Shown: positions 1 to 64,000 of the stretch, in pieces | How the letters are laid out: each line of letters starts with the position of its first letter | Numbering within the stretch: position 1 is the first letter of the stretch | The notes under the pieces: generated by a model | Database searches by the model: none | Told to the model about the DNA's origin: nothing | Seen by the model: only the letters and a program-made list of their open reading frames with translations | IMG/VR virus record: IMGVR_UViG_3300025646_000028 | Coordinates: 1-64,000 of that record | Length of the DNA: 64,000 nt | Source: a virus | Reading direction: 5' to 3' (one strand) | Position numbers and translations under genes: made by a program

Positions 1-50
1 ATGTTAGATACTATATATATATAAGAAGCCTCTTTAATAATTTGTTGTAA

Positions 51-146
51 CATATACTACATATACTACATATACTACTTTGTCCGATAAACACGGTATG
101 TTTCCTTTGTGAGGTATACTACTTTGGTGGAAAGTTATACTACTTT
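51..146 (+). repeat. Tandem 9-bp repeat CATATACTA x3 (51-77) plus dispersed 11-mer TATACTACTTT (71, 115, 136)
   Basis: Read directly from the sequence in the non-coding left end. Confidence 0.9.
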
Positions 147-597
147 TTGCATTGGGAAATTGGTCACTAATATATATTTATATATATTATACCCCCACCG
201 CACATTTCATTTTAAGAACCACCCCCACCCCTATACCCCCTATAGGTACCGAAACAATAGGTACACCGTAAAAACGTCATACCTTTAGGTATCTCCCCTT
301 CTGCGCGCCACAGCCGATAACCTGCATTAAGCAGGCGTATCACGCACTTTGTGTATACTCGGCTGACCCTCGCGTTACCCTTACCTTGATTCATAAGTTT
401 CTTCGAGTACCTCTATTTGTAAATACCTTAGACCTACATGACCATACCCATCCCACATACCAAATAATCACCGCCCCGCTCGCTCACACTCCCAGTGCGA
501 CTACCTAACTTGCTTGAAGCCTGTCGCTTCGCTCCTTAACGGCCACATCATTAATTCTAGCCCATACCCTCACAAGAAAGGAGGAATTGCTTCACCT

Positions 598-828
598 ATG
601 AAAAAGGTAATTGCACGTACTGTCGTTGATGTGAATACGGTTCACGCGCGTGAAGGATACAATTCGAAAACCGGTAAGTCTACCGGTCGAATTGATTCAC
701 TTGTCTCGTCCCGAGGCTTCCCCGTAACCGCCTTGTTTGCAACGTCGGATTTAGGTAAGAAAATAAGCGATGCTACACCCATCGCATATTTGGAATCCGA
801 AATCGCCGACGTTCCGGATTCGAAATAA
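598..828 (+). CDS. Hypothetical early protein (76 aa)
   Basis: ORF 514..828; start moved to ATG 598 downstream of AAAGGAGG; followed by an intrinsic terminator. Confidence 0.7.
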   Translation: MKKVIARTVVDVNTVHAREGYNSKTGKSTGRIDSLVSSRGFPVTALFATSDLGKKISDATPIAYLESEIADVPDSK

Positions 829-830
829 AT

Positions 831-852
831 GAAGGCCTTCGGGCCTTCTTTA
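831..852 (+). terminator. Intrinsic terminator
   Basis: GAAGGCC-TTCG-GGCCTTC followed by a T-rich tract, just after the stop at 828. Confidence 0.8.
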
Positions 853-1001
853 TTTCATTCAATTTCGCAAGCGAACCCACCGTACATAGTATGATAACCT
901 CATACGCTTAAAGCATATACTGGGATGTACCCAGTTCTGGTTTCACTAGTTTCATTGCCTTAAAACTAGTATTCATATTTATTGGAGGGAAAGAATTAAA
1001 T

Positions 1002-1205
1002 ATGTATAAATTATTCGTTATCGCTCCAGTCGACAGGCCTAATCTATTTGTTAATATATTCTACACTAAACGTAGTTATATTAAAGGACGCTCATATACT
1101 TTATATGAAATTGGTCCTGAAGCCCATTTGTTTACCGAATATGAAAAGAAGAAATTCTTTAGTATTCATAGTAAAAAAGACTTTAAAATAGTTCAAAAAT
1201 TTTAA
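1002..1205 (+). CDS. Hypothetical early protein (67 aa)
   Basis: ORF with GGAGG upstream. Confidence 0.65.
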   Translation: MYKLFVIAPVDRPNLFVNIFYTKRSYIKGRSYTLYEIGPEAHLFTEYEKKKFFSIHSKKDFKIVQKF

Positions 1206-1229
1206 TCATAATAAAAGGAGGAAATTATT

Positions 1230-1334
1230 ATGCGTAAAAAAGCTAAAGTTTATTCTAAAAAGTCTGTACTTGTTCAACCACTTCATAATGGTAAATTAAT
1301 AGGGATGGAACAACGTCCACCCTTTAAAGGTTAA
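1230..1334 (+). CDS. Small basic hypothetical protein (34 aa, MRKKAKVYSK...), not in ORF track
   Basis: Strong AAAAGGAGG RBS, ATG 1230, TAA 1332-1334. Confidence 0.6.
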   Translation: MRKKAKVYSKKSVLVQPLHNGKLIGMEQRPPFKG

Positions 1335-1335
1335 T

Positions 1336-1482
1336 ATGAATTGGTTTGCTGTTGGTCGAAAGACCAAAAAATGGGTTACCTATGAATACTTTGATAATTG
1401 GCGCAAAGCCTTAAACTATTCAAAGTATTTAAAACGTATCCATCAATTTGCTAATCGTTATAAGGTTCCCGGTCAACCATAA
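1336..1482 (+). CDS. Small hypothetical protein (48 aa, MNWFAVGRKTKKW...), not in ORF track
   Basis: Starts 1 nt after the previous stop and fills the gap before the next RBS. Confidence 0.5.
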   Translation: MNWFAVGRKTKKWVTYEYFDNWRKALNYSKYLKRIHQFANRYKVPGQP

Positions 1483-1513
1483 ACCGGGACATATCCATAA
1501 GGAGGATAAAAAC

Positions 1514-1801
1514 ATGCCTACAATTAAATTGTACCAAATCATGGTACGCCACGAAGGTGGTAAAGAACATTATGTTCGTTTAGAACGTAATGAAGTTGAA
1601 CAAAGTGTTGGTGTTATGCATGTTGAACATGACATTGATGCTACATTATTTAATGGTGATGACATTGAAAACCATGTTACACGATTAAATAAATTCGCTC
1701 AAGATGAAAAAGATGGTGACATTTACTTTCATGTAAATACACCGTACGTTTACAATGACGAAACTGGAGAAATAGAACATGGACCCAGAAAAGTTCATTA
1801 A
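1514..1801 (+). CDS. Hypothetical early protein (95 aa)
   Basis: ORF 1448..1801; start moved to ATG 1514 after AAGGAGG. Confidence 0.7.
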   Translation: MPTIKLYQIMVRHEGGKEHYVRLERNEVEQSVGVMHVEHDIDATLFNGDDIENHVTRLNKFAQDEKDGDIYFHVNTPYVYNDETGEIEHGPRKVH

Positions 1802-1919
1802 ACGTGCCGAAGCTTCTGATCGTGTGTGGGACATATACGATGAAGTATATGAACTACTCAACGAAGGCTTCGATCATGAATATGCCATGGCAAAAGCATT
1901 AGCCAAATATAATGCTTAG
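1779..1919 (+). CDS. Small hypothetical protein (46 aa, MDPEKFIKRAEASD...), not in ORF track
   Basis: GGAG RBS, overlaps the end of the previous gene, helical-looking sequence. Confidence 0.55.
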   Translation: MDPEKFIKRAEASDRVWDIYDEVYELLNEGFDHEYAMAKALAKYNA

Positions 1920-1934
1920 GGTTTGACTGTCTAT

Positions 1935-2099
1935 AAAAATATACTGAGTGTGAGGCCTCCCAAAAAGGTTGAGGGTACAGTATATTTTTCCCGCTGTGAA
2001 CAATCTTATACTCGACGGAGTATATAAGAAACCCGCAAATACATTCGCCCCCCGATTTGTATTGGCCGGAATACCTCAGTGATCCTGAGTAATTCACAG
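1935..2099 (+). ncRNA. Putative structured RNA or ssDNA element (12-bp hairpin plus multibranch domain)
   Basis: Non-coding gap. AAAAATATACTG/CAGTATATTTTT stem; CTGTGAA/TTCACAG closing stem enclosing three hairpins. No family assigned. Confidence 0.4.
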
Positions 2100-2121
2100 T
2101 TCTTAAAATGAAAGGAACTTA

Positions 2122-2298
2122 ATGAAAAAGTTACAAGTTAAATACGCAGAACGTCCTGAACCAGATTATGTTCTGTTTGAAATTCTTCAAGCATTAACTT
2201 CAGCACGAAATAAAATTCGTGATCTCAAAGTTATACGCTATGAAGAACCGGTTCAAAAAATTATCGATCAGCTTTATGCTGAACTAAGGAGCATGTAA
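2122..2298 (+). CDS. Small hypothetical protein (58 aa, MKKLQVKYAERP...), not in ORF track
   Basis: AAAGGA RBS; stop lies 1 nt before the next start. Confidence 0.6.
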   Translation: MKKLQVKYAERPEPDYVLFEILQALTSARNKIRDLKVIRYEEPVQKIIDQLYAELRSM

Positions 2299-2299
2299 C

Positions 2300-2998
2300 A
2301 TGGAACTTAAAGGCCGTGATATCATGATCTATTTAGCCACCAAATATAATGGTGACTGGAATCGTATTTATGAAGCGATTAAAAACAAAGAAGCTATCGA
2401 TAAAGATAAAGTTCTTGATACAGTTAAATCTGTAGAAGAACATGTCAAGTGCGTCACCATTATTGATTCAGGTTACCCTGATGAATATAAACAAGTGTAT
2501 AAACCACCATTTGTTTTATTCTACAAAGGTAATCTTGGTTTATTAACTAATAATTACATATTAGGCATTACTGGTAACAATTTGAAATTACCTTTTAATG
2601 TTGAAAATATGCCATATTCAACGGCACATCTTTCGTTTGATAATTATGATGGTAAACAAATCGTCATTTATAATGATGGTATCAAAGACTGCAAATTAGA
2701 TTCTCAATTAATGTTATCTGAATACTATGACAAAGTTAGCAATGTAATGGATTCTCAAGCATGGGCATCCCGATTATTAGTTGGGGTGTCCAAAGGTATC
2801 ATCATTGATGATATTAAAGAAGACTATACATCCATTGCATTAGGCTATGCACTTGCCATAAACAAACCAGTTGGGTTACTCAAAGTTAATCAAAATTTCG
2901 AATTAGATCATATCGAAAATGAAAATGATGTACGCAAATTAATGCGTCACTATCAAGAAAATTTTGACTTTGATAAAATGCCTGATGTATTAAATTAA
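2300..2998 (+). CDS. dprA: Degenerate DprA/Smf-like DNA-processing protein
   Basis: KYNGDWNRIYEAIK and TIIDSGYP...YKPPFVLFYKGNLGLL match the DprA N-terminal region; the central GLAxGID motif is absent. Confidence 0.7.
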   Translation: MELKGRDIMIYLATKYNGDWNRIYEAIKNKEAIDKDKVLDTVKSVEEHVKCVTIIDSGYPDEYKQVYKPPFVLFYKGNLGLLTNNYILGITGNNLKLPFNVENMPYSTAHLSFDNYDGKQIVIYNDGIKDCKLDSQLMLSEYYDKVSNVMDSQAWASRLLVGVSKGIIIDDIKEDYTSIALGYALAINKPVGLLKVNQNFELDHIENENDVRKLMRHYQENFDFDKMPDVLN

Positions 2999-3077
2999 AT
3001 AATGTGGTTGCGAGAGCGTAAAACCCTTCCCTTTCCCCCTAGAAAAACATGGGTCATCCACACTTAAAAGGAAAATT

Positions 3078-3299
3078 ATGGATAAAATTTTTGACGTTGT
3101 CGTAAGTATGAACGTTACTGTCCGTGTTCATGCAGATACTAAAAAAGAAGCATCAGCTTGGATTAGTCAACGTTTTGTAGATGGATTAACAATCGAAGAC
3201 ACAAGTTCAGAATTTATTCCTTTAGAACTTATGCCTAAGATTCAAAATGTTCTTATTAAAAAAATTAAACGACCTGTCCGTTTAATAGAAGGAGAATAA
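3078..3299 (+). CDS. Hypothetical protein
   Basis: ORF with AAAGGA RBS, coupled to the next gene. Confidence 0.7.
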   Translation: MDKIFDVVVSMNVTVRVHADTKKEASAWISQRFVDGLTIEDTSSEFIPLELMPKIQNVLIKKIKRPVRLIEGE

Positions 3300-3300
3300 A

Positions 3301-3753
3301 ATGGGACTTGATATGTATTTGTTTTCAAACAAACGCAAAGAATTAGGGTATTGGCGTAAGGCTAATCATATCCACGGATTCTTTGAACGTGAACTTAAAA
3401 CCTGTGACAATGCTCACAATAACCCAGTACCACTTAAAGTGTTGGAAAAGTTATTTGATTACTGTGTCATGGTGAAAGATTCACTGATCGCCTTTGGTAC
3501 CACCCAAAAAGAAATAATCGTTGGAAGAGGTATTCGTAACGGAGAACTATTCGAAGAAAAGGAATACGTTCCTGTCTTTCTAAATACTACTGTTGCAGAA
3601 AGATTTCTACCAACCCAAGAAGGTTTCTTCTTTGGGAGTACAGAATACACTGAAAATTATCTTCATGATATTAATGATACGTTAGAAATTTTAACCGAAG
3701 CTTTGTCAAACAAAGTTAAAGGTGAACGATTTTACTATCATCCATGGTGGTAA
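3301..3753 (+). CDS. Conserved phage early protein (MGLDMYL...YWRKANHIHGFF...GFFFGS type)
   Basis: Motif pattern recurrent in phage early regions; AAGGAG RBS; function unknown. Confidence 0.75.
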   Translation: MGLDMYLFSNKRKELGYWRKANHIHGFFERELKTCDNAHNNPVPLKVLEKLFDYCVMVKDSLIAFGTTQKEIIVGRGIRNGELFEEKEYVPVFLNTTVAERFLPTQEGFFFGSTEYTENYLHDINDTLEILTEALSNKVKGERFYYHPWW

Positions 3754-3754
3754 T

Positions 3755-3964
3755 ATGACAATAAAAGAAATGGCTGAAAAACACGGTGTTATAAAACGTG
3801 AATTTCATGAAGGAGCAGTTGTAGTACAGCTGCCTAATAATTTAGAAGTTTATCTAGAAAGAACTAGCTTTGGATTTATAATTCAAAGTTACATACATCC
3901 AGGTAACACTTTTATGTTTAACACCATCGAAGAACTGGAATCAGAATTAGTTCTAATGAAATAA
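3755..3964 (+). CDS. Hypothetical protein
   Basis: ORF 3722..3964; ATG 3755 directly follows the previous stop. Confidence 0.6.
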   Translation: MTIKEMAEKHGVIKREFHEGAVVVQLPNNLEVYLERTSFGFIIQSYIHPGNTFMFNTIEELESELVLMK

Positions 3965-4083
3965 TTTTTCACCAGCTACCTATAGTCCTTCAGGTTATTG
4001 TGCTCCTTTTTTCAACCGGAGTGTCACAATGTAATCCCTACTACAGCGACAGAATGATGGGGTGCAACTCCCCTAGGAGAATT

Positions 4084-4248
4084 ATGGAACTAAGAATGAT
4101 GTACAAAATTCTGAAGAGCTATGTCAAACGATATAGCTCTCAGAAAACACATGATAAACAAGTACTACGTGTACTTGAAATACTTTTAGCTGATATTGAA
4201 TCAGCAATTATTACAAAGGAGAAACATGAAACACCATCTAATAGGTAA
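4084..4248 (+). CDS. Hypothetical protein (54 aa)
   Basis: ORF 4000..4248; start moved to ATG 4084 after AGGAG. Confidence 0.55.
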   Translation: MELRMMYKILKSYVKRYSSQKTHDKQVLRVLEILLADIESAIITKEKHETPSNR

Positions 4249-4420
4249 ACTAATTCAAATAGTTTACATGAAAGACGAACCTCATTATACAGGTCGCCAA
4301 GGTATAGTTACTATAGTAGATGATGCTGGTCAACTCCATGGTACATGGGGTGGTTTAGCAGTATTACCAGATGTTGATCGCTTCATTGTAATCAACGAAC
4401 ATGGGCCTAAAGTGGACTGA
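4226..4420 (+). CDS. DUF4314-like small protein
   Basis: MKDEPHYTGRQGIVTIVDDAGQLHGTWGGLAVLPDVD pattern; AAGGAG RBS before ATG 4226. Confidence 0.7.
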   Translation: MKHHLIGKLIQIVYMKDEPHYTGRQGIVTIVDDAGQLHGTWGGLAVLPDVDRFIVINEHGPKVD

Positions 4421-4631
4421 TTATTACTTTATTCTTAACGGACATAAAGTATATAATCGAACATACGTAAAAGAATTAGAACGTATGTATTTGTTTGATA
4501 AAAACAATAAGCAAATTTGTTATATAAAAATGTCACGACCCAAGCATTACACTTGGCGTGAACTAGAAAGGGATATTAACAATGGCACAATTAGCAGACA
4601 AAATATTGTCTTTAAGAAATACGATTCTTAA
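4401..4631 (+). CDS. Hypothetical protein
   Basis: ORF overlapping its neighbours within the operon. Confidence 0.55.
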   Translation: MGLKWTDYYFILNGHKVYNRTYVKELERMYLFDKNNKQICYIKMSRPKHYTWRELERDINNGTISRQNIVFKKYDS

Positions 4632-4806
4632 TTTAGTTACTGATGAACTTACAGAGTTTCGTATGTTGTCTATGCCAATGCAACAAGCACTCCATAATAA
4701 AGTGCTTCGCATTTTAGAACTCAGTAATAATTTAACTGAGTTAGCAATTATGATAGAACAAGACGCACAAGATCAATTAGATCTAAACATAGGATTAAGC
4801 GAATGA
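4582..4806 (+). CDS. Hypothetical helical protein
   Basis: ORF with ATGA overlap to the AAA+ gene. Confidence 0.6.
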   Translation: MAQLADKILSLRNTILNLVTDELTEFRMLSMPMQQALHNKVLRILELSNNLTELAIMIEQDAQDQLDLNIGLSE

Positions 4807-5702
4807 CAATTCAAGAAATCGTAGCGCGCATGCGCCAAGACATTAACAATAAAATTGTTAAAGTTGTATCTTCAGATGGCTATCGTTATTATACCGATAC
4901 GCTTACTGAAAAAATTGTAGTGCCAATTACTACGCCAGACGAAACAGCATTGGCCTATGAAAAACTTATCATCAATGCAGAACAAGCGAAAGCAGTTGAA
5001 GCTAATGATATGTTCTCTACATTACCACGAGCTATGATGTTCGTAGGTCAACCAGACACCGGTAAGACATACCTTGCCGAAGACATTGCTAAACAATGTG
5101 GCATTGTCCCACTGTTTAAAATGTGTCGTGATAATCTTAACCTTGAAACTTTGTTAGAAGATTTCAAACTCAACGACGGTAAACCTGTCTTCGAAGAATC
5201 ATTAGCTATTAAAGCAATGTCTGATCCTGAAAAGAATCGTTACATTATTATCTTCGATGAGTTCAACACACTCATGACAGGTGTCATGAAGACGTTCCAA
5301 CCAATTCTTGACGACACATCAACGACATTTGAATACCGCGGTAAAGTCTATCAAAAGAATATGAATTGCAAATTCATTCTTACATTGAATGACAAAGACA
5401 AAGGTATCTCTGTCGTTCCAGATGCAATCTTGTCGCGTGTTGAGTTACGTTGGTTCGATCCAACACCTATAACGACAATCGCACAATGGACTAATGTCGA
5501 TGTTGAATGGATTAATAAACTGTTTAATGTCTATAAGATTATTGGTTTAACTAATATCTTTGGCACACGACAAATTAAAATCCTTCATGGTAAAACATTA
5601 GAACGTGTTAAAAATCATTTATATGGTTTATGCATGATGACAAGGACTGACCCTGCCATCTTGGACACGCTGCAAATGCAAGATGTTTTAACAAAACTAT
5701 AG
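4803..5702 (+). CDS. MoxR/CbbQ/CobS-like AAA+ ATPase
   Basis: Walker A GQPDTGKT, Walker B IIIFDEFN, DAILSR arginine finger; vWA partner downstream. Confidence 0.85.
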   Translation: MTIQEIVARMRQDINNKIVKVVSSDGYRYYTDTLTEKIVVPITTPDETALAYEKLIINAEQAKAVEANDMFSTLPRAMMFVGQPDTGKTYLAEDIAKQCGIVPLFKMCRDNLNLETLLEDFKLNDGKPVFEESLAIKAMSDPEKNRYIIIFDEFNTLMTGVMKTFQPILDDTSTTFEYRGKVYQKNMNCKFILTLNDKDKGISVVPDAILSRVELRWFDPTPITTIAQWTNVDVEWINKLFNVYKIIGLTNIFGTRQIKILHGKTLERVKNHLYGLCMMTRTDPAILDTLQMQDVLTKL

Positions 5703-5712
5703 GAGAAAAATT

Positions 5713-5961
5713 ATGGATGAAGAATTATTTTATCCGATTACTCGTGATGAGTATTTGTTTTTGAAAACAAACCGTCACGACGTACGTAAGTTTGCTAACA
5801 ATCCTGTTGAACGTAAAGATCTAACAGGATTAAAGAAAGTTATATTCGTAGTCGGTATTGATGATACACCACGTCACATTGGTTACATTGATATATGGGA
5901 CATCTGGGAATCTGACCAAGGATTATTCCTTCGTCACTATTCTCATGACAGTACAGACTAA
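5713..5961 (+). CDS. Hypothetical protein between MoxR and vWA genes
   Basis: AGGAG RBS; TAATG coupling to the next gene. Confidence 0.7.
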   Translation: MDEELFYPITRDEYLFLKTNRHDVRKFANNPVERKDLTGLKKVIFVVGIDDTPRHIGYIDIWDIWESDQGLFLRHYSHDSTD

Positions 5962-7550
5962 TGACAGATATAACAAAGCAAGCTTACGCTCAAGTCTTAA
6001 CATTTATTACCAACAGTTTTTATTCTAAAGACAGACTAATTAATGTTGAAATAAATGAAGAAGATAAAGGTACTAACTATTATGATGGTGATAAAATCAC
6101 CTTAAGCTCTGCGTTGTTAGATGCATTTGGTAATCTTGGTTTGCCCCGGTTCTTGGTTTATTACCATGAACTAGGGCACCACCTCTATAGTAAATACTTA
6201 TTTACTTTTATGGATTCGTGGGAAAAGATTAAGTCAGGACCATTAACATGGAATCCTGCGTATCATCACCTCATTAACTGGATCGAAGATTTTTATATCG
6301 AAGATCGTATTGTTAAAGAACATTCGTATCTTACGGATGTAATTAACTGTATTAAAAAGTTACCTCCTGAATATGACATAACTAAAATTGAATACGCATT
6401 TAATTATTACTATGTCAATGGAGCACCGACACCAGGATTAATGTATAACGATCAACTTGTGTTCTTAAATTTTATTAAAGAATTATTAAAGTTACGTGAT
6501 ACAGATAGAACACGTTTCGGTAATGGTGTGATATCCACACTTACTATTACACCAACAAATGAAACAAAATTTGCTACTAAAATTATTGAGTTCTTTAATT
6601 GGTGTGTTAACAAAGGTATATTACCTAAGCATGCACAACCACCGCTTAAAAATCCTAATCAACATCTTGAAGAATCAAATAAAAAAGATGTAGATAAAGT
6701 AACTGAAAAGTTTATGAAAGCTGTAACCAAAATGTTAGGTGACAAAAATACTTTACGAGAACCAGGTGGTACATATGATGACCACTCACGTGTAGTAGCT
6801 AACGTAAAGATAGATAGTCACGTACCTGTATTACACATTGATAGTAAAACAGAATTACTTAAAGAAGAACTTGTTTATGAAAATAAAATGATTGATAAGC
6901 AAATCGAAATGATGCAAGTCAATACACAAGCTTCAACCATTTCTGGTTTATTTAATGGACGCTACAGTGATTCGTCTATTATACAACCACGTCCTCAAGT
7001 TGTTAACTTCTTTAATCCTCATCGTCTTATTGATCAAAATTTATTCTTAAAGAAAGATCATACGTATATGAATGTTAATATCTTTAGAGATATATCAGGA
7101 AGTACGCAAGGTGATGTGCATGAACTTATGCATTATGTAACAGAGAATTTATTAAAAGAAATTCCTGTTGAAGTTGATTACTATTTGTATTCTAGTGGTG
7201 AAATAAGCATTGTCAAAATAGATTATCTACCCTGGAAAGATAGTGATGAAGCACCTGATGAGTATCAAAAGAATGAAATCTTCCAACAATTTGGAGGCGG
7301 TACTAACAGTGACGCTATTGCCGATGTCATAACACAACAACTATCTGATAAATGGTTGAACATCATCATCACTGATGGTGACTTGAACAGTCTTATGCAT
7401 CGTGAAAACATTTTTGCTTTACTTAAAAATGTATTTGTCATAGCTGTCAAAGGTGATTTCGATCAACGATTACACGGTATAAATATCAATGATATTAAAG
7501 ACATCCATAACATAAATAATGTGTTGGCTTCGATTAATTTAGATAGATAA
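5961..7550 (+). CDS. CobT-like protein: N-terminal HExxH domain plus C-terminal vWA domain
   Basis: YHELGHH and NWIED motifs; MIDAS elements DISGS, GGGT, ITDGD. Confidence 0.8.
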   Translation: MTDITKQAYAQVLTFITNSFYSKDRLINVEINEEDKGTNYYDGDKITLSSALLDAFGNLGLPRFLVYYHELGHHLYSKYLFTFMDSWEKIKSGPLTWNPAYHHLINWIEDFYIEDRIVKEHSYLTDVINCIKKLPPEYDITKIEYAFNYYYVNGAPTPGLMYNDQLVFLNFIKELLKLRDTDRTRFGNGVISTLTITPTNETKFATKIIEFFNWCVNKGILPKHAQPPLKNPNQHLEESNKKDVDKVTEKFMKAVTKMLGDKNTLREPGGTYDDHSRVVANVKIDSHVPVLHIDSKTELLKEELVYENKMIDKQIEMMQVNTQASTISGLFNGRYSDSSIIQPRPQVVNFFNPHRLIDQNLFLKKDHTYMNVNIFRDISGSTQGDVHELMHYVTENLLKEIPVEVDYYLYSSGEISIVKIDYLPWKDSDEAPDEYQKNEIFQQFGGGTNSDAIADVITQQLSDKWLNIIITDGDLNSLMHRENIFALLKNVFVIAVKGDFDQRLHGININDIKDIHNINNVLASINLDR

Positions 7551-7572
7551 ACGTGTAAGAAAGGAGTATAAT
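7544..7572 (+). promoter_or_regulatory. Possible sigmaA-type promoter for the replication module
   Basis: TAGATA-17 nt-TATAAT, 7 nt upstream of the primase ATG. Confidence 0.4.
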
Positions 7573-7579
7573 ATACTTA

Positions 7580-8512
7580 ATGAATATCTATCAATTAGTA
7601 TTTGGAACTGACTCCGGTCAAGTTCAATGTGTTTTTCATGATGATAGTCGCGCCTCTGCAGGTATTGGTCCTGAACTTCAGTACCATTGTCTTGCATGTG
7701 GTGTATCTGCTCATGATGAAAAAGGTTTTATTGCTAAGTATTTTGGTGTCAGTATTAAACATGCTGAACGTATACGTAATGCTTTAGAAAAAGCAGAGAC
7801 ATATACCTACCAAAAGAATCCATTGACAGATGAACAACGTAAGTATTTAACAAGCATCGGTTTATCAGAGGAAGTTATTAACACTAACTTCTTCTGTGCC
7901 GGTACAGGTAAATTAATTTACGGTCATCAATGGAACGGTGTACAAATTGGTGCGACTTGGTTTAACCATCCAAGCTTATCTAACCACAATGCAAGCGCTG
8001 ATAAATATAAATATCAAGGCGGTGTCATTGCAGGTATGGTAACACCAATGGACACACTTCATAACTTCGATACGATTGTCGTATGTGAAGGTGAAAAAGA
8101 TATGTTAACTGCCCAGTCTATGGGTATTAAACATGCAGTTGCAAAACTAGGTGGTGCACGATCTTATATCATGGGTGGAATACCTATGCAAAATAAGAAG
8201 GTCGTACTTATCTACGATTGTGACGATCCAGGTAGAGAAGGTGCAATACAAGATGCACAAAATCTAACTGAACGTTATGGTTGTACAGTAAAGGTTGTTG
8301 ATCTTGGTCTTGAAGACAAAGGAGATCTCAACGATTACTTTATGAAACATAACAAAACAGTAAAGGATCTTTATCAATTGATTAAAGATACACCTGTGTT
8401 TGTGCCGACACCAGCGATGAAAAAATCTAAGCTGGTCAAAATCATTGAAGGACTTACACCTGACGAACTCAATGAACTTAAACAATTGCTCGATGATGGG
8501 AAAGGAGAATAA
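7580..8512 (+). CDS. DNA primase (CHC2-type Zn finger + TOPRIM)
   Basis: CVFH...CLAC zinc ligands; VVCEGEKD, YDCDDPG and DLNDY TOPRIM motifs. Confidence 0.85.
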   Translation: MNIYQLVFGTDSGQVQCVFHDDSRASAGIGPELQYHCLACGVSAHDEKGFIAKYFGVSIKHAERIRNALEKAETYTYQKNPLTDEQRKYLTSIGLSEEVINTNFFCAGTGKLIYGHQWNGVQIGATWFNHPSLSNHNASADKYKYQGGVIAGMVTPMDTLHNFDTIVVCEGEKDMLTAQSMGIKHAVAKLGGARSYIMGGIPMQNKKVVLIYDCDDPGREGAIQDAQNLTERYGCTVKVVDLGLEDKGDLNDYFMKHNKTVKDLYQLIKDTPVFVPTPAMKKSKLVKIIEGLTPDELNELKQLLDDGKGE

Positions 8513-8513
8513 A

Positions 8514-8966
8514 ATGAACAAACCCTCATTAAAAGACATTCTAAGTAAAGACGCAGCTACTGCTAAAGTAGCAACCAGTATTATTAACGAAGTTTTAGCA
8601 CCTGGTACTTACCTTGCTAAAGTTCTTGGCTTTACCGAAGAAGAAACTTATCAATACATTTCGTTAGAAATTAATAAGAAAAAGTTTAACTTCTTTTACA
8701 ACTACTACTTACGTGGCACAACTGAACTTGATGGTAATCTTGTTAACTGGATTAAAGCACTTGCTACTATCCCTGTTAAAGATGACACCACCTTATTAGA
8801 AATTGCCAATAGTGCTATCGGTTCTACCTTCAAAGTTACTATCTATAACTATGTTTCTAAGACTGGTAAGAACGCTGGTAAAACTCAACACGGATTATCC
8901 TTTAAAGATAAACCTGTGTTAGAAACAACTACGATTGAATCTGAAGAAGTAGAATTACCATTCTAA
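8514..8966 (+). CDS. Putative single-stranded DNA-binding protein (DUF669-like)
   Basis: Acidic C-terminal tail ending EEVELPF; position in the replication module; start moved to ATG 8514 after AAAGGAG. Confidence 0.6.
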   Translation: MNKPSLKDILSKDAATAKVATSIINEVLAPGTYLAKVLGFTEEETYQYISLEINKKKFNFFYNYYLRGTTELDGNLVNWIKALATIPVKDDTTLLEIANSAIGSTFKVTIYNYVSKTGKNAGKTQHGLSFKDKPVLETTTIESEEVELPF

Positions 8967-8976
8967 ATAACACATT

Positions 8977-10299
8977 ATGAAACACGCTTACCTGTTGTAC
9001 ACAGGTTATGGCAAAACAAAAATGTGTCTTGATAAAATAATGGCTGCTCCTACCAAGCCAAGAACATTACTTATTAGTACTAAGAATGTTATTGAATCTT
9101 CATGGGGTAGTGAGATTGAGAAATGGTATCCAGGACAAATAAGTTATGGGTACATTACAGGTAAAATCAAAGAACAAGATAGACTAGATATTGTGAATAA
9201 AGATTACGACATCCTAGGTATGAATACCGAAATGTTGGACTGGTACATCAGTCATACAACAAACGTCAAGCGTAAATCTTACACAAAGCATGGCATTAAA
9301 CTTCACTATGATGAACAAGATCTTATCAAACGATTTGATCTACTTATCATAGATGAAGTAAGCTTGTTCAAAAATTATCGTTCGCAAAGATTTAAACTCA
9401 TTAAAAAATGGGCACATCAAATGAAGAACGTTATGATTTTATCCGCAACTCCTACACCAAAAAACATTGAAGACATCTGGGCTCCTATCTATTTATTAGA
9501 TGGGGGCCAACGGTTAGGTAAAAACATTACAGAGTTTCGCAATAACTATGCGATAGCTGTTCCATTATTTAACGGACAAAACCGTTATCAGTATTCTGTT
9601 GAAGCAACTAATCATGTGCTAAGTCTTATCAAAGACGTATCAACAAGTATACCTGAACCTGATCAAGCACTGTTTCCAGAACCTATTATTAAAAAGATTT
9701 TGATTAAGCCTGACCAAGCTACTCAAGAATTGTTACAACAATTTAAGAATGATTTCATTGTTCAATTGAATAACGGTAATAACTTAATTGCTTTTAGCAA
9801 GACACAGTTAATTGGTAAGATTAATCAGATCGCTAGTGGCAATGTTTATAATCAAGATCAAGTTGTTCATATTAATAACTTGAAGATGATGGTATTACAA
9901 CAACGCTTAGCTACAATACAAACACCAGTACTTGTTACATACACGTACTTGTTTGATAAAGAAGAGTTGTTAAAAATACCTGGAGCAAGATTGCTATCTG
10001 ACAAACAAGACTTCGAAGATTGGAATGCTAACAAAATTAAAGTTGGTATTCTTAGTCCATTCAGTGCAGCACACGGACTCAATCTACAGTATAGTGATTG
10101 TCAAGATATCTTTTGGTTCAGTCCTATATGGGATACAGAAAAGTGGATTCAAACAAATGCACGCGTCTGTAGAAGAGGACAAACAAGACAAGTAACAATC
10201 AATGTATTGTTGCTTAAAGAAAGCTATGACGATTATGCTTTTGAATTATGCCAAGAAAAATTCAGAATGCAATATAGTAACTTGGTAAAATTAAAATGA
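8977..10299 (+). CDS. SF2/SNF2-like helicase
   Basis: GYGKT, IIDEVS, LSATP, HGLNLQ and QTNARVCRRGQ motifs. Confidence 0.85.
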   Translation: MKHAYLLYTGYGKTKMCLDKIMAAPTKPRTLLISTKNVIESSWGSEIEKWYPGQISYGYITGKIKEQDRLDIVNKDYDILGMNTEMLDWYISHTTNVKRKSYTKHGIKLHYDEQDLIKRFDLLIIDEVSLFKNYRSQRFKLIKKWAHQMKNVMILSATPTPKNIEDIWAPIYLLDGGQRLGKNITEFRNNYAIAVPLFNGQNRYQYSVEATNHVLSLIKDVSTSIPEPDQALFPEPIIKKILIKPDQATQELLQQFKNDFIVQLNNGNNLIAFSKTQLIGKINQIASGNVYNQDQVVHINNLKMMVLQQRLATIQTPVLVTYTYLFDKEELLKIPGARLLSDKQDFEDWNANKIKVGILSPFSAAHGLNLQYSDCQDIFWFSPIWDTEKWIQTNARVCRRGQTRQVTINVLLLKESYDDYAFELCQEKFRMQYSNLVKLK

Positions 10300-10311
10300 A
10301 GGGAGACCTGC

Positions 10312-12300
10312 ATGGTCAAATATCTTATCTTCGATACTGAAACCACAGGTCTCAATATCGTTAAAGACAAACCATTTATGTTTCAATATGGGTTAGTAGA
10401 TGAACATCTTCAACTTATAGAATCTAAATGGTTTCATGTTACTGATAAAGTAAGCCGTGATGTATTTCATCAACACTTAAAAAATGTTCCTACAATTGTT
10501 GGACACAACATTAAGTTTGATATTCACATGGCAATCAATGATGGATTTGATATTGAATTATTTCATAACAAAAACTACATTGATACTGCCGTGATGGCAC
10601 GTCTTGTCGTAGATCATGATACACAAACTGATAAAACATTTTCAGTAGCACTAAAACAATTGAGTGTTCGTTACTTAGGTATCGATGCAAACAAAGAAGA
10701 ACGTGCTTTAAAAATGGAACTCAGTGGACTTGTATCTAAACACAAACAACAAATGAAAGATTACTTTATTAGTCAAGGACTTTGGGATAATAAACAAAAC
10801 CAAACAACACAAACAAGAATTCTTAATGAAGTCTATTTGAATTGGAATAAAGTATTTCACTTGTATCCACAACTTACTCAAGCTCGTAAGACATTCTTAA
10901 AAAATAATCCTGAACCAACTTATGAACAATGTTCTAACGTTGTAACATATGGTCTAACAGATATTAAACTTACACACGGCTTACTTAGATTGTGGTATGC
11001 ACGTTTAGTTAAACTAGATCAAGTCGATACACTTCGTAGAATTAGCCAAGCAATTATGCCGCTTGTTGTAATGGAACGTCACGGTCTTACTGTTGATGTT
11101 AAACAAGTACTACAAGATCGTGCCAAGATTGTATCTGAATTAGATAAAACAAAGATCATTGATCCTCGTACTAACACAGAACTATCTATTGGTCAACACG
11201 CAAAGCTTAAAGAATTGTACGAATACGAATCAGGTATGGAACTCAATAGCTCTGATAAAGAAACTCGTAGTGAAATAGAATTACTATCTCCTGCTGCTAA
11301 AGCTGCAAACTATATTGCTAAGTTAGACAAGTATCTCAATACATATGTAAGATCTATCCTTGATAAACTTACAGAAGTTAATGGAGAATACCGTGTCTTT
11401 ACACAATATAATTTAGCAGGTACTGTAACAGGTAGATTGTCATCTGACTTTCAACAGTTTCCTAAAGAAGCAATTGCACTAGCTGATGGATATGAAGTTA
11501 ATATTCGTAGCTGGTTTGTTGTACCTAAACAAGATAAGTACATGTTCTACTTTGACTATAGTCAAATGGAACTACGACTTCAATGTGAATGGACTAGCAT
11601 TGTCAATGGTGAACCAGACATTAATATGGCTCGTGCTTTTACACCGTACAAATGCATACAACGAGATGGTAATTATTATCTCGAAGAAAGTCCAGATGTA
11701 CAATGGAAGCCAACTGACTTACATGCACTGACTGCTAAGAACGCATTTCCAACTGTAGATGAAAGACATCCTGATTGGAGTAACTATCGTCAACTTGGTA
11801 AGCGTACTAACTTTGCAGTTAACTATGGCGCAGCTGCACCTAAAATACAACAAGCATTGAAGGTAGATTTTCCTACTGCACAAGCACTTGTCAATGGTTA
11901 TAAGAAAGCTTTCGCAGGTGTTGTAGCTTTTGGTAATTGGATTAAACGACGTGTGTATATTACTGACAATGTTCCTAACTTATTGTTACGTAGATACTAT
12001 AGTCGTAATAAACATCAGTTGCAAAACTGGTTAGTCCAAGGCAGTGGTGCTGACATACTGTTACTTAAGCTTAGAGAAATTTTTAACTACATTAAAGATA
12101 AACCTCATTGGAAGTTTATGATTACTGTTCATGATGAAATTGGTTTTGTTTGCGGTAATGTAAATGAAACCCAGTTGCATCAAGAAGTAAAAGACATCCA
12201 AAAGATTATGACACATAGTATGAGTGCTATAGATATTATCAGTGACGTAGAATATACAACGACCAAATGGTCAGAAAAGGATGAATGGCATGGAATTTAA
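10312..12300 (+). CDS. polA: Family A DNA polymerase with 3'-5' exonuclease
   Basis: FDTETTG and GHNIKFD exonuclease motifs; TGRLSS; motif A DYSQMELR; motif B RQLGKRTNFAVNYG (Phe at the position equivalent to E. coli 762); motif C VHDE. Confidence 0.92.
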   Translation: MVKYLIFDTETTGLNIVKDKPFMFQYGLVDEHLQLIESKWFHVTDKVSRDVFHQHLKNVPTIVGHNIKFDIHMAINDGFDIELFHNKNYIDTAVMARLVVDHDTQTDKTFSVALKQLSVRYLGIDANKEERALKMELSGLVSKHKQQMKDYFISQGLWDNKQNQTTQTRILNEVYLNWNKVFHLYPQLTQARKTFLKNNPEPTYEQCSNVVTYGLTDIKLTHGLLRLWYARLVKLDQVDTLRRISQAIMPLVVMERHGLTVDVKQVLQDRAKIVSELDKTKIIDPRTNTELSIGQHAKLKELYEYESGMELNSSDKETRSEIELLSPAAKAANYIAKLDKYLNTYVRSILDKLTEVNGEYRVFTQYNLAGTVTGRLSSDFQQFPKEAIALADGYEVNIRSWFVVPKQDKYMFYFDYSQMELRLQCEWTSIVNGEPDINMARAFTPYKCIQRDGNYYLEESPDVQWKPTDLHALTAKNAFPTVDERHPDWSNYRQLGKRTNFAVNYGAAAPKIQQALKVDFPTAQALVNGYKKAFAGVVAFGNWIKRRVYITDNVPNLLLRRYYSRNKHQLQNWLVQGSGADILLLKLREIFNYIKDKPHWKFMITVHDEIGFVCGNVNETQLHQEVKDIQKIMTHSMSAIDIISDVEYTTTKWSEKDEWHGI

Positions 12301-13204
12301 TGCAGACACACATGAGTATACTCATAACAATGAAAAGTATACAAGCGTAACTCAGCTGCTTAAAAAGTACAACCTATCGGTAGACTATGATGGGATACCA
12401 AAAGATGTATTAACTAAAGCAGCTAACCGTGGTAAAGCAACCCACGCAAGTTTAGAATCATATGTTAAAGGAGATCGAAGTGAGCTTAATATAACTAGCG
12501 AAGTAGATCTTTTACATAACTATGTAACTACACGTGGTATTGATTTAGCCACAGCACAATCCGAACAACTTGTCTTTAATGATAAGTATAAGATAGCAGG
12601 TACTGTTGACTTTCAATATGTTGATGGTATTGATAAAGTTATTGCTGACTTCAAGACTACATCTACTTTACATTTAGATGCAGTATCATGGCAGCTAAGT
12701 ATCTATAACTATATCTTATCTGGTGGTGACGTAATGAACTATTACTTTAATAAACTTAAAGTGTTCCATTATACAACCAGTAAGTTATATGTTAAAGATA
12801 TCTATCTTGTAGAGTTCGATCAAGTCGAAGCATTGCTTGAAGCAAATCTAAAAGATGAACCAACATTTAATTATGTTAAACCTAATAAAATTGTTGCTGG
12901 TTCAGATGAACAATTGATTGGTCAAGTGCTTGCAGAAATTGCATCACATAAAGAAATTGTTAGCCGTCTTCAAGATGAATTAGATTTGTTATTAGAAAAA
13001 GCTAAAGAACGTATGGTTCAATCAAATGATTATACATTTGCTAATGATGATTATCGATTGATATATGTACATCCTCAACAACGTACTACTTTAGATAGTA
13101 ATAAAGTTAAAGAATATCTTGAACAACAAGGTCAAGATATTAAAGACTTTATGAAAGAATCTACCACTAAAGATGGTATTAAAGCTGAACTTCGACGACG
13201 TTAA
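12290..13204 (+). CDS. PD-(D/E)XK exonuclease (Cas4/lambda-exo-like)
   Basis: SVTQLL, RGKATH, IAGTVD, IADFKT, WQLSIY motifs; start could be 12281 or 12290. Confidence 0.8.
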   Translation: MEFNADTHEYTHNNEKYTSVTQLLKKYNLSVDYDGIPKDVLTKAANRGKATHASLESYVKGDRSELNITSEVDLLHNYVTTRGIDLATAQSEQLVFNDKYKIAGTVDFQYVDGIDKVIADFKTTSTLHLDAVSWQLSIYNYILSGGDVMNYYFNKLKVFHYTTSKLYVKDIYLVEFDQVEALLEANLKDEPTFNYVKPNKIVAGSDEQLIGQVLAEIASHKEIVSRLQDELDLLLEKAKERMVQSNDYTFANDDYRLIYVHPQQRTTLDSNKVKEYLEQQGQDIKDFMKESTTKDGIKAELRRR

Positions 13205-13210
13205 AATAAC

Positions 13211-13241
13211 AGCGCTGGCATACCGCTATAAATAGTATGCC
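13211..13241 (+). promoter_or_regulatory. H-type pseudoknot candidate directly upstream of the RBS of the Sak4-like gene
   Basis: AGCG(13211-14)/CGCT(13224-27) interleaved with GGCATAC(13217-23)/GTATGCC(13235-41). Confidence 0.5.
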
Positions 13242-13257
13242 TTAAAGGAGAACTAAC

Positions 13258-14166
13258 ATGGCCTTAATATTACAAGCCGCAACTAAAGTATTAAAACCAC
13301 TTAAAGTTTTATCTTATGGTCCAACGTATAGTGGTAAAACATTATCTTCATTGTACTTAGCTGTAGGTTTAGTTATGAAAATTCGTAACTGCAGTGAAGC
13401 TGATGCATACAAACACATTGTTATGATTGACACTGAGTTTGGTCGTGGTGCTTTATACAATAAGATTGGTTTATATAATTATCTTCGTATTGATCCACCG
13501 TATTATACAGAAAAATTAGTAGATATGATTTCTCAACTTAATGAAATGGACCAAGTTGATGTTATTATTATTGACTCACTCACACATTTCTGGGTTAAAG
13601 AAGGTGGTATCTTAGATCAAAAAGCTGCCAAAGATAAACTTGGTGGTAACTCTTATACTAACTGGCAAGACTTTACTGCTAAGTTTAATAAGATGATTGA
13701 TAGTATTCTTACTTCACCAAAGCATATCTTTACTACAGCACGTGCTAAAACTGATACCGCATTAGTAACAGGTGACAATGGTAAAGCTACACCAAAATCT
13801 TATGGTCTTAAACCTGAGTTGCGTGATAACGTAGAATATGATTTCGATATTGTATTTAACATTGATAAGCAATCTCACAACCTTATCGTAGATAAAGGTG
13901 TACCAGGTCTAAAACCTGTGTATGAGATTGCAACCGTAGATACTGGTAAAGAAATCTATAGTCTATTTAGCGCAGATGCTGTCATCCCTGCTCGTACTAA
14001 ATCGGATATTGCTGATAGTATTCGTGCTGTAGCTAAAGCTAATAGTATGATTCCATTTGTTCAACTAGAATTACGTGGTCGTAAACTGGAAGACTTAGAA
14101 GAATCTGATATGCTTAGTTTAGAAAAAGCTTTACTTGATAACGTCAAGAAAATGCAATCTAAATAA
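13258..14166 (+). CDS. Sak4-like (AAA_24) ssDNA-annealing ATPase
   Basis: YGPTYSGKT, IDTE, IIDSLTHFW and EYDFD motifs; adjacent exonuclease. Confidence 0.8.
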   Translation: MALILQAATKVLKPLKVLSYGPTYSGKTLSSLYLAVGLVMKIRNCSEADAYKHIVMIDTEFGRGALYNKIGLYNYLRIDPPYYTEKLVDMISQLNEMDQVDVIIIDSLTHFWVKEGGILDQKAAKDKLGGNSYTNWQDFTAKFNKMIDSILTSPKHIFTTARAKTDTALVTGDNGKATPKSYGLKPELRDNVEYDFDIVFNIDKQSHNLIVDKGVPGLKPVYEIATVDTGKEIYSLFSADAVIPARTKSDIADSIRAVAKANSMIPFVQLELRGRKLEDLEESDMLSLEKALLDNVKKMQSK

Positions 14167-14168
14167 TT

Positions 14169-14936
14169 ATGGCTAATATCAGTGATGCTTCTGGTGTCAT
14201 TGATATCAAAGGTGCATGGACTGAAGATCAAATTAAATCACTTTCTTATGTTTTATTCTTTCAAAACAATTTTGGTGATTATGGTTTTCAGTTCATAAAC
14301 TTTGATGCGGTGTACCAATCGCTTATTAAAGAACGTTCCGTACCTTTTAGTGGCACAGGTCGTTGGTCATTCACTACTAATTTATCTTCGTTTACTGAAT
14401 GGACAGATCTAACAAAAGATAGTTTTGAATTAGTTGATAAAACTATACCATTACAACAACAGATAAGTTATGCTCAATATTGCAAACATCGAATAAATAC
14501 AATGACAGCTTTAACATCTAAAGATCGTAGTTTAGATATTGTGTTTGCTGATTATGAACCTGGTGTTAGTATGGCATATCAAGCAACAGGTAGTATTGTA
14601 GGTGTTATATCTTATGATAGTATAACTAAAGAAACTGATGCTAGATTTGAATACATAGAAAAAAGTGTAAAAGAATATGAATGTAATTTAAAATTTTTAA
14701 CAGAATTTGTATTAGGTAATGACTTAGATAAATTGTGGAATGTTTGTTATTCTATTATTAGTAGACATTACGGAGACCTTATAAAAATACATAAAGAAAA
14801 TTCAATAGATATTTTAATAGAGTTTGTAATGAAGGATCCTGAATGGTATAACTTAAGGGATTCTGAATATGAAGAAGTACAATCTGTCCCGGAAGAAATC
14901 CAAAACTTCCTATCAAATATGGTGAAGGGAGGATAG
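14169..14936 (+). CDS. Hypothetical protein
   Basis: 255-aa ORF in the operon. Confidence 0.7.
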   Translation: MANISDASGVIDIKGAWTEDQIKSLSYVLFFQNNFGDYGFQFINFDAVYQSLIKERSVPFSGTGRWSFTTNLSSFTEWTDLTKDSFELVDKTIPLQQQISYAQYCKHRINTMTALTSKDRSLDIVFADYEPGVSMAYQATGSIVGVISYDSITKETDARFEYIEKSVKEYECNLKFLTEFVLGNDLDKLWNVCYSIISRHYGDLIKIHKENSIDILIEFVMKDPEWYNLRDSEYEEVQSVPEEIQNFLSNMVKGG

Positions 14937-15200
14937 ATGAATGTCAAAGATTTAGTATCTAAGTTTTATTACGACGCTAGTAAACCTGTTGTATTTATTA
15001 TTAATGATAAAAGCTACACTTATTATGAAGTAGTAGATAATCCTGTATTATTGAAAATGGAAATTAATAAAATAGAAATACAAGGTAAAGTTTATGAATT
15101 AACAAGTGATGATGTTTTACAATATAACTCTCATGTTATACATGATTTTGTTATACCTGATAACGCTCATTACTTTTTAATTAAAATTATTATTAAATGA
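14937..15200 (+). CDS. Hypothetical protein
   Basis: Abuts the previous stop; GGAGG RBS. Confidence 0.6.
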   Translation: MNVKDLVSKFYYDASKPVVFIINDKSYTYYEVVDNPVLLKMEINKIEIQGKVYELTSDDVLQYNSHVIHDFVIPDNAHYFLIKIIIK

Positions 15201-15214
15201 AAGGAGGAATAAGT

Positions 15215-15433
15215 ATGTATTCATATACATTTAATGGTATTACTTATACAGCTAACACAGTTCTTGAACTTCAAATGAAGTTAGAACAAGTTGGATGTAC
15301 TGATGATATTATTGCATTCTTTAATCAAGAAGCTTTAGCATCTTTACAAGATGATGAAGATCTTGCTAATGCAGATATGCAAGAAGAAGTTGTAACAGAC
15401 TTTGAAGATGATGGTTTAAATCAACTAAACTAA
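15215..15433 (+). CDS. Small, very acidic protein (72 aa)
   Basis: AAGGAGG RBS before ATG 15215; about 16 Asp/Glu versus 1 Lys. Confidence 0.7.
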   Translation: MYSYTFNGITYTANTVLELQMKLEQVGCTDDIIAFFNQEALASLQDDEDLANADMQEEVVTDFEDDGLNQLN

Positions 15434-15434
15434 C

Positions 15435-15522
15435 TAAACAATTCTAGGGGGATTGTTTACTTAGGTCAACTATAATGCCCGTCTTATAGTTGGTGTATCC
15501 GAGGTATGGCTACCTGACGGGC
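15435..15522. other. Structured element (hairpin plus pseudoknot) at the convergence of the two arms
   Basis: CAACTATAA/TTATAGTTG stem whose loop GCCCGTC is complementary to GACGGGC (15516-22); additional stems AGGTA/TACCT and TAAACAAT/ATTGTTTA. Confidence 0.55.
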
Positions 15523-15524
15523 TT

Positions 15525-18500
15525 TTATCCTATTACGTTTCTTGACTGTCTCCAACGAACATATTGTCTCCATTGAATATCTTTAACTAATGAATAAGGA
15601 TTTATTTTTGGTTTACGCATACGTCCATACTTATTAAACCAATCACGATAAATATTTTCGTACTTCGCGTATCTACCATTTCTACCGTATCTATATTGCC
15701 GTGGAGTATACTTACCATAATTGTTTATATCATAAGCAAAACCACGGAATGTTGTACCGATAGAAGCTGGACGTGTTTCTAATAACTCTCTAGCTACAGG
15801 AACTTGTGCTGCTTGTTGACGTAAGTTAGTTTGTAACGCCATGTCACTTACACCTGTAACGGTATTAGCTAAACGTCCAACTAATCCTAATGAAGCTAAC
15901 TGATTTAATGCTTCAAATACACTTCGTTTTTCTACTAATGTTTTAACACCACGAAGTATAGGAGACATGCGACCTTCAAATGCTTCTTGTGTATTGTATA
16001 GAATATTCATTACATCAAGTGCACCGTTACCTAAACGTATACCAAAAGTAGGACTTAAAGGAATCCAACCATTACGCATTTGATATTTAATATAATCATT
16101 ATATTCTTTTTCTTCTTCATCAATATATTGACCGTACCAACCGTCAAGGAAGTCAGACATAAATCTCCACCAACGAGGACTGTTTAAACGATGTATCCAG
16201 TTAGTTATTGAACGCACAGGAAAAGAGATAAATGGAATGTCAGCCATTAAACGTTGTTCTAATGGAGATCTTAGACCGTAATTAAACCAGCTTCGTAAAG
16301 ATGCTAATACAGATTCATCAAATGATTTATTGTAAATCATTAAGTTGTATAAAAAGTTTGTAACACGCGCACCGTTTTCAATAAAGGTATTAATACGGTC
16401 ATAACCATCAATTAATGATGCTGTTAAACCTCTGAACGGTCCGCCAAAACCTTTAGCTAACTTACGGTCTTTACGCGCATCTGCAATCATCTTTTTAATT
16501 TCTTCATATGATTTTGAAGACAAATCATTTTCGTCATAACCTTTATAGTTTGCAAATACTTCTGGTAACAATTCAAAATTATCTTTACGCAAGTAGTCAG
16601 ACGTAGCAGCAGTATTCATGAAAGCACTTAATTGTTTTAGTAATGTTTTCTTCCATTTGTTTTTATCATCAAAAATAGCTTTGCCTAATTTAGTAAGTCC
16701 TTTACGAACTTTACCATTTTCATCTCTTGCATCTACGCGTAAACCTGCAACCCACTTGCCGTTAATTTCTTGGTTGTCGTATAGTTCAATGAATTCACCG
16801 AAACGAATGTTACTAACAAACTTAGCTGCGTCATAAAGCACATTTGTATATTTATCAATATTCTTTATTGTTATTAAATTCATTTGTTTTAATAAACGTT
16901 TTACTATAGGTAAATAATATTTAATACGCGGGCTTTCATTTTCTTTAGTTGCCCCAATAGCAACATAACTTTCTAAAACTTCTTTCATTAAACCTAAACG
17001 AGATTCAATTAACTTTGGATTACGTACTTTACTTTTTAGTTCTTTAATAATATCTTCGTAGTGCAAACCAATATTAATAATACTTGCGGTGTGTTCGTCA
17101 CTATACTTTTCATAGTAACTCATAAGTTCTAAAGAAGTCATCGTCATATGGATAAAGTCATTTGACTCTACTGTTTTAGGAAGTATTTGTGCATTGCTAA
17201 ACAACTGATACACTGTATCATTTAAGTTTCTAAATAAGAATGCCGCACTAAACTTAGAAATATTCTTAGATAACAACTGTAATTTATAAGCAAAGAGTTC
17301 GATACCTGCAGGTTTTCTACGGCTAGTGTAAGTAGTTTCCATTGCTTGTATCCATGTATTAAGATCAACAAACCCTACAATAGGTACAGCACCAGTGCCA
17401 TCATCTTTAACTGCGTTATAAAGAGTTCTTAATTCATCTATGCTATTAATCTTAATCTCTTTATAAGTCGGAGTTAAAGCTCTGTTGTCTTTTAATACAA
17501 CAGTCGGATCAATTTGATCATAGACTTTACCGTTGTATACAACCTTGCCACCTTCTTTTTGGTATGCTTCTAATTCTTCTAACGTTTTAAACTTTAACGC
17601 TTTGATTTCTTTTTCAGTAAACTGTGTATACAATTGATCTTTACTGTCTTTTTTAGGATCAAAACGTCTAATGTTGTCTACAATAGATTTATAAGCGCCT
17701 TCATCTTTATAAGGATCTTTAACAATTACTAAACGATAATCTTGTTGACGTGTGCGTAAAAACTCATACACAATTTTTAAACTTACGTCCAGGTTATTAG
17801 GGTTAATCATGTTTGTTAATAACGTAACATCATTAGCCATAGCTAATCTAGCTCTAACTTTAGAACTATCAAGATCTTCTTGTGTTAAATAACGTGGTTT
17901 ACCTACATTGCTGTCGCCTAAACCGTAGCCATCTACTGTACGCAACAGTAAAATTCCGCCACCTAAATTATTAATCAACGCATTTTCTAATGCTTTAGAT
18001 CTTAACTCTTGTTTAGCTTCTTCAATTTGTCTATTTTCTTCTTCTAGTTTAGCGATAGGATCTTCATTATTTTCGTACCATTCTTTAATACGTTCTGTAT
18101 TTAATAACGATTTTTCTTCAGCACTAAGTTTGACTTCTTCAGCTTTGACTGCTTTTTCTAAATCTTTTATTTCTAATTCAATAGCACGTTTACGATTTTG
18201 AAGTGCGTTAAGTTCACCTATACCATTCTTAATTTTATTTTGTAGACGTGCATTTTTTACACGTGGGTTTTGTAGCTTTAATTGCGCACTAGATTTAAGA
18301 TTTAAATCTGCTTGTAGTTTCTTTATTTCTTTAATTCTAGCTATGACTTCTTCTTTTTGAATCAATAATAATTCAATATCTGTTTTTAAATTACCAATAA
18401 ACTCATTGACTTTTGTTGTCTCTGAATCGAATGTTGCGTATTGCAACTTGCTTGTTAAAGCGTTTGTAACTTTATTGTAGGTATCTTTACTTAACTCTTC

Positions 18501-21500
18501 TTGTGTTTTTGAAATAACTTCGTTGTTATTAGTACCAGCTGCACTTACAGCAATTTGTACTTCTTCCATAGATAAACCTTCATCACGAATTTCTTGTGAA
18601 GCATCATCTTCTGGAGAAATAAACACACGGTTACCTTCTTCATCTACAATAAACCAACCTTCATCCATAGCATTAACGTTATTAAAGAAGTTAAAAAATA
18701 AATTGTTAGACTTGTAACGTTTATCAAAAGCTTGTTTAAAGTCAGGATTACGTAGAGCGTAAAACAGTCGTAAAATATTACTCGCATTTTTTACGCTATC
18801 AATACTATTAAAGTTAATATTCTTTGCACCACTGTAACGTTCATTAACTACTTGCACAATAGAAAGACTGCTACGCATAAAACCTATTAGTTTATAGAAA
18901 GGTATGTTAAAGCCATTAAAGAAATTAATACTTTCTTCTAAGTCTTTTTTATTAATAGCATAGTCATTTGGGTTACTTAATGCTTTATTTAATTGACTGA
19001 GACGTTTGTAAAACAGAGTAGTTATTTCATCTGGCATGTATAAGTTTCCAAACACGTACAACTTCAAACGTTCTTTAATTAAGTTCTTAATCGCTGTTTT
19101 TGCACTTGCTTCATCATCATAACTTTCTTGCAAACGTATACGTGATCCAGGGTTTTCTTCATAGTATTCTTTATTTAAACTGGCAGATGTAATACGTTCT
19201 TCTTTTATATCAAGTCTTTCAGTAAAGTCTCGATCAGCGTTAATAGCTCTACCAAGTATAGCTTCTGTAGTGTCACTACCTAAAATAATATTACGCACAC
19301 TTTTACGGGTTGTAATGTTATCTACTTTTCTAGTAAATCGAATATATCTTTCGTTAGAATTTGAATCAATACCATCATGCTTAGCCATGCTAATTGTTTC
19401 TTGTATTAAATTAGACATGTTGTTATTTGCTACACGTTCAATAAAGTATTGATCTAAATAACCTTTTGTTAATTTCTGTAAATCAACCCTTCTTAAAAAT
19501 TCTTCAGCGGCTTTACTACCTCGGAAATAATAAAACAATAATTCCTTTTTAAAGCTAGCACCTAATTCTTCTCCAAGTGATTTGCTATTTCTAAAATTCT
19601 CTATGTAGTTTTTAATAACAGGTTCATTTTTTATTGAAGAGTTTTCTACAAATTCTAAATAGTCTTTAACGGTTATAGTTTCTCTATCCATAAAATTAGA
19701 TAAATTTTCTAATTCAGATTCAGCATCCATCATTGTTTTAACAAGTCTTCTTAAGTCTTTTAAAACATGTTCTGTATCACGTAAAAAATATTTAATATCA
19801 ATTGCAGATTGTTCAGTCCAAATACGTTTAACTTCTTCAACAGTTAGCCCGTTTAAAATATTATAAAGTTCTTCGTAGTTTACATTTTCTGCTTTTGCTT
19901 CGTCTGCTAGTGTCGCTAACAAACTACGTACAGTTACTTCACCTTCAGTATTAGTAGCTCCTATAGCTTTCCAGAATATACCTTGTTTAGATTTATTAAT
20001 GTGTTTGTATTCTGCAATAATTGAAGATGTAAATTGATCTTTACGTTTATTACCTGCGTAATTAACACCGTTTTTAGATGCGCGAATACGGCCTGTTGTA
20101 GATTGTTCTAGTTTTTTAGACAACACTAACAACACTAAACGTTTATAGTATTTACGATAAGCTTGTTTATCTTCTTCAGTAACTCTATTAGTATTATTAA
20201 GAATGTCTTGTTCTTCTTGAGTAAAGTTATTAAGATATTCTTTCTTTAATTTTTCTGAAATAATAATGTCTTCACCGTATTCAAAGCTGTTAAAGTTCTT
20301 TTCAATTGTATAAATTGTATCAATCTCATCTTTAAAAGTGTCGTAATAATCTTTAAGTTTATCAACATTAAAGTAGTCTGATACTTTTTGAATGCTTGTA
20401 TCTTCAACACTAGATACATCATTACCTTCATTGTTTATACGTACATGTGCGTTGACATATAACCTTAATGTATCAACATCATTAGTGTCTAATGGTTCTA
20501 AATTATTTTCTACACTTTTTGCTAGTTGGTTATATGTGTCTCCACTGATTAATCGGTACATTTCTACATTTAAATATTCACCTTCTTCTCCACGAATATC
20601 TTTATTTAAAGTATTTTTACCACGTTGATTACGTCCTACACTATAGCTAATTAATTTTGCGCCACTCATAAAGTGTTGATCGTTTTCTACTTTATCTTTA
20701 GCAAAAAGTTCTCGATTAGCTTTTTCTAAGTACGATATTAAATTACCTTTTTTATCAATTTCTTCATCAATAGAGTAGTAGTTTAAATCGGTAGCTAATA
20801 GTTCTCGTAAAGGAGCATTATCTCCTTCAACATCAGAAAATTTTAATAAACCCATACCCATAGTATCACCGTCGTTATCAGCACCCATCATGTTGTATGC
20901 GTATACGTTAACGTTAACTGCATATGACGTGCTAAAACCTATAGCTTTTAACACAGGGGTAGCTGCGTAATCTTGAACAGGTGAACGGACTGCTAAAACG
21001 TACGTGTATGTTTGGTTAAGTTGGTACCCATCTAATTTATTAGTACCACTTTCTACTGCTAAATGTAACGCACCGTTTTCTTCAGCTAAAATACCACGCG
21101 AGTTTAAAAACTCTATACGTTGTTCTATGTTTTCAAAACCTAAAATAGTGTCAATATATTCTTTAGATTTTTTAGCATTTAAAGGTTCAGTTTTAATTAA
21201 AGTATTACCTTCTTTGCTATCTTTAACTACAATAGCGTCCCAAGCATCTTTAGGTAAAGTTATTTCTCCAGCATCAAGTGTAACGTCCACAAGATATTGA
21301 GCACGCACACCGTCTATACGTTTAAATCTTGATTGGTAGTAAGCACTATTCTTACCACTATACATTTTCTTTAATGCATTGCTTTCAGTATTTTTTACAA
21401 TACGATCAATGTTTTTATTGTAACCTTCCTTAGGACCACTTGTAGTGTTTCTCAAGTACAAGTAGTTTAAATATTGCATACCTTGTTCTCTTACATATTC

Positions 21501-24500
21501 ATGTATTTCTTTCTTTTGGTATGCTTCAGTTAATTTAATTTGTAATTCTTCTAAACGTTCTACTGTGTTTACTTCTTCTTCGTCTTCTAATCCTGTTGCG
21601 TTTTTAATTACAGTCTTAAAACCTAAAGAACGTATATTAGATAACAGATTTAAGTTATCATTGTTAGGACCAAAAACTTTATTAAAGTTATCTAACCCAA
21701 TTTTATTTATTATAGGTATAGAAACAGTAGGCGAAACATAAGTACCTTTAATTGGATTGTTATTACTGTCAACAACGTTACGAATAAGTTTACCTGCTGT
21801 GTTAAATTTAGTTTGTGTAGCCATAGCTTGCGCACTATTTTCATGATCAGCGTAAACGTATGCCAAACCACGAACATATGTAGTTGCAGTTAAATCAGTT
21901 TTAATTAGTCTACGTTCATGTACTTTATTCATGTCGTAGTCTTCTGTAATAAATTGATCTGATTTTGTTTTAATATACGCAGGCGTAATAATTGCCGGGA
22001 CATCTTTTTCTGCGTCTTCTTCTTTAAAGTCACGTAAAATTAAAACGTTATACAATTCAGTATCTTTTGTAGTGTCAGTAATCAAAGATTTAAATTCTTC
22101 ATCATTACTTAATTTATCTTTTATTTCTTTTGAAAGACCTTCTAACAATTCATAAGAATCAAAGCTACTATCCACAAGTAAAACATTGTCTTCTTTATTT
22201 AATAAAGGTCCAAATGTTTTTCTTAAGTAAGGATCTATTGCTTTAAAAAAGCGTAAGGTTCTTGCGGGGATTAATGAGCTTCCATCTTTTTTAGTTTCAT
22301 TAAGTAAATAAGCACGTATATAATTAAATAACATTTCACCGTAAATACCAGCTGTACCACGGCTATTAACTGAGTTAGCACTTGCTACAAATAATGCGCC
22401 ATATGTTTTATATAACCCTTGAATAGGTCTGACAGCTCCTTTAAACCCGGAGTGTAATCCTAACCATGTCTTATTACCATTACCATATTCAGTTGAATAG
22501 TAGAAATCTGCATCAACAGCAATTTCATCTAATGGTATACGTGGATCGTTTGCAAAAGCAATAGGTACAGTAAACCCAAATTGATGTACTTCTGTATCAT
22601 CTTTATAACTCTTATATAAAGATTTACTCATTACATTAGGCATAAAGATTTGTGTATTAGCACTCTTAGTTAATCGCACAAAGTTATTTATTACTTCTTT
22701 GTTTTTAATATACTTACCAGGATTACTTAAAAACGTCGTTAATAATTTTTTACCCGGAGCAACTTTATCAGGAATGTCTCCGTAAATATTATTTAAAAAT
22801 TTAAGGCTAGTATACTTAGCTAAAAGATGCTTAGCACTTAACATAGTACGGATTGCGTTTGTACTTAATAAGAACGGGAAGTTTAAAGCATAACGTGTTT
22901 TATATTTAAGTACTGCACCTGCACTACCTTCAGAGTTTAATTGAAGATCAATATTGTTTTCTTTTAAAAATGCATCATCAAAAGACTCAATGTTATAATC
23001 ATATGTATAATCTGCATTTATTTGATTAACAATAGAGCCCGGTTCAAGTGCTTTATAACGCGACGTTAAACGGTTATATATACCTATATAAATAGTTTTT
23101 AAATCACGTTCTGTTAGTTGTCTTTGCTTTTGATACAATGCAACTTCTGCAAAGAACTGATTACGAATCATTTCAGATATGTTTAGTACACGTAAGTATT
23201 TTGAGTTAGCTGCAAATTTTTCATGAGTTAAAGTTTTTTGATAGATTGCTTCGTTTGCTTCTTCTGCTTCGGTTATTTTTGAAGCTTCTGTTTTAGAATT
23301 AACACGTCTAAAGTTATCTTTATTTTTAATTAAAAATTTAATAAGTACATCAGAAGCGGCTTTACCACTATCAACACCTTTAGCATAGAACACTTCATCT
23401 CTTCTAACATTGGGTAAAATGCTGTATTTAGCCTTGCCATCTTTAGTCCAGTAAAATTTCTTTTCATCTAAAAGATTTTCTAATTCTTTAAATGTAAAGT
23501 CAGAGTCAAATTTAGCATCTTCAGAATTAAAATAAACATTTATATTTTTTTCTAATGTTTGAAAGCCTGCAGTAGAACCACCGTCATATTTTAAATGAGC
23601 AGGAATATATCCGTAGCGTAATTTAATTTCAATTCTATTTTTCTTTGCGTTAAAACTTGCAGTACTAACAAGATTATATTCGTCATCTGAGACACTATAT
23701 AAATAAGTGTTATCAATTGCATTGTCTTGTCGTATAGCTTTAGAAAGTACAGTATTGTGTACAGTTCGTATAGCTAAAATATCATTACCTTTTTCTGGAT
23801 CATCATAATGTACTTTAAGTCCTAAGCGTTTTAACGTGGCGCTTTCAAAAACTTCTTTAAGATCTAGTGTACTACTAGCTATGCTGTCAAACTGTTGATC
23901 ATTCATACGGTTTGAAGGTTTTTCTCCTGTAATTAAACTGTAAATAGTTTCATTACTTAGATTCTCTATTTTAGTTTCTAGTCCAGTAATACTTTCCATT
24001 ACGTTAGAGTACGTTAAAAGTAAAACATTGAGATCAGTTTTACCTGGTAAGTCTGACTCAACATAATTTTCCAACCAAGCTTTGGCTTGTAGTAAACCGT
24101 TTTTGCGATCATTAAGGTACTCATTAAACACAACAAGTTTTGTGCTTGTTGTTTCTTTAATAAGATCTTCAAAACTAATTTGACTTAGCGAAAGATTTTC
24201 TTCATAGTTTTCTAATAAGTTAAGTACTTTAGTAAATGCTGCTGTGTACTTTTGATAGTCTTCTTGGTTTTCAGAATCTGTAATTACACCATACATTTTA
24301 CGTAAGGATATTAAATCGATAGGTTTGTTTTCAAATAAGATATTGTTGTTTGCGATACTAATCCCTTTAAAGGTTTTAATCTTTAATAAGTTTGTAAGAG
24401 CTTCAACTAACTTAGTGTATGTTTGTTTTAAGTAGACTTTTAATTCATCTTGATAATCCTTCAGTATGTTTTTTAAGAATGTTTCAACAACAGCGTCTTC

Positions 24501-27500
24501 TAATTTGCCATCTTCTCTAAGTACTGTTTGCTTAGAAAGAGCTTTAAGTTCTTCATTGATAGCTTTTAAAGCGTCTTCTTTAGTTATAGATTTATTAAGC
24601 ACGTCTAATATACGTGTGTCTACACTTCCTTCTAAAAATACTTTATAGTCTGTAATTTCTTTACCACTACGTATAGCCGCAGCTAAACGAATAATATTGC
24701 TGAGTTTTAATTTTAAATCTCTATCAGCCATTTCTTTTTGAGTTTCTAATAAACCCAACTCTTTAGTAGCTGTAGTACTAGATCTTATTTCTTTAACAGA
24801 ATTTAATGCAATACTTACAGTTTGACCATAACCAGATGTAGTTAATTTATCTATTTTTTGTGCAGAAGAAATAATTTGTTTTACAATTTCATCATCACTT
24901 ATAACTTTTGCTGCAACTTCTTCTCGAAGTCTACTAATAGTTTCTTTGTGTTTTCTTATTGTTTCTTTTTTCTTTTCAATTTCTTTTTGCTTTTGTAGTA
25001 CAATTTCTTCAGAAGTTAATCCTGTTTTTAAAACTTCAGCTAGTGTACTATTAGCAGCTTGTAAAGCATCAAGTATTTCAATACTTTCTTTTATATTTAA
25101 CTCAACATCTTTGTCGTAGAGTTTAACACCGGCAAGCTTTATAGCACGTTCTTTAAGTTCGCTGCGTACACCTACACCTGATGTAGCTCCGTATTTAATT
25201 ACAGCCCCATTTAAAGTTTCATTGTAGTTTTTCTCTACACCTTTTATTAATTTATCTACATATTCAATAATAATTTTTTCAACAGCAGGTGTCTTATTTT
25301 CTAAAGTAATACCTTCCATAAACCGTAAAACTAAATCATTTTTAATTTCAGTTTTAATAGCGTCTGTTACTTTTTTATCAAAGTATTTGGTTAATTGATC
25401 TCTAAGATATTTAATTGCGCCTGTGCTAACATCAAAAATTTGGTTTTTAATATCATCGTTAAGAATATAACCTGTTTGTTCAGAAGCTTTTTTAATAGCT
25501 TGATTTATTTTAAGCGCAGTAATTTTGTTATTAATACGATCTAAATCTTCTTTAATTCTATCTAGTTCTTGCTTAGTAATAAATTCTTTTTTAGTTTCAA
25601 TTGTTTTAATAAGACGATCACTTGCTTCTTGAAGTTCTTTAATATACTCTGTAGTTATTTCATCCGCGTCTAGCTCAGTCTTATCTATTTTATTAAAAAT
25701 AGTTTCAAGACTATTTTCTTCAGATAAATTACGATAGTATTCGTTAACAATTAAATTATCACCGATACGACTAATAAAGTTTTTAATAATATTAAAATCA
25801 AAACGGAAACCGTTGTGTGCAACAATGTCTACATTTGCATCTCCAACTTTTTGTATAAAAGTATTAATAAAGTTGTCGTTATTTTTAACTTGTTTTACAC
25901 GCGCAATTAACTCGTCCATTTTTATTTTAGCTTTAACTTCAAATTCTTCAGGAGATAAGTCTTCTTTTTCCCATTGCTTTTTCCATATGCGTTTTTGTTG
26001 CTCATAAAACTTAAGCATGTTTTCTTTATAACTTCCGTCATCATTAACTCCGTCATAAAATAAACCACTATTAATGTATACATCATTAATAATTAACTGT
26101 TTATCTTTTACAGTAATCATTGTTATTTGATAAGGGGTGTCCTCACCGTTGTAACGGTACGTTTCTAAGTCAATAACAATAAAGTTTTTTGACGCAGGTT
26201 TTTGATGTATATAATTTAATAATGTAATTAAAGAGTCAACAACAGAGTTGTGTAATGCGTAGTCTCCCCTACTCTTTATAAATGTTTTTAAAAATTCAAT
26301 GTCTTGACCAGGAAATTTTTCTTGTACAATTTTTAAAACAATATTAATAACATCTATTTCAGCTGCATCTTTTTTAATTCTAGCTTTATAGTAATGTTTA
26401 AATAAGTCTAAGTTACTTAATTTATCTCCAGCCACTTCTAGTTCTTTATTATACGCAGCTTGACGATCAGCTTTTGTTTTTTCTAAAGCTTCTTTTTTAA
26501 TTTCTAAATCAGCTTTTAAAGTTTCAATGCCTTCTCTTCGTTTAGGTAAATCGTTTAAAGCTTGTTTAAAATCATTAACATTTTTAAGTTTATCTAAAAA
26601 TTGTTTTTTATAACGTTTATAGTTTTTTATTTCAAAGTTGTCTTTACTGTTTGTAACAAATCGGATTAATGAAGCCACTGTTTGATCATCCATATTATCA
26701 ATAGCTTCACCTTCAATGTCTTTGTAAAGGTTGCTAAATAGTTTTTTAGCGTGATCAAGATCAGAAACAGTAGGAACTTTCCCTTTACGATCTAATAAAG
26801 TTTTTTCTAAACCAATACTTCCTATAGTTTTTTCTGCTTTATTAATATACTCTACAAATTTGTTTGAAAAATATTCTACACTTATATTAAATTTATTAAC
26901 TAAAGCGTTGTTAACGTTTGCTAATAATGCTTGTGCAAAACGTAGTTTATCATCTGCTAAATCACTAAAATCAAGTTCAACTTGTTTACTACCAAAAGAT
27001 TTACTAATTGCGTCATAGTTATTAGGGTGTTTAATAAAATTAAAAATTAAATTAAATGCTGTAAGAGGTGTGATATCTTTAAACTGTTCTCTTGTTTCAT
27101 TCTCTATTCTTGCAGCTTCAGCATCTGTAAGCTCTCGTTTTAAGTCACTACTACGTTTATTAATTTTTAATTCGTTGAAAACAGTAAAGTATAAATTTAG
27201 TTTAAATTCTTCTTCACCTTCTAATTTAGGAAGATCAACAGCTTCAGGTATATCAACGATTCTGCGGTTTGCTAAAGTATTAGCGTGGTTTCTAAGTATA
27301 CTTATTTCATTTTGAACAGCTTTTGTTAATACATCTAAACTAATAAGTTTATCGTTTTTAACTACACCTAAATCTTTTTTACCGGCTATACCGAATTGAA
27401 CATTAAAGTCACGGATAAAACCGTATAAAACTTTTAAATATGAAAGTTGTTTGTTGTAAAGCGCTTTATGGCGTTTTGTAATTAACGCTTTTTCTGTATC

Positions 27501-30500
27501 ACTTAACTTAGTAAACGTACCTTTATCGTCTATTGCTTTAAATGTTTTTGCTAAAACAGATTTACTTTCTTCTTTAAAATCTTTAATAATTTTTGATAAC
27601 GTTTCAAGCGCTGTGTCAACGTTTTCAAAATCATCAATTTGTAAAGAAGTAAGTTCTTCTTCGTAGTTTTGCAAGTTGCGTTCATGTATAGCACGTTTTG
27701 CAGCGTACGCTGTATATTTTTTAATTAACTTACCTTCACTATCTCTGCCACGTGCATCACGTCTATCACGTATTTTATTAAGATTTTCAAATACTTTTTC
27801 TTTAATAGTTTTATTATGTAATGTTATAAACTCTGCTTCTGTAGAAATTTTTAATTCTAAAAGTTCTTCTTTAAAAAAGCTATATATAGTTTTAAGTGCT
27901 TCAGTTGGCGGCACACCTTCTCTTCTAAGTTGTAAGTATGTATCCCAATAGAAACTGTTAACTTTGTATTCAACACTATCTTCTATTTTTTTAACATCTT
28001 CAACATCTTTTAAATAAGCATCATACTCTTTTAAATATTTATTATCTGTTTTACTATTTAATTTAAGCAATTCACCTTCTTCTTTTTCTATAAGCAACTT
28101 AATTTCTGCTTCTCTTTGATCCATGTAATAATTGCGAAGTCCTGGGTAGTTTGTAAACAGAGCTTTAATAAGTTCGAGTTTCTTTTCTTTAAAAGTTTTT
28201 TCTTCTTCAGCAATTAATTTATCCGCTTCTGTTATTTTTTCTTGTAAAATAAAGGAAGCTAAATCTGCTTGTTTATATAAATCATCTGTACCTACAATAC
28301 GTTGCTTATTATCATAGGTGTAATAATCAGGTGTTGCTAAACGTTCATTAACAGTTTCGTTACTCGTTTTAATTTTTGGAATAGTAAATAATTTTTCTTG
28401 ATTTTTAATATCATCAGCACGTGCAATAGTTTTGTTTAAACCACTTTGACGTTTTTTAATTTCGTCATTAAGTATTTTAATAGCTAATTCTTCAGCAGCT
28501 TCACGCTTACTAAGTATAGTTGTTTTAGCACCAACAGTTGCTTTGTTACCATAAGCAACATCAAAGGTGTCGTAGAATTGATTTGGATTATAAAAGTTTT
28601 CAGAGCTTTTAATAAATTTTTGAATTCTTAAACCCATGTTAATTGTTTGTTGTTGCTCTAACGTAAGCTCTTCAAAATCATTTTTACCTTGTAGCTTTGC
28701 TAATTCTTTTTTCTTTTGAAACTCAGTAAGACTTTCATCTTGTATAATACGTTTAATCACACTTGTAATTGTCTTGTACTTATATGATTTATATTTAATA
28801 TCATCTTCAAATTGTTTGCTAACATTTTCAACAATTCGATTTTGTATTTCAGGAATATCTGTATGATCAACAAAGCGTGCTAAATAAATATAGCCTAAAA
28901 TACCTTTAACAAATGTTTCATTAAATTCTACAATTTTATTATTAGTAGCAGACACTTCTATAATTTTGTCTGTTAGTGCTTTAATTTCAGCATCAAATAA
29001 TTCTGATAATTCTTCTGGAGATTTTTTAGTTCCTGCATTATCTAAAATATATTTTTCTTTTGCATCACGTAACAGCATGTTGTAGTAATCAATAAATGTA
29101 TTAAGACTAGATGTATCTTTTTTAAACAAACCTACAGCAGCTGTAATATCTCTTACACGAATAAACTGGCCAGGTTTAAAATCTTTCTTTAATTTTTCTA
29201 ACAAGTCAGTCCATGTAATACGTAAGCTATTATATAATTGATTAGCACTACCAACATTTTTATTAGTAGCCATGTTTTCTGCCATCATATCGTTGATAAA
29301 TTCTTTACGCATTAACATTAATTCATATATACGAGAACCAACAAAACCAGCATCACCTTCTTTAAAGATAGGTTCATATAAAGTTCTTTGTGTATCTGCA
29401 GCTACAAGTTTAATATTATTTTGTTTATAAATAATTCCATTAAAATCACCGGAGTATTCTTCATTATCTCTAAGATTAGTATCGTCCAAAATAATACGAC
29501 CAAGTCTATCGTTATAGTATGTTGTTTGACGATCAATTTCTCTTAGTATAGAGAACCCGCGATTAAAATGAAAGTTAACACTATTAGTAATAGCATTACC
29601 TTCTCCTAGTAAATTGTTAATACTAATTGTTTGTAAGCGTAAGTTGTTATCTTTTTCACGGATTAATTCAAAATCACGTACAGCTTTTATGTCTTCTAAA
29701 CTAACAGTATAATTAGGTCTCTTTAGTACGTTGCGTATGTATTGGTCTTTATGGTAATTAATAAACCATATTAACAAATTAGCTTTAGTAAAGTCATCAC
29801 CTTCTGCGCTAGGATCATTTGTTTTAATATGTGCGTTTATAAAATGCTGAATTGTTTTGTATTCACCTTCTAATATTGAAAACACTTCATCACGACTAAT
29901 ACCAAACTCTTTTAGCATTCTTACAATTTCTTCTGAGTCTAAATTAAAGTCATTGTTTCTAATAACATTTTTAAAGTAATCAAAAAATCTTGTACTTGTT
30001 TCTAAAAGATCTATCTGATTAACTTTAAAAATTTCTTTGTAAGTTAATTTAGTCTTTTTAATTTTGTAACGCAACGATTTAATTCTTTGCAGTTCATTAA
30101 TATACGTGTTAACTTTTCCTGGTACTTTGCCTTCTTCTCCAAATATAGCTTTATCTTTTAAAGCATCTTCTCCTGTAAGATAAACACCTTCATTTTTCTT
30201 TGTAGTAGCAAGCGCAATCATTGTTTGAAGTTGATCTTGCGTAAACCCTTCACTTAAAATTTGTTCTTTAAGAGCTTCTGTTTGTTTAATAACACGATCA
30301 AGCGTAACTACTTTAGGTACATATTGATTAGAAGTGCTTGTAGTTTTCGCATATAAATGATCTGTAGCAGTTTCAATAACGTCTCCTGCAAACACAGTCA
30401 AAAGTAAACGATCACTTTGATCAAGCTCAATATTAAATTTTTTACTTATATGTTCACTTATATACTCATCGATTTTAACATCTTGTATTTCTTCTAATGT

Positions 30501-33500
30501 ACCTTCTTTTATTTGTTTTTCTACTTCAGCTTTTGATGGGAAGTCATAGAAAAACATAAGACTTAATTTATCACCACGGAAAATTAAATGTTCCATATTA
30601 AAACCGTAACGGTCTTTTTTATTTGTAATTTGCTGCGAAAGTCTTAAACGCTTTTCTACGTTTGCTAACAAAGCTGCTTCTGGTTTTGAAATAGTTTTGT
30701 TTCTTTTTTTAATTAATAATTCATCACGTGTAGTTTGTAATAAGTTTAAGTAATCAACAGCGTTAAATCCATCTAGTTGATCAGCTACTCGCTTGTTCAT
30801 GTATTGATTAATTGAAATTAAATAAGACTTAAGTACGTATCCATAAACAATATGTTTTACAATATCATCCGGACTCTTAAAGTCTTTACGTGTAGGATCA
30901 CTATTATAAATTTTTTCTGCAAGACTGTATATACCTGAACCGTTTTTAGGCTTTAAGTCTAAATCAAAGTTTTTAAGAGGTATAATTTTTTCTAACTGTG
31001 CATACAGTTCATCTAATGTAATACGATCTTTATACCAATCTTTCCATGCGTTTTTTAAACTACTTAAATGAGAATAGTTAATTGTGTCTTTATTATGTTT
31101 AGCAATAAGTTTATAGTGACGTTTACGAGCTTCTTGTATAATGTCGTAAAAGTTTTTTAAATGATATTGTTGCGCATTTAAAAGACTTATACCTTCATCT
31201 GCGCTACCGTATCTGTTGTATGCAGAGGCTTTAAATAACTCAAGCATACTTTTCTTTCTTTTCTTATAAGGGTCTCTAAAGACTTTTTCAAGATCGGTTA
31301 CTATAGGACTTGTTAATTCTTTATTAATTTCTAAGAAAGATAAAACATTTTGTGAAGCGGTATCTTCGCTGAACTGTGTTTTAATGTGCTGTTGAATTAT
31401 AGGTATAATTTTTTTGTATGCGATTTTGTTTGTTTTTTCAATGTGTTTTACAATTCCATAAATAGAGTTCTTTAATCTAAGTATTTCTGAAGTTGTTTCA
31501 GGTTTTAAAACATTGTAGTAATTTATTTTATCTACTAAAGGATCATCACCATAAGTTTTTTGCATGTATGTTAATGCTTTTATAATCTTATCAAACAGTC
31601 CTCGTTGTACTAAGTTAGCTACTAAAACCGGGTCGTTTAAATCTTTTTTAAGCTTACTTAAATCGTAACCTTTCTTAATAAATTTTCCTTTAAAGAAGTT
31701 AACACCTATAGTTTCTAAATCGTAATCACCTTTGATGCGATCATAGAAATCAAAAAACATATTATTAAGTTTAGCTTCTTCTTGTATACGTCTAAACGTT
31801 TCGGTGTTAAATAAATTAGTACCTTCACCGTAGCTCTTTAAGATCGGCACAAAACCTTGTAAGTTCTTTTTTGTATAACGTTGTTGATAAAACAAACTTA
31901 ATTTATTTAATAACTCACTAGCTGTAACTTTGTTTGTAGTATCTAAACGTTCTTTGTAAATAAGGTTTAAATCTTTTAACCACAAATCTACAATAACTTT
32001 TTTACCTTGCACGTTTAATACTTCAGGTACAGGTTTAATTGTTTCATCTCTAACAGTGTAACGATCAACCATATCAAAGTCGTCTTTATTATTTTTTTGG
32101 ATATCTTCTATTTCATTATATTTAGTTTCAGATAAAATAAACACTTCACTAATGTTGTATTCTTCTCCGTTCATAACACGTTTATAAAGAGCTGCTAAAC
32201 TTTCGTTGCCACCAAAACTCCATTGTTCGTCAGGTACAACAAAAACAGCTGTACCATCTTCTGTTACAATTCGAAGATCAGCATTTTTTGTTTGCTCATT
32301 AGCTGTTAAGTTATCTTTAGCTTTATTAAATTCTTTTTTGTCATTTTTACCAAACACATGTCTTACAAAATAAAGATTTAGTTTAGGAATACCAGGCACA
32401 TCTGTTCTATCTTTAAACACTTCTCGTCTACGATAAAGACGATCTGCACCTGTAGGATCAATGCCAAGTACGTAATCTTTTAAATCTGTATCAACGGTAT
32501 TGTTAAAGTAGTCTTGTGCTAAATCATCGTCTGCTTGCATGCGAGTATAAATTGTGTCAAAGTCTGCAAATGCATCTAACTCAATGCGTTTATTAATTTC
32601 TGTGTAATGTTTTAAAACAGCTTGAAGATTACCAATCTTTGTTGTTACTCTATTTACGTAACGTTTATATCTTGGTGTATCTTTATCTTCAATATTTTGT
32701 TTTTTAAATGTAGCTAGATCTTCTTTAGCATCAGCTATTCTTTCTTCTATGCGAGTAAGATTACTGTCTTGCGCTAAACCTTTTACAGTTTTACGATCTT
32801 TGAAAAAGATGTCGCGTATAATTTGTTTAATATTACTGGGGCTAACAATGACACTTTGTTCATTACCTTCAGGACTTTTAATCGTGTAGCCTTCAAAGTC
32901 TTTTGGATTAATTTGACTTAATTTTAAAAGCGTTAAAAGTAATAAAGTATTATTATTACGCAACACACCTTTGTTATCTAATAAATCTACGGTAAATAAA
33001 TCTTTAACAGTGCCGTCTTTGTTAGTTGCTTTAAAAGTGTATGTTTTGGGTAAACGTGTATTACCTTTGTTTTCTTCTGCTGTATAACGTTGAGCCGCTC
33101 TAAAAATATAATCCGCAAACGTTCTAAATCTATTATCGTAAATAGCTCTGAAATCTATTTTATTTGTATCTAAGTCTGTTTCAAATATTTCATTGACTAA
33201 TAATAAACGTTGTCGTAACTCTATAACACCTGGATCTGAAAACAAGTTGTACAACTCTTCAGTAGCTCCTGGTTGCTTCATGAATATTTCTTTGTCAATA
33301 CTAAAAGAGTTGTATGTTAGTAATGTACCAAACTCTTGTATTAACATATCGTAGCTTGCAACAGCTGCGGCTTCTAAACTAGTTACTTTTGTAGCAGGAT
33401 CTAATGCTGCCATACGATTACCTATTGTAGTAACTAGATTTAAAACATCTCTTCTTGTAACACCATGAATAAAAATTAAATCAAACATAGTATATTCAAT

Positions 33501-36500
33501 AGCTTTATTCATTTTTTCTGTTTGGTATTTAAAAATTATTTCTCCGTCTCTTTGTTCGATACGGTTAAAATTATCAAAGCTTCTTAACGTAGTTTTATTT
33601 GCATAGTCTTCTTGATAATATTTAGACACCGCGTTTAAAAGCTTAAACATAATATGTCCATACTGATTAGAACGCGCACCTTCTTTAGCTGACGCAAGGT
33701 CTTTAAATATTTCTCTTATTTCTTGTGACTCTGCAATAGCTTTTTTACGTATAGAAGGATTTAAACTAGCGTTATAATCAGATATGCTTTTCTTTAAACT
33801 ACTTTCAAATCTTCGAAGATCAACAGTTAATTCGTTTAAAGTGTCTAAAAATAACGATCCGTATTTATTTTTATTTAAAATAGCATGTACTACTTTATTT
33901 GTTTCTCTTACAATATCGTTTAGTTCTGTAAACTTATTTTGATCTTCACTTATTTTAAGTAAATATTTTCTAGCATCAATATTAGTTGCATCTGCTCCTA
34001 AACGTTTCTTAGCAACATTTATTAATGCACTTTTAAACATTGCAGTATAACTACGTTGATCACCGATTCGTTTAGTCAAATTAACGCGTACATCAACTTT
34101 ACCATTTTTTAAATAAAGCTTACTAATTTCTTTAGCAATAGTTTGACGGCTGTCTTTGCTTTTAATTTTTAAATCAGCAATTGTAAGCAGCTCCGGATAT
34201 TTCTTTATTAACAACGCAATTTTAAAACTAAACACATTAACTTGTTCTTCGTACTCAGAAGTACTACGTGCATTATTCTTTAAAAGCTGTAAAATGTTAA
34301 CGTCTTTACTATTTTTAACATCATAAAAAAGTGACATGTTTAAACTGTATTGGATAAAAGGTGGTAGTAAAACAAAAGGTTGTTTTAATTTTAAAACTTT
34401 ACCACGTCCTTGTGCTTGATCTCCAGATAAACGTACAACACGATTTGGATCTAACAAGAATTGTACAATATTAACTAAAGCAAGTTCACGTCTTTGGTTT
34501 ACACTGCTAGGTAATTTTGAAATATCATAATCTAAAGCAGTACGAATAGTAATAGGTCCGTACTTTGCGTCTTTAATTCTAGTAATAACATTTTCACTAC
34601 GTTGATCTTCGGTTAATTTTTTATTAAACTCACTGTCGCTAGCAGATTCATCATATAAAGAAACAATGCGTTCTTTTTCTAAACGATGTTGTTCTCTTTC
34701 TGCTTCAGCTTTATTAAAACGTTCTTCTGTTTGAACACGAACACCTTCATCTTCAGGTGTAAGATCATCTTCCGCGTTCATTTTAAAACGTACAATAGAT
34801 GCGTCGCGTAAACCTTTAATGTCAGGTTCAGCAATATTAATTAATTCATCAACAAATTCTGACTCCATTAAGTCATTAACAATACTTGTAGCAATTGCTT
34901 TATTTTTTAAAGCCTGTTGTATATCGTATTTAGAAATATCGTCAGGTAATATTTCACTTATACTAGAGCGTTTAAATAAAGTAAGTTTGTTTTTATCGTG
35001 GTCAACGTAATCATATAAATATGTTTTAACATATCTATAGATAGGAGTATTTTTTAAATTAATTTCAAATCTATTTCTAATATCATCAAGTAATTCTTTT
35101 TGATAGTTAGTTAAGTCGTTTGTTGTTTTTGCAAAATCATCATCAAGTTCTTTTAATAACTCCGCTGCTTTTTTAAATGCCAAAACAATAGGATTAGTAC
35201 TGCTGTTTAAATCTGTTTTGTTTTTATACAACTTCATTTGTTCTTGCATAACATAACGATAAAGCATGCTTGTTGTTAAATTATCTGCAAGAATTGTTGT
35301 AGTGCTTGTAGTTTTTATTTGACTTACAGCTTCAATAGATGCGTATATCTTTCTAAGCGTATACGATTCAAGTAGTTTATCTTTATCTGCTTGATCTAAA
35401 TTAGATTCATTAATGTAGGCAACTAATGTTTTAACACGGTTAGCTTTAGATAATGCGGTCCATTGTTTTAAGTCAATATCAAAAAACTTGTGGTTAAAGT
35501 TTAATAAGTCTTCAAACACGTCTTTACCTAAATACTGATTTAAAAGTTTATTAACTTGTGTTTGAAAATTATCTTTTAATACAATACCAACATCGTTTAT
35601 TTCTTTAGCATTTTTATAGATATCAATAAAAAATTCTTTTGTAATGTTTTCATTAACATCAACGGTAACTTTTTTACCGTTTGCATCTGTATAATCAATT
35701 TGAAATTTAATTCCATTTAAAAAATTAACGCGTTGAATTTCATTCATTACTTCTAAAGCACGATCTAATTTATCGTTAACAAACCCAGCTATAAGTTTAG
35801 TAGGGTCTTTTTCTCCAGCACGAATACGTTTTTGCAGTGCTCGATAATCTTCTCGATTAATTTGAATCTTACCTTTAATACGTTTGTTACCTGAAGTATA
35901 ACCTTCTAATTCTTTTCTTGCAGTTTCAAGTTTATCAAGCTTTGCAATAACAGCATCAATATCTTTTTTAATAGTTTGATAACCAGCATCGTTGTTTAAA
36001 TATTCAATATCAAATTTACTTTCTAGTTCTTTTTGTTTTGTTTGAAGATCAGTAAGTTTTTTGTTTTCATCTTCAATGTCAGATTTAGTTTTAGTTAATT
36101 TGCCATCTAATTTTTTAAATTCTAGTTCTAAAGATTCGCTAGCCTTTTGTGGAATCAAATCATTGATATACGCTCTAAATGCATACAGCATACTTAATGT
36201 ATTGATTGCATAATCATCTGCACGTATGGTAGCTAGGTTTAAAATGTTTAATGCGCTTTCGTAATATGTAATATATTTTTCGTACACAAGATCATTTTTA
36301 ATCATCATTTCATAATCTAAAAATGCTGCGCTTAAAGCGTTACGACGCAATGTTTGATCTTTCGAAAGATTTGTTTCGCCACGTAATTTGTTTAATTCGT
36401 CAAGGTACTGATCTTTGTTAGCCTCCGTAATTGTTATAGCGGCTTGATTACCAATTTTTACATCAACTGCTCTCATTGTAAAACTACGTCTATGATTACG

Positions 36501-39236
36501 CAAAGACTCTATTTGTTTTTTAACGTTGTCAATTAAATCTTGATATAAACTTACACGGCTACCTGCTTCTTGATTAATCTTAGCAAACTCAGGATCGTTT
36601 TGTATTTTAGTCATAATGTTGCTAATTAACAATTCTTCTTGTCTTGTTAGCGCTCTATTAGGTGCTAAAATAAGTTTTAAACTTTCTTCGACATCAAGTT
36701 TATTTTCTTCCATTGCTTTTTTTAAAGCATCTACAGTGGGTACATCTTTTAAATTTTTAATAGTTTCATCTAAAGATTCAATAATACGCATTCTTTCTTT
36801 TTCAGTTGCCATTGTTTGACGCGTTTTGTCGTTAAAATTACGGAGTAATCTACCTTCACCTAATTGTATTAAACGACCAATAGGATTTAATGCAAAAATT
36901 AAACCAGCATTTAATTTATCTGTTAGTGTCATGTAGTTAGCAAACGCATCAGATGCTTCGTAATATTTTTTAGTATCAGCAAGATTTAATTTTAATTTTA
37001 AATCCTTAATTATTTTTGTACCAACAACGTCCATGTCAAAAGAACCGTAACGCATACCAACTAGTTGTATAAATTTATTCCAATTGTCAATTTCAGACTT
37101 TGTTACATTATCAGGAAGCTTTCCTGTTTTATCGTACTCAGTTAATATTGCTTGCTTTCTTTTAACTTCAGCTGCTAAACGTTGTACTTCTTTATTGTTT
37201 ACAGTTAAAGCACTTCTATAAGTACCACCTATAATATCTTTAATAGTTGCTTCTAGTATTTTAGCTGTGCCATCAACATCAAAAGAAAGGTTACCAATTT
37301 TAAAACCTTTATTTTGTTGTACACTTTGCTCCATTAAATATTTAGTTAAACCTTTATAACCTTCAGTAAGGTATGCATTAACTGCACCATAGATTAATCT
37401 TTGTGTAGTAGGTAAATTTGTTCGTGCAAACAAACCACGATTAGATTCACTTACTAATTTTTCTAAACCGTTTTTAATTTTTACACCAGGTACTCCAATT
37501 GATTCAGCAATTTCAACACGTTGAAGTTCTTTAGTAATAATTGTACCTATCATTTTAGTGCGGCTAGTTTTTAAATTACTTTGAACCATTTCATCAAAGT
37601 TTCGTGGATCTAAAACAATTTCACCTACAACACCCAATACTGATTTAACGATAGGTGGTGCATCTTTAAGAACATCTGTTTTTTCTATAATATCTGCAGC
37701 TGTTAAAACGTATGCAGGTTTATCACTATAACCCCACGCTCTTGCTAGTGCGTCACGTTTAGCATTAGGATCATTATCTGCTAGTCCTAACAGAATAGAT
37801 TTTGTTCTTGTTGCACCGTACAAGTTATCTTGAATATCACCAAATAACGAAATAGCAGATACAAAATCTGAACCTTCAGGATTATATGTAGGTAAAGCTT
37901 CATCTATTTGACGTGTCAATGGAGCAATACTTTGAGATACAAACATTGTTAAACCTGCACGTATTTGGTTACCAATAGCGTTTTCACCTAAAAATCTTGG
38001 TAGACCATAAAGTAATTTGTTACCTACTGTTGCACCTGTGTAACGACTGCCAGCTCTACCAATAAAATAAGGTATAGCAATTTGTGCGGTTAACGCTGCT
38101 ATAGTTGATACAGGTCTTGCAGCAATATTAGATGCTAAGTTTTGTGCAAATAACTCTTGTGCCTTTAAACCACTTGGTGATAATGATCTACCGATAGATT
38201 CACCTATAGCATATCCTACGCGCATCGCACTAACTGCTGTTGATATTAAACTACCAACTGCAGATATAATTGTACCAATAGGTGCTGCAGGAGTGTATTC
38301 AACTATGTCCCCTAGAACCGCTGTAAAGTCACCTAATGTTTCAATACTTGATAACACAGCGCTTCCAATATCACCTGCTCTAAGATCTTGTACAAGTCCT
38401 GCTGCTGACAATCCTAAAGATGCTACGTCAACACCAAGACCTAAAAGTGGAGTCAGCCCTGCAGCTCTACGACCAACAGCTTCTCCAGCTTCAATAGCTT
38501 CTTGAGCCACATCTACACCAACTCTAGCTAATTTTTCTGCGCTTTCTTTAGCACCTACTATAGTTGATTTACGAATACTGTTTAAATTATCTACAGTTTT
38601 ATTAATATCTTCAAACGCTTTTTTAGCATCATTTAAATCTTGAAGAGCTTTTAATTTTTTAGGATTTGTATTTTTGTAGTATTTAACTTTATCGTAGGTT
38701 TCTTGTGCAGCAGATAAAGTAGCTTCTATAGTTTTTTTATTTTCAAATGCAGTATTAAAATTTTTAACAGCATCAGCGACTTTAGCTGCTTGAGTATTAT
38801 ATTTGTTAATAGATTCTATTTGTGACGTAGTGTAACGTCTAAACCCTGCAGCAGCTTGCGCATTTCTACGACTACCTGCTAATGTATTATCAAGAGAAAT
38901 ACCACGTGATCCTAAAAATAAACCACCTTGTATTGCCGCAGTAGTGCCGGCACCAACGATACCCCCTATAGTGCCTAAAGTATTTTGTAATTGTTCATCA
39001 TTAAATCCATAGCGTTCACGGATCTTTTCCATGTACGTAGCACTGTTAACTGCAAAAGGAGTTGTAGCAAATTGACGAAGTGTTTCTTCAAACGTCTGAA
39101 CATTTGTTCTTTGTGCTTGACCAAAACCTCTAAGCCCACGATAGTATGGCCCAAGCGCAGGACGTGCATATATGTTAGCAGGGTATAACTGTCCTCTGTT
39201 AAATACCGCTGGCTTTAGTGGATATAGTAATGCCAT
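15525..39236 (-). CDS. Giant (7903 aa) internal virion protein: single-chain two-barrel RNA polymerase with DEDD exonuclease-like domain
   Basis: Uninterrupted 23.7-kb ORF downstream of the capsid genes; beta-like GNKTWLGLHSGFKG and VNSRG; beta'-like KRIDG, VRSP and GADNDGD; IDLET and AHNGFRFD exonuclease motifs. Confidence 0.85.
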   Translation of the reverse strand: MALLYPLKPAVFNRGQLYPANIYARPALGPYYRGLRGFGQAQRTNVQTFEETLRQFATTPFAVNSATYMEKIRERYGFNDEQLQNTLGTIGGIVGAGTTAAIQGGLFLGSRGISLDNTLAGSRRNAQAAAGFRRYTTSQIESINKYNTQAAKVADAVKNFNTAFENKKTIEATLSAAQETYDKVKYYKNTNPKKLKALQDLNDAKKAFEDINKTVDNLNSIRKSTIVGAKESAEKLARVGVDVAQEAIEAGEAVGRRAAGLTPLLGLGVDVASLGLSAAGLVQDLRAGDIGSAVLSSIETLGDFTAVLGDIVEYTPAAPIGTIISAVGSLISTAVSAMRVGYAIGESIGRSLSPSGLKAQELFAQNLASNIAARPVSTIAALTAQIAIPYFIGRAGSRYTGATVGNKLLYGLPRFLGENAIGNQIRAGLTMFVSQSIAPLTRQIDEALPTYNPEGSDFVSAISLFGDIQDNLYGATRTKSILLGLADNDPNAKRDALARAWGYSDKPAYVLTAADIIEKTDVLKDAPPIVKSVLGVVGEIVLDPRNFDEMVQSNLKTSRTKMIGTIITKELQRVEIAESIGVPGVKIKNGLEKLVSESNRGLFARTNLPTTQRLIYGAVNAYLTEGYKGLTKYLMEQSVQQNKGFKIGNLSFDVDGTAKILEATIKDIIGGTYRSALTVNNKEVQRLAAEVKRKQAILTEYDKTGKLPDNVTKSEIDNWNKFIQLVGMRYGSFDMDVVGTKIIKDLKLKLNLADTKKYYEASDAFANYMTLTDKLNAGLIFALNPIGRLIQLGEGRLLRNFNDKTRQTMATEKERMRIIESLDETIKNLKDVPTVDALKKAMEENKLDVEESLKLILAPNRALTRQEELLISNIMTKIQNDPEFAKINQEAGSRVSLYQDLIDNVKKQIESLRNHRRSFTMRAVDVKIGNQAAITITEANKDQYLDELNKLRGETNLSKDQTLRRNALSAAFLDYEMMIKNDLVYEKYITYYESALNILNLATIRADDYAINTLSMLYAFRAYINDLIPQKASESLELEFKKLDGKLTKTKSDIEDENKKLTDLQTKQKELESKFDIEYLNNDAGYQTIKKDIDAVIAKLDKLETARKELEGYTSGNKRIKGKIQINREDYRALQKRIRAGEKDPTKLIAGFVNDKLDRALEVMNEIQRVNFLNGIKFQIDYTDANGKKVTVDVNENITKEFFIDIYKNAKEINDVGIVLKDNFQTQVNKLLNQYLGKDVFEDLLNFNHKFFDIDLKQWTALSKANRVKTLVAYINESNLDQADKDKLLESYTLRKIYASIEAVSQIKTTSTTTILADNLTTSMLYRYVMQEQMKLYKNKTDLNSSTNPIVLAFKKAAELLKELDDDFAKTTNDLTNYQKELLDDIRNRFEINLKNTPIYRYVKTYLYDYVDHDKNKLTLFKRSSISEILPDDISKYDIQQALKNKAIATSIVNDLMESEFVDELINIAEPDIKGLRDASIVRFKMNAEDDLTPEDEGVRVQTEERFNKAEAEREQHRLEKERIVSLYDESASDSEFNKKLTEDQRSENVITRIKDAKYGPITIRTALDYDISKLPSSVNQRRELALVNIVQFLLDPNRVVRLSGDQAQGRGKVLKLKQPFVLLPPFIQYSLNMSLFYDVKNSKDVNILQLLKNNARSTSEYEEQVNVFSFKIALLIKKYPELLTIADLKIKSKDSRQTIAKEISKLYLKNGKVDVRVNLTKRIGDQRSYTAMFKSALINVAKKRLGADATNIDARKYLLKISEDQNKFTELNDIVRETNKVVHAILNKNKYGSLFLDTLNELTVDLRRFESSLKKSISDYNASLNPSIRKKAIAESQEIREIFKDLASAKEGARSNQYGHIMFKLLNAVSKYYQEDYANKTTLRSFDNFNRIEQRDGEIIFKYQTEKMNKAIEYTMFDLIFIHGVTRRDVLNLVTTIGNRMAALDPATKVTSLEAAAVASYDMLIQEFGTLLTYNSFSIDKEIFMKQPGATEELYNLFSDPGVIELRQRLLLVNEIFETDLDTNKIDFRAIYDNRFRTFADYIFRAAQRYTAEENKGNTRLPKTYTFKATNKDGTVKDLFTVDLLDNKGVLRNNNTLLLLTLLKLSQINPKDFEGYTIKSPEGNEQSVIVSPSNIKQIIRDIFFKDRKTVKGLAQDSNLTRIEERIADAKEDLATFKKQNIEDKDTPRYKRYVNRVTTKIGNLQAVLKHYTEINKRIELDAFADFDTIYTRMQADDDLAQDYFNNTVDTDLKDYVLGIDPTGADRLYRRREVFKDRTDVPGIPKLNLYFVRHVFGKNDKKEFNKAKDNLTANEQTKNADLRIVTEDGTAVFVVPDEQWSFGGNESLAALYKRVMNGEEYNISEVFILSETKYNEIEDIQKNNKDDFDMVDRYTVRDETIKPVPEVLNVQGKKVIVDLWLKDLNLIYKERLDTTNKVTASELLNKLSLFYQQRYTKKNLQGFVPILKSYGEGTNLFNTETFRRIQEEAKLNNMFFDFYDRIKGDYDLETIGVNFFKGKFIKKGYDLSKLKKDLNDPVLVANLVQRGLFDKIIKALTYMQKTYGDDPLVDKINYYNVLKPETTSEILRLKNSIYGIVKHIEKTNKIAYKKIIPIIQQHIKTQFSEDTASQNVLSFLEINKELTSPIVTDLEKVFRDPYKKRKKSMLELFKASAYNRYGSADEGISLLNAQQYHLKNFYDIIQEARKRHYKLIAKHNKDTINYSHLSSLKNAWKDWYKDRITLDELYAQLEKIIPLKNFDLDLKPKNGSGIYSLAEKIYNSDPTRKDFKSPDDIVKHIVYGYVLKSYLISINQYMNKRVADQLDGFNAVDYLNLLQTTRDELLIKKRNKTISKPEAALLANVEKRLRLSQQITNKKDRYGFNMEHLIFRGDKLSLMFFYDFPSKAEVEKQIKEGTLEEIQDVKIDEYISEHISKKFNIELDQSDRLLLTVFAGDVIETATDHLYAKTTSTSNQYVPKVVTLDRVIKQTEALKEQILSEGFTQDQLQTMIALATTKKNEGVYLTGEDALKDKAIFGEEGKVPGKVNTYINELQRIKSLRYKIKKTKLTYKEIFKVNQIDLLETSTRFFDYFKNVIRNNDFNLDSEEIVRMLKEFGISRDEVFSILEGEYKTIQHFINAHIKTNDPSAEGDDFTKANLLIWFINYHKDQYIRNVLKRPNYTVSLEDIKAVRDFELIREKDNNLRLQTISINNLLGEGNAITNSVNFHFNRGFSILREIDRQTTYYNDRLGRIILDDTNLRDNEEYSGDFNGIIYKQNNIKLVAADTQRTLYEPIFKEGDAGFVGSRIYELMLMRKEFINDMMAENMATNKNVGSANQLYNSLRITWTDLLEKLKKDFKPGQFIRVRDITAAVGLFKKDTSSLNTFIDYYNMLLRDAKEKYILDNAGTKKSPEELSELFDAEIKALTDKIIEVSATNNKIVEFNETFVKGILGYIYLARFVDHTDIPEIQNRIVENVSKQFEDDIKYKSYKYKTITSVIKRIIQDESLTEFQKKKELAKLQGKNDFEELTLEQQQTINMGLRIQKFIKSSENFYNPNQFYDTFDVAYGNKATVGAKTTILSKREAAEELAIKILNDEIKKRQSGLNKTIARADDIKNQEKLFTIPKIKTSNETVNERLATPDYYTYDNKQRIVGTDDLYKQADLASFILQEKITEADKLIAEEEKTFKEKKLELIKALFTNYPGLRNYYMDQREAEIKLLIEKEEGELLKLNSKTDNKYLKEYDAYLKDVEDVKKIEDSVEYKVNSFYWDTYLQLRREGVPPTEALKTIYSFFKEELLELKISTEAEFITLHNKTIKEKVFENLNKIRDRRDARGRDSEGKLIKKYTAYAAKRAIHERNLQNYEEELTSLQIDDFENVDTALETLSKIIKDFKEESKSVLAKTFKAIDDKGTFTKLSDTEKALITKRHKALYNKQLSYLKVLYGFIRDFNVQFGIAGKKDLGVVKNDKLISLDVLTKAVQNEISILRNHANTLANRRIVDIPEAVDLPKLEGEEEFKLNLYFTVFNELKINKRSSDLKRELTDAEAARIENETREQFKDITPLTAFNLIFNFIKHPNNYDAISKSFGSKQVELDFSDLADDKLRFAQALLANVNNALVNKFNISVEYFSNKFVEYINKAEKTIGSIGLEKTLLDRKGKVPTVSDLDHAKKLFSNLYKDIEGEAIDNMDDQTVASLIRFVTNSKDNFEIKNYKRYKKQFLDKLKNVNDFKQALNDLPKRREGIETLKADLEIKKEALEKTKADRQAAYNKELEVAGDKLSNLDLFKHYYKARIKKDAAEIDVINIVLKIVQEKFPGQDIEFLKTFIKSRGDYALHNSVVDSLITLLNYIHQKPASKNFIVIDLETYRYNGEDTPYQITMITVKDKQLIINDVYINSGLFYDGVNDDGSYKENMLKFYEQQKRIWKKQWEKEDLSPEEFEVKAKIKMDELIARVKQVKNNDNFINTFIQKVGDANVDIVAHNGFRFDFNIIKNFISRIGDNLIVNEYYRNLSEENSLETIFNKIDKTELDADEITTEYIKELQEASDRLIKTIETKKEFITKQELDRIKEDLDRINNKITALKINQAIKKASEQTGYILNDDIKNQIFDVSTGAIKYLRDQLTKYFDKKVTDAIKTEIKNDLVLRFMEGITLENKTPAVEKIIIEYVDKLIKGVEKNYNETLNGAVIKYGATSGVGVRSELKERAIKLAGVKLYDKDVELNIKESIEILDALQAANSTLAEVLKTGLTSEEIVLQKQKEIEKKKETIRKHKETISRLREEVAAKVISDDEIVKQIISSAQKIDKLTTSGYGQTVSIALNSVKEIRSSTTATKELGLLETQKEMADRDLKLKLSNIIRLAAAIRSGKEITDYKVFLEGSVDTRILDVLNKSITKEDALKAINEELKALSKQTVLREDGKLEDAVVETFLKNILKDYQDELKVYLKQTYTKLVEALTNLLKIKTFKGISIANNNILFENKPIDLISLRKMYGVITDSENQEDYQKYTAAFTKVLNLLENYEENLSLSQISFEDLIKETTSTKLVVFNEYLNDRKNGLLQAKAWLENYVESDLPGKTDLNVLLLTYSNVMESITGLETKIENLSNETIYSLITGEKPSNRMNDQQFDSIASSTLDLKEVFESATLKRLGLKVHYDDPEKGNDILAIRTVHNTVLSKAIRQDNAIDNTYLYSVSDDEYNLVSTASFNAKKNRIEIKLRYGYIPAHLKYDGGSTAGFQTLEKNINVYFNSEDAKFDSDFTFKELENLLDEKKFYWTKDGKAKYSILPNVRRDEVFYAKGVDSGKAASDVLIKFLIKNKDNFRRVNSKTEASKITEAEEANEAIYQKTLTHEKFAANSKYLRVLNISEMIRNQFFAEVALYQKQRQLTERDLKTIYIGIYNRLTSRYKALEPGSIVNQINADYTYDYNIESFDDAFLKENNIDLQLNSEGSAGAVLKYKTRYALNFPFLLSTNAIRTMLSAKHLLAKYTSLKFLNNIYGDIPDKVAPGKKLLTTFLSNPGKYIKNKEVINNFVRLTKSANTQIFMPNVMSKSLYKSYKDDTEVHQFGFTVPIAFANDPRIPLDEIAVDADFYYSTEYGNGNKTWLGLHSGFKGAVRPIQGLYKTYGALFVASANSVNSRGTAGIYGEMLFNYIRAYLLNETKKDGSSLIPARTLRFFKAIDPYLRKTFGPLLNKEDNVLLVDSSFDSYELLEGLSKEIKDKLSNDEEFKSLITDTTKDTELYNVLILRDFKEEDAEKDVPAIITPAYIKTKSDQFITEDYDMNKVHERRLIKTDLTATTYVRGLAYVYADHENSAQAMATQTKFNTAGKLIRNVVDSNNNPIKGTYVSPTVSIPIINKIGLDNFNKVFGPNNDNLNLLSNIRSLGFKTVIKNATGLEDEEEVNTVERLEELQIKLTEAYQKKEIHEYVREQGMQYLNYLYLRNTTSGPKEGYNKNIDRIVKNTESNALKKMYSGKNSAYYQSRFKRIDGVRAQYLVDVTLDAGEITLPKDAWDAIVVKDSKEGNTLIKTEPLNAKKSKEYIDTILGFENIEQRIEFLNSRGILAEENGALHLAVESGTNKLDGYQLNQTYTYVLAVRSPVQDYAATPVLKAIGFSTSYAVNVNVYAYNMMGADNDGDTMGMGLLKFSDVEGDNAPLRELLATDLNYYSIDEEIDKKGNLISYLEKANRELFAKDKVENDQHFMSGAKLISYSVGRNQRGKNTLNKDIRGEEGEYLNVEMYRLISGDTYNQLAKSVENNLEPLDTNDVDTLRLYVNAHVRINNEGNDVSSVEDTSIQKVSDYFNVDKLKDYYDTFKDEIDTIYTIEKNFNSFEYGEDIIISEKLKKEYLNNFTQEEQDILNNTNRVTEEDKQAYRKYYKRLVLLVLSKKLEQSTTGRIRASKNGVNYAGNKRKDQFTSSIIAEYKHINKSKQGIFWKAIGATNTEGEVTVRSLLATLADEAKAENVNYEELYNILNGLTVEEVKRIWTEQSAIDIKYFLRDTEHVLKDLRRLVKTMMDAESELENLSNFMDRETITVKDYLEFVENSSIKNEPVIKNYIENFRNSKSLGEELGASFKKELLFYYFRGSKAAEEFLRRVDLQKLTKGYLDQYFIERVANNNMSNLIQETISMAKHDGIDSNSNERYIRFTRKVDNITTRKSVRNIILGSDTTEAILGRAINADRDFTERLDIKEERITSASLNKEYYEENPGSRIRLQESYDDEASAKTAIKNLIKERLKLYVFGNLYMPDEITTLFYKRLSQLNKALSNPNDYAINKKDLEESINFFNGFNIPFYKLIGFMRSSLSIVQVVNERYSGAKNINFNSIDSVKNASNILRLFYALRNPDFKQAFDKRYKSNNLFFNFFNNVNAMDEGWFIVDEEGNRVFISPEDDASQEIRDEGLSMEEVQIAVSAAGTNNNEVISKTQEELSKDTYNKVTNALTSKLQYATFDSETTKVNEFIGNLKTDIELLLIQKEEVIARIKEIKKLQADLNLKSSAQLKLQNPRVKNARLQNKIKNGIGELNALQNRKRAIELEIKDLEKAVKAEEVKLSAEEKSLLNTERIKEWYENNEDPIAKLEEENRQIEEAKQELRSKALENALINNLGGGILLLRTVDGYGLGDSNVGKPRYLTQEDLDSSKVRARLAMANDVTLLTNMINPNNLDVSLKIVYEFLRTRQQDYRLVIVKDPYKDEGAYKSIVDNIRRFDPKKDSKDQLYTQFTEKEIKALKFKTLEELEAYQKEGGKVVYNGKVYDQIDPTVVLKDNRALTPTYKEIKINSIDELRTLYNAVKDDGTGAVPIVGFVDLNTWIQAMETTYTSRRKPAGIELFAYKLQLLSKNISKFSAAFLFRNLNDTVYQLFSNAQILPKTVESNDFIHMTMTSLELMSYYEKYSDEHTASIINIGLHYEDIIKELKSKVRNPKLIESRLGLMKEVLESYVAIGATKENESPRIKYYLPIVKRLLKQMNLITIKNIDKYTNVLYDAAKFVSNIRFGEFIELYDNQEINGKWVAGLRVDARDENGKVRKGLTKLGKAIFDDKNKWKKTLLKQLSAFMNTAATSDYLRKDNFELLPEVFANYKGYDENDLSSKSYEEIKKMIADARKDRKLAKGFGGPFRGLTASLIDGYDRINTFIENGARVTNFLYNLMIYNKSFDESVLASLRSWFNYGLRSPLEQRLMADIPFISFPVRSITNWIHRLNSPRWWRFMSDFLDGWYGQYIDEEEKEYNDYIKYQMRNGWIPLSPTFGIRLGNGALDVMNILYNTQEAFEGRMSPILRGVKTLVEKRSVFEALNQLASLGLVGRLANTVTGVSDMALQTNLRQQAAQVPVARELLETRPASIGTTFRGFAYDINNYGKYTPRQYRYGRNGRYAKYENIYRDWFNKYGRMRKPKINPYSLVKDIQWRQYVRWRQSRNVIG

Positions 39237-39248
39237 AGTTCTTAAACT

Positions 39249-39276
39249 ATTATAGCATAAAAAAAACTATCGTAAA
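39249..39276 (-). promoter_or_regulatory. sigmaA-type extended -10 promoter of the giant gene
   Basis: TTTACG-16 nt-TATAAT with TG extension (TGCTATAAT), 12 nt upstream of the ATG. Confidence 0.7.
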
Positions 39277-39298
39277 CATCACGATAGTTTTCTTTTTT
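39259..39298. terminator. Intrinsic terminator (potentially bidirectional) ending the capsid operon
   Basis: AAACTATCGT/ACGATAGTTT stem flanked by A and T tracts. Confidence 0.75.
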
Positions 39299-39301
39299 AA
39301 C

Positions 39302-39640
39302 TTACATCTTTTTAAAATCGCCTGCTGCTTGGGTGTCCATAAACTTCGCGGTGGTTTTTGCAATTTTAATTTGACGATCAATGTGATGAAGATACTTCAT
39401 CAAAGCATTGTAATGTCCACGTGTTAACGTGAATTCCGAACCATCAACTGGATACTTTTTAAAGTTACCGTTGAACGCGATAGTTACAGAGTCACCAATG
39501 TAACGAGCGTATAAAGGGGAGATTGAGAACTTCATGTTCGCTTCGCGATATAACTTCATATCGTTTTGGCGTGCTTTTGTTTCACGATCTTGAACACCTT
39601 TAATAAGACTGGATGTTAGTTCAAATGTGTCTTGTGCCAT
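39302..39640 (-). CDS. Capsid-adjacent protein (112 aa)
   Basis: Directly downstream of the MCP; AAAGGAGG RBS; VTIAFNG...YPVDG resembles small genes that follow N4-gp56-type capsid genes. Confidence 0.7.
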   Translation of the reverse strand: MAQDTFELTSSLIKGVQDRETKARQNDMKLYREANMKFSISPLYARYIGDSVTIAFNGNFKKYPVDGSEFTLTRGHYNALMKYLHHIDRQIKIAKTTAKFMDTQAAGDFKKM

Positions 39641-39707
39641 TTGAGTGCTGCCTCCTTTCGTTTAATTACGGTTTAACCTGTCCCACCGTTAAAGGTTAGC
39701 GAGTCAA

Positions 39708-41504
39708 CTACTTAACGTTAGAACCGGAGTCGTTGCCTTCACCGTCATCGCCGAGAACATCACGTTCAAGGGTGTCGATGTAGCGTTCGACATGGGTACG
39801 ATTCCACGCACCTGCACTGTGTGCAACTTTGAAGATAAAGACTTCTTTGTTATAGATAACAATATCGCCTTTAGCATAAGCAACACTTGCAGAGAACTTC
39901 GGATAGTCTTCAAAACCTGCGACATTAGGCGAACCAGCAACACCACCTAAGTTAACACCATCGACACGAAGGGCTTGCGCACCACTCGCTTCAATGTGGT
40001 TTTCGAAGGAGTCATTTTCAGGATCAGCTAAGAAGCTTGGTTCATACGGTGCAAACACAACTTTTTCAGTGAGAGCAGCGAGTTCCGCGTAACGTGGGAT
40101 ACCAAACGTAACGACAACAGCTTCAGGACGTTTAATTGCTAAACCGAAGCCGTCAACTTTAAACCCGATGGATTGACGTTGATCAATAGGATCAGCAACA
40201 CCCGAAGAGCCTAAGGCTTTAATAATGATACGTGGAGCATCAGAAACACCTTCCGTAGAAAGTTTGACTAACGCTTCAGCACCGAAGAGAATACCACGGT
40301 GAACTGGTAATTGCATAAATGCACCAGCAGCTAATAAAGCATTGACCGTAGCGATGTCACCAGTGACACCAGCAGCAAGCGCACCATATTCAACTTGTTT
40401 AGAAGTAGCATTGATTGAACGGGTTTGTTTACGTAACAACGCTTTGGTTGATGTAGGAGCAGCAGTACCTTGAACATTCGTATCCCAGGTTAAGGTTAAC
40501 GAAGTAGGAACTTCCCATTGAATTAATTCTTCGATAGCAGAACCATCTTTAAGATAGCTTGTACCAGCGACATTAACTTTAGCTTTAGTCGTGCTTGGTC
40601 CAACTTGCATTTCTTGATGCACATCTAAGTAGAAAATAGTTGCAGCATCAGCACTTAATGCATATAAACGAATAACTTCGTTACCGTCTGCTAATTCATA
40701 GACACCAGGGAATTCGATATCAGGATACGCGAATTCATCTAACATCGTTGGGATAAAGGATAATTCGAACATGTCGAATTGTTGTCCAGTGGTCCAGAGT
40801 TTACCAGTGGTTTGTTCGATTTCCATGTATTGTTTAACACGTGGATCATCGATAAGTCCGTTAATAAATTCAGGTGAGCACACGTAATTAAACTTGCCGG
40901 CAACAGGTTTAACCATCATGCGTTTCATACGAGAAACTAAGAAACGGAGGTCGTCTAAACGGATTTCATCACCGAACACTAAGTCTTGGAAACCAGATTT
41001 AAAGTTTGCAAAGAATTCGTTAGGTGTGGATAACCAGGTCTTACGAGCATAAAGTTCTTTGGTTTGGTTAGCAACTTCACCATATTGAACTGAACGTTCG
41101 GCTAAGACTTCGTTAACAATGCTTAAGTCCAATTTGTCAGTATATTCTGACCAACGTCCAAACGAGAACACGTTACCAACTTCAATAGTTTCGTAAGCAT
41201 GCTTGTCAGGAGAAGGTGGAATACCTTCCTTTAATGGAGTCAACGTTGGGGTTAAGCCAGCCCAACGACGGAAACGAGCAGTCGTTTCTCCGCGGCGAAT
41301 CGTTAAAGTTTCTGCCGCAGCTAAGTGAACATAATTTTCTTCACCATATTTTAATGAGTCGAGAAGAATCGTGTTATAAAAAACGTCGGGATCAAACCCA
41401 GCGCGATACACACCATTTTCATCGTACAACATTCCGATCACGGTATTAACGTTTTTTAGATCGTGTAACGGTAATAATTTACCGCCAGCATTTGTTTGTG
41501 CCAT
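39708..41504 (-). CDS. Major capsid protein, N4-gp56 family, with an insertion and a C-terminal CBM5/12-like extension
   Basis: FYNTILL, ARFRRW, PLKEGIPP, GRWSEYTD and DPIDQRQSIGFK motifs; AAAAAGGAGG RBS; own promoter. Confidence 0.85.
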   Translation of the reverse strand: MAQTNAGGKLLPLHDLKNVNTVIGMLYDENGVYRAGFDPDVFYNTILLDSLKYGEENYVHLAAAETLTIRRGETTARFRRWAGLTPTLTPLKEGIPPSPDKHAYETIEVGNVFSFGRWSEYTDKLDLSIVNEVLAERSVQYGEVANQTKELYARKTWLSTPNEFFANFKSGFQDLVFGDEIRLDDLRFLVSRMKRMMVKPVAGKFNYVCSPEFINGLIDDPRVKQYMEIEQTTGKLWTTGQQFDMFELSFIPTMLDEFAYPDIEFPGVYELADGNEVIRLYALSADAATIFYLDVHQEMQVGPSTTKAKVNVAGTSYLKDGSAIEELIQWEVPTSLTLTWDTNVQGTAAPTSTKALLRKQTRSINATSKQVEYGALAAGVTGDIATVNALLAAGAFMQLPVHRGILFGAEALVKLSTEGVSDAPRIIIKALGSSGVADPIDQRQSIGFKVDGFGLAIKRPEAVVVTFGIPRYAELAALTEKVVFAPYEPSFLADPENDSFENHIEASGAQALRVDGVNLGGVAGSPNVAGFEDYPKFSASVAYAKGDIVIYNKEVFIFKVAHSAGAWNRTHVERYIDTLERDVLGDDGEGNDSGSNVK

Positions 41505-41712
41505 GTGTGGCCTCCTTTTTATTGTTAGACATCACGTCACTCTTTTTTGTTAGATCCACCTAATAAAAAAGCCAGAGAGATATACGAAATAATATAACGG
41601 TTAAGTCACATCATTAAGAATCTTTCTGGCTATAGGCATCCATACATGAACTGCCGAGGTTACATATACTTCGATCTGAACACTAAAGTAGTTCGCTACT
41701 ATCTACACATAT

Positions 41713-41749
41713 AATATACCACAAACACACTGTGTGTTTTTGGTGTAAA
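41713..41749 (-). promoter_or_regulatory. MCP promoter (TGGTATATT) with adjacent palindrome AAACACAC-A-GTGTGTTT
   Basis: Extended -10 downstream of a terminator; perfect 8-bp inverted repeat at 41723-41739. Confidence 0.6.
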
Positions 41750-41774
41750 GCAAGGATCTTAACACTTGATAAAT

Positions 41775-41801
41775 AAAAAAGCACGGTATTACCGTACTTT
41801 T
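41775..41801 (-). terminator. Intrinsic terminator after the small basic protein cluster
   Basis: GTACGGT-AAT-ACCGTGC followed by TTTTTT on the minus strand. Confidence 0.75.
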
Positions 41802-41822
41802 CTAGTTTAAACTTTTACAGTT

Positions 41823-42002
41823 TTATTTCTTAAATCCACGCAGGGTTATAGCAAATCTAGCACGTTGACCAAGTTTACCTGGCTTTTTAGCAGCGGCGCG
41901 TAGCTTAGACATGGGAATTTTTTCATCTTTACCTACACCTAAAGAACGTTTAAGTGATCCGGGTTTCTTGATAGCTTTTTGAATCCAATTCTTTTTAGCC
42001 AT
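41823..42002 (-). CDS. Small basic protein (59 aa, MAKKNWIQKAIKKPG...)
   Basis: Lys/Arg-rich; start moved to ATG 42002, overlapping the previous gene end. Confidence 0.75.
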   Translation of the reverse strand: MAKKNWIQKAIKKPGSLKRSLGVGKDEKIPMSKLRAAAKKPGKLGQRARFAITLRGFKK

Positions 42003-42237
42003 TGCGATACTTTCTAACTTTCTTAGCAATGCTACTTGGCTGACGTACAAACTGTTTGCCTGCACGCGTACCTTTTGCTTTTGCTCTATTTGTTGCAGCT
42101 CGTTCAGCCGAACTTAAAGCAGCCCACGCTTTATCAGGTAGATATCTTTTCTTACCTTTTGATGGAGATCCATCAGATGTGCGCCACTTTTGTTTAGTCC
42201 AGCGATCAAGCGACTTTTGACTTTCTCTTTTTGCCAT
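41995..42237 (-). CDS. Small basic protein (80 aa, SQKSLDRWTKQKWRT...RYLP), DUF5872-like
   Basis: Recognisable pattern from aquatic phage genomes; Lys/Arg-rich. Confidence 0.75.
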   Translation of the reverse strand: MAKRESQKSLDRWTKQKWRTSDGSPSKGKKRYLPDKAWAALSSAERAATNRAKAKGTRAGKQFVRQPSSIAKKVRKYRNG

Positions 42238-42301
42238 ACTTCTTTGGTGTCCATGTGCCTGATAACGCTGTACCCTTACGCATTAAAGGTACACGTTTCA
42301 T
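42206..42301 (-). CDS. Tiny basic peptide (31 aa, MKRVPLMRKGTALSGTWTPKKYGKKRKSKVA), not in ORF track
   Basis: TAATG coupling with the upstream peptide; AAAGGA upstream. Confidence 0.5.
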   Translation of the reverse strand: MKRVPLMRKGTALSGTWTPKKYGKKRKSKVA

Positions 42302-42402
42302 TAGTACATGCGTCCTTTAGCCATTTTGCCTTTAGCCATTTTCTTGCCTTTGGCCATTTTACCCATAGCTTTTTTAGCCATGCCTTTTTTCTTCATCATC
42401 AT
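42301..42402 (-). CDS. Tiny Met/Lys/Gly/Ala repeat peptide (33 aa, MMMKKKGMAKKAMGKMAKGKKMAKGKMAKGRMY), not in ORF track
   Basis: AGGAGGAGG RBS, ATGA overlap with the upstream gene, MAKG repeats. Confidence 0.65.
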   Translation of the reverse strand: MMMKKKGMAKKAMGKMAKGKKMAKGKMAKGRMY

Positions 42403-42539
42403 CGTTTACCACCTCCTCCTGGTTTCTTTGTTGTAACGATCTTGCTTGCACTACTGTGCTTAGCGCCTGTATGAATTTGTCCGTTCATACGGTGGACTTT
42501 GCCGGTATACTTCTTACCGCTTTTTAAATAGTACGTCAT
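42399..42539 (-). CDS. Small basic His-containing protein (46 aa, MTYYLKSGKKYTGKVHRMNGQIHTGAKHS...), not in ORF track
   Basis: ATGA overlap with the upstream gene; AAAGGAGG upstream. Confidence 0.65.
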   Translation of the reverse strand: MTYYLKSGKKYTGKVHRMNGQIHTGAKHSSASKIVTTKKPGGGGKR

Positions 42540-42718
42540 CGGTATCCGCCTCCTTTAGCTTTGTATTCTCTCGCTAGCAATTGTGCTTTGCGAGCCGACC
42601 ACTGATTAGGATTACCACCTTTACCACCACGTTTTATTTTATCAAATAAATTTTTACGTAGTGTAGGTTTTGTATAATTTGCTGCTTTATTTACAGTTGA
42701 CTTCTTTTTCATCACCAC
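42536..42718 (-). CDS. Small basic protein (NYTKPTLRK...GGNPNQWSARKAQLLAREYKAKGGGYR), DUF5872-like
   Basis: Characteristic WSARKAQ...YKxxGGGY motif; start may be a few nucleotides downstream. Confidence 0.75.
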   Translation of the reverse strand: MVMKKKSTVNKAANYTKPTLRKNLFDKIKRGGKGGNPNQWSARKAQLLAREYKAKGGGYR

Positions 42719-42990
42719 TTAACCTTGTCTGCCCAGTAAGCTGCGGACATCTTACCTTTCGCAATATTCTTTGCATGACGCGCTTTAAAGGACTCACGTC
42801 GTTTACGATAGCTAGCAGACTCACCTGATTTTTTAGGTGAACCTTTTACACCTTGTTGTCCAAAGCGTATCGTTTTTACTTGATCACCAGACTTTGCAAC
42901 AACCACGTGTGACTTTGTAGGATGGTTAGGTGTACGTTTGGGTTTGTTATAACCTGACACACCGATTCGTTTTAATGTAGCTTTACTCAT
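42712..42990 (-). CDS. Small basic protein (GYNKPKRTP...IRFGQQG...FKARH...SAAYWADKVKW)
   Basis: Recognisable family in aquatic phages; GAGG RBS. Confidence 0.75.
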   Translation of the reverse strand: MSKATLKRIGVSGYNKPKRTPNHPTKSHVVVAKSGDQVKTIRFGQQGVKGSPKKSGESASYRKRRESFKARHAKNIAKGKMSAAYWADKVKW

Positions 42991-43178
42991 TGATAATACC
43001 TCTCTTCTTCTTCTTCAAAATGTTCGATAAACATTTCATGGTTCATGTAATATTTTCTACCATCTAAAAGAAATATAGTGTATAAATTATCCCCGGTTTC
43101 TTCAACAGAAACAATCGCATCGGGATTTAATAACACCATGCGTTTACTACTACCATTAAGAATTTCAATCTTGATCAT
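42987..43178 (-). CDS. Hypothetical protein (63 aa), probably leaderless
   Basis: TGGTATAAT ends 6 nt before the ATG; no RBS. Confidence 0.65.
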   Translation of the reverse strand: MIKIEILNGSSKRMVLLNPDAIVSVEETGDNLYTIFLLDGRKYYMNHEMFIEHFEEEEERYYQ

Positions 43179-43450
43179 AAATTTATTATACCACGTTTTC
43201 TTTTAAGCAAAACATTCTTGACAAATACTGCAATGATTACGTTTAAGATCCAGAACGGTGTAACAGGTAGCATCATAAAAGTCCAAATGCTGCCAGCAAC
43301 AATATAACCACGATTATCTTTAAGAATAAAGCCATAAATTAATGGCACCGCCCATGGGAGCGACGTTAGTACATTGGCTACAATCCACCCAATCCATCCT
43401 TCTGCAGTCAAAAATAATTCTTTGAGCTGCTGTTTTAGTTTGTTGATCAT
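43175..43450 (-). CDS. Small membrane protein (holin-like)
   Basis: Two hydrophobic stretches and a basic C-terminus. Confidence 0.6.
   Translation of the reverse strand: MINKLKQQLKELFLTAEGWIGWIVANVLTSLPWAVPLIYGFILKDNRGYIVAGSIWTFMMLPVTPFWILNVIIAVFVKNVLLKRKRGIINL
43185..43193 (-). promoter_or_regulatory. Extended -10 promoter TGGTATAAT driving the small-protein operon
   Basis: Perfect TGnTATAAT inside the 3' end of the upstream gene. Confidence 0.55.
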
Positions 43451-43650
43451 ATTTTATTGCCATCATCATCATATTCAGGAGGAGGTACTTCTTTTATTTT
43501 TCCATTTTCATATACAAAAATATCTACACCCATACTAAACTTTTCTTTAGTCACTTCTTTTTCAATGGTTTCGCAACCTTCTTCTTCTTCGTAAGGATAA
43601 CGACTCATTCCAGTTATCTCATTGTTTTTAATTCTAAAATATGCAATCAT
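43447..43650 (-). CDS. Small protein after tail fibre (possible fibre assembly chaperone)
   Basis: AGGAG RBS, position after the fibre gene, FVYENGKI motif. Confidence 0.55.
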   Translation of the reverse strand: MIAYFRIKNNEITGMSRYPYEEEEGCETIEKEVTKEKFSMGVDIFVYENGKIKEVPPPEYDDDGNKI

Positions 43651-43659
43651 ATATTACTC

Positions 43660-46600
43660 CTATTTTAAGTTATACAAACGGTATCCAATCGTTACCGTTG
43701 GTCCGGTGTGTCGTATATAAAAAGTAGTACCGCTATAATAATATTGGAAAGTAATTGTCAATGCAGACGAACCGTTGAACCAGGTGGCGCGGTAATATCT
43801 AGCAGACGTGCTTAAACTATAACTATTTTCCATAGTAACCATAAACTTTGCTATTTGATAAACACCTGTAGTTCCATCTTGTTGTGCTTCAATATAAAAG
43901 TTTCTCATGCCACTTGTAAATGCAATACTTCCATAGTTATTTACAGATTGTGATGTAGACCCTACTTCTTCTAGTGGTTCAACCCATACAGGTGCGCCGG
44001 ATCCAGAACTTCTTAAGGTTTGGTAAGCACTACCAGCACTTGTAGGTGCATAGATTGTAGTAGCTCTTGATTGTGAAGATCCATTAACAGCAACAAGACC
44101 ATAATAAATATCTCGTTCAGTAGGCAAGCTAGTGCCAGTACCAATCGCTGCGTTGCTTGTGCTATCAATAACACCATAAGCAGCCGCTGCACCGCTGTCT
44201 GTAATGTTTGCTAATGTATGCGTGTGAGATGAAGCTGCAAATGCAGAGGCATGTTGTCCGTCTAATAAATCAGCGTCTAAACCAGAAGATGCGCCGTCAT
44301 TACCTGCGTCCCAAATTTTATATGTAGAAGTAAAATACCCACGGTAAAGATCTTGTACTTGACCTCTTAAATAAGGCCCATTATAAGTTTGAGCTGTATT
44401 AAAAGTAAGATTTCCACTGGTCGTTCCAGAAGATAAAGCAATTGAGTTTGACGTAGATAAACTAACATTACCTGTTAATGTTGGATTTGTAAACATGGTT
44501 GCTTTAGACTCATTTGTTACATTACCAAGACCTACCATGGATGCAGTTACACCTGATACAGTACCTGTAAATGTAGGATTACTAAACATTGTAGCTTTAG
44601 ATTCGTTCGTTACATTACCAAGACCTACCATGGATGCAGTTACACCGGAAACAGTTCCTGTAAAGGTAGGACTAGTAAACATAGTTGCTTTGGATTCGTT
44701 TGTAACATTGCCTAGTCCTACATCAGTAGCAGTTGGTTTATTACCTGTGTGATAAATTGGATAATATGTATCAGTAATATAATCTCTAACAGCACTTAAC
44801 TTATCATCATAGTCAGCAATACCCCAAGCACCGGAAGTATCATTACCACCACTAGAAGGATTCGCAATAAATCTTGGCGCATATATATCACTACTAAATG
44901 TTTTAACACCAGCAACGGTTTGGTTACCTGTAAGTTTAACCACAGCATTATCATTTGCTTTTGCATTTAAAGCATTTGTAACAGTAGAAGCAAAGTTTGC
45001 ATCATCGCCTAACGCAGCAGCAAGTTCATCAAGCGTATCTAATGCACCAGGTGCAGCGTTGATTAAGTTTGCAACAGCCGTTGATACAAATGCAGTCGTT
45101 GCAATCTGTGTTGTATTTGTTCCAGCTGTAGCAGTAGGTGCGGTAGGAGTACCTGTTAATGCTGGACTTGCAATAGGTGCATAGTATGATCCATGTTGAC
45201 CATCAAGCAAATCTGCATCTAATCCTGAACCACTACCATCGCTCCCACTATGCCACACTTCTTGAAGACTACTCCAAGTGTTATTGGCGCCATGTGAGTT
45301 TTTAAAAAACAGTCTATTATCTTCTCCTGTGCTGGAATAACCTATAAGTTGCCATACAGCGTAACCATCTGCCCAACCTTTCATTGTTAAAGCAGACCAC
45401 CAAGCACCATTTATGTCATCAGTAAATTCTGCACTAACTCTACCGTCATCATAATCGTTTGGCAGTTTTAAAGCGGCTCGAGTATCTTCAATATCTAAAT
45501 GATATGCTTCAGCCGCAGTTCCACTTGTTGAAAGTTTACCATCAAGACTTGTTTGTAAGTTTGTTACATCACTAATCGCGTGCGTGTGACCTGCTACAGA
45601 AACACGATTGTTTAATTCGTAAATATAACCTGTGGTATTGTCAATACGAGTTGTAGGATTGCTGTAACTTTCAATATCACCTGCTACTGCAAGTGATTTA
45701 TTCATATAGAACGAAGCCCTATCCGTTTCCATATGGAACCACGCTCCGTTTTTTGGTCCTAAATCACCATACCCATTAGATGTAGTAATACGAACACTAT
45801 CATTTCCACCTTCTGAAATTTTGGTTGAACTATCGTTAATATGGATTTCTCCATCAACTTCTACGTTACCTGCAACGTGTAGTTTTTGTGATGGTGTTGT
45901 TTCTCCAATCCCAACTTTTCCGTCTTCGGTAATACGCATTCTTTCTGCCGGTGTCGGTGCTGTAGTTACATCTGTTGTGGAAAATCTTAATTCACTACTA
46001 CCATCATTAGAAGCTGTTCTTATACCTTCAATTTTTGCATTATAATTTGTTTCTGTTGCCGAAGCCGATGTTCCAAATATAATACCTGCACCACCACCAA
46101 GAGTGCTTGTTCCTGTTGTGTCCATAAAAATATGGTAAGGTGATGATGTCATTGATTGTGAAAGAGTTAAAAACGAACTCGGTGTCGTAGTTCCAATACC
46201 AACTCGATTGTCAGCATCAATAACCATTTGTGTTCCGTCTTTGTTTCTAAATTGTAAACCGTCATCTCCAAATGCACCAATGCCACCAATAGTTCCATTG
46301 TTATTTTCAAATTGAACGATTGAACCAGAGCCTGTTGTTCCTCTATCTAATATAAAAGAAGAAAATGAACTACTTTCAATGCGTAAGTCACCAGTCATCG
46401 TCCCGCCACTTAAAGGTAAGTAATTAGCAAAGCGTGCGTCACTATTATTAATGATTGTAAATTCCCAAGTATGAACTGAAGAAGGATAGCTATAACCTGT
46501 TAGTAATAACATATCACCCGCTTCTAAATTAATTGGAACTGTATTATCTCCTTCATCTCCAGGTGCTTTAATTGTAAAAGCATGTCCAGACAAAGTATTT

Positions 46601-47619
46601 CCCGCGACAAGCGTCATGTCTTCTGAAGCAACCCAACCTCTTCCTATTTCTTCTTCGGGTTCGCTTGAAGAAATACCAGCACTACCTCCATAAAGCCACC
46701 CTTGCGTAATGCCATACATGATATTGAACATGTTATTAAGAGTAGAATTATTTAAAGTTCCACTAATTCTAATACCACCGCGAATCCACGATCCTAATTG
46801 TGAAGAAGGAATAAAACCTGCAGCATCAAGCGTAGCTACACCGTTTGCTGCACCTTTTTGTGTTAAAGGAATTTTAGCATCAAGTGTTGTTTGTAAGTTT
46901 GTTACGTCACTGATTGCGTGATCATGAGACGCTGCAGCGTAACTTCCAGCTGCTTGTGCACCAATTTCTGCCAAACTCCAAGACACATTACCCGAACCAT
47001 TAACTGATTTACCAGTGCTTCCAATTGTAATTGTTCTTGCTGTTGTCCAAGTATCTGCGTTAGGGTGATAGTTATCTGTAAATACCCTAACCCAACCACT
47101 CCAAGATGTATAGTAAGTTCTTACATACACTTTTGGATCCGTGCTATAAGTTGTATATGTTTGTGTTACAAGTCCTGCTGACTTTTGAACAAGCAAACTA
47201 CCCGCTTCTCCACTTGGATAGTTGTTACCTGTTGTATCTGCGTTTGCTGTTTGATAGTAAAACCCTGCTGTTGTAATGTCATTTAAGTTTTGTGCTGATG
47301 TCAGTTCAATAGCAGTGTTGGGTGAGTAAGCAGATGCAATAGCAACAGTTGTTGCTCCAACAGAAATACCTGTGCCACCACCTACAGTAAGTGTAACATC
47401 GCCAGAAGTGCCACCACCTGTTAAACCATTTCCCGCTGTTACACCTGTGATGTCACCTGTCGCAGAACTTGGTACAGCCCATGTCCCATCTCCACGAAGA
47501 AAAGTGGTACCGCTAGGAGTACCTGTAGCAACAATGCTTGATACATTTACTTCAGGATAGTCTTGTACCCACGCACCATTACCGCTATTAGCAGTCGGAT
47601 CCCATTTTTTAACTTTCAT
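43660..47619 (-). CDS. Long modular tail fibre / receptor-binding protein (1319 aa)
   Basis: Knob-like NLNDITTAGFYY...WSGW; HxHAISDVTNLQ x2; VGIGTTTP; GLDADLLDG x2; SPALTGTPTAPT...QIATTAFV; APGALDTLDELAAALGDD. Confidence 0.9.
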   Translation of the reverse strand: MKVKKWDPTANSGNGAWVQDYPEVNVSSIVATGTPSGTTFLRGDGTWAVPSSATGDITGVTAGNGLTGGGTSGDVTLTVGGGTGISVGATTVAIASAYSPNTAIELTSAQNLNDITTAGFYYQTANADTTGNNYPSGEAGSLLVQKSAGLVTQTYTTYSTDPKVYVRTYYTSWSGWVRVFTDNYHPNADTWTTARTITIGSTGKSVNGSGNVSWSLAEIGAQAAGSYAAASHDHAISDVTNLQTTLDAKIPLTQKGAANGVATLDAAGFIPSSQLGSWIRGGIRISGTLNNSTLNNMFNIMYGITQGWLYGGSAGISSSEPEEEIGRGWVASEDMTLVAGNTLSGHAFTIKAPGDEGDNTVPINLEAGDMLLLTGYSYPSSVHTWEFTIINNSDARFANYLPLSGGTMTGDLRIESSSFSSFILDRGTTGSGSIVQFENNNGTIGGIGAFGDDGLQFRNKDGTQMVIDADNRVGIGTTTPSSFLTLSQSMTSSPYHIFMDTTGTSTLGGGAGIIFGTSASATETNYNAKIEGIRTASNDGSSELRFSTTDVTTAPTPAERMRITEDGKVGIGETTPSQKLHVAGNVEVDGEIHINDSSTKISEGGNDSVRITTSNGYGDLGPKNGAWFHMETDRASFYMNKSLAVAGDIESYSNPTTRIDNTTGYIYELNNRVSVAGHTHAISDVTNLQTSLDGKLSTSGTAAEAYHLDIEDTRAALKLPNDYDDGRVSAEFTDDINGAWWSALTMKGWADGYAVWQLIGYSSTGEDNRLFFKNSHGANNTWSSLQEVWHSGSDGSGSGLDADLLDGQHGSYYAPIASPALTGTPTAPTATAGTNTTQIATTAFVSTAVANLINAAPGALDTLDELAAALGDDANFASTVTNALNAKANDNAVVKLTGNQTVAGVKTFSSDIYAPRFIANPSSGGNDTSGAWGIADYDDKLSAVRDYITDTYYPIYHTGNKPTATDVGLGNVTNESKATMFTSPTFTGTVSGVTASMVGLGNVTNESKATMFSNPTFTGTVSGVTASMVGLGNVTNESKATMFTNPTLTGNVSLSTSNSIALSSGTTSGNLTFNTAQTYNGPYLRGQVQDLYRGYFTSTYKIWDAGNDGASSGLDADLLDGQHASAFAASSHTHTLANITDSGAAAAYGVIDSTSNAAIGTGTSLPTERDIYYGLVAVNGSSQSRATTIYAPTSAGSAYQTLRSSGSGAPVWVEPLEEVGSTSQSVNNYGSIAFTSGMRNFYIEAQQDGTTGVYQIAKFMVTMENSYSLSTSARYYRATWFNGSSALTITFQYYYSGTTFYIRHTGPTVTIGYRLYNLK
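44470..44722 (-). repeat. About 2.7 copies of a 93-bp (31-aa) tandem repeat in the tail fibre
   Basis: VGLGNVTNESKATMF(T/S)xPTFTGTVSGVTASM repeated with synonymous differences. Confidence 0.85.
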
Positions 47620-47639
47620 AGGGTATCACCTACCCTACA

Positions 47640-48791
47640 TTAATTAAGATCAAACCAAATGTTGTTTGCGACTTGATAAGACGTTGAAGGAGTAGTTGTA
47701 CCAGAAATAAATGGTTGTGTCATTTTTAAACCATCTGCTTCTTGTGTTAAACCAACACCAGCAGCAACACTAAAAGTTGTTCCTGATAAACCAATACCAT
47801 TCCCGTCTGTGTAGGTTGTATCTGTAACTGTTTCAGTACCAGATGAAATAGCAGTAATGTGTCCAAATTCATCTAATGTAATACCTTGAATGTATGTACG
47901 ACCACTGTTAGAAACAGAGGCTTGTGAAGATGTATCAGCGTGTTTAAACGTAATAACATCACTTGCTTGTTGAATTGTTAAACCAGCTGTATTACTAGTT
48001 CCGGTTGTACCAACAGCTAACGTAATATCGTCTGTACCACTGCCAGATCCTCCAGCAGTTAAACGAATAAACGCTTCATCAGATTCTTGGCTAGCTTCTG
48101 TACTGATTGAATACGTAACAGGAAGCGCCCATGTAGCATCTCCGCGTAAAAAATAACTTTGTTGACCAGCTGCTGCGCCAGGAACAATACCCGCTGTACC
48201 TGCTGCATTACTTGTAGCACCTGTAAACACTTCAAATGAGTTGTTAATAACAGAAGCTGTAAACAACCAAGGAGTACTCTCAGTTCCATTACCTTCAACT
48301 TTTTCAATTACGAACCAATCCCCTACTTCAAGTGTACCTGAAGAAGCATTGGCAGTTGTATTTGTACCACCGTCTTGAGGTTTAAATTGTAATGTAGCGT
48401 ATTCGCCATCGCCTGGATCACCTTCAGCAATAAAGTTTTCTGGAATACCAGTTAAAGCACTAATGGTTCCCGCAGAAGTTATAACCCAGTAATACCCAAC
48501 AACACTTCTTCCTGCAGCATCGGCTTCATATAATTTTGTAATTAAGTCTGAAGCAAGAACACCTCTTGATTGGGCTGAACCAATAGTACCAATTGTACTA
48601 CCTGCAAAAAATAGACTGTCAAATACACTGTCAGGTAAATATGCAGGTAAAATTTTAGGTGAACTTGTTCCACCACCAAAAATACTGACAAGAGTTCCAG
48701 CTCCTACATTAACTACAATGTCTGCAGCGTTTACTTTAGGGCTTTGTGCAACCCATTGGCTAGTACCGCCATCCCATTTTTTAATAATCAT
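47640..48791 (-). CDS. Tail fibre segment protein (383 aa)
   Basis: Gly/Thr-rich; GIVPG...FLRGDATW, ITLDEFGHIT and YTDGNGIGLSGTTFS fibre motifs. Confidence 0.8.
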   Translation of the reverse strand: MIIKKWDGGTSQWVAQSPKVNAADIVVNVGAGTLVSIFGGGTSSPKILPAYLPDSVFDSLFFAGSTIGTIGSAQSRGVLASDLITKLYEADAAGRSVVGYYWVITSAGTISALTGIPENFIAEGDPGDGEYATLQFKPQDGGTNTTANASSGTLEVGDWFVIEKVEGNGTESTPWLFTASVINNSFEVFTGATSNAAGTAGIVPGAAAGQQSYFLRGDATWALPVTYSISTEASQESDEAFIRLTAGGSGSGTDDITLAVGTTGTSNTAGLTIQQASDVITFKHADTSSQASVSNSGRTYIQGITLDEFGHITAISSGTETVTDTTYTDGNGIGLSGTTFSVAAGVGLTQEADGLKMTQPFISGTTTPSTSYQVANNIWFDLN

Positions 48792-49195
48792 TCTTTGTTT
48801 TCTCCTTCGCCGTTAAAGGCTTTTATTTTAATTTGCATTAATTCTTGTGTTCGCAAATTATTTCTTAATAACATCTGATGTAATGATACCATATCTTCTG
48901 AACTTTTAATATATTCATCAAAAAGTTTAGCAAGATCATTAAACTTAGAACTAAGTAATTCATATTGTTTAATTTTTGTATCTAATGCCATTTGAACATC
49001 TTTTAACTTTACTTCATGTTCTTTTTGAATTCTAATAATTTCTTTATCTTTATCAAAGATAGTCTGTGTTTTTTCGTCACGTTCTTTAATAATTTGTTTT
49101 AGATTACTTTCACAAGTAGCGCAATTACTACATACATTATCTGTAAGTAATACACCTTGATCTAATGTTTCTACTGTTTGTTTTTTATTTGCCAT
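48788..49195 (-). CDS. Coiled-coil protein (135 aa) with CxxCxxC
   Basis: Heptad-like composition; own extended -10 promoter. Confidence 0.65.
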   Translation of the reverse strand: MANKKQTVETLDQGVLLTDNVCSNCATCESNLKQIIKERDEKTQTIFDKDKEIIRIQKEHEVKLKDVQMALDTKIKQYELLSSKFNDLAKLFDEYIKSSEDMVSLHQMLLRNNLRTQELMQIKIKAFNGEGENKE

Positions 49196-49212
49196 ATTGT
49201 TTTCCTTTTTTT

Positions 49213-49221
49213 ATTATAACA
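49213..49221 (-). promoter_or_regulatory. Extended -10 promoter TGTTATAAT
   Basis: Intergenic, upstream of an AAAGGA RBS; TTGACA is present but only 14 nt away. Confidence 0.55.
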
Positions 49222-49227
49222 TAAGTT

Positions 49228-50055
49228 TTAAATGTCAAACCACAAATCATTTGATTCATTATTAGTTGGTTCAGTTTCTGAAACAACAACTTTATTAGCC
49301 GTAATATTTTTAAAATGTTTACTAGTACTATCATAACGTAAGAAATCACCATCTTGTGCGTTAACAATATTAAAGTCATGTGAGTTACCAATCGTAGGAC
49401 GCACTAACATAACGCCGTTAGCAGCATTACCTGTACTAGCTTTTTCAATAACAGCCATTAATATACGAGAACCAACAGCAGGTTCAGTTGTTGTATAAGT
49501 ACCAGGAGTTTGACCGACCCAAAGTAACTTACCTTCTTCAATATTTTCATCGTTTTCTTTTAATTCAAGATCTTGAACAGTACCAAACCAACGTACATAG
49601 CCAAAGTCTCCTTGTGCCATAGTCGATTCAGCGACACCCATAATATATTCAGGAATAAATCCTTCACTATTAACGTCAGCTTTTTTAAATAAAATGTGAT
49701 CACCTTGCGCACCACCGAACATAATAAAGTCACCTTTAGTAATGGCTTCATCAGCTTTACCGTAAAAGTTTGTCTTAAGTGTAGCACCGTCTTTAATTTC
49801 TTCGATTTGTGCAAGGATATCGTAAATAATGCCTTCGTCTACAAACTCTTGAAGATCAGAAGTATTAGCTTCCCATATACCAAACAAAGCACGATGAAGT
49901 TTTTCTAAGTATTCTACGGTTAAATTAGTTTGTGTTTTTAAAGTATTAACAACATTGTTCCATTCTTGGATCGTCAAACTATTAGCAGCTTGTTTAAGTT
50001 GCTGCACAATACCGTTGCGTACTAGTAAAGGTTTCTTTTCTAAGAATACTGCCAT
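49228..50055 (-). CDS. Tail/fibre-associated structural protein (275 aa)
   Basis: GDFLRYDSTS and terminal VVSETEPT...DLWFDI fibre-type motifs. Confidence 0.7.
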   Translation of the reverse strand: MAVFLEKKPLLVRNGIVQQLKQAANSLTIQEWNNVVNTLKTQTNLTVEYLEKLHRALFGIWEANTSDLQEFVDEGIIYDILAQIEEIKDGATLKTNFYGKADEAITKGDFIMFGGAQGDHILFKKADVNSEGFIPEYIMGVAESTMAQGDFGYVRWFGTVQDLELKENDENIEEGKLLWVGQTPGTYTTTEPAVGSRILMAVIEKASTGNAANGVMLVRPTIGNSHDFNIVNAQDGDFLRYDSTSKHFKNITANKVVVSETEPTNNESNDLWFDI

Positions 50056-50528
50056 TATTTATTCACAACTCCTAACACGTAACCTTTAGAAATAAGATAC
50101 AATTCTTTGTACTTAAGGTGGAACGCTTCAAAGATACTGGCGATAGACATACTTCCAAACAATACTAATACTGTTTCAAAGTACGCAGCAAATTTAACTT
50201 CGATTGATTGTTCAATTACATACTTTAGGCTAAGCCCTAATGTAATTAACACAATAAACAAAATTAATTTAGGGACTGCTTTCATAAGTCCTTTATAAAA
50301 ACTAGGTTCCCATGTACTGACCCATCGAGGTAAGTCCGAAGATAACTTAAGTACACCTAAGATACCTACAATTAATACTGGCATTACAATTTTGCTAGAC
50401 ATAGAGTCTTGCGTAAAGCCTAACTTAATTGCAAAGTAAGTAAAAGGAAAAGCATACCCGATCGCAAATGCAATCCAGTAATACATGTTCTTTAACTTTC
50501 GGTAATCTTGATTAACTTTTCGTTTCAT
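50055..50528 (-). CDS. Integral membrane protein (about 4 TM helices)
   Basis: Four long hydrophobic segments. Confidence 0.7.
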   Translation of the reverse strand: MKRKVNQDYRKLKNMYYWIAFAIGYAFPFTYFAIKLGFTQDSMSSKIVMPVLIVGILGVLKLSSDLPRWVSTWEPSFYKGLMKAVPKLILFIVLITLGLSLKYVIEQSIEVKFAAYFETVLVLFGSMSIASIFEAFHLKYKELYLISKGYVLGVVNK

Positions 50529-50530
50529 TT

Positions 50531-51007
50531 TTATTTCTCGATATATTTCGTTAATAAACTACTAGCAGCTTCAACAACTGTTTGAACAGTTTCTGCAACT
50601 ACATCTTTAGTTTCTGCAGGTGCTAACTTTTCTAACGGTAACGGTTCAGCCGGCTTTGGTGCAAACGTTGTAAGTTTAGCAAACTCTGTTTGCAAAGCGA
50701 TCTTATCTTCTGAAGGGAGCTTAGAAGCCACCACAATAAAAGACAAAGCTTTGAATGTCGCAAGATTAACTTGTTCTAAATACTGATGCTTTTCTTCTAA
50801 AGCAATGTAGCGTTGTTCAAGTTGGTTATACTTTTCAGTTAACTGATTGAACGTTTTAATAGCTTGGCTTAGTTCAGCGTTCTTGGCGTTGTTTAAAATA
50901 ATGGACTTAACTTGGACTACGATAAACGTAACCAGTGTACCAACTGTTAAACCTCCAGCGACTGAGACTCCCCAGTATTCTTCTAAGAATTGAATAATTT
51001 GTTCCAT
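50531..51007 (-). CDS. Membrane-anchored coiled-coil protein
   Basis: N-terminal hydrophobic helix then coiled coil; AAAGGAGG RBS. Confidence 0.7.
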   Translation of the reverse strand: MEQIIQFLEEYWGVSVAGGLTVGTLVTFIVVQVKSIILNNAKNAELSQAIKTFNQLTEKYNQLEQRYIALEEKHQYLEQVNLATFKALSFIVVASKLPSEDKIALQTEFAKLTTFAPKPAEPLPLEKLAPAETKDVVAETVQTVVEAASSLLTKYIEK

Positions 51008-51024
51008 GTATTATTCCTCCTTTC

Positions 51025-51930
51025 TTATTTGTTATTTGCGCCAGTCACTTGTTGTGTGACTTGTTGCCATTGTGTAGATGTCCACTTCGATGGGTCATTA
51101 CCATATAATGTAGACATTTGACGAATCGTTTGTTGATATACATCACCAGCGTCTGATGCAGCCATTGCTGATGCGACTTGACCACGTTGTGCTGACTGTG
51201 CTAAGAAGTCTTGATAAGCTTGATCCTGTGCAGTGTTAATACCTGCTTGAGCTTCTAACCTCGCTTGGTTTAACATCTGTGCATTTTGATTCAAAGTATT
51301 AACATTTGTTAATAACATTTGCATATCTTGATTAGCAATCTGAGATTCGCTCATGCCCGCTCGTAATCGCGCCATACGTTCTGATCTAACTTGATCTGTA
51401 ATTTGTTTTACAGTTTGCGCTTGTTGCAGCGCGGCTTGTTGAAACCCGACATCTGCTAGCATAGCTTGTTGTTGGGCTTGGTTTTGATAAGACTGTTCTA
51501 GTCTTTGTAACATTTCAGCACCACCAGTTCCCGGTTCTAATGAATAAAGATCTCGATAGTATTCATTGAATGCACTAGCTTGATCACCACCTGGAACCTG
51601 TAAACCTTCATTTTGAGAAATCGTACCATCAGAATTTATACTAAATCCAAACTTATCTTTGTTGTTGTTAATAATTAAAGCTTGTGCATTACGCAAAGTT
51701 GCTGTATCTAAGCCTGTATTAAGTGCTGCTAATTCGGTCTCAGTTAAAGGACGTCCTTCTTGTAAAATTTTGTCAATTAATCTAGACGCTTCGGCAGTTT
51801 CTAAATTCCAATTAGCATTAGTACCTCGTACATCTACATTCCAGCGTTGTCCATTTTTTACAATACTTAAATCACGTAATCCTAAAAAGCCTTGACCACC
51901 AAATTGTTGTAAGTTTAATTTAAATCTCAT
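51025..51930 (-). CDS. Putative ejection/internal virion protein with N-terminal Prp cleavage motif
   Basis: Starts MRFKLNLQQF-GG; Gln/Ala-rich helical body. Confidence 0.7.
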   Translation of the reverse strand: MRFKLNLQQFGGQGFLGLRDLSIVKNGQRWNVDVRGTNANWNLETAEASRLIDKILQEGRPLTETELAALNTGLDTATLRNAQALIINNNKDKFGFSINSDGTISQNEGLQVPGGDQASAFNEYYRDLYSLEPGTGGAEMLQRLEQSYQNQAQQQAMLADVGFQQAALQQAQTVKQITDQVRSERMARLRAGMSESQIANQDMQMLLTNVNTLNQNAQMLNQARLEAQAGINTAQDQAYQDFLAQSAQRGQVASAMAASDAGDVYQQTIRQMSTLYGNDPSKWTSTQWQQVTQQVTGANNK

Positions 51931-52334
51931 ACGACTTCTCCTTTGTTTTCAAGTTCTAATAACTTAAGTTCATACTCATTAATAAGATCACGTATACGTT
52001 TTTCAAGTGAAAAAATGTATTCTTCAATATCTGGACGAATTGGTTTTGTACCAGTTATCTGATATTTATTATACGCTAAATTAGATTGATAAACATGAAT
52101 AGGTGTATTATTGTCATCAAATAATTCCACTTTAATATTTACAGTAGGTGTATTAATGTCAGGCATTTCAATAAAAGTACTTTGTTCCTTAAACTGTTTA
52201 CCATTAATAGTAAGTGTAGGATGTAAGTGCGAAGTGTTAGTTTCAAATTCATACTCTAAATAAGTATGATTAATTAATTCAGACACTTTCATCTGAACTA
52301 TTTCAACTTTACCGTTAGTTAATTTTAACTTCAT
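51927..52334 (-). CDS. Hypothetical structural protein
   Basis: ATGA-coupled within the tail operon. Confidence 0.65.
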   Translation of the reverse strand: MKLKLTNGKVEIVQMKVSELINHTYLEYEFETNTSHLHPTLTINGKQFKEQSTFIEMPDINTPTVNIKVELFDDNNTPIHVYQSNLAYNKYQITGTKPIRPDIEEYIFSLEKRIRDLINEYELKLLELENKGEVV

Positions 52335-55300
52335 ACTCTACGCTCCTTATATATAATACCAAAATGTTGCAGTTTATATAAACCTTTTGAAATAAATTGT
52401 AATTTAAATCTAAATACTTTACCTAAACCTAAAATCGAAGTACGGTGTGTAAGTAACTTACTAGAATTAAATGAACTAAAATCCATTAATATATTATTAT
52501 TTTCAAATAAATTATTTGTTAATGAGTACTTAAGTACATCTGTTGCAGTTTCTGATATTTGATTTACATCGACTAACTCGATTAAAGAATTGTCTAATTT
52601 AGGAACACTAACAAAATAACTTACTCCATTAATGTCTTGTACTTCAAGTTGTTCATTATAAAATGGTTTAGCAATAATATCATCGATATGTGTTTCAAGA
52701 TTAAATAATAAATTACTCGAGTTAAGATTCTTAAACACGACATGTAGATCACGGAATCGTTTGTTTAAATGGTTATTAAGATTCAAGTTACCTGTATCAA
52801 TTAAACAATTAATACCTTCTTTTTTAAAGTTGTTTGTAAAAGTAATGTCGACATGGTTATCACGAACATTAGGTTCAACGTAATGCATAGTAAAATAAAT
52901 TTTATTATTTTGTTCAGTAATGTACAAGTCTCCACTTTCAACAAAAAATTTATCATAAATGTTTGTAAATGTCAGCGTATCATAAACCGTATAACGATTA
53001 TTAATAACGTCATAAATAACTATATAAGTCATGACACCTGGTACATAGTAAAACATTTTAATAAAGTTAATTGACACTAAGGCCTTAATCTTAACTTGAT
53101 CTTTAGTGACACGAGTATCTTTAGCATACATAGCTAAACGTTCATTCATATATACGTCATAGTTTTGTAACACATCATTAACAGCTTTATTAAAAAATTG
53201 AATAGTAAAACGTGTTTGATCATCAATATTTGTACTTGGGCGGATCATGTATAATTGTCCATCTGCTGAGTAAAATAAAACCATCTGATTAAATACTTGA
53301 ATAACATCGGCGTATTCTTTGCTAACTAAAAGATTATAAAGAACAATTTGTTTTAACCAAGCTACACCAGTCACGTTTTGTTCTAGTTGATTTGTGGCCG
53401 GATTAATTGTAGTAACAGTTGTCTCAACTCGGTAAACTGCGTAAAGATGTTGAGTAGTAAATACAAGTATAATTGTTTTATACTGTAGTACTTTAACAAT
53501 ATCTTCACCAAACTCAATTTTGTTTTTAGCTTTAAACCAATAGTAACGTCCTTCTTCAGAAATGTACAAAACATTTTTGTTCCACACTAAAAGTCTACTG
53601 TCTTCAAAAACTAATTGGTTTAAAGAACTTAATATTTGTTCAGGTTCTTTTGTAATTGTTTTTTCAATATAAGTTACGTCATCATCATTATACCCATATT
53701 GAATGTTAAAAGATTGTACTAATGCTGTGTTGTTCCAAGCAAGCTTAATTGTTTCATCATTTGAAAAATAACTATTTGTAAGTTCACTTGTTTGATACGG
53801 CCTCATATAAAATATACCAGATAATCCTTTATCAAAAAAACCATTTTCAACTAAGTCTGGCTTAACGCTTCCAACAAAAGTCATACGTCCTTCTATACCT
53901 GTTGGGTTATCCCAGCGATATATTTTATTATCACGGGTGTCTTTATATAAAGCACCTTGTGACTTTATAGTTGGATATGCTCCACCATAAATTGGGGTCC
54001 ACGAACTTCCGCTAGGTGAAACTGTTTGTCTATAATATCCACCATTGCTTGATTGCACAACGGTATTATAAGTTGCTGTAAAAGAAGGTGCAACACCGTT
54101 AGCAGTCACAACATACCAAGGAGGTTGATCACTATAATCATTAAAATTACTTCCGCTTGTAAAACTAATTGGACTAGTTGTTGTATAATTTTTAAGTTCA
54201 GTTAAATCTGTTTGAATATCATACTTAAGCGTGTCCCAATTAAATTTAACAAATGGAAAATCATTTCTATAAAATAAATTGTAAGCATTATGATACATTG
54301 TGTACACATTAGGTGCTCCACTATTTAATCCATCTTCATTCCAATAATTTAAAGCAGCAAATGCCCAACGATACGTTATTTTTTGTGTACTAGCTGTAGT
54401 TACTTCTGTTAAAGGACCTTCATCATTGTTTACATTTTCCCATATGTATTTTTTATTTGTACGAGAGTCTATATAATAAACTCCTTGTATTCTATCTCCT
54501 ACAGAACCATAAGCACTTCCTTGTGCATACCACTGTGGAGTACCAAGCCCAACAATAGTAAGTTTATAAACTTGACCTGTACTTCTTACTTGTACTATTT
54601 GACCAAAAGAATATCCCGATGTACTTACTGGTGTTGAATTAACATAATAAGGTTGTTGATCGCCAAACTCAATAGGACTTGCAAAAGTTACACTGGCAGT
54701 AGTTTCTACATGAGTATTATTAGAACCGAATGGAAGTAATTTAAATACAATATCATTATTGTTATTAAACATTCCATCACTATTAATACGATCAATTAAT
54801 TCTGTACCTGTTAAAAAAAGATTGTATTCATCATTAATAGAACCTTTTTCTATAACAAACGATTCCGTTAAAGACTTTGCAGTGCTCTGCATACTTTCAT
54901 CAAAAATAGAATATTGATCACCGCCAGGAATTGTATTTAAATTGTAAACATAAAAAAAGGCTGAACTTGAAAGCGTGTCAATAACATCTATTAAACTTTT
55001 TTTATCTTTAATTTTTTCAAGTTCAGCTAACCAAGTATCTTGTATATTTTTAATTGTACTAAAAAATAAAAAATAAGGAGCAGTAGCATAGTTAACAAAG
55101 TTACCTAATGAATCTTTACCAAAAAAAGTTTCAGTAAAATCTTGAGTTGAGCTATTAAAACTTTTAGAACTTACGGATGGGTATAAAGTTTTAGGAAAAA
55201 TAAATATAACATGCCTTGCACCTTTATAATGATTTTCAGATCGATCAGCACTATCTAAACTTATTGAATTATCAAAGTTTGCTTTAGGAAAAATTTCTAC

Positions 55301-56332
55301 AGGTGCATTACCATTTCCATAAGTAAACCAAGGTGTAGTAAAACTAGCGTCTTTGGTTTGATCTCCTACTGTTGTTGATGTATTAAATAACTCCAAACGA
55401 TAAGCCCATTTGTCACTAGTGTTTACATCATTATTTAAATCATAGTATGCAGGGTTTAATGAAAAGTAAGGTTTAATATTATAATTAATATTACGGTACA
55501 TAAAGTTATTAATGTAATTATTACTACTATCATAAATATAAACAAAGTTTCCTAAGTTACTATTATGTCCAGTTGGTTTTGATGCATAAAGTATTTGCAT
55601 TGGGTCTGGAATAATAGATTTACTGACAGACAAATTACGTTCACTAGAAACTAATGTCGGATGTTTAAAGTTATCAACACATTCAAATATTAATACATTT
55701 CCATTAGCATATTCAACGCCGTTAATAGTTACAGCATCGCTGCGATAGTACATTTGAATAGTTAATGTAATTGTTGGATTATCAGGAATCGCTAGGTAAG
55801 CTTTAACTAATGTTTTTCGTATACCATTTTCATCATAAATAAATTCAACTTTAGTTTCAGGAATAATAGTCAAATAACTTTGTATATAAGTTAAAGTATT
55901 ATCATAACCTGCACCTACATAATAAGTGTGCACAGCTGGTACAGTTTCATCTAAGTAAGTAAAAAAACTACTCCAATCAAATTCAGCTATAGTAGCCTCA
56001 ATAGGTAAGTATTGATTCGTTAAATTATATGCAGATAAATCAGCACGGTAACCTTTTTTCTGCGTAAAATCATAGATAATATACGCAGAATCGTCTGCAC
56101 TTTTAAAAATAATTGTTTTATTACTTAATGAAGTATCACCTGGATTTGTAAAAGCTGTCGTAATAAAACCATCACGTGGTTGTACAGATTGACCAGTATC
56201 AGATATATCAAAGTTTACGATATGTTTAAAGAATCCTTCTTGCAAAGGATCCGTTGTTGCAATCATTCCTAGATAACGTGTGTTATCGTAAAATGATTTT
56301 TCAGGATAACCCTGTACTGCTTTACGCGCCAT
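52331..56332 (-). CDS. Tail nozzle/stabilisation-like protein (1333 aa, beta-rich)
   Basis: Follows the adaptor gene; N-terminal IVNFDI...QPRDG and C-terminal TGNLNL...KRFRDL...FRFKLQ patterns typical of podovirus tail tubular protein B-like proteins. Confidence 0.65.
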   Translation of the reverse strand: MARKAVQGYPEKSFYDNTRYLGMIATTDPLQEGFFKHIVNFDISDTGQSVQPRDGFITTAFTNPGDTSLSNKTIIFKSADDSAYIIYDFTQKKGYRADLSAYNLTNQYLPIEATIAEFDWSSFFTYLDETVPAVHTYYVGAGYDNTLTYIQSYLTIIPETKVEFIYDENGIRKTLVKAYLAIPDNPTITLTIQMYYRSDAVTINGVEYANGNVLIFECVDNFKHPTLVSSERNLSVSKSIIPDPMQILYASKPTGHNSNLGNFVYIYDSSNNYINNFMYRNINYNIKPYFSLNPAYYDLNNDVNTSDKWAYRLELFNTSTTVGDQTKDASFTTPWFTYGNGNAPVEIFPKANFDNSISLDSADRSENHYKGARHVIFIFPKTLYPSVSSKSFNSSTQDFTETFFGKDSLGNFVNYATAPYFLFFSTIKNIQDTWLAELEKIKDKKSLIDVIDTLSSSAFFYVYNLNTIPGGDQYSIFDESMQSTAKSLTESFVIEKGSINDEYNLFLTGTELIDRINSDGMFNNNNDIVFKLLPFGSNNTHVETTASVTFASPIEFGDQQPYYVNSTPVSTSGYSFGQIVQVRSTGQVYKLTIVGLGTPQWYAQGSAYGSVGDRIQGVYYIDSRTNKKYIWENVNNDEGPLTEVTTASTQKITYRWAFAALNYWNEDGLNSGAPNVYTMYHNAYNLFYRNDFPFVKFNWDTLKYDIQTDLTELKNYTTTSPISFTSGSNFNDYSDQPPWYVVTANGVAPSFTATYNTVVQSSNGGYYRQTVSPSGSSWTPIYGGAYPTIKSQGALYKDTRDNKIYRWDNPTGIEGRMTFVGSVKPDLVENGFFDKGLSGIFYMRPYQTSELTNSYFSNDETIKLAWNNTALVQSFNIQYGYNDDDVTYIEKTITKEPEQILSSLNQLVFEDSRLLVWNKNVLYISEEGRYYWFKAKNKIEFGEDIVKVLQYKTIILVFTTQHLYAVYRVETTVTTINPATNQLEQNVTGVAWLKQIVLYNLLVSKEYADVIQVFNQMVLFYSADGQLYMIRPSTNIDDQTRFTIQFFNKAVNDVLQNYDVYMNERLAMYAKDTRVTKDQVKIKALVSINFIKMFYYVPGVMTYIVIYDVINNRYTVYDTLTFTNIYDKFFVESGDLYITEQNNKIYFTMHYVEPNVRDNHVDITFTNNFKKEGINCLIDTGNLNLNNHLNKRFRDLHVVFKNLNSSNLLFNLETHIDDIIAKPFYNEQLEVQDINGVSYFVSVPKLDNSLIELVDVNQISETATDVLKYSLTNNLFENNNILMDFSSFNSSKLLTHRTSILGLGKVFRFKLQFISKGLYKLQHFGIIYKERRV

Positions 56333-57581
56333 TATAACCCCAAATAATTTCTACACTATAATCGTTGCTTGGATTACTAGGAGCGTACCAATCAGCAGCC
56401 CATCCTGCAGGTTTGTTCGCTTCTAAACGACGGCATTTAATAACAAGATGTTTACCTGCTACTTCAGGGAACGCTAACGATGAAATTGTTGTAACACTTG
56501 TAGGAATAATAATTTCTTTTAAATTAGGTGTAGACGAAAATGCGCTTGCTCCAATAGATTCAAGACCTTCATTAAGTTCAATACGATCACCTTTAAATCC
56601 TGCAAACCCGCCAAGACTAACTGTATTAACAGAGCTAGGTAAGTAGATACCGCCTAGTACATCTAACGTAGGAGCATTAGCAGATACAAAGCTAGTAGGT
56701 ATTGTAATAACTTGAATACCTCCGACATATTCTGGAATAACTAAGTTAACAAGGTTAGCGCGATGTGTCGAACTAATAGTTACAATACCGCTCGAAGTAA
56801 TATTAAGTACAGAGCTTGGTGTCCAGTAAGCATAAAGATTTAAATCAGCACGCATTTTAATAACAGTAGGAACTCCAGGTACTTCTACGTAACTAGATCC
56901 TACAACTAAACCATTGATACGATCACGTCCCCATCCAGCGAATGTAAATACTGTAGCTCCATCAATACTGTAAAAAGTATTGTTAGGTGATGCTGGAAAT
57001 AAAACAGTAGCTTCTTCGTCATAGACATAAGACTTAGGGTCTACAGGAAATGTAGAAGTCAAAGCTAGTTCGTTGTTATTAGGAAAATATTTAATTTGAA
57101 ATTTAAATGTAGGAATGTTTAAGTTGCGATCATTGTGTTGTGTAATACCAAGTGCTGTATCTTCTCCAAAGAAAACACCTTCACCAGGGTTTTGTCTGAA
57201 TTCAAACGGTACGCTATTAAATTCGCGTTGGAACATGTCAAACAAACCTTCTTGCATTTCGTTAGTATACTTAGTAAACACTGTTGTAAACTCTTCATCA
57301 CGAGCAAGAATTTCTGTAGCTATGTAAGGAATAATAACACTGTGAAAATATTCTTCTTTAATAATTTCGTATTCAGTTGTTACTTCATCTACTGTGTTAG
57401 TAATACTATATGTGTCTTCAGGCGCTTTTAAATAATCCGAAAGCTTAGGATATTTTGTACCCATAAAACCGTTGATTTTATTGATAGCTTTATCTGCATC
57501 ATACTTAACATCAAACCACGTTAAGTTGTAACGTAAGGTTAGTTGGTTCAGTCTATCAATCAGTTCTTGTTGTGTTAACAT
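56322..57581 (-). CDS. Head-tail adaptor-like protein fused to an InlB-B-like repeat and BspA-type leucine-rich repeats
   Basis: Helical N-terminal domain in adaptor position; TFAGW...LYAYW; IYLPSSVNTV, LESIGASAF, IIIPTSVTTISSLAF; KPAGWAADW cap. Confidence 0.7.
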   Translation of the reverse strand: MLTQQELIDRLNQLTLRYNLTWFDVKYDADKAINKINGFMGTKYPKLSDYLKAPEDTYSITNTVDEVTTEYEIIKEEYFHSVIIPYIATEILARDEEFTTVFTKYTNEMQEGLFDMFQREFNSVPFEFRQNPGEGVFFGEDTALGITQHNDRNLNIPTFKFQIKYFPNNNELALTSTFPVDPKSYVYDEEATVLFPASPNNTFYSIDGATVFTFAGWGRDRINGLVVGSSYVEVPGVPTVIKMRADLNLYAYWTPSSVLNITSSGIVTISSTHRANLVNLVIPEYVGGIQVITIPTSFVSANAPTLDVLGGIYLPSSVNTVSLGGFAGFKGDRIELNEGLESIGASAFSSTPNLKEIIIPTSVTTISSLAFPEVAGKHLVIKCRRLEANKPAGWAADWYAPSNPSNDYSVEIIWGYNGA

Positions 57582-57608
57582 TGCAAAAATTCCTCATTAT
57601 CTATTTTG

Positions 57609-57617
57609 ATTATATCA
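57609..57617 (-). promoter_or_regulatory. Extended -10 promoter TGATATAAT for the tail operon
   Basis: Intergenic, downstream of a terminator, upstream of a GAGG RBS. Confidence 0.65.
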
Positions 57618-57645
57618 CAAAACAAAATAAACAATAGTGTGTAAA

Positions 57646-57670
57646 TAAAAAACACACCCGAAGGTGTGTC
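57646..57670 (-). terminator. Intrinsic terminator after the scaffold gene
   Basis: GACACACC-TTCG-GGTGTGTT followed by a T-tract. Confidence 0.85.
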
Positions 57671-57678
57671 TTTTACTT

Positions 57679-58530
57679 TTATTTCTTAGCAGCTTGTGCT
57701 AGTAAATCTTGTAAGGACGGCCCAGTAGTATTTGTAGTTTTAGGCTGAGAAGGTTTAGCAGGATTTGCGGCAGGCACTTTAGCTTGTCGTGTGCTTTCTT
57801 CTTGAAATTTAACTTTTGCTTGTTCAACTGCGTTATCAATTTCACGTTTAAGTAATTGATCACGGTAGACTAAGATATAAAGATCTTGAAGATCGCCACC
57901 TTGTGCTAACCATTGATATGGATTTTTCTTTTGTGACATTGCGTCTTTAAAGAAGTTATTGATTTCTCCACCTTTAAGATTCATGTTTAGTTGCAAGTTA
58001 GTTAATGCACGATCCATAGAAACTTGTAAGCGTTGTTTGTTAAGTTCAATTTTTTCTTTTTCAATGCGATCAATTTCAGCTTGGACTTCAGGAGTAATCC
58101 CACGTGATTCAGCTTTAACTTTTGTATCAGCTTCATCCATTGCTTTAGTCAACGCATCATAGTCGACTTTGCCATCAACATTAAAGTCTTTAATCTTAAA
58201 GCCGTAGTCACCGTTAGTAAAACGAGTAATAGCTCCTTCGATTTTTTCCCGCATTTGTTTTTCCGTGGTGTACTTTTCACGGACTTCTTTCATCGGGTTA
58301 GGTTTCTTTTCACTTTCTTCTGCAGGTTTTGCAGGTTTTGTTTCAACAGTTTTTCCAGTACTTCCTTCACTTTCAACAGGCGCTTCTTCAGCTTCTTCAG
58401 GTTCAGTTCCTTCTACAGGAGCCGCAACCACTTCTTCTTCAGGAGCTTCTGGAGCTTCTTGAGGTTCTGGTGCAGGACCACCAGCTGCTTGAGTTAAGGC
58501 TTCTTCTAAACTAATTTTTTTGTCTGCCAT
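57679..58530 (-). CDS. Capsid scaffolding protein
   Basis: Acidic Pro/Glu-rich N-terminus, coiled-coil core, located between portal and tail genes. Confidence 0.7.
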   Translation of the reverse strand: MADKKISLEEALTQAAGGPAPEPQEAPEAPEEEVVAAPVEGTEPEEAEEAPVESEGSTGKTVETKPAKPAEESEKKPNPMKEVREKYTTEKQMREKIEGAITRFTNGDYGFKIKDFNVDGKVDYDALTKAMDEADTKVKAESRGITPEVQAEIDRIEKEKIELNKQRLQVSMDRALTNLQLNMNLKGGEINNFFKDAMSQKKNPYQWLAQGGDLQDLYILVYRDQLLKREIDNAVEQAKVKFQEESTRQAKVPAANPAKPSQPKTTNTTGPSLQDLLAQAAKK

Positions 58531-58532
58531 AA

Positions 58533-58694
58533 TTATTTATCTCCTTTTTCTTCTTTATCAGCAGCAGCGTTGGTTTCGTTAACGACAGCAACAATGTTTT
58601 CAATAAACTTGCTGACTTGTTCGTAAGGTAACTTAGACAACCCTGATAAGATAACATTAAGTTCGGCTAACGTAAATTCGAATTGGTACTTCAT
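58533..58694 (-). CDS. Small helical phage protein (FTLAELNVILSGLSKLPYEQV)
   Basis: AAAGGAG RBS before ATG 58694. Confidence 0.65.
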   Translation of the reverse strand: MKYQFEFTLAELNVILSGLSKLPYEQVSKFIENIVAVVNETNAAADKEEKGDK

Positions 58695-58695
58695 A

Positions 58696-59046
58696 TTAAT
58701 CTCCTTTAAATTTTTTGAGTACTTCAATGTACAGTTTTGCGTCTATTAAGGCGTTTTTAATTCTGTCCTTAAGAATTTTAATGTATTCATCTTCACTTGC
58801 AAGTACTTGATTCTCATCAATGACTCGCTGTAGCTCATCTAATGTCGCTTGATGCACATTAATTTGTCGGACACTGAACTGAATAGGATTCGGGATATGT
58901 ATGTCCGGTACTTTTTTCCCTAAAGATAATTTAGAAATGTAAGATGGAGACACATTGTATTTAGCTGCGACATCTTTGTTTAACATTCCTAAGCCAATAT
59001 CTGCCAGGATTTGCATATCCTTTTCGGCGCTAATTCGTTTTGGCAT
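58696..59046 (-). CDS. Helix-turn-helix DNA-binding protein
   Basis: GMLNKDVAAKYNVSPSYISKL HTH; AAAGGAG RBS before ATG 59046. Confidence 0.75.
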   Translation of the reverse strand: MPKRISAEKDMQILADIGLGMLNKDVAAKYNVSPSYISKLSLGKKVPDIHIPNPIQFSVRQINVHQATLDELQRVIDENQVLASEDEYIKILKDRIKNALIDAKLYIEVLKKFKGD

Positions 59047-60232
59047 AATCAACTCCTTTCTTTATATCAGCAAGATATTGTAACCCAATTGATCGACGGC
59101 TGATTAGGTTAGTCATTAACTGACCATCCATAAACGTGTTGCTATAATCAATAGCCAGTGGTACTTGTAATATTAGTGGAGCGATCTTAGAAACTGCATT
59201 GATCACAATCCAGAAAGGATCTTGTTGATACGAAGACACAGCCGTTACTGTGATAAGTATTGCGAATAAAAACGTAGTTGCAATTGTCCAGAATATTTTA
59301 CTAGTAGCATCTTTAGCAAGACGGCGTTCATTACTATTAAGCAATGAGTAGCTATCCACACTAACGCCTTCATTTTCAGTACCGTTGTAAACAAACATCG
59401 GACTGATGTATTTAAAGTGTTTTACAAAACCATCAATAACATATTCTTTAATATAATCTTCTTCGAGTAATTGTAAGTAACGTTCTTTCTTTTTAAGATA
59501 GTATATTTCTTTACGTGTAAGTTCACCTAAACTTTCAAGTATAAGTTTAGCGTCTTCACCTTTACGCAACGCATTAAAGTATGGTTTAAACTTTTTACGA
59601 ATTGCATAGTTAGCTTTACGTTCTAGTAAGTCAATGTTGTACTTAACGTTAGATCGATGTTGTTGTATTTTACGTTGACGATTAAACACATCATGTATCC
59701 ACGGTTCAAATGTAACAGGATCTAAATGTTTTTCCGTCATCTCATCGACTTCGTTAGAAATATCAACGTAGCGTTTATATCTTTCTCTAGCTAAAGTAAT
59801 TAAGTAATTAAACAAGCTATAGAACAACATAATTGCTGATCCAAGAGATATTGCTGTTGATATATACCAGAACGGGTATTCAAAAAAGAATTTTGTATTA
59901 ACTTGTATTTTAAAGTTGTCAGGAATTTCTACTTCAAATGGATTTGTACCAGGATTTTGTAACACATAGTTAGCAATGTATAAATTAATTGCTTGCTCTG
60001 AGTACCATGTAATACGGTAGTTATTATTTTCCGCTTTAAGAACTTCATACTCTCCGTATGTCATATCGACTGCGCCAACTGTGTACTGAGCTTGTCCTTC
60101 AATAACAGGAAGCACACCGTTAATTCCTAGTACAACAAGTAAAGAAAGTAGTAAGAAAATAACACTACGAGATTTTTTATTCGTAATAATTTGTGTTGCT
60201 TTCTCTACTGCTTGTTCTACTTTGTCAGACAT
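59030..60232 (-). CDS. Multi-pass membrane protein (400 aa)
   Basis: Three to four hydrophobic helices flanking soluble domains. Confidence 0.7.
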   Translation of the reverse strand: MSDKVEQAVEKATQIITNKKSRSVIFLLLSLLVVLGINGVLPVIEGQAQYTVGAVDMTYGEYEVLKAENNNYRITWYSEQAINLYIANYVLQNPGTNPFEVEIPDNFKIQVNTKFFFEYPFWYISTAISLGSAIMLFYSLFNYLITLARERYKRYVDISNEVDEMTEKHLDPVTFEPWIHDVFNRQRKIQQHRSNVKYNIDLLERKANYAIRKKFKPYFNALRKGEDAKLILESLGELTRKEIYYLKKKERYLQLLEEDYIKEYVIDGFVKHFKYISPMFVYNGTENEGVSVDSYSLLNSNERRLAKDATSKIFWTIATTFLFAILITVTAVSSYQQDPFWIVINAVSKIAPLILQVPLAIDYSNTFMDGQLMTNLISRRSIGLQYLADIKKGVDYAKTN

Positions 60233-60233
60233 T

Positions 60234-60464
60234 TTATAACGCTTCTCTTAAAGCTTCTACTGCCGTTTTAATTAATACAAGTTGTTGGTTACGTTCTTCT
60301 TTATCTTCATACGTAATAACAATGGGTTCCCGTACATCAGCAATCCATACAGTAATTCCATACATTTCTGGTGTTTGCATTGTTTGTGGGATTGTCATTT
60401 TACCGTATCCCAAAATAAAACGCGGGTCTAAACTTACATCTTTTAATTCTACAAATGTTGCCAT
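60234..60464 (-). CDS. Hypothetical protein
   Basis: AAGGAGG RBS. Confidence 0.7.
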   Translation of the reverse strand: MATFVELKDVSLDPRFILGYGKMTIPQTMQTPEMYGITVWIADVREPIVITYEDKEERNQQLVLIKTAVEALREAL

Positions 60465-60473
60465 AAGGCCTCC

Positions 60474-60911
60474 TTAATTTTTGACAAGGTATTCTAACTT
60501 GTCATTATTTGCGCCTACAACTTCTGCTTTAATAAACTTAGCCAGGCGATGCATACGTTTATTGTCTTCATGTACTACAAACTTTATAGGTCTGAGATAA
60601 AACTTTTTTAAATGAGTAAACATTTCTAGTAATAATGGGAGTGAACCAACTCTTTTATTAGGAACTAAATATAGTTCTTTTATAAACAATATTTCAGTTT
60701 GATCAAGACTTATTGATACAAACCCTATTGTTTCACCTGAGTTGTCTACAATCATTAGACAACTGCCTTTGATAATATTGTGGTGTAGTTCTGTAAGCTT
60801 GATATAGAAGTATGAGTTATCAAAGAATAAATACTTTTTATCTTCATCACTCATAGTTGTGAACATATCAATGACTTTATATAAGTCAGGATAAGAACTA
60901 TAGTATATCAT
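60474..60911 (-). CDS. GNAT-fold acetyltransferase-like protein
   Basis: GETIGFV...FIKELYLVPNKR...VHEDNKRMHRLAK pattern. Confidence 0.65.
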   Translation of the reverse strand: MIYYSSYPDLYKVIDMFTTMSDEDKKYLFFDNSYFYIKLTELHHNIIKGSCLMIVDNSGETIGFVSISLDQTEILFIKELYLVPNKRVGSLPLLLEMFTHLKKFYLRPIKFVVHEDNKRMHRLAKFIKAEVVGANNDKLEYLVKN

Positions 60912-61177
60912 CCGATACTAGGATCCCAACCACCATCATCATCTTCGTAAGGATCTTCTTCAAAAAGTTCTACGTCTTCAAACTCTGGATCAGGTACGTC
61001 TACTTCGTCATCTAAAACTTTAAAAAAGTCAGGATTTGTTTCTTTAATAGTAGAGACTTCTAAACTGTAATGACACTTACGGCAAATATAGATATCAATA
61101 ACTTTATCCATACCTGCAATTTTACTAGCCAATAAATTAAAATCTGTACCACCGCAGTTTTTACAAACCTTACTCAT
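60908..61177 (-). CDS. Zn-ribbon protein with acidic tail
   Basis: CKNC...CRKC; AAGGAGG RBS before ATG 61177. Confidence 0.65.
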   Translation of the reverse strand: MSKVCKNCGGTDFNLLASKIAGMDKVIDIYICRKCHYSLEVSTIKETNPDFFKVLDDEVDVPDPEFEDVELFEEDPYEDDDGGWDPSIG

Positions 61178-61625
61178 CTTCACGAACCTCCTTAGCAAGA
61201 TCTTCAATAAAGCGTTTATGATCTTCGGCTTCGGCTTCTGTCATTTCTGTGACAGTATATTGTTGATGCTGAATTGATTCTTGAATAAATCGAATGTCAG
61301 GAAACAAATTTTTAAGTGTATCATCGAACACTTTAGCAACCGCATCATGAATTGCTTTACGGCTTTGGTACAATGCGTTGTCTTTTTCTTCTTTAAAGAT
61401 ATAGACTTTGGCACTGATCTCTGCTTCTGTTGCAGGACGTAGGACAGGAATGTCAGCTAGTACTGCCGTAAGTCCTAAGTTAATAGAACTTAATACTGCG
61501 CTAAGGTATGGTTTGATATCTTCAGAGTTTCCACGCTTGATGCGCGGCAAGATCTTACTTTCAATCGTACCTTTTGTTGCGTCAGCTACGTATGAAATAC
61601 GTATAACGTCGGTTTTGTTTGGCAC
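61170..61625 (-). CDS. Hypothetical protein (151 aa)
   Basis: AAAGGAGG RBS before GTG 61625; own promoter. Confidence 0.7.
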   Translation of the reverse strand: MPNKTDVIRISYVADATKGTIESKILPRIKRGNSEDIKPYLSAVLSSINLGLTAVLADIPVLRPATEAEISAKVYIFKEEKDNALYQSRKAIHDAVAKVFDDTLKNLFPDIRFIQESIQHQQYTVTEMTEAEAEDHKRFIEDLAKEVREDE

Positions 61626-61649
61626 AATAATGCCTCCTTTACTATCTTT

Positions 61650-61689
61650 ATTATAGCACAAAAAAACACAATGTGTAAAAACATTGTGC
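61650..61689 (-). promoter_or_regulatory. Overlapping terminator (after portal) and sigmaA promoter TTTACA-18-TATAAT with TG extension
   Basis: CACAATGT/ACATTGTG hairpin with T-tract overlapping TGCTATAAT. Confidence 0.65.
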
Positions 61690-61703
61690 ATTTTGTGTAA
61701 AGT

Positions 61704-63443
61704 TTACTTAAAGCCTTGACCCATTGAAGGATTTTGTTCCATTGCGTTCTTTTCTTCGATAAGAATGGTAATGGCTTGTTGTGCGGCTTGTTCTTCAGAT
61801 AATCCTTGAGACAGCAATCGACTAAAGATAGACGCAAAGTTTGTAAGATCTGCCACCAAAGTTTCAGCAATATTATCTTGGCTTTCTTTTTCAAGACGTT
61901 GTAAGAACAAATCTTTTTGTGGAAAGTCAGAGAATCGTACAAGATCTTGTGGTGTAATAATTTGTGGGTTGATTTGATACTGTGCTTGCATTTCATACAG
62001 TGCTTTAGCAGAATCAAACAAGTTAGCTTGGTTCATTGGTAGCAGTGTGGATGCAGCAATGTGATAATCAAAACGTAAACCTTGTTCACGCATTTCATTA
62101 AAACGTAATTCGTTTTGATCAACAACACGATTAGTACCTGTCGCAGAAAGTTTAGGCACTGTATATGTACGGTCACCTCCGTACGCAAAATAATAATCAA
62201 TAACTAACTTTGTAAGATCTTCACAAAATTCTTCTAACAACGTAATACGCGAGTTATCTGTAAGCATTGTGACACGCGCTTGGAATGCCTGCGTCGCACC
62301 GGTTGTTTGAATACTGTTTGTCATACGTCCTTTATAGTAAGGGTCAACACCGGTTACTTGAAAGATAGAATTTTCTAAACGTTGTTTAATTGGACTTAAG
62401 TCAGGAATCACAGGCACGTCTACATAGTTGACAATGTTACGCGGATCACCCTTTGTTTCAAAAGATGCACCAGGCGTGTTACCGTAGTCTGCAAACGAGC
62501 GCATATTAATACGGCCATCTGTGTTAACAAATCGTACGCGATTAAGTACGCGATAAGGTTGAGTTGCTTCCATTGAGTCAAGCATGTTAAGTGCAATGAC
62601 GGTGTTAAGAATCTTTGTTAACTTAGAATTACCGTACGGATTACCATCAGGACGTTGTGGCGTGTAGCACACAATAGGGAAACGTTTCAAAGGAAGATCT
62701 AAGTTTTCATAAATGATTTGATCTTCGTTAATAATAAAGACTTGGTCGATGTTGCCTTCTTCGTTACGAATAAAACATTCAATAAGCGATACAGTTTTGT
62801 TACCTGTCGTTGTATTGTTTTCATAACCAGCAAGACGGTTGTTTTGCGTCTTGTCACTCAGTACATTACGATGTGCTTTTTCATAAGCTGTTACAGCGTC
62901 TTTAAACTTTTCGTACTTCTTAAGCGAATCAATATTAACTGCACGTTCAATAAAAATAGCTTCACCATCTTTATACGAATCAACACTTGGATCAAAGTAA
63001 AGTTCTTCTGGTGATAATGCTTTAAGTTTGATGTGTCCTTTTTGAGCATCCCAGTCAACACGCATAGCACCTAAGTTATAAAGCTCTGCGTTTTCACCAA
63101 CATGTAAAAATTTATTCTTCATACCCCAGTGATTCCAATGGTATGCGATAAAAGCATTTAAAGCTTCTACTTGTTTTTCATCTTTTGCAAAACGAGGAGT
63201 GACAGTACCAATAAACGCACCGCTATAAATAGAGTTTAAATATCCTTGCACCACGTATTCAAAGTAGTTCCAGTCAGGAGTAATCGTATATTCTTTTAGA
63301 TTCTTTTTAAAGTAAGCCCAAAACTCGCCTTTATAAAGCGAGCGAATAATACGCCACTCCCGCAATGTACCTTGCTTGAATGCACGATACTCATCAAACA
63401 TTGTTTTTAAAGTAAACAAATCATACTTAAATTTTTCTGCCAT
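61704..63443 (-). CDS. Portal protein (P22/N4-like podovirus type)
   Basis: 579 aa; LYFDP, RFPIVCY, PYGNS, QVTGV and TTGAT motifs; position upstream of head genes. Confidence 0.8.
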   Translation of the reverse strand: MAEKFKYDLFTLKTMFDEYRAFKQGTLREWRIIRSLYKGEFWAYFKKNLKEYTITPDWNYFEYVVQGYLNSIYSGAFIGTVTPRFAKDEKQVEALNAFIAYHWNHWGMKNKFLHVGENAELYNLGAMRVDWDAQKGHIKLKALSPEELYFDPSVDSYKDGEAIFIERAVNIDSLKKYEKFKDAVTAYEKAHRNVLSDKTQNNRLAGYENNTTTGNKTVSLIECFIRNEEGNIDQVFIINEDQIIYENLDLPLKRFPIVCYTPQRPDGNPYGNSKLTKILNTVIALNMLDSMEATQPYRVLNRVRFVNTDGRINMRSFADYGNTPGASFETKGDPRNIVNYVDVPVIPDLSPIKQRLENSIFQVTGVDPYYKGRMTNSIQTTGATQAFQARVTMLTDNSRITLLEEFCEDLTKLVIDYYFAYGGDRTYTVPKLSATGTNRVVDQNELRFNEMREQGLRFDYHIAASTLLPMNQANLFDSAKALYEMQAQYQINPQIITPQDLVRFSDFPQKDLFLQRLEKESQDNIAETLVADLTNFASIFSRLLSQGLSEEQAAQQAITILIEEKNAMEQNPSMGQGFK

Positions 63444-63871
63444 TATTTATTACCTTCTTTCTTTTCAGGTAAAGGACCGTACATAATTTCTTGTAAGGTT
63501 TTATTAATAGCATCTGCTTGGCGTTGAGTGCTATTGATAATTGCTTCTTCAATTTCTTGTTGACGAAGCTTTTCTTTTTTGACAGCTTCTTCTGCTGCTT
63601 GCTCTGCTAAGATTTTTTGAGCAACATCTTCGTCTTCCCCTAGTGTGTTACCATGTTGAGCAGTTTCAATAGCTTCCTGAACTTCTTTTAAAGAATAAGT
63701 AATGTCTCCATCATTGTCGGGTTCTTTACTTCGGGATCCACGCACCGAGCGGTTTGTTGAAGTTTTCTTCTTCGTCTTCATTAGCTTCGTCATAAACACT
63801 ACTTGCATGGATAACACTACTGTTACCAGTATAAGTGATATTGTTAGCAAAGCCATTACGATCATTTCCAC
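63443..63871 (-). CDS. Single-TM protein upstream of portal
   Basis: N-terminal hydrophobic helix; AAGGAG RBS before GTG 63871; TAATG-coupled to portal. Confidence 0.6.
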   Translation of the reverse strand: MEMIVMALLTISLILVTVVLSMQVVFMTKLMKTKKKTSTNRSVRGSRSKEPDNDGDITYSLKEVQEAIETAQHGNTLGEDEDVAQKILAEQAAEEAVKKEKLRQQEIEEAIINSTQRQADAINKTLQEIMYGPLPEKKEGNK

Positions 63872-63918
63872 GATTGTTATTCTCCTTAAGCGGGTCAAAA
63901 TATGTCCCTGTATTTTTT

Positions 63919-63927
63919 ATTATAGCA
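63919..63927 (-). promoter_or_regulatory. Extended -10 promoter TGCTATAAT for the portal operon
   Basis: Perfect TGnTATAAT in intergenic DNA. Confidence 0.6.
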
Positions 63928-64000
63928 CTCTTTTGTTTATCGTGTATGAAACTTTTTCCACTAGGTAAGTATACATTAAGTTTTAATTCTTGTAAATTAT

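Follow-up and report, generated by a model that had tools for sequence, protein, structure and literature searches.

RNA polymerases (RNAPs) carried within the virion are known from three kinds of phage, namely the N4-like phages, the crAss-like phages and P23-45, and in all three they are fused to or accompanied by large proteins. The apparatus with which other podoviruses initiate infection comprises three to five ejected proteins. One of the crAss-like enzymes, gp66 of Cellulophaga phage phi14:2, is presumably the protein of PDB entry 6VR4. Excerpts of the published accounts describe the N4-like virion RNAPs as packaged and ejected through the tail, with predicted transmembrane helices in the N-terminal region of DEV gp71 (PMC11445570, PMC13434306), and the translocation of N4 gp50 as a beads-on-a-string passage through a ~35 Å channel (PMC13434306). 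The N4-type core is given there as a T7-like single-subunit RNAP (PMC2784036). Further, N4 gp50, DEV gp71 and the roseophage virion RNAPs are reported in the passages cited to be free of Cys, a suppression which is conserved across the ejection proteins of the Schitoviridae (PMC11445570, PMC2784036) and which leaves the gp71 homologues with 0.00075% Cys as opposed to a proteome average of 0.865% (PMC11445570). Among the crAss-like phages, the RNAP-associated cargo proteins of crAss001 are, per the sections cited, present in virions and proposed to be partly unfolded on ejection (PMC10172136), and one of these, gp45, has an N-terminal transmembrane helix (PMC7886860, PMC10172136). The portions cited for Thermus phage P23-45 describe gp96 as a tape measure protein, fused to an RNAP, that exits the virion via the tail, and its authors propose a coupling of transcription to the entry of DNA at the pore (PMC10770324). 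Lastly, the polyvalent proteins, as set out in the part of that work drawn on here, join nucleases to enzymes of the early life cycle, a virion RNAP for example (Iyer et al. 2017, PMC5512222).

The locus described here encodes a single very large protein. Its gene (Table 1) accounts for 37.05% of the window, i.e., the whole stretch of 64,000 nt that was analyzed, and for 32.6% of the 72,764-bp viral record; the initial annotation had put the share of the window at 37% and the mass of the product at ~900 kDa, both of which agree with the computed values. Homologues of 7,805-7,959 aa, at 38-52% identity, align with the protein colinearly from end to end, and 10 other giants are also colinear with it, the more distant of which are 22-24% identical; the homologue set to which the conservation values below refer (n = 11) spans 6,661-7,998 aa and 22-52% identity to the giant protein. 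Additionally, stop-free frames of 7,606-8,453 aa are present in four related viral records. These colinear homologues and open frames indicate that the ORF is one real gene under selection. A more distant relative of 4,949 aa has in common with it only the two ends, as detected by BLASTP, and an NLDFDGDG RNAP motif. Comparison of the protein with itself by BLAST revealed no internal repeats (nothing below E = 0.02).

Table 1. Features of the giant gene and its surroundings, with positions in the window
Feature	Positions	Strand	Residues	Basis and remarks
Giant gene	15525..39236	-	1-7903	7,903 codons + stop, open from ATG to stop; 906 kDa, pI 8.3, 0 Cys
Hairpin with overlapping candidate sigma-70-like promoter	39249..39291	-		hairpin stem 39288-39281 / 39273-39266, flanking A and T runs
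N-terminal module	37557..39236	-	1-560	Gly/Ala-rich, many conserved Gly
Two strongly hydrophobic 19-residue segments	38214..38465	-	within 258-282 and 317-341	Kyte-Doolittle scan
Middle region	26280..37556	-	561-4319	low Gly, Lys/Glu-rich, no internal repeats
Putative DEDD (DnaQ / PolB-exo)-like domain	25737..26279	-	~4320-4500	invariant motifs, sub-threshold HMM
Predicted β (second-largest subunit)-like half of RNAP	21663..23012	-	~5409-5858	AF2 model and structure search
Predicted β′ (largest subunit)-like half of RNAP	19896..21605	-	~5878-6447	Foldseek, VIA-wide, invariant motifs
C-terminal module	15528..16382	-	7619-7903	conservation in 11 giants

Searches of Pfam, PHROGs and NCBIfam with four tiles covering all 7,903 residues recovered nothing above sub-threshold noise, and PDB searches with single sequences, also tiled over all residues, returned no significant match, in keeping with the earlier description of the protein as unassigned. 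The noise included Diphtheria_T, MCM6_C, Intein_splicing and PspA, among others. Further, tblastn searches of 50,697 deposited phage genomes with residues 1-600, 5001-7000 and 7300-7903 found no match. On this sequence evidence the giants appear to constitute a new family, without a Pfam, PHROG or NCBIfam model. The lack of such models and of tblastn matches implies that annotation pipelines would miss these proteins and would record the phages of this group as devoid of a polymerase.

A predicted RNAP core lies at 68-82% of the chain. Its AF2 model (residues 5350-6450; pLDDT 79.4, pTM 0.78) retrieved only RNA-polymerase entries among the 50 matches listed in a Foldseek search of the PDB, with E-values of 1.2e-3 to 1.5e-2, i.e., all above 1e-3 among the matches listed. 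The unbiased VIA-wide search of 48,161 PDB chains likewise had RNA polymerases as the best 17 of the 50 matches listed, with both halves represented: the best nine matches, at Z 12.3-13.7, are to the β-like half, and model residues 529-1098 match largest-subunit chains at Z 8.7-10.7. For model residues 60-509, VIA-align placed β/Rpb2-type chains in all 50 matches listed (Z 12.4-14.2, 207-356 residues aligned). Inspection of the 11 giants shows an invariant block K5589-T-W-L...G5597-F-K5599-G5600-x-V5602 in the β-like half, whose K...GxKG pattern we take to be the cellular β-barrel motif with its conserved basic residues. The β′-like half has the invariant motifs R6084-S-P-V-Q-D and G6118-A-D6120-N-D6122-G-D6124, of which DNDGD (6120-6124), present in 11/11 giants, marks the catalytic loop at positions 20865-20879 of the window. 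Thus, both hallmarks of the two-barrel superfamily, a β′-type barrel with DxDGD and a second, β-type barrel, are found, and residues 5350-6450 are predicted to be a complete single-chain two-barrel RNAP with the β-like half preceding the β′-like half; the RNAP part proposed in the initial annotation is in this sense corroborated by predicted fold and invariant motifs. Neither a PDB sequence-profile search with a seven-sequence RNAP profile nor the single-sequence search recovered an RNAP, and hence the assignment draws on structure prediction together with the motifs.

This core sets the giant protein apart from the N4-like virion RNAPs. N4 gp50 and DEV gp71 (~3,400-3,500 aa) are similarly single polypeptides encoded by podovirus genomes, belong to a family essentially free of Cys, and have an RNAP core situated between large N- and C-terminal regions. 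However, the giant protein is 2.3 times longer, adds an exonuclease-like domain, and has a two-barrel β/β′-type core as opposed to the T7-like core of N4; the N4 virion RNAP chains gave no match to it in the PDB sequence searches. The crAss-like RNAPs (phi14:2 gp66; crAss001 gp47/gp49/gp50) share with it the two-barrel type with both barrels in one chain, and their genes, according to the sections cited, are also giant genes that end the virion module and face the replication module (PMC7886860, PMC10172136). From masses given in one of those sections, the five crAss001 cargo proteins at one copy each sum to ~845 kDa, against 906 kDa for the giant protein (PMC10172136), which is encoded by one ORF as compared with three to five in the crAss block. 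Nevertheless, crAss-like RNAPs showed no similarity to it in PDB profile or sequence searches, no crAss entry was among the best 50 matches listed in the VIA-wide PDB search, and a phi14:2 structural protein appeared only at rank 50 (E = 0.16) when the RNAP model was searched against the viral folds of BFVD. Further, the phage is not crAss-like by the relatives of its portal and polymerase, and uses Shine-Dalgarno sites. P23-45 gp96 (5,002 aa), as described in the portion cited, is again a two-barrel RNAP fused to a very long delivery protein (PMC10770324), but there the RNAP is N-terminal and the remainder a siphovirus tape measure, whereas here the RNAP lies deep in the chain and the phage is podovirus-like, with an SU10/P22-type portal. 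Its RNAP matches that of the giant at a Z of only 6.2-6.5, well below the multisubunit RNAPs (VIA-wide). The polyvalent proteins, in the account excerpted here, resemble the giant protein in being very large and multidomain, in the location of their genes amid virion genes, and in their predicted packaging and injection (PMC5512222); they differ in that no named polyvalent domain could be confirmed in the giant, LPD38 having failed at the HMM level, and in that no peptidase was found in it.

Upstream of the RNAP, residues ~4320-4500 contain two motifs that are invariant in 11/11 giants and 6/6 aligned loci, namely an Exo I of the form (I/V)D(L/M)ET, with D4356 and E4358, and an Exo II of the form AHNGxxFDF, with H4474, N4475, G4476, F4479 and D4480. 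A candidate Exo III, Y4590-x3-D4594, is seen in 3/6 aligned loci, all closer relatives, and is not invariant in the 11 giants. The HMM matches are sub-threshold (Pfam DNA_pol_B_exo2, E = 0.0055, 16.8 bits against a cut-off of 24; Rv2179c-like, E = 0.12), and a PDB profile search recovered the exonuclease regions of family B polymerases (E = 0.009-0.017) and TREX1/2 (E = 0.36-2.3). A DEDD-exonuclease-like domain with a putative activity is therefore plausible at this position: the nuclease part envisaged earlier finds its backing in the invariant Exo I and Exo II motifs, while the HMM matches remain below threshold.

The most conserved non-catalytic parts of the protein are its two ends, and both are retained in the 4,949-aa relative: residues 1-605 match its residues 1-362 (BLASTP E = 2e-18), and the C-terminal module matches its residues 4689-4948 (E = 1e-30). 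The N-terminal module contains the only strongly hydrophobic segments of the whole protein, which are a candidate membrane-inserting hairpin. A weak sub-threshold Pfam match of residues 185-276 to the diphtheria toxin T domain (E = 0.0075-0.02) serves as a lead only. In the Atlas, this module was linked to clusters of viral hypothetical proteins alone, with scores below 0.9 and no family; of the named families, RTX and TspB came nearest, with scores no better than chance, and were set aside. The middle region had no match in Pfam, PHROGs, NCBIfam or the PDB sequence search, and is missing from the 4,949-aa relative; its conservation is lower, the fraction of the 11 giants identical to this protein averaging 0.29-0.47 per 100 residues. 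The ~3,800 residues between the N-terminal module and the exonuclease-like domain are probably helical. The Gly content is low across residues 450-4300. Downstream of the RNAP lie ~1,450 residues ending in the C-terminal module, which has 70 residues invariant in the 11 giants, the highest conservation in the protein.

The initial annotation had singled out the strings ENGARVTNF, FNYG and IPFISFP in this C-terminal part, and these are indeed present, starting at residues 7620, 7651 and 7667; the likeness to podovirus ejection and polyvalent modules that it drew from them was not sustained, being reduced to one unconfirmed lead and to helical-bundle matches. That lead is LPD38 (PF18857), an Atlas language-model feature with a score of 0.95 and 12/30 matches in the family set. 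Since LPD38 was not recovered when the last 404 and 854 residues were run through hmmscan with E-values up to 10 allowed, and a PF18857 search of the whole record was empty, albeit as a weak test in which the control genomes were also without a match, this identity is left unconfirmed. The AF2 model of the C-terminal region (pLDDT 68.6, pTM 0.56) matched nothing in the PDB by Foldseek (best E = 0.17), and in the VIA-wide search gave only four-helix-bundle look-alikes over model residues 375-506, at Z up to 8.9, values that helical proteins reach by noise; nothing in that structure search matched the conserved core 7619-7894.

The long, poorly conserved linkers between these domains raise the question of whether the 906-kDa chain is a precursor that is cut into channel, nuclease and polymerase proteins before or during assembly, as the initial annotation had allowed. 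There is precedent in the frequent processing of polyvalent phage proteins by a metallopeptidase that they themselves contain, and in the cleavage of P1 DdrB before packaging, although N4 vRNAP is packaged unprocessed, all according to the portion of one account cited here (PMC5512222). However, the giant protein has neither an HExxH motif nor a Walker A motif, its only conserved His residues are 4329, 4474, 5551 and 6620, no protease family was found in it or in the ORFs scanned, and 0/11 giants are naturally split. The apparent short forms that were checked start inside conserved motifs (P0025 at the INKSKQG block, P0040 in MMGADNDGD, P0048 in Exo I), and are hence interpreted as truncations or assembly errors; their use as natural markers of module boundaries was rejected for the same reason. 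Maturation by cleavage thus appears very unlikely, and this earlier proposal is not upheld.

In composition, the protein is marked by its lack of Cys. The earlier claim to this effect holds on counting, with 0/7,903 residues and a lack that is conserved across the family. Position-specific base composition would predict ~83 + 20 in-frame TGT and TGC codons, and there are none; these triplets occur 122 and 449 times in the two alternative frames of this DNA, and 1,598 codons of the gene sit one substitution from a Cys codon. In the remaining 25 ORFs of the window with 150 aa or more there are 39 Cys in 10,188 aa (0.38%), a rate at which the probability of finding none in 7,903 residues is ~7e-14. 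The + strand replication/early ORFs, said at the outset to contain Cys, do so at 30 in 3,659 aa (0.82%; Fisher p = 9e-16 against the giant). The other - strand ORFs, mostly of virion proteins, have 9 Cys in 6,529 aa (0.14%; Fisher p = 8e-4), which indicates that the virion module as a whole is poor in Cys and the giant protein significantly poorer still. Across relatives, the 11 giants together have 1 Cys in 84,682 residues, 41 shorter pieces and relatives have 10 in 33,432, and the 4,949-aa relative has none. The few Cys of the relatives are sporadic and no positional pattern was established: several fall in unaligned ends of truncated predictions (P0021, P0039, P0016), and the two of P0009 are at its truncated C-terminal end, inside the BLAST-aligned block. 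A single Cys in 84,682 residues among proteins 22-52% identical indicates that its absence from the family is under selection. The precedent of a Cys-free, ejected N4 vRNAP that had been invoked for this protein is likewise borne out in the cited excerpts (PMC11445570, PMC2784036), and the family-wide suppression typical of such vRNAPs is found here as well (1/84,682, as compared with the reported 0.00075%).

The depletion of the entire virion module cautions that avoidance of Cys may mark a virion protein rather than a threaded one. Indeed, nine other - strand ORFs, among them the 1,319-aa tail-fibre protein, have 0 Cys, as would be expected were the Cys-free state a general constraint of an oxidizing milieu, serving virion stability and uninformative with regard to unfolding or threading. 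We consider this reading unlikely, as the portal, a 1,333-aa protein and further ORFs of the virion module retain 1-3 Cys each, while the giant has none, and as its family has a Cys level as extreme as that given for the N4-like ejection proteins in the section cited (PMC11445570).

In terms of genomic context, the giant gene comes last in the virion (late) module of this uncultured, podovirus-like phage: it shares the strand of, and adjoins, the portal, head, cement-like and tail-fibre genes, and is convergent with the replication module, a layout that recurs at another locus (L009). In Pfam the portal hits the SU10 and P22 portal families, and among phage records it matched only two, both Paenibacillus podophages (25.5-25.8% identity). 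The same two phages are the best matches of the DNA polymerase I (28.8-30.2% identity), with 22 Bacteroides phage records among 687 weaker matches; by these two genes, Paenibacillus phages are the closest relatives in culture. Many genes of the record use strong Shine-Dalgarno sites. If the host were monoderm, the periplasm-based rationale developed for the N4-like phages would not apply as stated. A 1,630-aa hypothetical protein that occupies the corresponding position in Paenibacillus phage SV21 showed no significant BLASTP match (best E = 0.034 and 0.33). Relatives of the C-terminal module were not found in bacterial and archaeal genome contigs, which therefore offer no clue to the host, and the record was found to have neither tRNA genes nor a lysis gene by which the host envelope could be typed.

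Taken together, the giant protein is probably a packaged and ejected virion RNAP fused to delivery modules, a counterpart of N4 gp50, the crAss gp66 block and P23-45 gp96 that represents a new, unannotated family of roughly double the size. Packaging and ejection are argued here by analogy and gene position only. The order of its parts, namely the N-terminal module, the ~3,800-residue stretch, the DEDD-like domain, the two-barrel RNAP, and ~1,450 residues with the C-terminal module, and specifically the conserved hydrophobic N-terminus and conserved C-terminus flanking the RNAP in a gene at the end of the virion module, fits an ejected protein. Under the most likely such scenario, the protein would be synthesized late from its own host-type promoter, and a few copies would be packaged into the capsid, with the C-terminal module as a candidate packaging or docking signal. 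On infection, the chain, partly unfolded, would be threaded down the portal and tail channel, either preceding or accompanying the DNA; its hydrophobic N-terminal segments would engage the host membrane, and the RNAP would refold in the cell to transcribe the early genes. Disulfides, or other thiol reactions outside the cytoplasm, would obstruct unfolding, threading or refolding, which on this reading is why Cys is excluded. The same constraint has been proposed for the N4-like ejection proteins.

The principal competing view is that the giant protein is an intracellular enzyme, i.e., a late or middle RNAP or a transcription-replication scaffold that is never packaged, and that its lack of Cys is a lineage habit among the late proteins of this phage. 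This would accord with the Cys-poverty of the other late-strand proteins, with the multisubunit type of the closest structures, which include the non-virion RNAPs of AR9 (Z 13.2) and PhiKZ (Z 12.5), and with the early region having no repeated candidate motif of the vRNAP-promoter type, packaging itself being argued by analogy. However, the giant is more depleted in Cys than the rest of the late module, and this depletion holds across diverged relatives; the terminase, a late protein that does not form part of the mature virion, has 6 Cys among its 625 aa. Further, a late gene cannot supply early or middle transcription unless its product is carried over from the previous infection, and neither the conserved hydrophobic N-terminus nor the non-catalytic C-terminus has an obvious role in a cytoplasmic enzyme. 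We hence regard an unpackaged enzyme as distinctly unlikely. The record is ~79% complete, and a second RNAP or other ejection proteins could accordingly lie in the missing part.

If packaged as a virion RNAP, the giant protein would bear on the question of how proteins of hundreds of kDa pass through a channel of ~35-50 Å, and its family more than doubles the size of the largest characterized case of a virion RNAP. It brings together in one chain a cell-type two-barrel RNAP, an exonuclease-like domain and putative membrane and packaging modules. Additionally, the near-absolute ban on Cys is common to it and the unrelated N4 polymerase, and this occurrence in two unrelated RNAPs would lend independent, convergent support to the view that exclusion of Cys marks proteins threaded from the capsid. 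A bolder extension, which we put forward as rather doubtful, is that the whole infection-initiation apparatus, comprising a membrane-inserting channel former, a nuclease and the early RNAP, has been fused into one ~0.9-MDa Cys-free thread. The N-terminus would then be first out of the capsid, with its hydrophobic hairpin inserting in the host membrane; the RNAP would be tethered at the entry pore via the ~3,800-residue helical spacer and would pull the genome in by transcribing it; the exonuclease-like domain would have host or incoming nucleic acid at the site of entry as its substrate; and the C-terminal module would be a capsid or portal anchor and the last part to leave. If so, no larger protein would be known to pass through a viral tail channel. 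Such a natural all-in-one fusion would also lend itself to work on the order and direction in which proteins are ejected.

With regard to its expression, the giant gene likely has its own sigma-70-like promoter, as judged from the sequence immediately upstream. The candidate consists of TTTACG, a 16-nt spacing and a TG-n-TATAAT ending at 39249, and scored 10/12 matches plus the extended TG in a scan with a sigma-70-like consensus. Only 12 nt separate the -10 element from the ATG, and no Shine-Dalgarno motif precedes this ATG, in comparison with the neighboring genes. The hairpin that the promoter overlaps was called terminator-like on the + strand by the same scan.

The giant protein (906 kDa, pI 8.3) takes up 37% of the window, as initially annotated, and 33% of the 72,764-bp record. 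Its reported lack of cysteine holds under a script count: in-frame TGT and TGC codons number zero in 7,903, where position-specific base composition predicts about 103. Read in its two other frames, the same DNA has 122 and 449 of these triplets, and 1,598 codons lie a single substitution away from a Cys codon. Among the other 25 window ORFs that reach 150 aa or more, 39 of 10,188 residues are Cys, a rate at which a Cys-free protein of 7,903 residues has a probability of ~7e-14. Splitting the comparison by strand reveals that the minus-strand virion module is itself Cys-poor: the plus-strand replication and early ORFs, the products of which had been noted to contain Cys, carry 30 in 3,659 aa (0.82%), and the remaining minus-strand ORFs, which encode mostly virion proteins, 9 in 6,529 aa (0.14%). 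Compared with its own module, the giant is still significantly poorer in Cys (Fisher p = 8e-4).

A word-indexed search recovered four proteins, 7,805-7,959 aa long, with 42-51% identity across giant residues 5700-6600, and an exhaustive HMMER pass through 1.84 billion representatives returned just 19 relatives of residues 5300-6499. Combined, the searches yield 11 giants of 6,661-7,998 aa (that of the window included), which are colinear over their full length at 22-52% identity and contain one Cys in 84,682 residues; across 41 shorter relatives and fragments the count is 10 in 33,432. Further, uninterrupted frames of 7,606-8,453 codons occur in four related viral records. These Cys-poor, colinear giants and long open frames mean that the giant ORF is neither a product of misassembly nor open by chance, and show that Cys is selected against in the family. 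The rare Cys of some truncated relatives lie near protein ends, namely at 2034 and 2041 (of 2,051) in P0009, at 140 and 141 (of 143) in P0021, and at 30 and 38 in P0039; these could be frameshifted tails or junction cysteines.

Conservation among the 11 giants peaks in five places: residues 1-100 and 300-560; 4320-4500; 5400-5650 and 5790-5860; 5967-6160, weaker out to ~6440; and 7100-7903, highest at 7619-7894. Tiles spanning every residue gave only sub-threshold noise against Pfam, PHROGs and NCBIfam, none of which has a model of the family, as did PDB sequence searches, in keeping with the earlier remark that long stretches are unassigned. These sources assign nothing to residues 561-4319 or 6451-7600; the former stretch, putatively helical as initially described, is low in Gly, and no internal repeats were found in the giant. 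Against 50,697 deposited phage genomes, tblastn of residues 1-600, 5001-7000 and 7300-7903 gave no match, bacterial genome contigs held no relative of the C-terminal module, and the literature searched yielded no description of the family. Giant multidomain proteins that carry a virion RNAP and are ejected were known before; the present family was not.

Residues 5350-6450 were modelled with AF2 from a 17-row family alignment (mean pLDDT 79.4, pTM 0.78). All 50 rows listed by Foldseek against PDB are chains of RNA-polymerase entries, including bacterial β′, archaeal A′, eukaryotic Pol I and Pol II largest subunits and the non-virion RNAPs of phages AR9 and PhiKZ, at marginal E-values (1.2e-3 to 1.5e-2) and probabilities up to 1.0. 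VIA-align placed model residues 60-509 on β/Rpb2-type second-largest subunits in 50 of the 50 rows shown (Z 12.4-14.2, rmsd 3.4-7.1 Å, 207-356 residues aligned). A Foldseek-independent search of 48,161 representative chains gave 22 with Z ≥ 8, and RNA polymerases fill all of the top 17 rows: nine second-largest subunits on model residues 1-509 (Z 12.3-13.7), seven largest subunits on residues 529-1098 (Z 8.7-10.7) and one QDE-1 across both halves (Z 8.8); P74 gp62 (Z 7.0), P23-45 gp96 (Z 6.5, 6.2) and plant RDR2 (Z 6.1) rank lower. Invariant residues are placed where catalytic elements are expected, with K5589...G5597-F-K-G-x-V in the first half and R6084-S-P-V-Q-D and G-A-D6120-N-D-G-D6124 in the second. 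We take the K5589...G5597 block to be comparable to the cellular β GxKG motif, and D6120-N-D-G-D6124 to the β′ NADFDGD motif. Since the structure searches cover both halves and the invariant motifs fall at catalytic positions, the region is predicted to be a β-β′ fused single-chain two-barrel RNAP, by its model structurally nearer the multisubunit type than the QDE-1, P23-45 or crAss types. The RNAP part proposed in the initial annotation thereby finds agreement between predicted fold and motifs.

Residues ~4320-4500 carry (I/V)D(L/M)ET and AHNGxxFDF, and D4356, E4358, H4474, N4475, G4476, F4479 and D4480 are invariant in all 11 giants and six aligned loci. The region matches Pfam DNA_pol_B_exo2 at 16.8 bits (E = 0.0055; cut-off 24) and Rv2179c-like at E = 0.12; a six-sequence profile reaches family B polymerase exonuclease regions (E = 0.009-0.017) and TREX1/2 (E = 0.36-2.3) in PDB, matches which are below significance, yet overwhelmingly of a single fold class. 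An Exo III candidate, Y4590-x3-D4594, is confined to the family's closer half. This is likely a DEDD-like domain and putative exonuclease; the previously suggested nuclease part is thus favored by invariant Exo I- and Exo II-type motifs, whereas its HMM support stays below threshold.

A Kyte-Doolittle scan of the whole giant finds only two strongly hydrophobic 19-mers (residues 258-282 and 317-341), embedded in a region that is rich in Gly and Ala, many of the Gly being conserved. Conservation is strongest over the C-terminal 285 residues, where 70 positions are invariant. Their proposed resemblance to ejection and polyvalent-protein modules was not borne out: the C-terminal AF2 model (pLDDT 68.6) had no specific structural match, and an Atlas lead to LPD38 (PF18857, a phage polyvalent-protein domain) gained no backing from Pfam hmmscan of the last 404 and 854 residues at E up to 10. 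A genome search with PF18857 was likewise silent, a weak test as controls were equally so. Atlas matches of the N-terminal module were below the lead threshold. A distant 85.9-kb viral record (G005:C1:32770-47622) encodes a 4,949-residue giant without Cys, with NLDFDGDG at residue 2130, that has only the N-terminal (E = 2e-18) and C-terminal (E = 1e-30) modules in common with that of the window; BLASTP detected no exonuclease region in it. Because it shares only the ends and carries NLDFDGDG, the two ends and the polymerase form the conserved core of the wider family, with the ~3,800-residue spacer and exonuclease-like domain belonging to the window giant's subfamily. Conservation of non-catalytic ends, together with the extreme exclusion of Cys, makes it unlikely that the giant is purely intracellular and not packaged. 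Maturation of a precursor by proteolysis, the alternative initially offered, is improbable: the giant has no HExxH or other sign of a peptidase, its conserved His number only four, none of the giants is naturally split, short forms begin within conserved motifs, and N4 vRNAP is described as packaged uncut (PMC5512222).

Within the late module the giant gene comes last, and it converges with the replication genes; locus L009 has this synteny as well. Directly upstream of the giant's ATG, a hairpin flanked by runs of A and T is overlapped by a sigma-70-like, extended -10 promoter (TTTACG, 16 nt, TG-n-TATAAT; 10/12 matches) whose -10 element is only 12 nt from the ATG; the giant lacks a Shine-Dalgarno motif, and AAGGAGG occurs at many neighboring genes. 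This arrangement suggests late transcription by the host RNAP and a near-leaderless message, probably weakly translated, which would fit a low-copy virion component.

Features of the window and its surroundings
Feature	Coordinates	Strand	Remarks
Replication module	2300 to 14936	+	DprA-like protein, AAA+/clamp-loader-like ATPase, primase, DnaB-type helicase, DNA polymerase I, exonuclease, Sak4-like protein
DprA-like (DNA_processg_A) ORF	2300-2998	+	short-stretch match, E = 1.7e-9
DNA polymerase I	10312-12300	+	nearest: SV21/API480 phages
Giant ORF	15525..39236	-	7,903 codons
Hairpin	39249-39291	-	
598-aa ORF	39708-41504	-	weak head-protein PHROG match, E = 1.5e-12
Upstream from giant		-	112-aa ORF, head-protein-like ORF, 1,319-aa tail fibre
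Further upstream		-	cement-like protein, several ORFs without assignment, portal
Nine other Cys-free ORFs	43660-51930, 57679-60232, 63443-63898	-	1,319-aa tail fibre among them
1,333-aa virion-module ORF (second large)	52331-56332	-	2 Cys; no PHROGs/Pfam match
419-aa virion-module ORF	56322-57581	-	BspA-type leucine-rich repeat, Pfam LRR_5, E = 2.8e-9
Portal	61704-63443	-	SU10/P22-type
Large terminase	beyond window	-	6 Cys

At ~1.2 Å^3 per Da, the giant would occupy ~1.1e6 Å^3. Capsid volume should be no obstacle, this being small compared with the crAss001 cargo zones of up to 5.1 MDa (PMC10172136). Three characterised virion carriers of early RNAP are described, namely N4-like, crAss-like and P23-45 (PMC13434306, PMC10172136, PMC10770324). 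The first is a 3,500-aa Cys-free, beads-on-a-string protein ejected via a ~35 Å channel (PMC13434306); crAss-like virions contain RNAP-associated gp47, gp49 and gp50 and cargo gp45 and gp46, with an N-terminal transmembrane helix in gp45 and partial unfolding proposed on extrusion (PMC10172136); and in P23-45 the RNAP is fused to the tape measure protein, with transcription proposed at the entry pore (PMC10770324). The Cys-free precedent cited initially is in print, N4 gp50, DEV gp71 and roseophage vRNAPs being reported without Cys (PMC11445570, PMC2784036); gp71 homologues of 191 Schitoviridae have 0.00075% Cys, where the proteome mean is 0.865%, a difference that the authors connect with passage through the envelope (PMC11445570).

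The giant unites features of these three systems in a single chain, and hence a comparable mechanism is judged most likely: it would probably be packaged in the particle and threaded out on infection, its N-terminus engaging the membrane and its RNAP transcribing early genes. Beside the Cys signature, the main logical argument is late expression combined with an early role, since a polymerase made late could transcribe early genes only if the particle brought it along from the previous infection. As the main caveat, the Cys signature alone cannot separate presence in the particle from threading through the tail, because the virion proteins of the window all avoid Cys; additionally, a monoderm host would require the periplasmic rationale to be reworded.

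The linear record is ~79% complete, and searches of it yielded neither a lysis gene nor a tRNA. Its nearest cultured relatives are the 45-kb Paenibacillus larvae podophages SV21 and API480, at 26-30% identity (best 25.8% for the portal and 30.2% for DNA polymerase I), from which the phage is not crAss-like and the host may, as a guess, be a Firmicute. In these phages a 1,630-aa hypothetical protein ends the structural module at the giant-equivalent position (L003 2723-7615), without significant similarity to the giant's N- and C-terminal modules, the sole parts compared. The C-terminus of the 598-aa ORF has a sub-threshold CBM_5_12 carbohydrate-binding match (22.4 bits; cut-off 26.2), and the LRR_5 match makes the 419-aa ORF a possible receptor-binding protein.

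Follow-up and report, generated by a model that had tools for sequence, protein, structure and literature searches.

A giant cysteine-free protein of an uncultured podovirus-like phage harbors a predicted single-chain two-barrel RNA polymerase

The window, i.e., the whole stretch of 64,000 nucleotides of viral DNA analyzed here, has a G+C content of 28-35% and carries a giant ORF on its minus strand (positions 15525..39236). This ORF codes for 7,903 amino acids with no internal stop and no cysteine, closes the late (structural) arm on the minus strand, and takes up about one third of the genome of this uncultured phage. As random frames at such a base composition close within tens of codons, we consider the ORF to be real. 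From its number of residues we estimate the mass of the protein at roughly 0.9 MDa. Its relatives are 5,094 to 7,998 residues long, and the five source-named members of the family are all labeled "hypothetical protein." Cysteine is also absent from the virion/structural ORFs, whereas the cytoplasmic proteins of the phage differ in this respect.

A terminator-like hairpin followed by a T-run (about 39258-39288, minus strand) lies ahead of the start of the giant ORF. It is followed by TGCTATAAT (39249-39257, minus strand), 13 nt ahead of the ATG, and no Shine-Dalgarno sequence is present in this region (39249..39288). Host-type extended -10 elements are found at the operon starts of the late arm, one of them ahead of the giant gene. 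TGnTATAAT sequences number 8, versus 6.9 expected. Sigma-70-like sites are neither enriched nor depleted beyond chance. No repeated motif was detected on the plus-strand arm.

The initial annotation had proposed that the giant ORF contains a complete single-chain two-barrel RNA polymerase, on the basis of eight motifs. All eight were recovered where it had placed them, once each and in the single 7,903-residue frame, with the same residue numbering for K5589, K5599, R5626, R6084 and D6120/D6122/D6124. The module corresponds to residues 5530-6700 (19137..22649, minus strand, as are all features of the ORF described below), as modeled with AlphaFold2 (AF2) and supported by fold matches. A conserved block just upstream of it, at residues ~5440-5530, makes its N-terminal limit provisional. 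The first double-psi barrel lies in a beta (Rpb2)-like part (residues 5530-5859; 21660..22649), which harbors FGFTV...EIAV (residues 5553-5574; nt 22515-22580), the two-lysine motif GNKTWLGLHSGFKGAV with K5589 and K5599 (residues 5587-5602; nt 22431..22478), ASANSVNSRGTAGIYGE with R5626 (residues 5618-5634), and VRGLAYVYADH (residues 5788-5798). MYSGK...ITLPK (residues 5958-5996) overlaps the start of the beta' (Rpb1)-like double-psi barrel (residues 5973-6154; 20775..21320), which is characterized by R6084-x-P, in the VRSP motif (residues 6083-6086), and by an Asp triad. Motif and conservation suggest that this triad, D6120/D6122/D6124 in MGADNDGD (residues 6117-6124; nt 20865-20888), binds Mg. 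QETISMAKHDG (residues 6612-6622; nt 19371-19403) is found further downstream. The Escherichia coli strings used for comparison had been quoted correctly, as checked with the K-12 rpoB and rpoC sequences, which contain GDKMAGRHGNKG, PSRM and FEDS. The Arg-to-first-Asp spacing is indeed 36 residues in the giant protein (R6084 to D6120) versus 35 in RpoC (R425 to D460).

Conservation was analyzed with an alignment of 22 sequences that share 23-54% identity with the window. No substitution occurs at R6084, P6086, Q6088, D6120, D6122, G6123 or D6124 (the triad being D591, D593 and D595 of the model), and conservation reaches at least 90% at K5589, K5599 and R5626. The D-x-D-G-D sequence, which the initial annotation expected to be kept in homologues, is present as DNDGD or DTDGD in all 12 protein representatives that cover the motif and at 18 of 18 loci. 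That the catalytic residues are invariant or at least 90% conserved among such distant relatives argues that the motifs represent more than chance resemblance. Two further elements of the module can be proposed. The candidate bridge helix is a helix of 50 residues in the AF2 model (residues 6354-6404, model residues 825-875; 20025..20177) with the invariant residues R6383, K6388, G6395 and K6399. The candidate equivalent of the trigger loop is a helical hairpin (residues 6601-6645; 19302..19436) formed by AF2 helices at model residues 1072-1091 and 1098-1116, with a conserved AKH sequence at its tip. Model residues I1086, K1090 and H1091, the last two being K6619 and H6620, are at least 90% conserved in the 22-sequence alignment. 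Both candidates fall inside the range that the fold search aligned to largest subunits, at the level of ranges.

The AF2 model of residues 5530-6700 has a mean pLDDT of 86.4 and a pTM of 0.84, and a two-barrel fold is predicted. One barrel carries a presumed metal-binding D-x-D-x-D loop (beta'/Rpb1 type) and the other, which faces it, two Lys and an Arg (beta/Rpb2 type), both of which are hallmarks of the two-barrel superfamily. In structure searches with the model, DNA-dependent RNA polymerases gave the highest and most numerous matches, and the top ranks comprised RNAPs only. The best matches were subunits of cellular, NCLDV and jumbo-phage RNAPs. Both halves of the module matched the right type of subunit, in the right order, with the "A" and "B" chains of the matched entries taken by us, following entry convention, to be the largest and second-largest subunits, respectively. 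Chains of largest subunits, and chains of CDC48-N, which contains a double-psi beta-barrel (DPBB), aligned to model residues 448..625. Model and conservation thus support the initial proposal of a single-chain two-barrel RNA polymerase module, located at residues ~5530-6700, in which the beta-like barrel precedes the beta'-like barrel with its Asp triad. We infer that the module is active in transcription.

Comparison with named polymerases, which the initial annotation had also called for, gave matches to RNAP subunits at the level of fold, but sequence alignment did not follow: hhalign of the family profile, A2, with E. coli RpoC placed only DNDGD on the NADFDGD (DFDGD) stretch, at a nonsignificant E value of 0.61, and with RpoB it returned only an irrelevant match. 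The other sequence searches gave similar results. With the giant protein, Pfam yielded only sub-threshold noise (E ≥ 0.027), PHROGs no family, tblastn against 50,697 phage records nothing, and the ESM Atlas no usable match; no tape measure family was matched in Pfam or PHROGs. A phmmer search of the PDB with residues 5401-6800 gave two irrelevant matches (E ≥ 0.81), and profile A2 gave one (E 0.74), recovering no RNAP chain, phi14:2 gp66 or QDE-1. The Pfam RNAP families (RNA_pol_Rpb1/Rpb2) were matched by none of the 14 A2 members at E ≤ 1. A pattern search of genome contigs returned 167 matches, with no relative and no prophage or host clue among them. We found no published description of the family, which may be among the 23 RNAP families aligned by Chaban et al. 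(PMC10770324).

Beyond the polymerase module, the giant protein has a conserved N terminus, DnaQ-like motifs (about residues 4300-4600) and a C-terminal region of 700 residues (15528..17627). The latter is its best conserved part, in which 13 relatives are 30-70% identical to the window. The AF2 model of the C-terminal domain is poor (pLDDT 65.7) and gave no match in BFVD at E ≤ 1e-3. The weak BFVD rows, with titles such as polyvalent-protein domain or tape measure, are nonsignificant and carry no weight, and neither the PDB profile search nor PHROGs returned anything for this domain. The DnaQ-like region matched only TREX2 in the PDB, with an E value of 1.3.

The nearest cultured phages are the Paenibacillus phages API480 and SV21, whose TerL, capsid protein and DNA polymerase are only ~29-31% identical to those of this phage, in line with the earlier suggestion of a new lineage. 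At the sequence level, the phage thus possibly represents a new, uncultured podovirus-like lineage, whose contigs are ~75-82 kb long. Sequence searches found no giant protein in API480 or SV21. The largest gene product of API480 (1,631 residues), which is cysteine-free too, is not significantly similar to the giant protein (best E value of 0.2 by BLASTP; E 0.066 by hhalign, at a probability of 0.8%). The proposal of an N4-gp56-type capsid was not borne out: tblastn with the capsid protein gave four matches, namely, API480, SV21, one Stenotrophomonas phage and a phage from faeces, and the portal resembles those of SU10 and P22. The phage also has tail-fibre genes and codes for its own primases, helicase and family A DNA polymerase. 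Of TerL, capsid protein and DNA polymerase, only the last also matched 11 Bacteroides intestinalis phage records at the BLAST level. At that level, there was no crAss-like phage among the four capsid matches or among the TerL matches listed. The label "crAss-like phage" was rejected for want of support, the portal, TerL and capsid protein being suggestive of a relation to podophages of Paenibacillus rather than to Crassvirales. A Bacillota host is plausible, given the nearest relatives, the GGAGG ribosome sites and the TGnTATAAT elements.

The best overall explanation, and in our judgment a likely one, is that the giant protein contains a single-chain two-barrel DNA-dependent RNA polymerase that would be packaged, injected and used to transcribe the first phage genes. 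The predicted fold and the conservation argue for the enzyme; its activity and packaging are deduced more indirectly. The giant protein is probably packaged in the particle and injected, as suggested by its gene coming last in the late structural operon, by its cysteine-free composition, as in virion proteins, and by the failure to find a second polymerase; its own promoter is counted among these indirect grounds as well. No partner nonvirion RNAP was found: PF00623 matched none of five related phage records, with a positive control in 14 of 14 genomes; the records of the group are 66-82% complete by CheckV. PF00940 matched none of the five either, but its control matched nowhere, so that this search carries no weight. 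In the proposed mechanism, late expression from the gene's own promoter would supply the whole protein, which would enter the head as an internal or ejection protein and leave it with the DNA through the short tail. The module would then transcribe the first phage genes without the host RNA polymerase, and the host enzyme would serve the late arm with its extended -10 elements. Within the module, the two lysines and the arginine of the beta-like barrel would hold the substrate and the RNA end, a helical connector would join this barrel to the beta'-like one, in which D6120/D6122/D6124 would bind the catalytic Mg, and the long bridge-like helix and the helical hairpin would come thereafter. We conjecture that the N terminus, the DnaQ-like motifs and the C terminus serve packaging, envelope passage and possibly nucleic-acid processing.

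An active two-barrel polymerase might have a main task other than early mRNA synthesis, such as making primers, copying RNA like QDE-1, synthesizing DNA like archaeal PolD, or acting as a genome-pulling motor. We regard this as unlikely, because DNA-dependent RNA polymerases dominate the fold matches, transcribing enzymes carry the R-x-P...DxDGD and K...K...R motifs seen here, and the phage has its own replication proteins. It is even less likely, in our opinion, that the polymerase is active but not packaged, working in the cytoplasm late in infection, e.g., as a late-gene polymerase or as a "polyvalent" counter-defence protein. Packaging is deduced from gene position and composition, and the low-confidence C-terminal model with nonsignificant rows including "large polyvalent protein associated domain" (best E 6.7e-3) would fit such a role. 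However, the late operons, including the giant gene, start with host-type extended -10 elements, an infection could not be started by an enzyme made late unless it also had an early copy, and the lack of cysteine fits virion proteins rather than cytoplasmic ones.

That no sequence-based method supports homology would be expected if the module were an inactive structural derivative of a polymerase or a chance resemblance. We consider this very improbable, since it is the residues needed for catalysis that are invariant among such divergent relatives, the two-barrel model is confident with RNAPs only in its top ranks, and its halves match the right subunits in the right order. A more ambitious extension of the packaged-polymerase reading, conceivable though doubtful, is that the family is a deep, unrecognized fused beta-beta' lineage nearer to the multisubunit core than to the QDE-1/crAss/YonO clade, and that one cysteine-free chain combines an ejection conduit, a DnaQ-like nuclease and a polymerase, perhaps pulling the genome in. 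If so, one protein, to which a third of the genome is devoted, would be the whole take-over machine of a podovirus with contigs of ~75-82 kb.

Among the relatives of the enzyme responsible for transcription in all cells, single-chain two-barrel polymerases are the simplest. To our knowledge, only a few families have been studied, namely, YonO, crAss gp66, P23-45 gp96/gp64 and QDE-1. The family described here escapes Pfam, PHROGs and PDB profile searches, yet the catalytic residues are retained in both of its barrels. Since the closest folds are those of subunits from cells, NCLDV and jumbo phages, it could inform the relation between fused and split cores. With it, the phages that bring along a polymerase of their own would come to include an uncultured podovirus-like group; the protein is lacking in the closest cultured relatives of this group, which are phages of Paenibacillus. 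How a protein of 7,903 residues would be packed and passed through a short tail is a physical puzzle, and a fragment of ~1,200-1,300 residues should be tractable for expression, assay and structure determination.

The multisubunit RNAP core (beta/Rpb2 plus beta'/Rpb1), including the split AR9 and phiKZ nonvirion RNAPs, consists of two or more chains, versus one here. No flap lies between the two beta-barrel motifs here, which are separated by 12 residues, versus ~247 between FEDS and GDK in E. coli RpoB; this agrees with the deletion initially noted. Unlike canonical multisubunit subunits, the giant-protein polymerase has no Pfam RNAP match and is embedded deep in a much longer chain. QDE-1 is a eukaryotic polymerase of fungal RNA silencing with RNA- and DNA-templated activity, and the profile search of the PDB detected no sequence relation between it and the giant-protein polymerase. 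The predicted fold of the module is two-barrel, in contrast to the T7-like right-hand fold of the N4 type, which was discarded. The crAss-like virion RNAPs resemble the module, in our reading, as single-chain two-barrel enzymes in very large, late-gene-encoded proteins of short-tailed phages. Packaging and injection for early transcription are a crAss-like feature that we likewise propose here. Giant size is common to both, as a review (PMC10136315) has crAss-like RNAP genes reaching ~6,000 aa. The family profile found no PDB chain indicating a sequence relation to phi14:2 gp66, whose motif is reported to be DFDxD, versus DNDGD here. A predicted phi14:2 structural protein came only at rank 19 in BFVD with the module model (E 1.1e-2), and gp66 was not among the best 50 of either VIA list, an absence that is no evidence against a relation. 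Chaban et al. (PMC10770324) describe P23-45 gp96, of 5,002 residues, as a virion RNAP fused to the tape measure of a siphovirus, with the RNAP at the N terminus, versus in the last third of the protein here. Together with the crAss-like sizes, this makes the earlier statement that the giant protein is several times longer than known single-chain examples an overstatement. A tape-measure fusion of the gp96 type was rejected, given the position of the RNAP at residues 5530-6700 of 7,903 and the lack of a tape measure family match in Pfam or PHROGs. Unlike P23-45, the phage has a P22/SU10-type portal and tail-fibre genes, with no recognized tape measure and no partner nonvirion RNAP found. Polymerases of this kind are already known from crAss-like phages and P23-45 gp96; the one described here comes from another lineage, podovirus-like and uncultured, and its family has so far gone unannotated.

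Sequence-based searches of the 7,903-residue giant protein detected no relation to any polymerase. The RNA polymerase motifs that the initial annotation had read in this protein are all present at the residues and nucleotides assigned to them, and the E. coli strings given there for comparison are correct against K-12 rpoB and rpoC. The distance from the Arg to the first Asp of the beta'-like barrel is indeed 36 residues in the giant protein, versus 35 residues in RpoC. The proposed loss of the flap is consistent with the sequence: the beta-barrel motifs lie 12 residues apart, versus about 247 in RpoB, with no flap-sized insert. AlphaFold2 modeling of residues 5530 to 6700 with a 22-row alignment yielded a mean pLDDT of 86.4 and a pTM of 0.84, and the fold matches of the model divide cleanly. 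The 50 matches that Foldseek listed from the PDB are all entries for RNA polymerases; their statistics are marginal (best E value 4.1e-4, TM 0.1 to 0.18). Matches in BFVD comprised NCLDV RNA polymerase subunits and several phage proteins, among them a "structural protein" of Cellulophaga phage phi14:2 at rank 19.

Relatives of the giant protein are few. HMMER searches of 1.84 billion representatives returned no more than 16 proteins at E ≤ 1e-3. Eight of these fall below 1e-30, and most of the eight are 6,661 to 7,998 residues long; the short matches look like pieces from contig ends. A word-indexed search of 5.8 billion clusters identified 12 giant clusters without Pfam domains; the five named ones among them all bear the label "hypothetical protein." DNA scans of IMG/VR and metagenomes yielded 18 loci, including several contigs counted twice; the contigs reach 82 kb in length. 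In the polymerase region these loci share 22 to 56% identity with the window, and at every one an open frame of 2,204 codons or more runs off the 5′ side of the fetched stretch. No relative was found among prokaryote genomes (185,579 species, one genome each).

The D-x-D-G-D motif is present in 12 of 12 representatives covering it and at all 18 loci, the variant DTDGD occurring once in each set. In the 22-sequence alignment of the polymerase region, the invariant positions include R6084, P6086, Q6088, D6120, D6122, G6123 and D6124, together with G5790 and D5797 in the VRGLAYVYADH block, R5978 and Q5980 in the region-C-like block, and R6383, K6388, G6395 and K6399; conservation is 90% or higher at K5589, K5599, R5626, K6619 and H6620. 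The giant protein has a conserved core of two barrels in which every signature residue is present, and we infer that this module is enzymatically active as a DNA-dependent RNA polymerase. A second DNDGD, mildly odd given an estimated chance expectation of ~0.03 such pentamers among the ORFs, sits in a low-complexity stretch of a small, charged ORF located between the genes for the portal and the terminase (63443-63898, minus strand).

A full-length comparison with five other giant proteins shows identity peaks at residues 1 to 600, 4201 to 4600, 5401 to 5600, 5801 to 6200 and 7601 to 7903. The protein is best conserved in its C-terminal 700 residues (15528-17627, minus strand), especially the last ~450: identity there is 30 to 70%, in relatives that are only 22 to 54% identical in the polymerase part. 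This region ends in a basic, aromatic tail; its AlphaFold2 model was poor (pLDDT 65.7), and we found no fold or family match for it. Strings resembling the ExoI and ExoII motifs of DnaQ/DEDD exonucleases (…IDLET…, …AHNGFRFDF…) occur at residues ~4356 to 4480 (25797-26171, minus strand), inside the 4201-to-4600 peak. A phmmer search of the PDB with this region returned TREX2 alone (E value 1.3), and the DnaQ-like domain is an unconfirmed candidate.

The phage record is linear, with 72,764 bases and 79% completeness (CheckV), and the window covers most of it. The plus-strand arm (about 1-15,450) carries replication genes, encoding an AAA+ clamp-loader-like ATPase, a primase, an SSB, a DnaB-type helicase, a family A DNA polymerase, an exonuclease and a Sak4-like protein. 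The minus-strand arm encodes an SU10/P22-type portal, a 1,333-residue unknown protein, a 1,319-residue tail fiber, the major capsid protein and, just outside the window, the large terminase. Its last gene is the giant ORF (15525-39236, minus strand), which takes up 32.6% of the record length. Residues 537 to 570 of the 598-residue capsid protein (39708-41504, minus strand) match CBM_5_12 below threshold (E value 1.3e-4, 22.4 bits; cutoff 26.2), and this C-terminal stretch may have been joined to the capsid protein as a decoration that binds carbohydrate. The A+T-rich left end contains C/G-rich noncoding islands with small hairpins (289-513, 1920-2121 and 2999-3077) and, at about 51-77, three tandem copies of a 9-nt unit; these could be regulatory sites or early noncoding RNAs. 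Positions 1-5000 gave no match to Rfam at E ≤ 0.1, and the window contains no tRNA.

Several features argue, less firmly than for polymerase activity, that the giant protein is packed in the virion and injected. Its gene closes the late structural arm and is preceded by a hairpin resembling a terminator and by a TGCTATAAT element (39249-39288, minus strand), the latter 13 nt before the ATG. The protein has no Cys in 7,903 residues, as is true of most late-arm ORFs, including frames of 1,321 (tail fiber), 390, 307, 285 and 405 codons; Cys makes up 0.3 to 2.2% of the replication ORFs. No Rpb1-type match was found elsewhere in five related records. Finally, crAss-like phages and Thermus phage P23-45 are published precedents with exactly the same logic (PMC10136315 and PMC10770324). 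A search with PF00940 for a T7-like enzyme gave no match, but its control also matched nowhere, making it uninformative. Another extended −10 element lies at 43185-43193 (minus strand), before an ORF starting at 43178. Since the elements end 7 to 13 nt ahead of the two start codons and the giant-gene ATG lacks a Shine-Dalgarno sequence, leaderless or near-leaderless mRNAs are suggested. Of eight TGnTATAAT sites, six are minus-strand sites in the late arm, and the replication arm has none on its plus strand. Their total does not exceed chance, and thus the distribution is compatible with, but does not demonstrate, a program in which the host enzyme serves the late genes.

The nearest cultured phages for the terminase, capsid protein and DNA polymerase are API480 and SV21, unclassified Paenibacillus podophages (29 to 31% identity), both of which lack the giant protein. 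The structural module of API480 (MK533143.1) ends with a cysteine-free, 1,631-residue hypothetical protein (12564-17459). DxDxD is missing from it, its similarity to the giant protein is not significant, and it could represent a polymerase-less counterpart of an ejection protein. We found no published description of the giant-protein family, the supplementary alignments of 23 known RNA polymerase families lying outside the search. Membership of the crAss-like virion RNA polymerase or P23-45 family is not demonstrable: the giant protein has no detectable sequence relation to either, its polymerase occupies a different position in the polypeptide, and the terminase, capsid protein and DNA polymerase of the phage are closest to those of the Paenibacillus podophages. 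A single-chain two-barrel RNA polymerase within a giant phage protein is, as a kind, already known from those systems.

What the first reader, a model, noticed from the sequence alone, without database searches (positions are those of the whole stretch)
23780..26185. DEDD/DnaQ-type 3'-5' exonuclease domain fused upstream of the RNAP, possibly split by a ~600-aa helical insertion
Seen: NFIVIDLETY (ExoI, D4356/E4358, nt ~26163-26171) and DIVAHNGFRFDF (ExoII, D4480, nt ~25797-25820). No ExoIII motif follows immediately; a long coiled-coil does. About 640 aa later, STLDLKEVFESATLKRLGLKVHYDDPEKGNDIL (nt ~23780-23875) loosely resembles the DTL...L..L...H....D end of DnaQ domains (speculative). I do not know of a nuclease of this class fused to a two-barrel virion RNAP. 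Inference: possible roles are transcript proofreading or trimming, resection of the entering DNA end to expose ssDNA promoters, or degradation of host defence nucleic acids or oligonucleotide signals at injection.
Basis: partly seen in the sequence, partly recalled or inferred. Interest (0 to 1): 0.8.

Follow-up and report, generated by a model that had tools for sequence, protein, structure and literature searches.

The report
Rearranged exonuclease inside giant phage protein
A 7,903-residue phage protein that also carries an RNA-polymerase-like motif contains a real but very diverged DnaQ-type 3'-5' exonuclease domain. Its missing third catalytic motif most likely sits just before the domain, not 640 residues after it as first proposed.

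Summary
NFIVIDLETY (D4356/E4358) and DIVAHNGFRFDF (D4480) lie at the stated coordinates in one 7,903-aa ORF (window 15525-39236, minus strand), and they are unchanged in every homologue that covers them.

A 203-residue AlphaFold model (pLDDT 79.8, pTM 0.70) finds DEDDh exonucleases as its best structural matches. The top match among 48,161 chains is the PolC exonuclease, at a modest Z of 6.1. In a re-alignment of Foldseek's top matches, 48 of the 50 listed entries are DEDD-type folds.

These matches cover only beta1 to the ExoII helix. Pfam does not recognise the domain, and no Foldseek E-value reaches 1e-3.

A helix 27 residues upstream of ExoI carries H4329-x4-D4334, the DEDDh ExoIII signature. 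D4334, D4356, E4358 and D4480 are the only fully conserved acidic columns. A matrix built from genuine ExoIII motifs ranks this helix first of 7,883 windows in the protein.

My reading is a circularly permuted DEDDh exonuclease, probably active, fused about 1,760 residues upstream of a GADNDGD polymerase motif. The geometry could not be measured, and the substrate is unknown.

The scan noted the same two motifs in another genome (e1-6181395).

The parts
15525..39236 (-). Giant ORF of 7,903 aa (P0001) that holds the domain
   Evidence: Homologues of 5,689-7,998 aa were found.
26274..26453 (-). Residues 4262-4321: conserved helical segment N-terminal to the exonuclease module
   Evidence: Helices at model residues 2-61, pLDDT mostly 77-92. 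Conserved G4270, N4275 and Y4282/Y4283.
26202..26252 (-). Residues 4329-4345, LHNSVVDSLITLLNYIHQ: proposed relocated ExoIII helix. H4329 is nt 26250-26252 and D4334 is nt 26235-26237.
   Evidence: H and D are invariant in the 9 giants and in 13 of 13 covering sequences. The helix has pLDDT 77-90 in the 203-aa model. Matrix tests. The hhalign second alignment puts H on DnaQ H162 and D on D167, but P is 0.81.
26157..26186 (-). Residues 4351-4360, NFIVIDLETY: ExoI (D4356, E4358) on strand beta1
   Evidence: hhalign aligns VIDLET with DnaQ VLDTET.
25794..25829 (-). Residues 4470-4481, DIVAHNGFRFDF: beta4 plus ExoII (H4474, N4475, D4480)
   Evidence: Weak PDB profile matches to the ExoII region of family B polymerases and TREX1/2. 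hhalign to P0021 gives 96.8% probability.
25725..25754 (-). Residues 4495-4504, LIVNEYYRNL: conserved segment (N4498, Y4500), possibly the beta5 equivalent
   Evidence: N is kept in 16 of 17 and Y in 16 of 17. The hhalign match to P0021 runs through its YYDTL. The models make it a helix at low pLDDT: under 50, 61-70.
25473..25667 (-). Residues 4524-4588: long helical hairpin after the core
Evidence: Helices at model residues 263-287 and 294-327.
25455..25472 (-). Residues 4589-4594, GYILND: rival ExoIII candidate (Y4590-x3-D4594)
   Evidence: D is invariant in the 9 giants and Y in 8 of 9. D is kept in only 9 of 15 across the wider family, acidic in 11 of 15. It is absent in P0022 and P0024.
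23775..23873 (-).
   Evidence: H5143 is kept in 2 of 6. The window ranks 636th of 7,883 against the ExoIII matrix.
20862..20885 (-). Residues 6118-6125, GADNDGDT: RNAP-type metal-binding motif (a lead only)
   Evidence: 10 of 10 giants. Language-model lead to PF00623 at score 0.87.

Best explanation
Residues about 4322-4510 of the giant protein form a very diverged DnaQ-like (DEDDh-type) 3'-5' exonuclease domain. Its catalytic set is complete but its order is rearranged.

The His-x4-Asp helix that normally ends the domain (ExoIII) sits 27 residues before ExoI, which makes it a circular permutation. The active site would then be H4329 and D4334 (ExoIII), D4356 and E4358 (ExoI), and D4480 (ExoII), acting by the usual two-metal hydrolysis of a single-stranded 3' end.

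The domain is followed by a helical hairpin and a long helical region. It lies about 1,760 residues upstream of the polymerase-type GADNDGD motif in the same chain.

The gene sits at the end of the structural gene arm of a roughly 73-kb phage. I therefore infer that the protein is packaged and ejected, so the nuclease would act at the entry site very early in infection.

What is shown: the motifs, their conservation, and the fold of beta1 to the ExoII helix. What is inferred: the permuted ExoIII, catalytic activity, virion delivery and the substrate.
For: Conservation:
- D4356, E4358, D4480, H4329 and D4334 are invariant in 9 giants that are only 28-63% identical.
- In the 17-sequence family alignment, the only acidic columns conserved in every covering sequence are D4334 (13/13), D4356 (14/14), E4358 (16/16) and D4480 (17/17). 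The only such His columns are H4329 (13/13) and H4474 (17/17).

Fold:
- The 203-aa model has pLDDT 79.8 and pTM 0.70.
- VIA-align against 48,161 chains puts the PolC exonuclease 2p1j_B first: Z 6.1, rmsd 3.8, 103 residues aligned, 20% identity. Only 5 chains reach Z 5 or more.
- All seven listed rows that align 100 or more residues are exonuclease domains or polymerases: 2p1j_B, Cas2-DEDDh 8fyc_K, DinG 9ii8_A, polymerase 9qpc_A, epsilon 1j53_A and 5fku_D, and REXO2 6n6i_A.
- Foldseek's top rows are PolC exonuclease (E 4.6e-3 and 6e-3, probability 1.00 for chain B), RNase T, a DnaQ domain (probability 0.96) and TREX2.
- Re-alignment of Foldseek's top 1,000 gives DEDD-type folds for 48 of the 50 listed entries.
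- In BFVD, phage 'Exonuclease' entries have probability 0.98.

Sequence:
- The family profile finds the DEDDh-looking protein P0021 at E 3.9e-4 in 1.84 billion proteins.
- hhalign to P0021 gives 96.8% probability, E 2.6e-10.
- Profile against a small canonical alignment that includes P0021 gives 92.8% probability, P 4.1e-7, with ExoI and ExoII in register.
- Without P0021, ExoI aligns at P 0.0062 and ExoII at P 0.35, both in register. A reversed-query control gives P 0.85.
- Language-model search: 22 of 30 named hits carry PF00929, with a top score of 0.93.

Permuted ExoIII:
- A matrix of the upstream helix lands on the true ExoIII, with H and D in register, as the best window in 5 of 5 E. coli DEDDh enzymes. 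It ranks 4th of 190 in P0021.
- The reverse matrix, built from six ExoIII motifs, ranks the helix 1st of 7,883 windows in P0001. It is also first in 7 of 9 giants and in P0011, P0013 and P0022.
- The helix stays confident (pLDDT 77-90) in a construct that lacks the other N-terminal helices.
- All structural alignments stop right after the ExoII helix, for example at epsilon residues 7-118. The canonical C-terminal third therefore has no in-order counterpart.
- PDB entry 2gui is titled as 'cyclized versions' of epsilon. This suggests the termini of this fold can be joined (title only).
Against: - No coordinates were available. Whether H4329 and D4334 actually sit next to D4356, E4358 and D4480 was not measured.
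- The structural scores are modest: the best Z is 6.1, and no Foldseek match reaches E 1e-3. The tool's own note says Z under 8 can be a common arrangement.
- Pfam does not recognise the domain. The best hit is PF10108 at 16.5 bits against a cut-off of 24. Only 1 of 19 family members gives any exonuclease family, even at E up to 1. PF00929 never appears in those scans or in a whole-record search.
- The helix matrix result is driven mostly by the H and D columns. Without them the ExoIII window ranks 1/223, 13/195, 49/161, 48/455, 16/200 and 67/190.
- A score as high as the observed one arises in 83 of 300 shuffles of the whole protein. Only its position and conservation make it notable.
- The ExoII motif also has H-x4-D spacing. 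It is the runner-up window in DnaQ and third in RNase T.
- P0020 has Tyr in place of D4334.
- The hhalign alignment of the helix to ExoIII is not significant (P 0.81).
- No beta5 strand is modelled.
- I found no published precedent for a permuted DEDD exonuclease.
- Virion delivery is inferred from gene position only.
Confidence: 0.55

Rival explanations
1. The domain is a DEDDy-type exonuclease in normal order. Its ExoIII is Y4590-x3-D4594 (GYILND), reached after a helical hairpin insertion of about 65 residues, and the upstream H-x4-D helix is only a structural decoration.
For: D4594 is invariant in the 9 giants and Y4590 in 8 of 9. D4594 lies 114 residues after D4480, which resembles the ExoII-ExoIII spacing I recall for family B polymerase exonucleases (recalled, not tested). 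The weak Pfam and PDB sequence hits are to PolB-type exonucleases.
Against: Across the 17-sequence family D4594 is kept in only 9 of 15 and is acidic in 11 of 15. More distant members show NIIVNAE (P0022), GYITNV (P0024), GIPVNTA and GALKDRK. pLDDT there is 67-69. All long structural matches are to DEDDh-type enzymes. No DEDDy matrix test was run.
Confidence: 0.13
2. The domain is a degenerate exonuclease-like fold that has lost ExoIII and catalysis. It serves as a binding module for nucleic-acid 3' ends, or as a structural module of the ejected protein.
For: The canonical C-terminal third of the fold is not found in order. Pfam thresholds are not met. No beta5 is modelled. Inactive DnaQ-like domains are known, for example Maelstrom, which appears among the structural hits.
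Against: The three canonical carboxylates, plus an H-x4-D pair, are kept without exception across sequences down to about 28% identity. This is hard to explain without catalysis.
Confidence: 0.2
3. One reading: the DnaQ domain is split by a helical insertion of about 600-640 aa and is completed by residues 5122-5154 (H5143, D5145/D5146).
For: The string is present. Y5144 is invariant in 8 giants. The region between is helix-like by composition.
Against: H5143 is kept in 2 of 6 close homologues. The window ranks 636th of 7,883 against genuine ExoIII motifs. BLAST finds no similarity between P0001 residues 4674-5376 and the most distant giant, P0009, although the exonuclease core is still matched.
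Confidence: 0.03
4. The motifs are chance look-alikes in a helical giant protein, and there is no exonuclease-related domain.
For: No database family passes its threshold. Structural Z scores are below 8.
Against: Independent lines agree on the same family, with both motifs in register: profile-profile comparison, structure, language-model features and conservation.
Confidence: 0.04

Closest known systems
DnaQ-like DEDDh 3'-5' exonucleases (PolC exonuclease domain 2p1j, E. coli epsilon 1j53, RNase T, ExoI, oligoribonuclease, TREX1/2, phage DexA)
   Same: ExoI D-x-E on beta1, and ExoII H-N-G-x2-F-D at the start of the helix after beta4. The beta1-beta2-beta3-helix-beta4-helix core superposes over 103-113 residues at 13-23% identity. 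An H-x4-D helix is present.
   Different: The H-x4-D helix precedes ExoI instead of ending the domain. A helical insert of about 55 residues separates beta3 from beta4 (D4356 to D4480 is 124 residues). No Pfam model recognises the domain. It is embedded in a 7,903-aa chain.
Exonuclease domains fused to other machines (Cas2-DEDDh 8fyc, S. aureus DinG N-terminal exonuclease 9ii8/8zef)
   Same: A DEDDh module fused to a larger nucleic-acid enzyme. These are among the best structural matches, at Z 5.0-5.5.
   Different: The partner here is an RNAP-like giant phage protein, not an integrase complex or a helicase. The motif order differs.
Virion RNA polymerases of phages (N4 vRNAP; the crAss-like phi14:2 gp66 two-barrel RNAP; the tape-measure-fused RNAP of P23-45)
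   Same: A very large phage protein with a polymerase motif, encoded with the structural genes. This is the analogy for delivery with the DNA.
   Different: The N4 paper I searched has no occurrence of 'exonuclease', 'nuclease' or 'RNase H'. The crAss-like genomics paper has none of 'exonuclease' or 'DnaQ'. No sequence similarity to these RNAPs was detected here. The portal's nearest named relatives are Paenibacillus podophages at 26% identity.
Coronavirus nsp14 ExoN working with the RNA polymerase (recalled, not tested)
   Same: A DEDDh exonuclease physically coupled to an RNA-synthesising enzyme. It is the only functional precedent I can name for the proofreading idea.
   Different: It is an RNA-dependent polymerase on a separate subunit in a eukaryotic virus. 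Nothing here shows that the phage domain acts on RNA.

Membership tests
DnaQ-like / DEDD 3'-5' exonuclease superfamily | RNase H-like alpha/beta core (beta1-beta2-beta3-helix-beta4-helix) | tested here: met
   The model has pLDDT 79.8. PolC exonuclease is the top match among 48,161 chains (Z 6.1, 103 residues aligned). 48 of the 50 listed entries in the re-alignment are DEDD-type folds. Scores are modest and only four strands are modelled.
DnaQ-like / DEDD 3'-5' exonuclease superfamily | ExoI motif D-x-E on beta1 | tested here: met
   D4356 is kept in 14/14 and E4358 in 16/16. It is in register with DnaQ D12/E14.
DnaQ-like / DEDD 3'-5' exonuclease superfamily | ExoII motif (N-x2-3-F/Y-D) after beta4 | tested here: met
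   H4474, G4476, F4479 and D4480 are kept in 17/17, and N4475 in 15/17. It aligns to the ExoII region of DnaQ and P0021.
DEDDh subgroup | ExoIII H-x4-D on the C-terminal helix, downstream of ExoII | tested here: not met
No conserved H-x4-D follows ExoII. Structural alignments end right after the ExoII helix.
DEDDh subgroup | An H-x4-D pair positioned at the metal site, whatever the sequence order | tested here: inconclusive
   H4329/D4334 are invariant and resemble ExoIII in matrix tests. No coordinates were available to measure distances.
DEDDy subgroup | ExoIII Y-x3-D downstream of ExoII, conserved in the family | tested here: inconclusive
   Y4590-x3-D4594 is kept in the close giants, but D is kept in only 9 of 15 family-wide.
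Pfam RNase_T (PF00929) / DNA_pol_B_exo2 (PF10108) | Score above the curated gathering cut-off | tested here: not met
   PF10108 scores 16.5 and 14.2 bits against a cut-off of 24. PF00929 is not reported for the window. Only 1 of 19 members gives any exonuclease family.
DnaQ-like / DEDD 3'-5' exonuclease superfamily | Metal-dependent 3'-5' exonuclease activity | not testable with these tools
   Needs a biochemical assay.
Two-barrel (DPBB) virion RNA polymerase | Metal-binding D-x-D-G-D loop in a double-psi beta-barrel | tested here: inconclusive
   G[AG]DNDGD is present in 10 of 10 giants. The language-model lead to PF00623 scores 0.87, below 0.9. There are no Pfam, PHROG or PDB sequence hits, and no structure was predicted for this part.

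The most novel reading that the evidence does not exclude
This would be a circularly permuted DEDDh exonuclease, a topology I found no report of. It is built into an ejected giant phage protein together with a two-barrel RNA polymerase, so a nuclease and a transcriptase would enter the cell as one molecule. The nuclease would either service the polymerase, by trimming 3' ends of RNA or template, or destroy host nucleic acids before any phage gene is expressed.
Probability: 0.3. Interest if true: 0.8.

Novelty: new variant of a known kind. Interest (0 to 1): 0.6.

Why it matters
If the reading holds, it bears on three points.

1. It would add a permuted topology to one of the best studied nuclease folds. 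The family is invisible to Pfam and is seen so far only in a small, rare group of phages: 17 hits at E up to 0.001 in 1.84 billion representative proteins.

2. It would be the first nuclease module I can find linked in one chain to a phage virion-type RNA polymerase. The full-text searches found no such report. The N4 paper and the crAss-like paper do not use the word 'exonuclease', and the polyvalent-protein paper uses it once, in a reference title.

3. It gives five residues to mutate (H4329, D4334, D4356, E4358, D4480) and a construct of about 200-440 residues. That makes the question of what an injected nuclease does in the first seconds of infection directly testable.

If the domain proves inactive, it is simply a diverged fold fossil inside a giant structural protein.

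Tried and rejected
Searches that found nothing useful:
- Pfam and PHROGs on the two halves of the giant protein gave nothing relevant.
- tblastn of the domain against 50,697 phage records gave no match.
- The first 439-residue model gave structural hit lists filled by its helical hairpin. The PolC exonuclease appeared only at rank 32, so I folded the core alone.
- More homologues were sought in IMG/VR and JGI metagenomes. Each search gave only one locus, so the alignments stayed at 17-19 sequences.
- P0021, the one canonical-looking exonuclease linked to the family, has no relatives in the 5.8-billion collection, so no profile could be built from it.
- PF00929 was not found in the virus record.
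- phmmer of the 33-residue upstream helix segment against PDB sequences gave no hit.
- hhalign of the family profile against single E. coli enzymes was weak, with P from 0.0022 to 0.48.
- P0024 was not found in the GTDB representative genomes.

Literature:
- I saw passages only, through the find mode, of PMC7886860, PMC5512222, PMC2628886, PMC3985635 and PMC13434306. The other papers were seen as search listings only.
- The search for the paper behind PDB 2gui found nothing, so only the entry title was seen.
- Supplementary files were not opened. Supplementary domain tables of the crAss-like and polyvalent-protein papers might list nuclease domains that I could not see.

Ideas considered and rejected:
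- That the upstream helix is a leftover ExoII of a duplicated domain. In DnaQ and RNase T, the two enzymes where an ExoII window was listed, ExoIII scores higher, and no strands precede the helix.
- That resection by this enzyme exposes an inward-reading single-stranded template. A 3'-5' nuclease at a duplex end leaves the strand whose 5' end is at the terminus. This is reasoning only.

Not used: complex prediction, read laying and the look-up of sequencing runs.

Full report
Setting

The window holds one minus-strand ORF of 7,903 codons at 15525-39236. It lies at the inner end of a gene arm that encodes portal, major head and tail-fibre proteins. It converges on a plus-strand arm that encodes a helicase and a family A DNA polymerase.

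The record is a 72,764-base virus contig. The portal's nearest named relatives are Paenibacillus podophages at 26% identity, so this is a little-known lineage.

Observation

NFIVIDLETY is residues 4351-4360, DIVAHNGFRFDF is 4470-4481 and STLDL...GNDIL is 5122-5154.

Homologues and conservation

A word-indexed search found five giant homologues at 43-63% identity in this region. An exhaustive profile search of 1.84 billion representative proteins found 17 hits at E up to 0.001. The query itself and P0005, already known, are among them. The rest are further giants, shorter ORFs, and one 210-residue protein, P0021, whose own sequence shows the three DEDDh motifs in the usual order (the motif reading is mine).

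In nine giants the invariant residues of this region include H4329, N4330, D4334, D4356, E4358, T4359, H4474, G4476, F4479, D4480, N4498 and Y4500.

In the 17-sequence alignment, the only acidic columns kept in every covering sequence are D4334, D4356, E4358 and D4480. The only such His columns are H4329 and H4474.

All ten giants have the same order: H-x4-D helix, ExoI 26-38 residues later, ExoII, then G[AG]DNDGD some 1,600-1,750 residues after ExoII.

Is it an exonuclease fold?

Library profiles do not see it.
- Pfam's best hit is PF10108 at 16.5 bits against a cut-off of 24.
- Only 1 of 19 family members gives any exonuclease family at E up to 1.
- PHROGs gives nothing.
- PDB sequence searches with the family profiles give only weak hits to the ExoII stretch of archaeal family B polymerases (best E 0.013) and of TREX1/2.

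Three other lines agree with each other.

First, profile-profile comparison. The family profile against P0021 gives 96.8% probability, E 2.6e-10. Against a small alignment of five E. coli DEDDh enzymes plus P0021 it gives 92.8%, P 4.1e-7, with ExoI and ExoII in register. With P0021 removed, ExoI aligns at P 0.0062 and ExoII at P 0.35, both in register, and a reversed-query control gives P 0.85.

Second, structure. A 439-residue model (pLDDT 75.5) was swamped by its helical hairpin in the fold searches. A 203-residue model of residues 4318-4520 has pLDDT 79.8 and pTM 0.70.
- Against 48,161 PDB representatives the best chain is the PolC exonuclease domain 2p1j_B: Z 6.1, rmsd 3.8, 103 residues aligned, 20% identity. 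Only five chains reach Z 5.
- All seven listed rows that align 100 or more residues are exonuclease domains or polymerases: PolC exonuclease, Cas2-DEDDh, DinG, polymerase 9qpc_A, two epsilon entries and REXO2.
- Foldseek's top rows are PolC exonuclease, RNase T, Maelstrom, a DnaQ domain and TREX2, but none reaches E 1e-3.
- Re-aligning Foldseek's top 1,000 gives DEDD-type folds for 48 of the 50 listed entries.
- BFVD gives phage 'Exonuclease' entries at probability 0.98, again with no E at or below 1e-3.

Third, a protein-language-model search returns PF00929 clusters for 22 of 30 named hits, with a top score of 0.93.

I conclude that the core is a DnaQ-like fold, with confidence of about 0.9. 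It belongs to a family too diverged for current profile libraries.

Where is ExoIII?

Every structural alignment stops just after the ExoII helix, for example at epsilon residues 7-118 or PolC residues 357-462. The canonical last third of the fold has no in-order counterpart.

H5143 is H in only 2 of 6 close homologues, and the window ranks 636th of 7,883 against a matrix built from genuine ExoIII motifs.

A second candidate of my own is Y4590-x3-D4594, which follows a helical hairpin. It is kept in the close giants but not in more distant members.

The best candidate lies upstream. LHNSVVDSLITLLNY carries H4329-x4-D4334, and the D-x-E of ExoI begins 27 residues after H4329.
- Its matrix finds the true ExoIII, with H and D in register, as the top window in 5 of 5 E. 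coli DEDDh enzymes. It ranks 4th of 190 in P0021.
- Much of that signal comes from the H and D columns. Without them the ranks are 1/223, 13/195, 49/161, 48/455, 16/200 and 67/190.
- In reverse, a matrix of six genuine ExoIII motifs ranks this helix first of 7,883 windows in P0001. It is also first in 7 of 9 giants and in P0011, P0013 and P0022.
- The absolute score is not rare: 83 of 300 whole-protein shuffles reach it. What is notable is that the top window falls right next to ExoI and on invariant residues.
- hhalign's second-best alignment puts H4329 on DnaQ H162 and D4334 on D167, but at P 0.81.
- The helix remains confident in the short construct.
- The PDB holds 'cyclized versions' of epsilon (2gui; title seen). 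This suggests that the two ends of this fold can be joined, which is what a circular permutation needs.

I could not measure the geometry, because the tools return no coordinates. I put the permuted-ExoIII reading at about 0.55.

Function

What can be said is generic. A complete DEDDh set implies two-metal hydrolysis from a free single-stranded 3' end.

The domain is flanked by long helical segments. It shares a chain with a polymerase-type motif, and the polymerase assignment itself is only a lead.

Gene position suggests a packaged, ejected protein, as with the N4 and crAss-like virion polymerases. That would put the nuclease in the cell before any phage gene is expressed.

I rank the possible roles as follows, all unproven:
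1. Trimming of DNA or RNA 3' ends at the entering genome or the early transcription complex.
2. Early attack on host nucleic acids or on defence-related nucleic acids.
3. No catalysis (a binding module).

Novelty

Full-text searches found no report of a DEDD exonuclease in a virion RNA polymerase or ejection protein.
- The N4 paper I searched does not use the words 'exonuclease', 'nuclease' or 'RNase H'.
- The crAss-like paper does not use 'exonuclease' or 'DnaQ'.
- In the polyvalent-protein paper the one occurrence of 'exonuclease' is in a reference title.
- The RNase H-like superfamily survey has no occurrence of 'permut' or 'circular'.

Supplements were closed. The scan's first readers noted the same two motifs in another genome (e1-6181395), and the strings quoted there match P0004.

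Verdict

This is a real, conserved and highly diverged DnaQ-like exonuclease module in a giant phage protein. The 'split by 600 residues' idea is rejected, and a permuted ExoIII is proposed but not proven. I class it as a new variant of a known kind, with interest 0.6.

Noticed in passing
P0024 (stored protein; no window coordinates): A 1,252-aa relative from an NCBI contig of 1.42 Mb carries the same exonuclease-like module. It ends in a Pfam Y2_Tnp (IS91-type transposase) piece, E 9.4e-13. This looks like an IS-interrupted copy in a cellular genome, perhaps a prophage remnant. It was not found in the GTDB representative genomes.
   Followed up: partly
P0011, P0017, P0027 (stored proteins): Relatives of 424-956 aa lie on contigs of 14-79 kb. 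In those phages the giant gene may therefore be split, frameshifted or read with another code.
   Followed up: no
window 38430-38684 (-), residues 185-269 of the giant protein: There is a weak, sub-threshold Pfam hit to the diphtheria toxin translocation (T) domain: E 0.018, 15.8 bits against a cut-off of 27. It lies in the Gly/Ala-rich N-terminal part that earlier notes e1-6170917 and e1-6170903 read as a membrane-insertion module.
   Followed up: no
Its invariant residues include G5104, D5184, Y5208, Y5210, F5261, Y5262 and D5289. It is probably a separate domain between the helical region and the polymerase part. It was neither folded nor identified.
   Followed up: no
window 61704-63443 (-): The portal protein's only matches among 50,697 phage records are the Paenibacillus podophages SV21 and API480, at about 26% identity. 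The phage is therefore far from named lineages, including crAss-like ones.
   Followed up: partly
window 25725-25754 (-), residues 4495-4504: LIVNEYYRNL has nearly invariant N4498 and Y4500 (16 of 17 each), yet both models fold it with low confidence as a helix. It aligns with the YYDTL segment of the canonical-looking P0021, so the models may be missing a fifth strand.
   Followed up: partly
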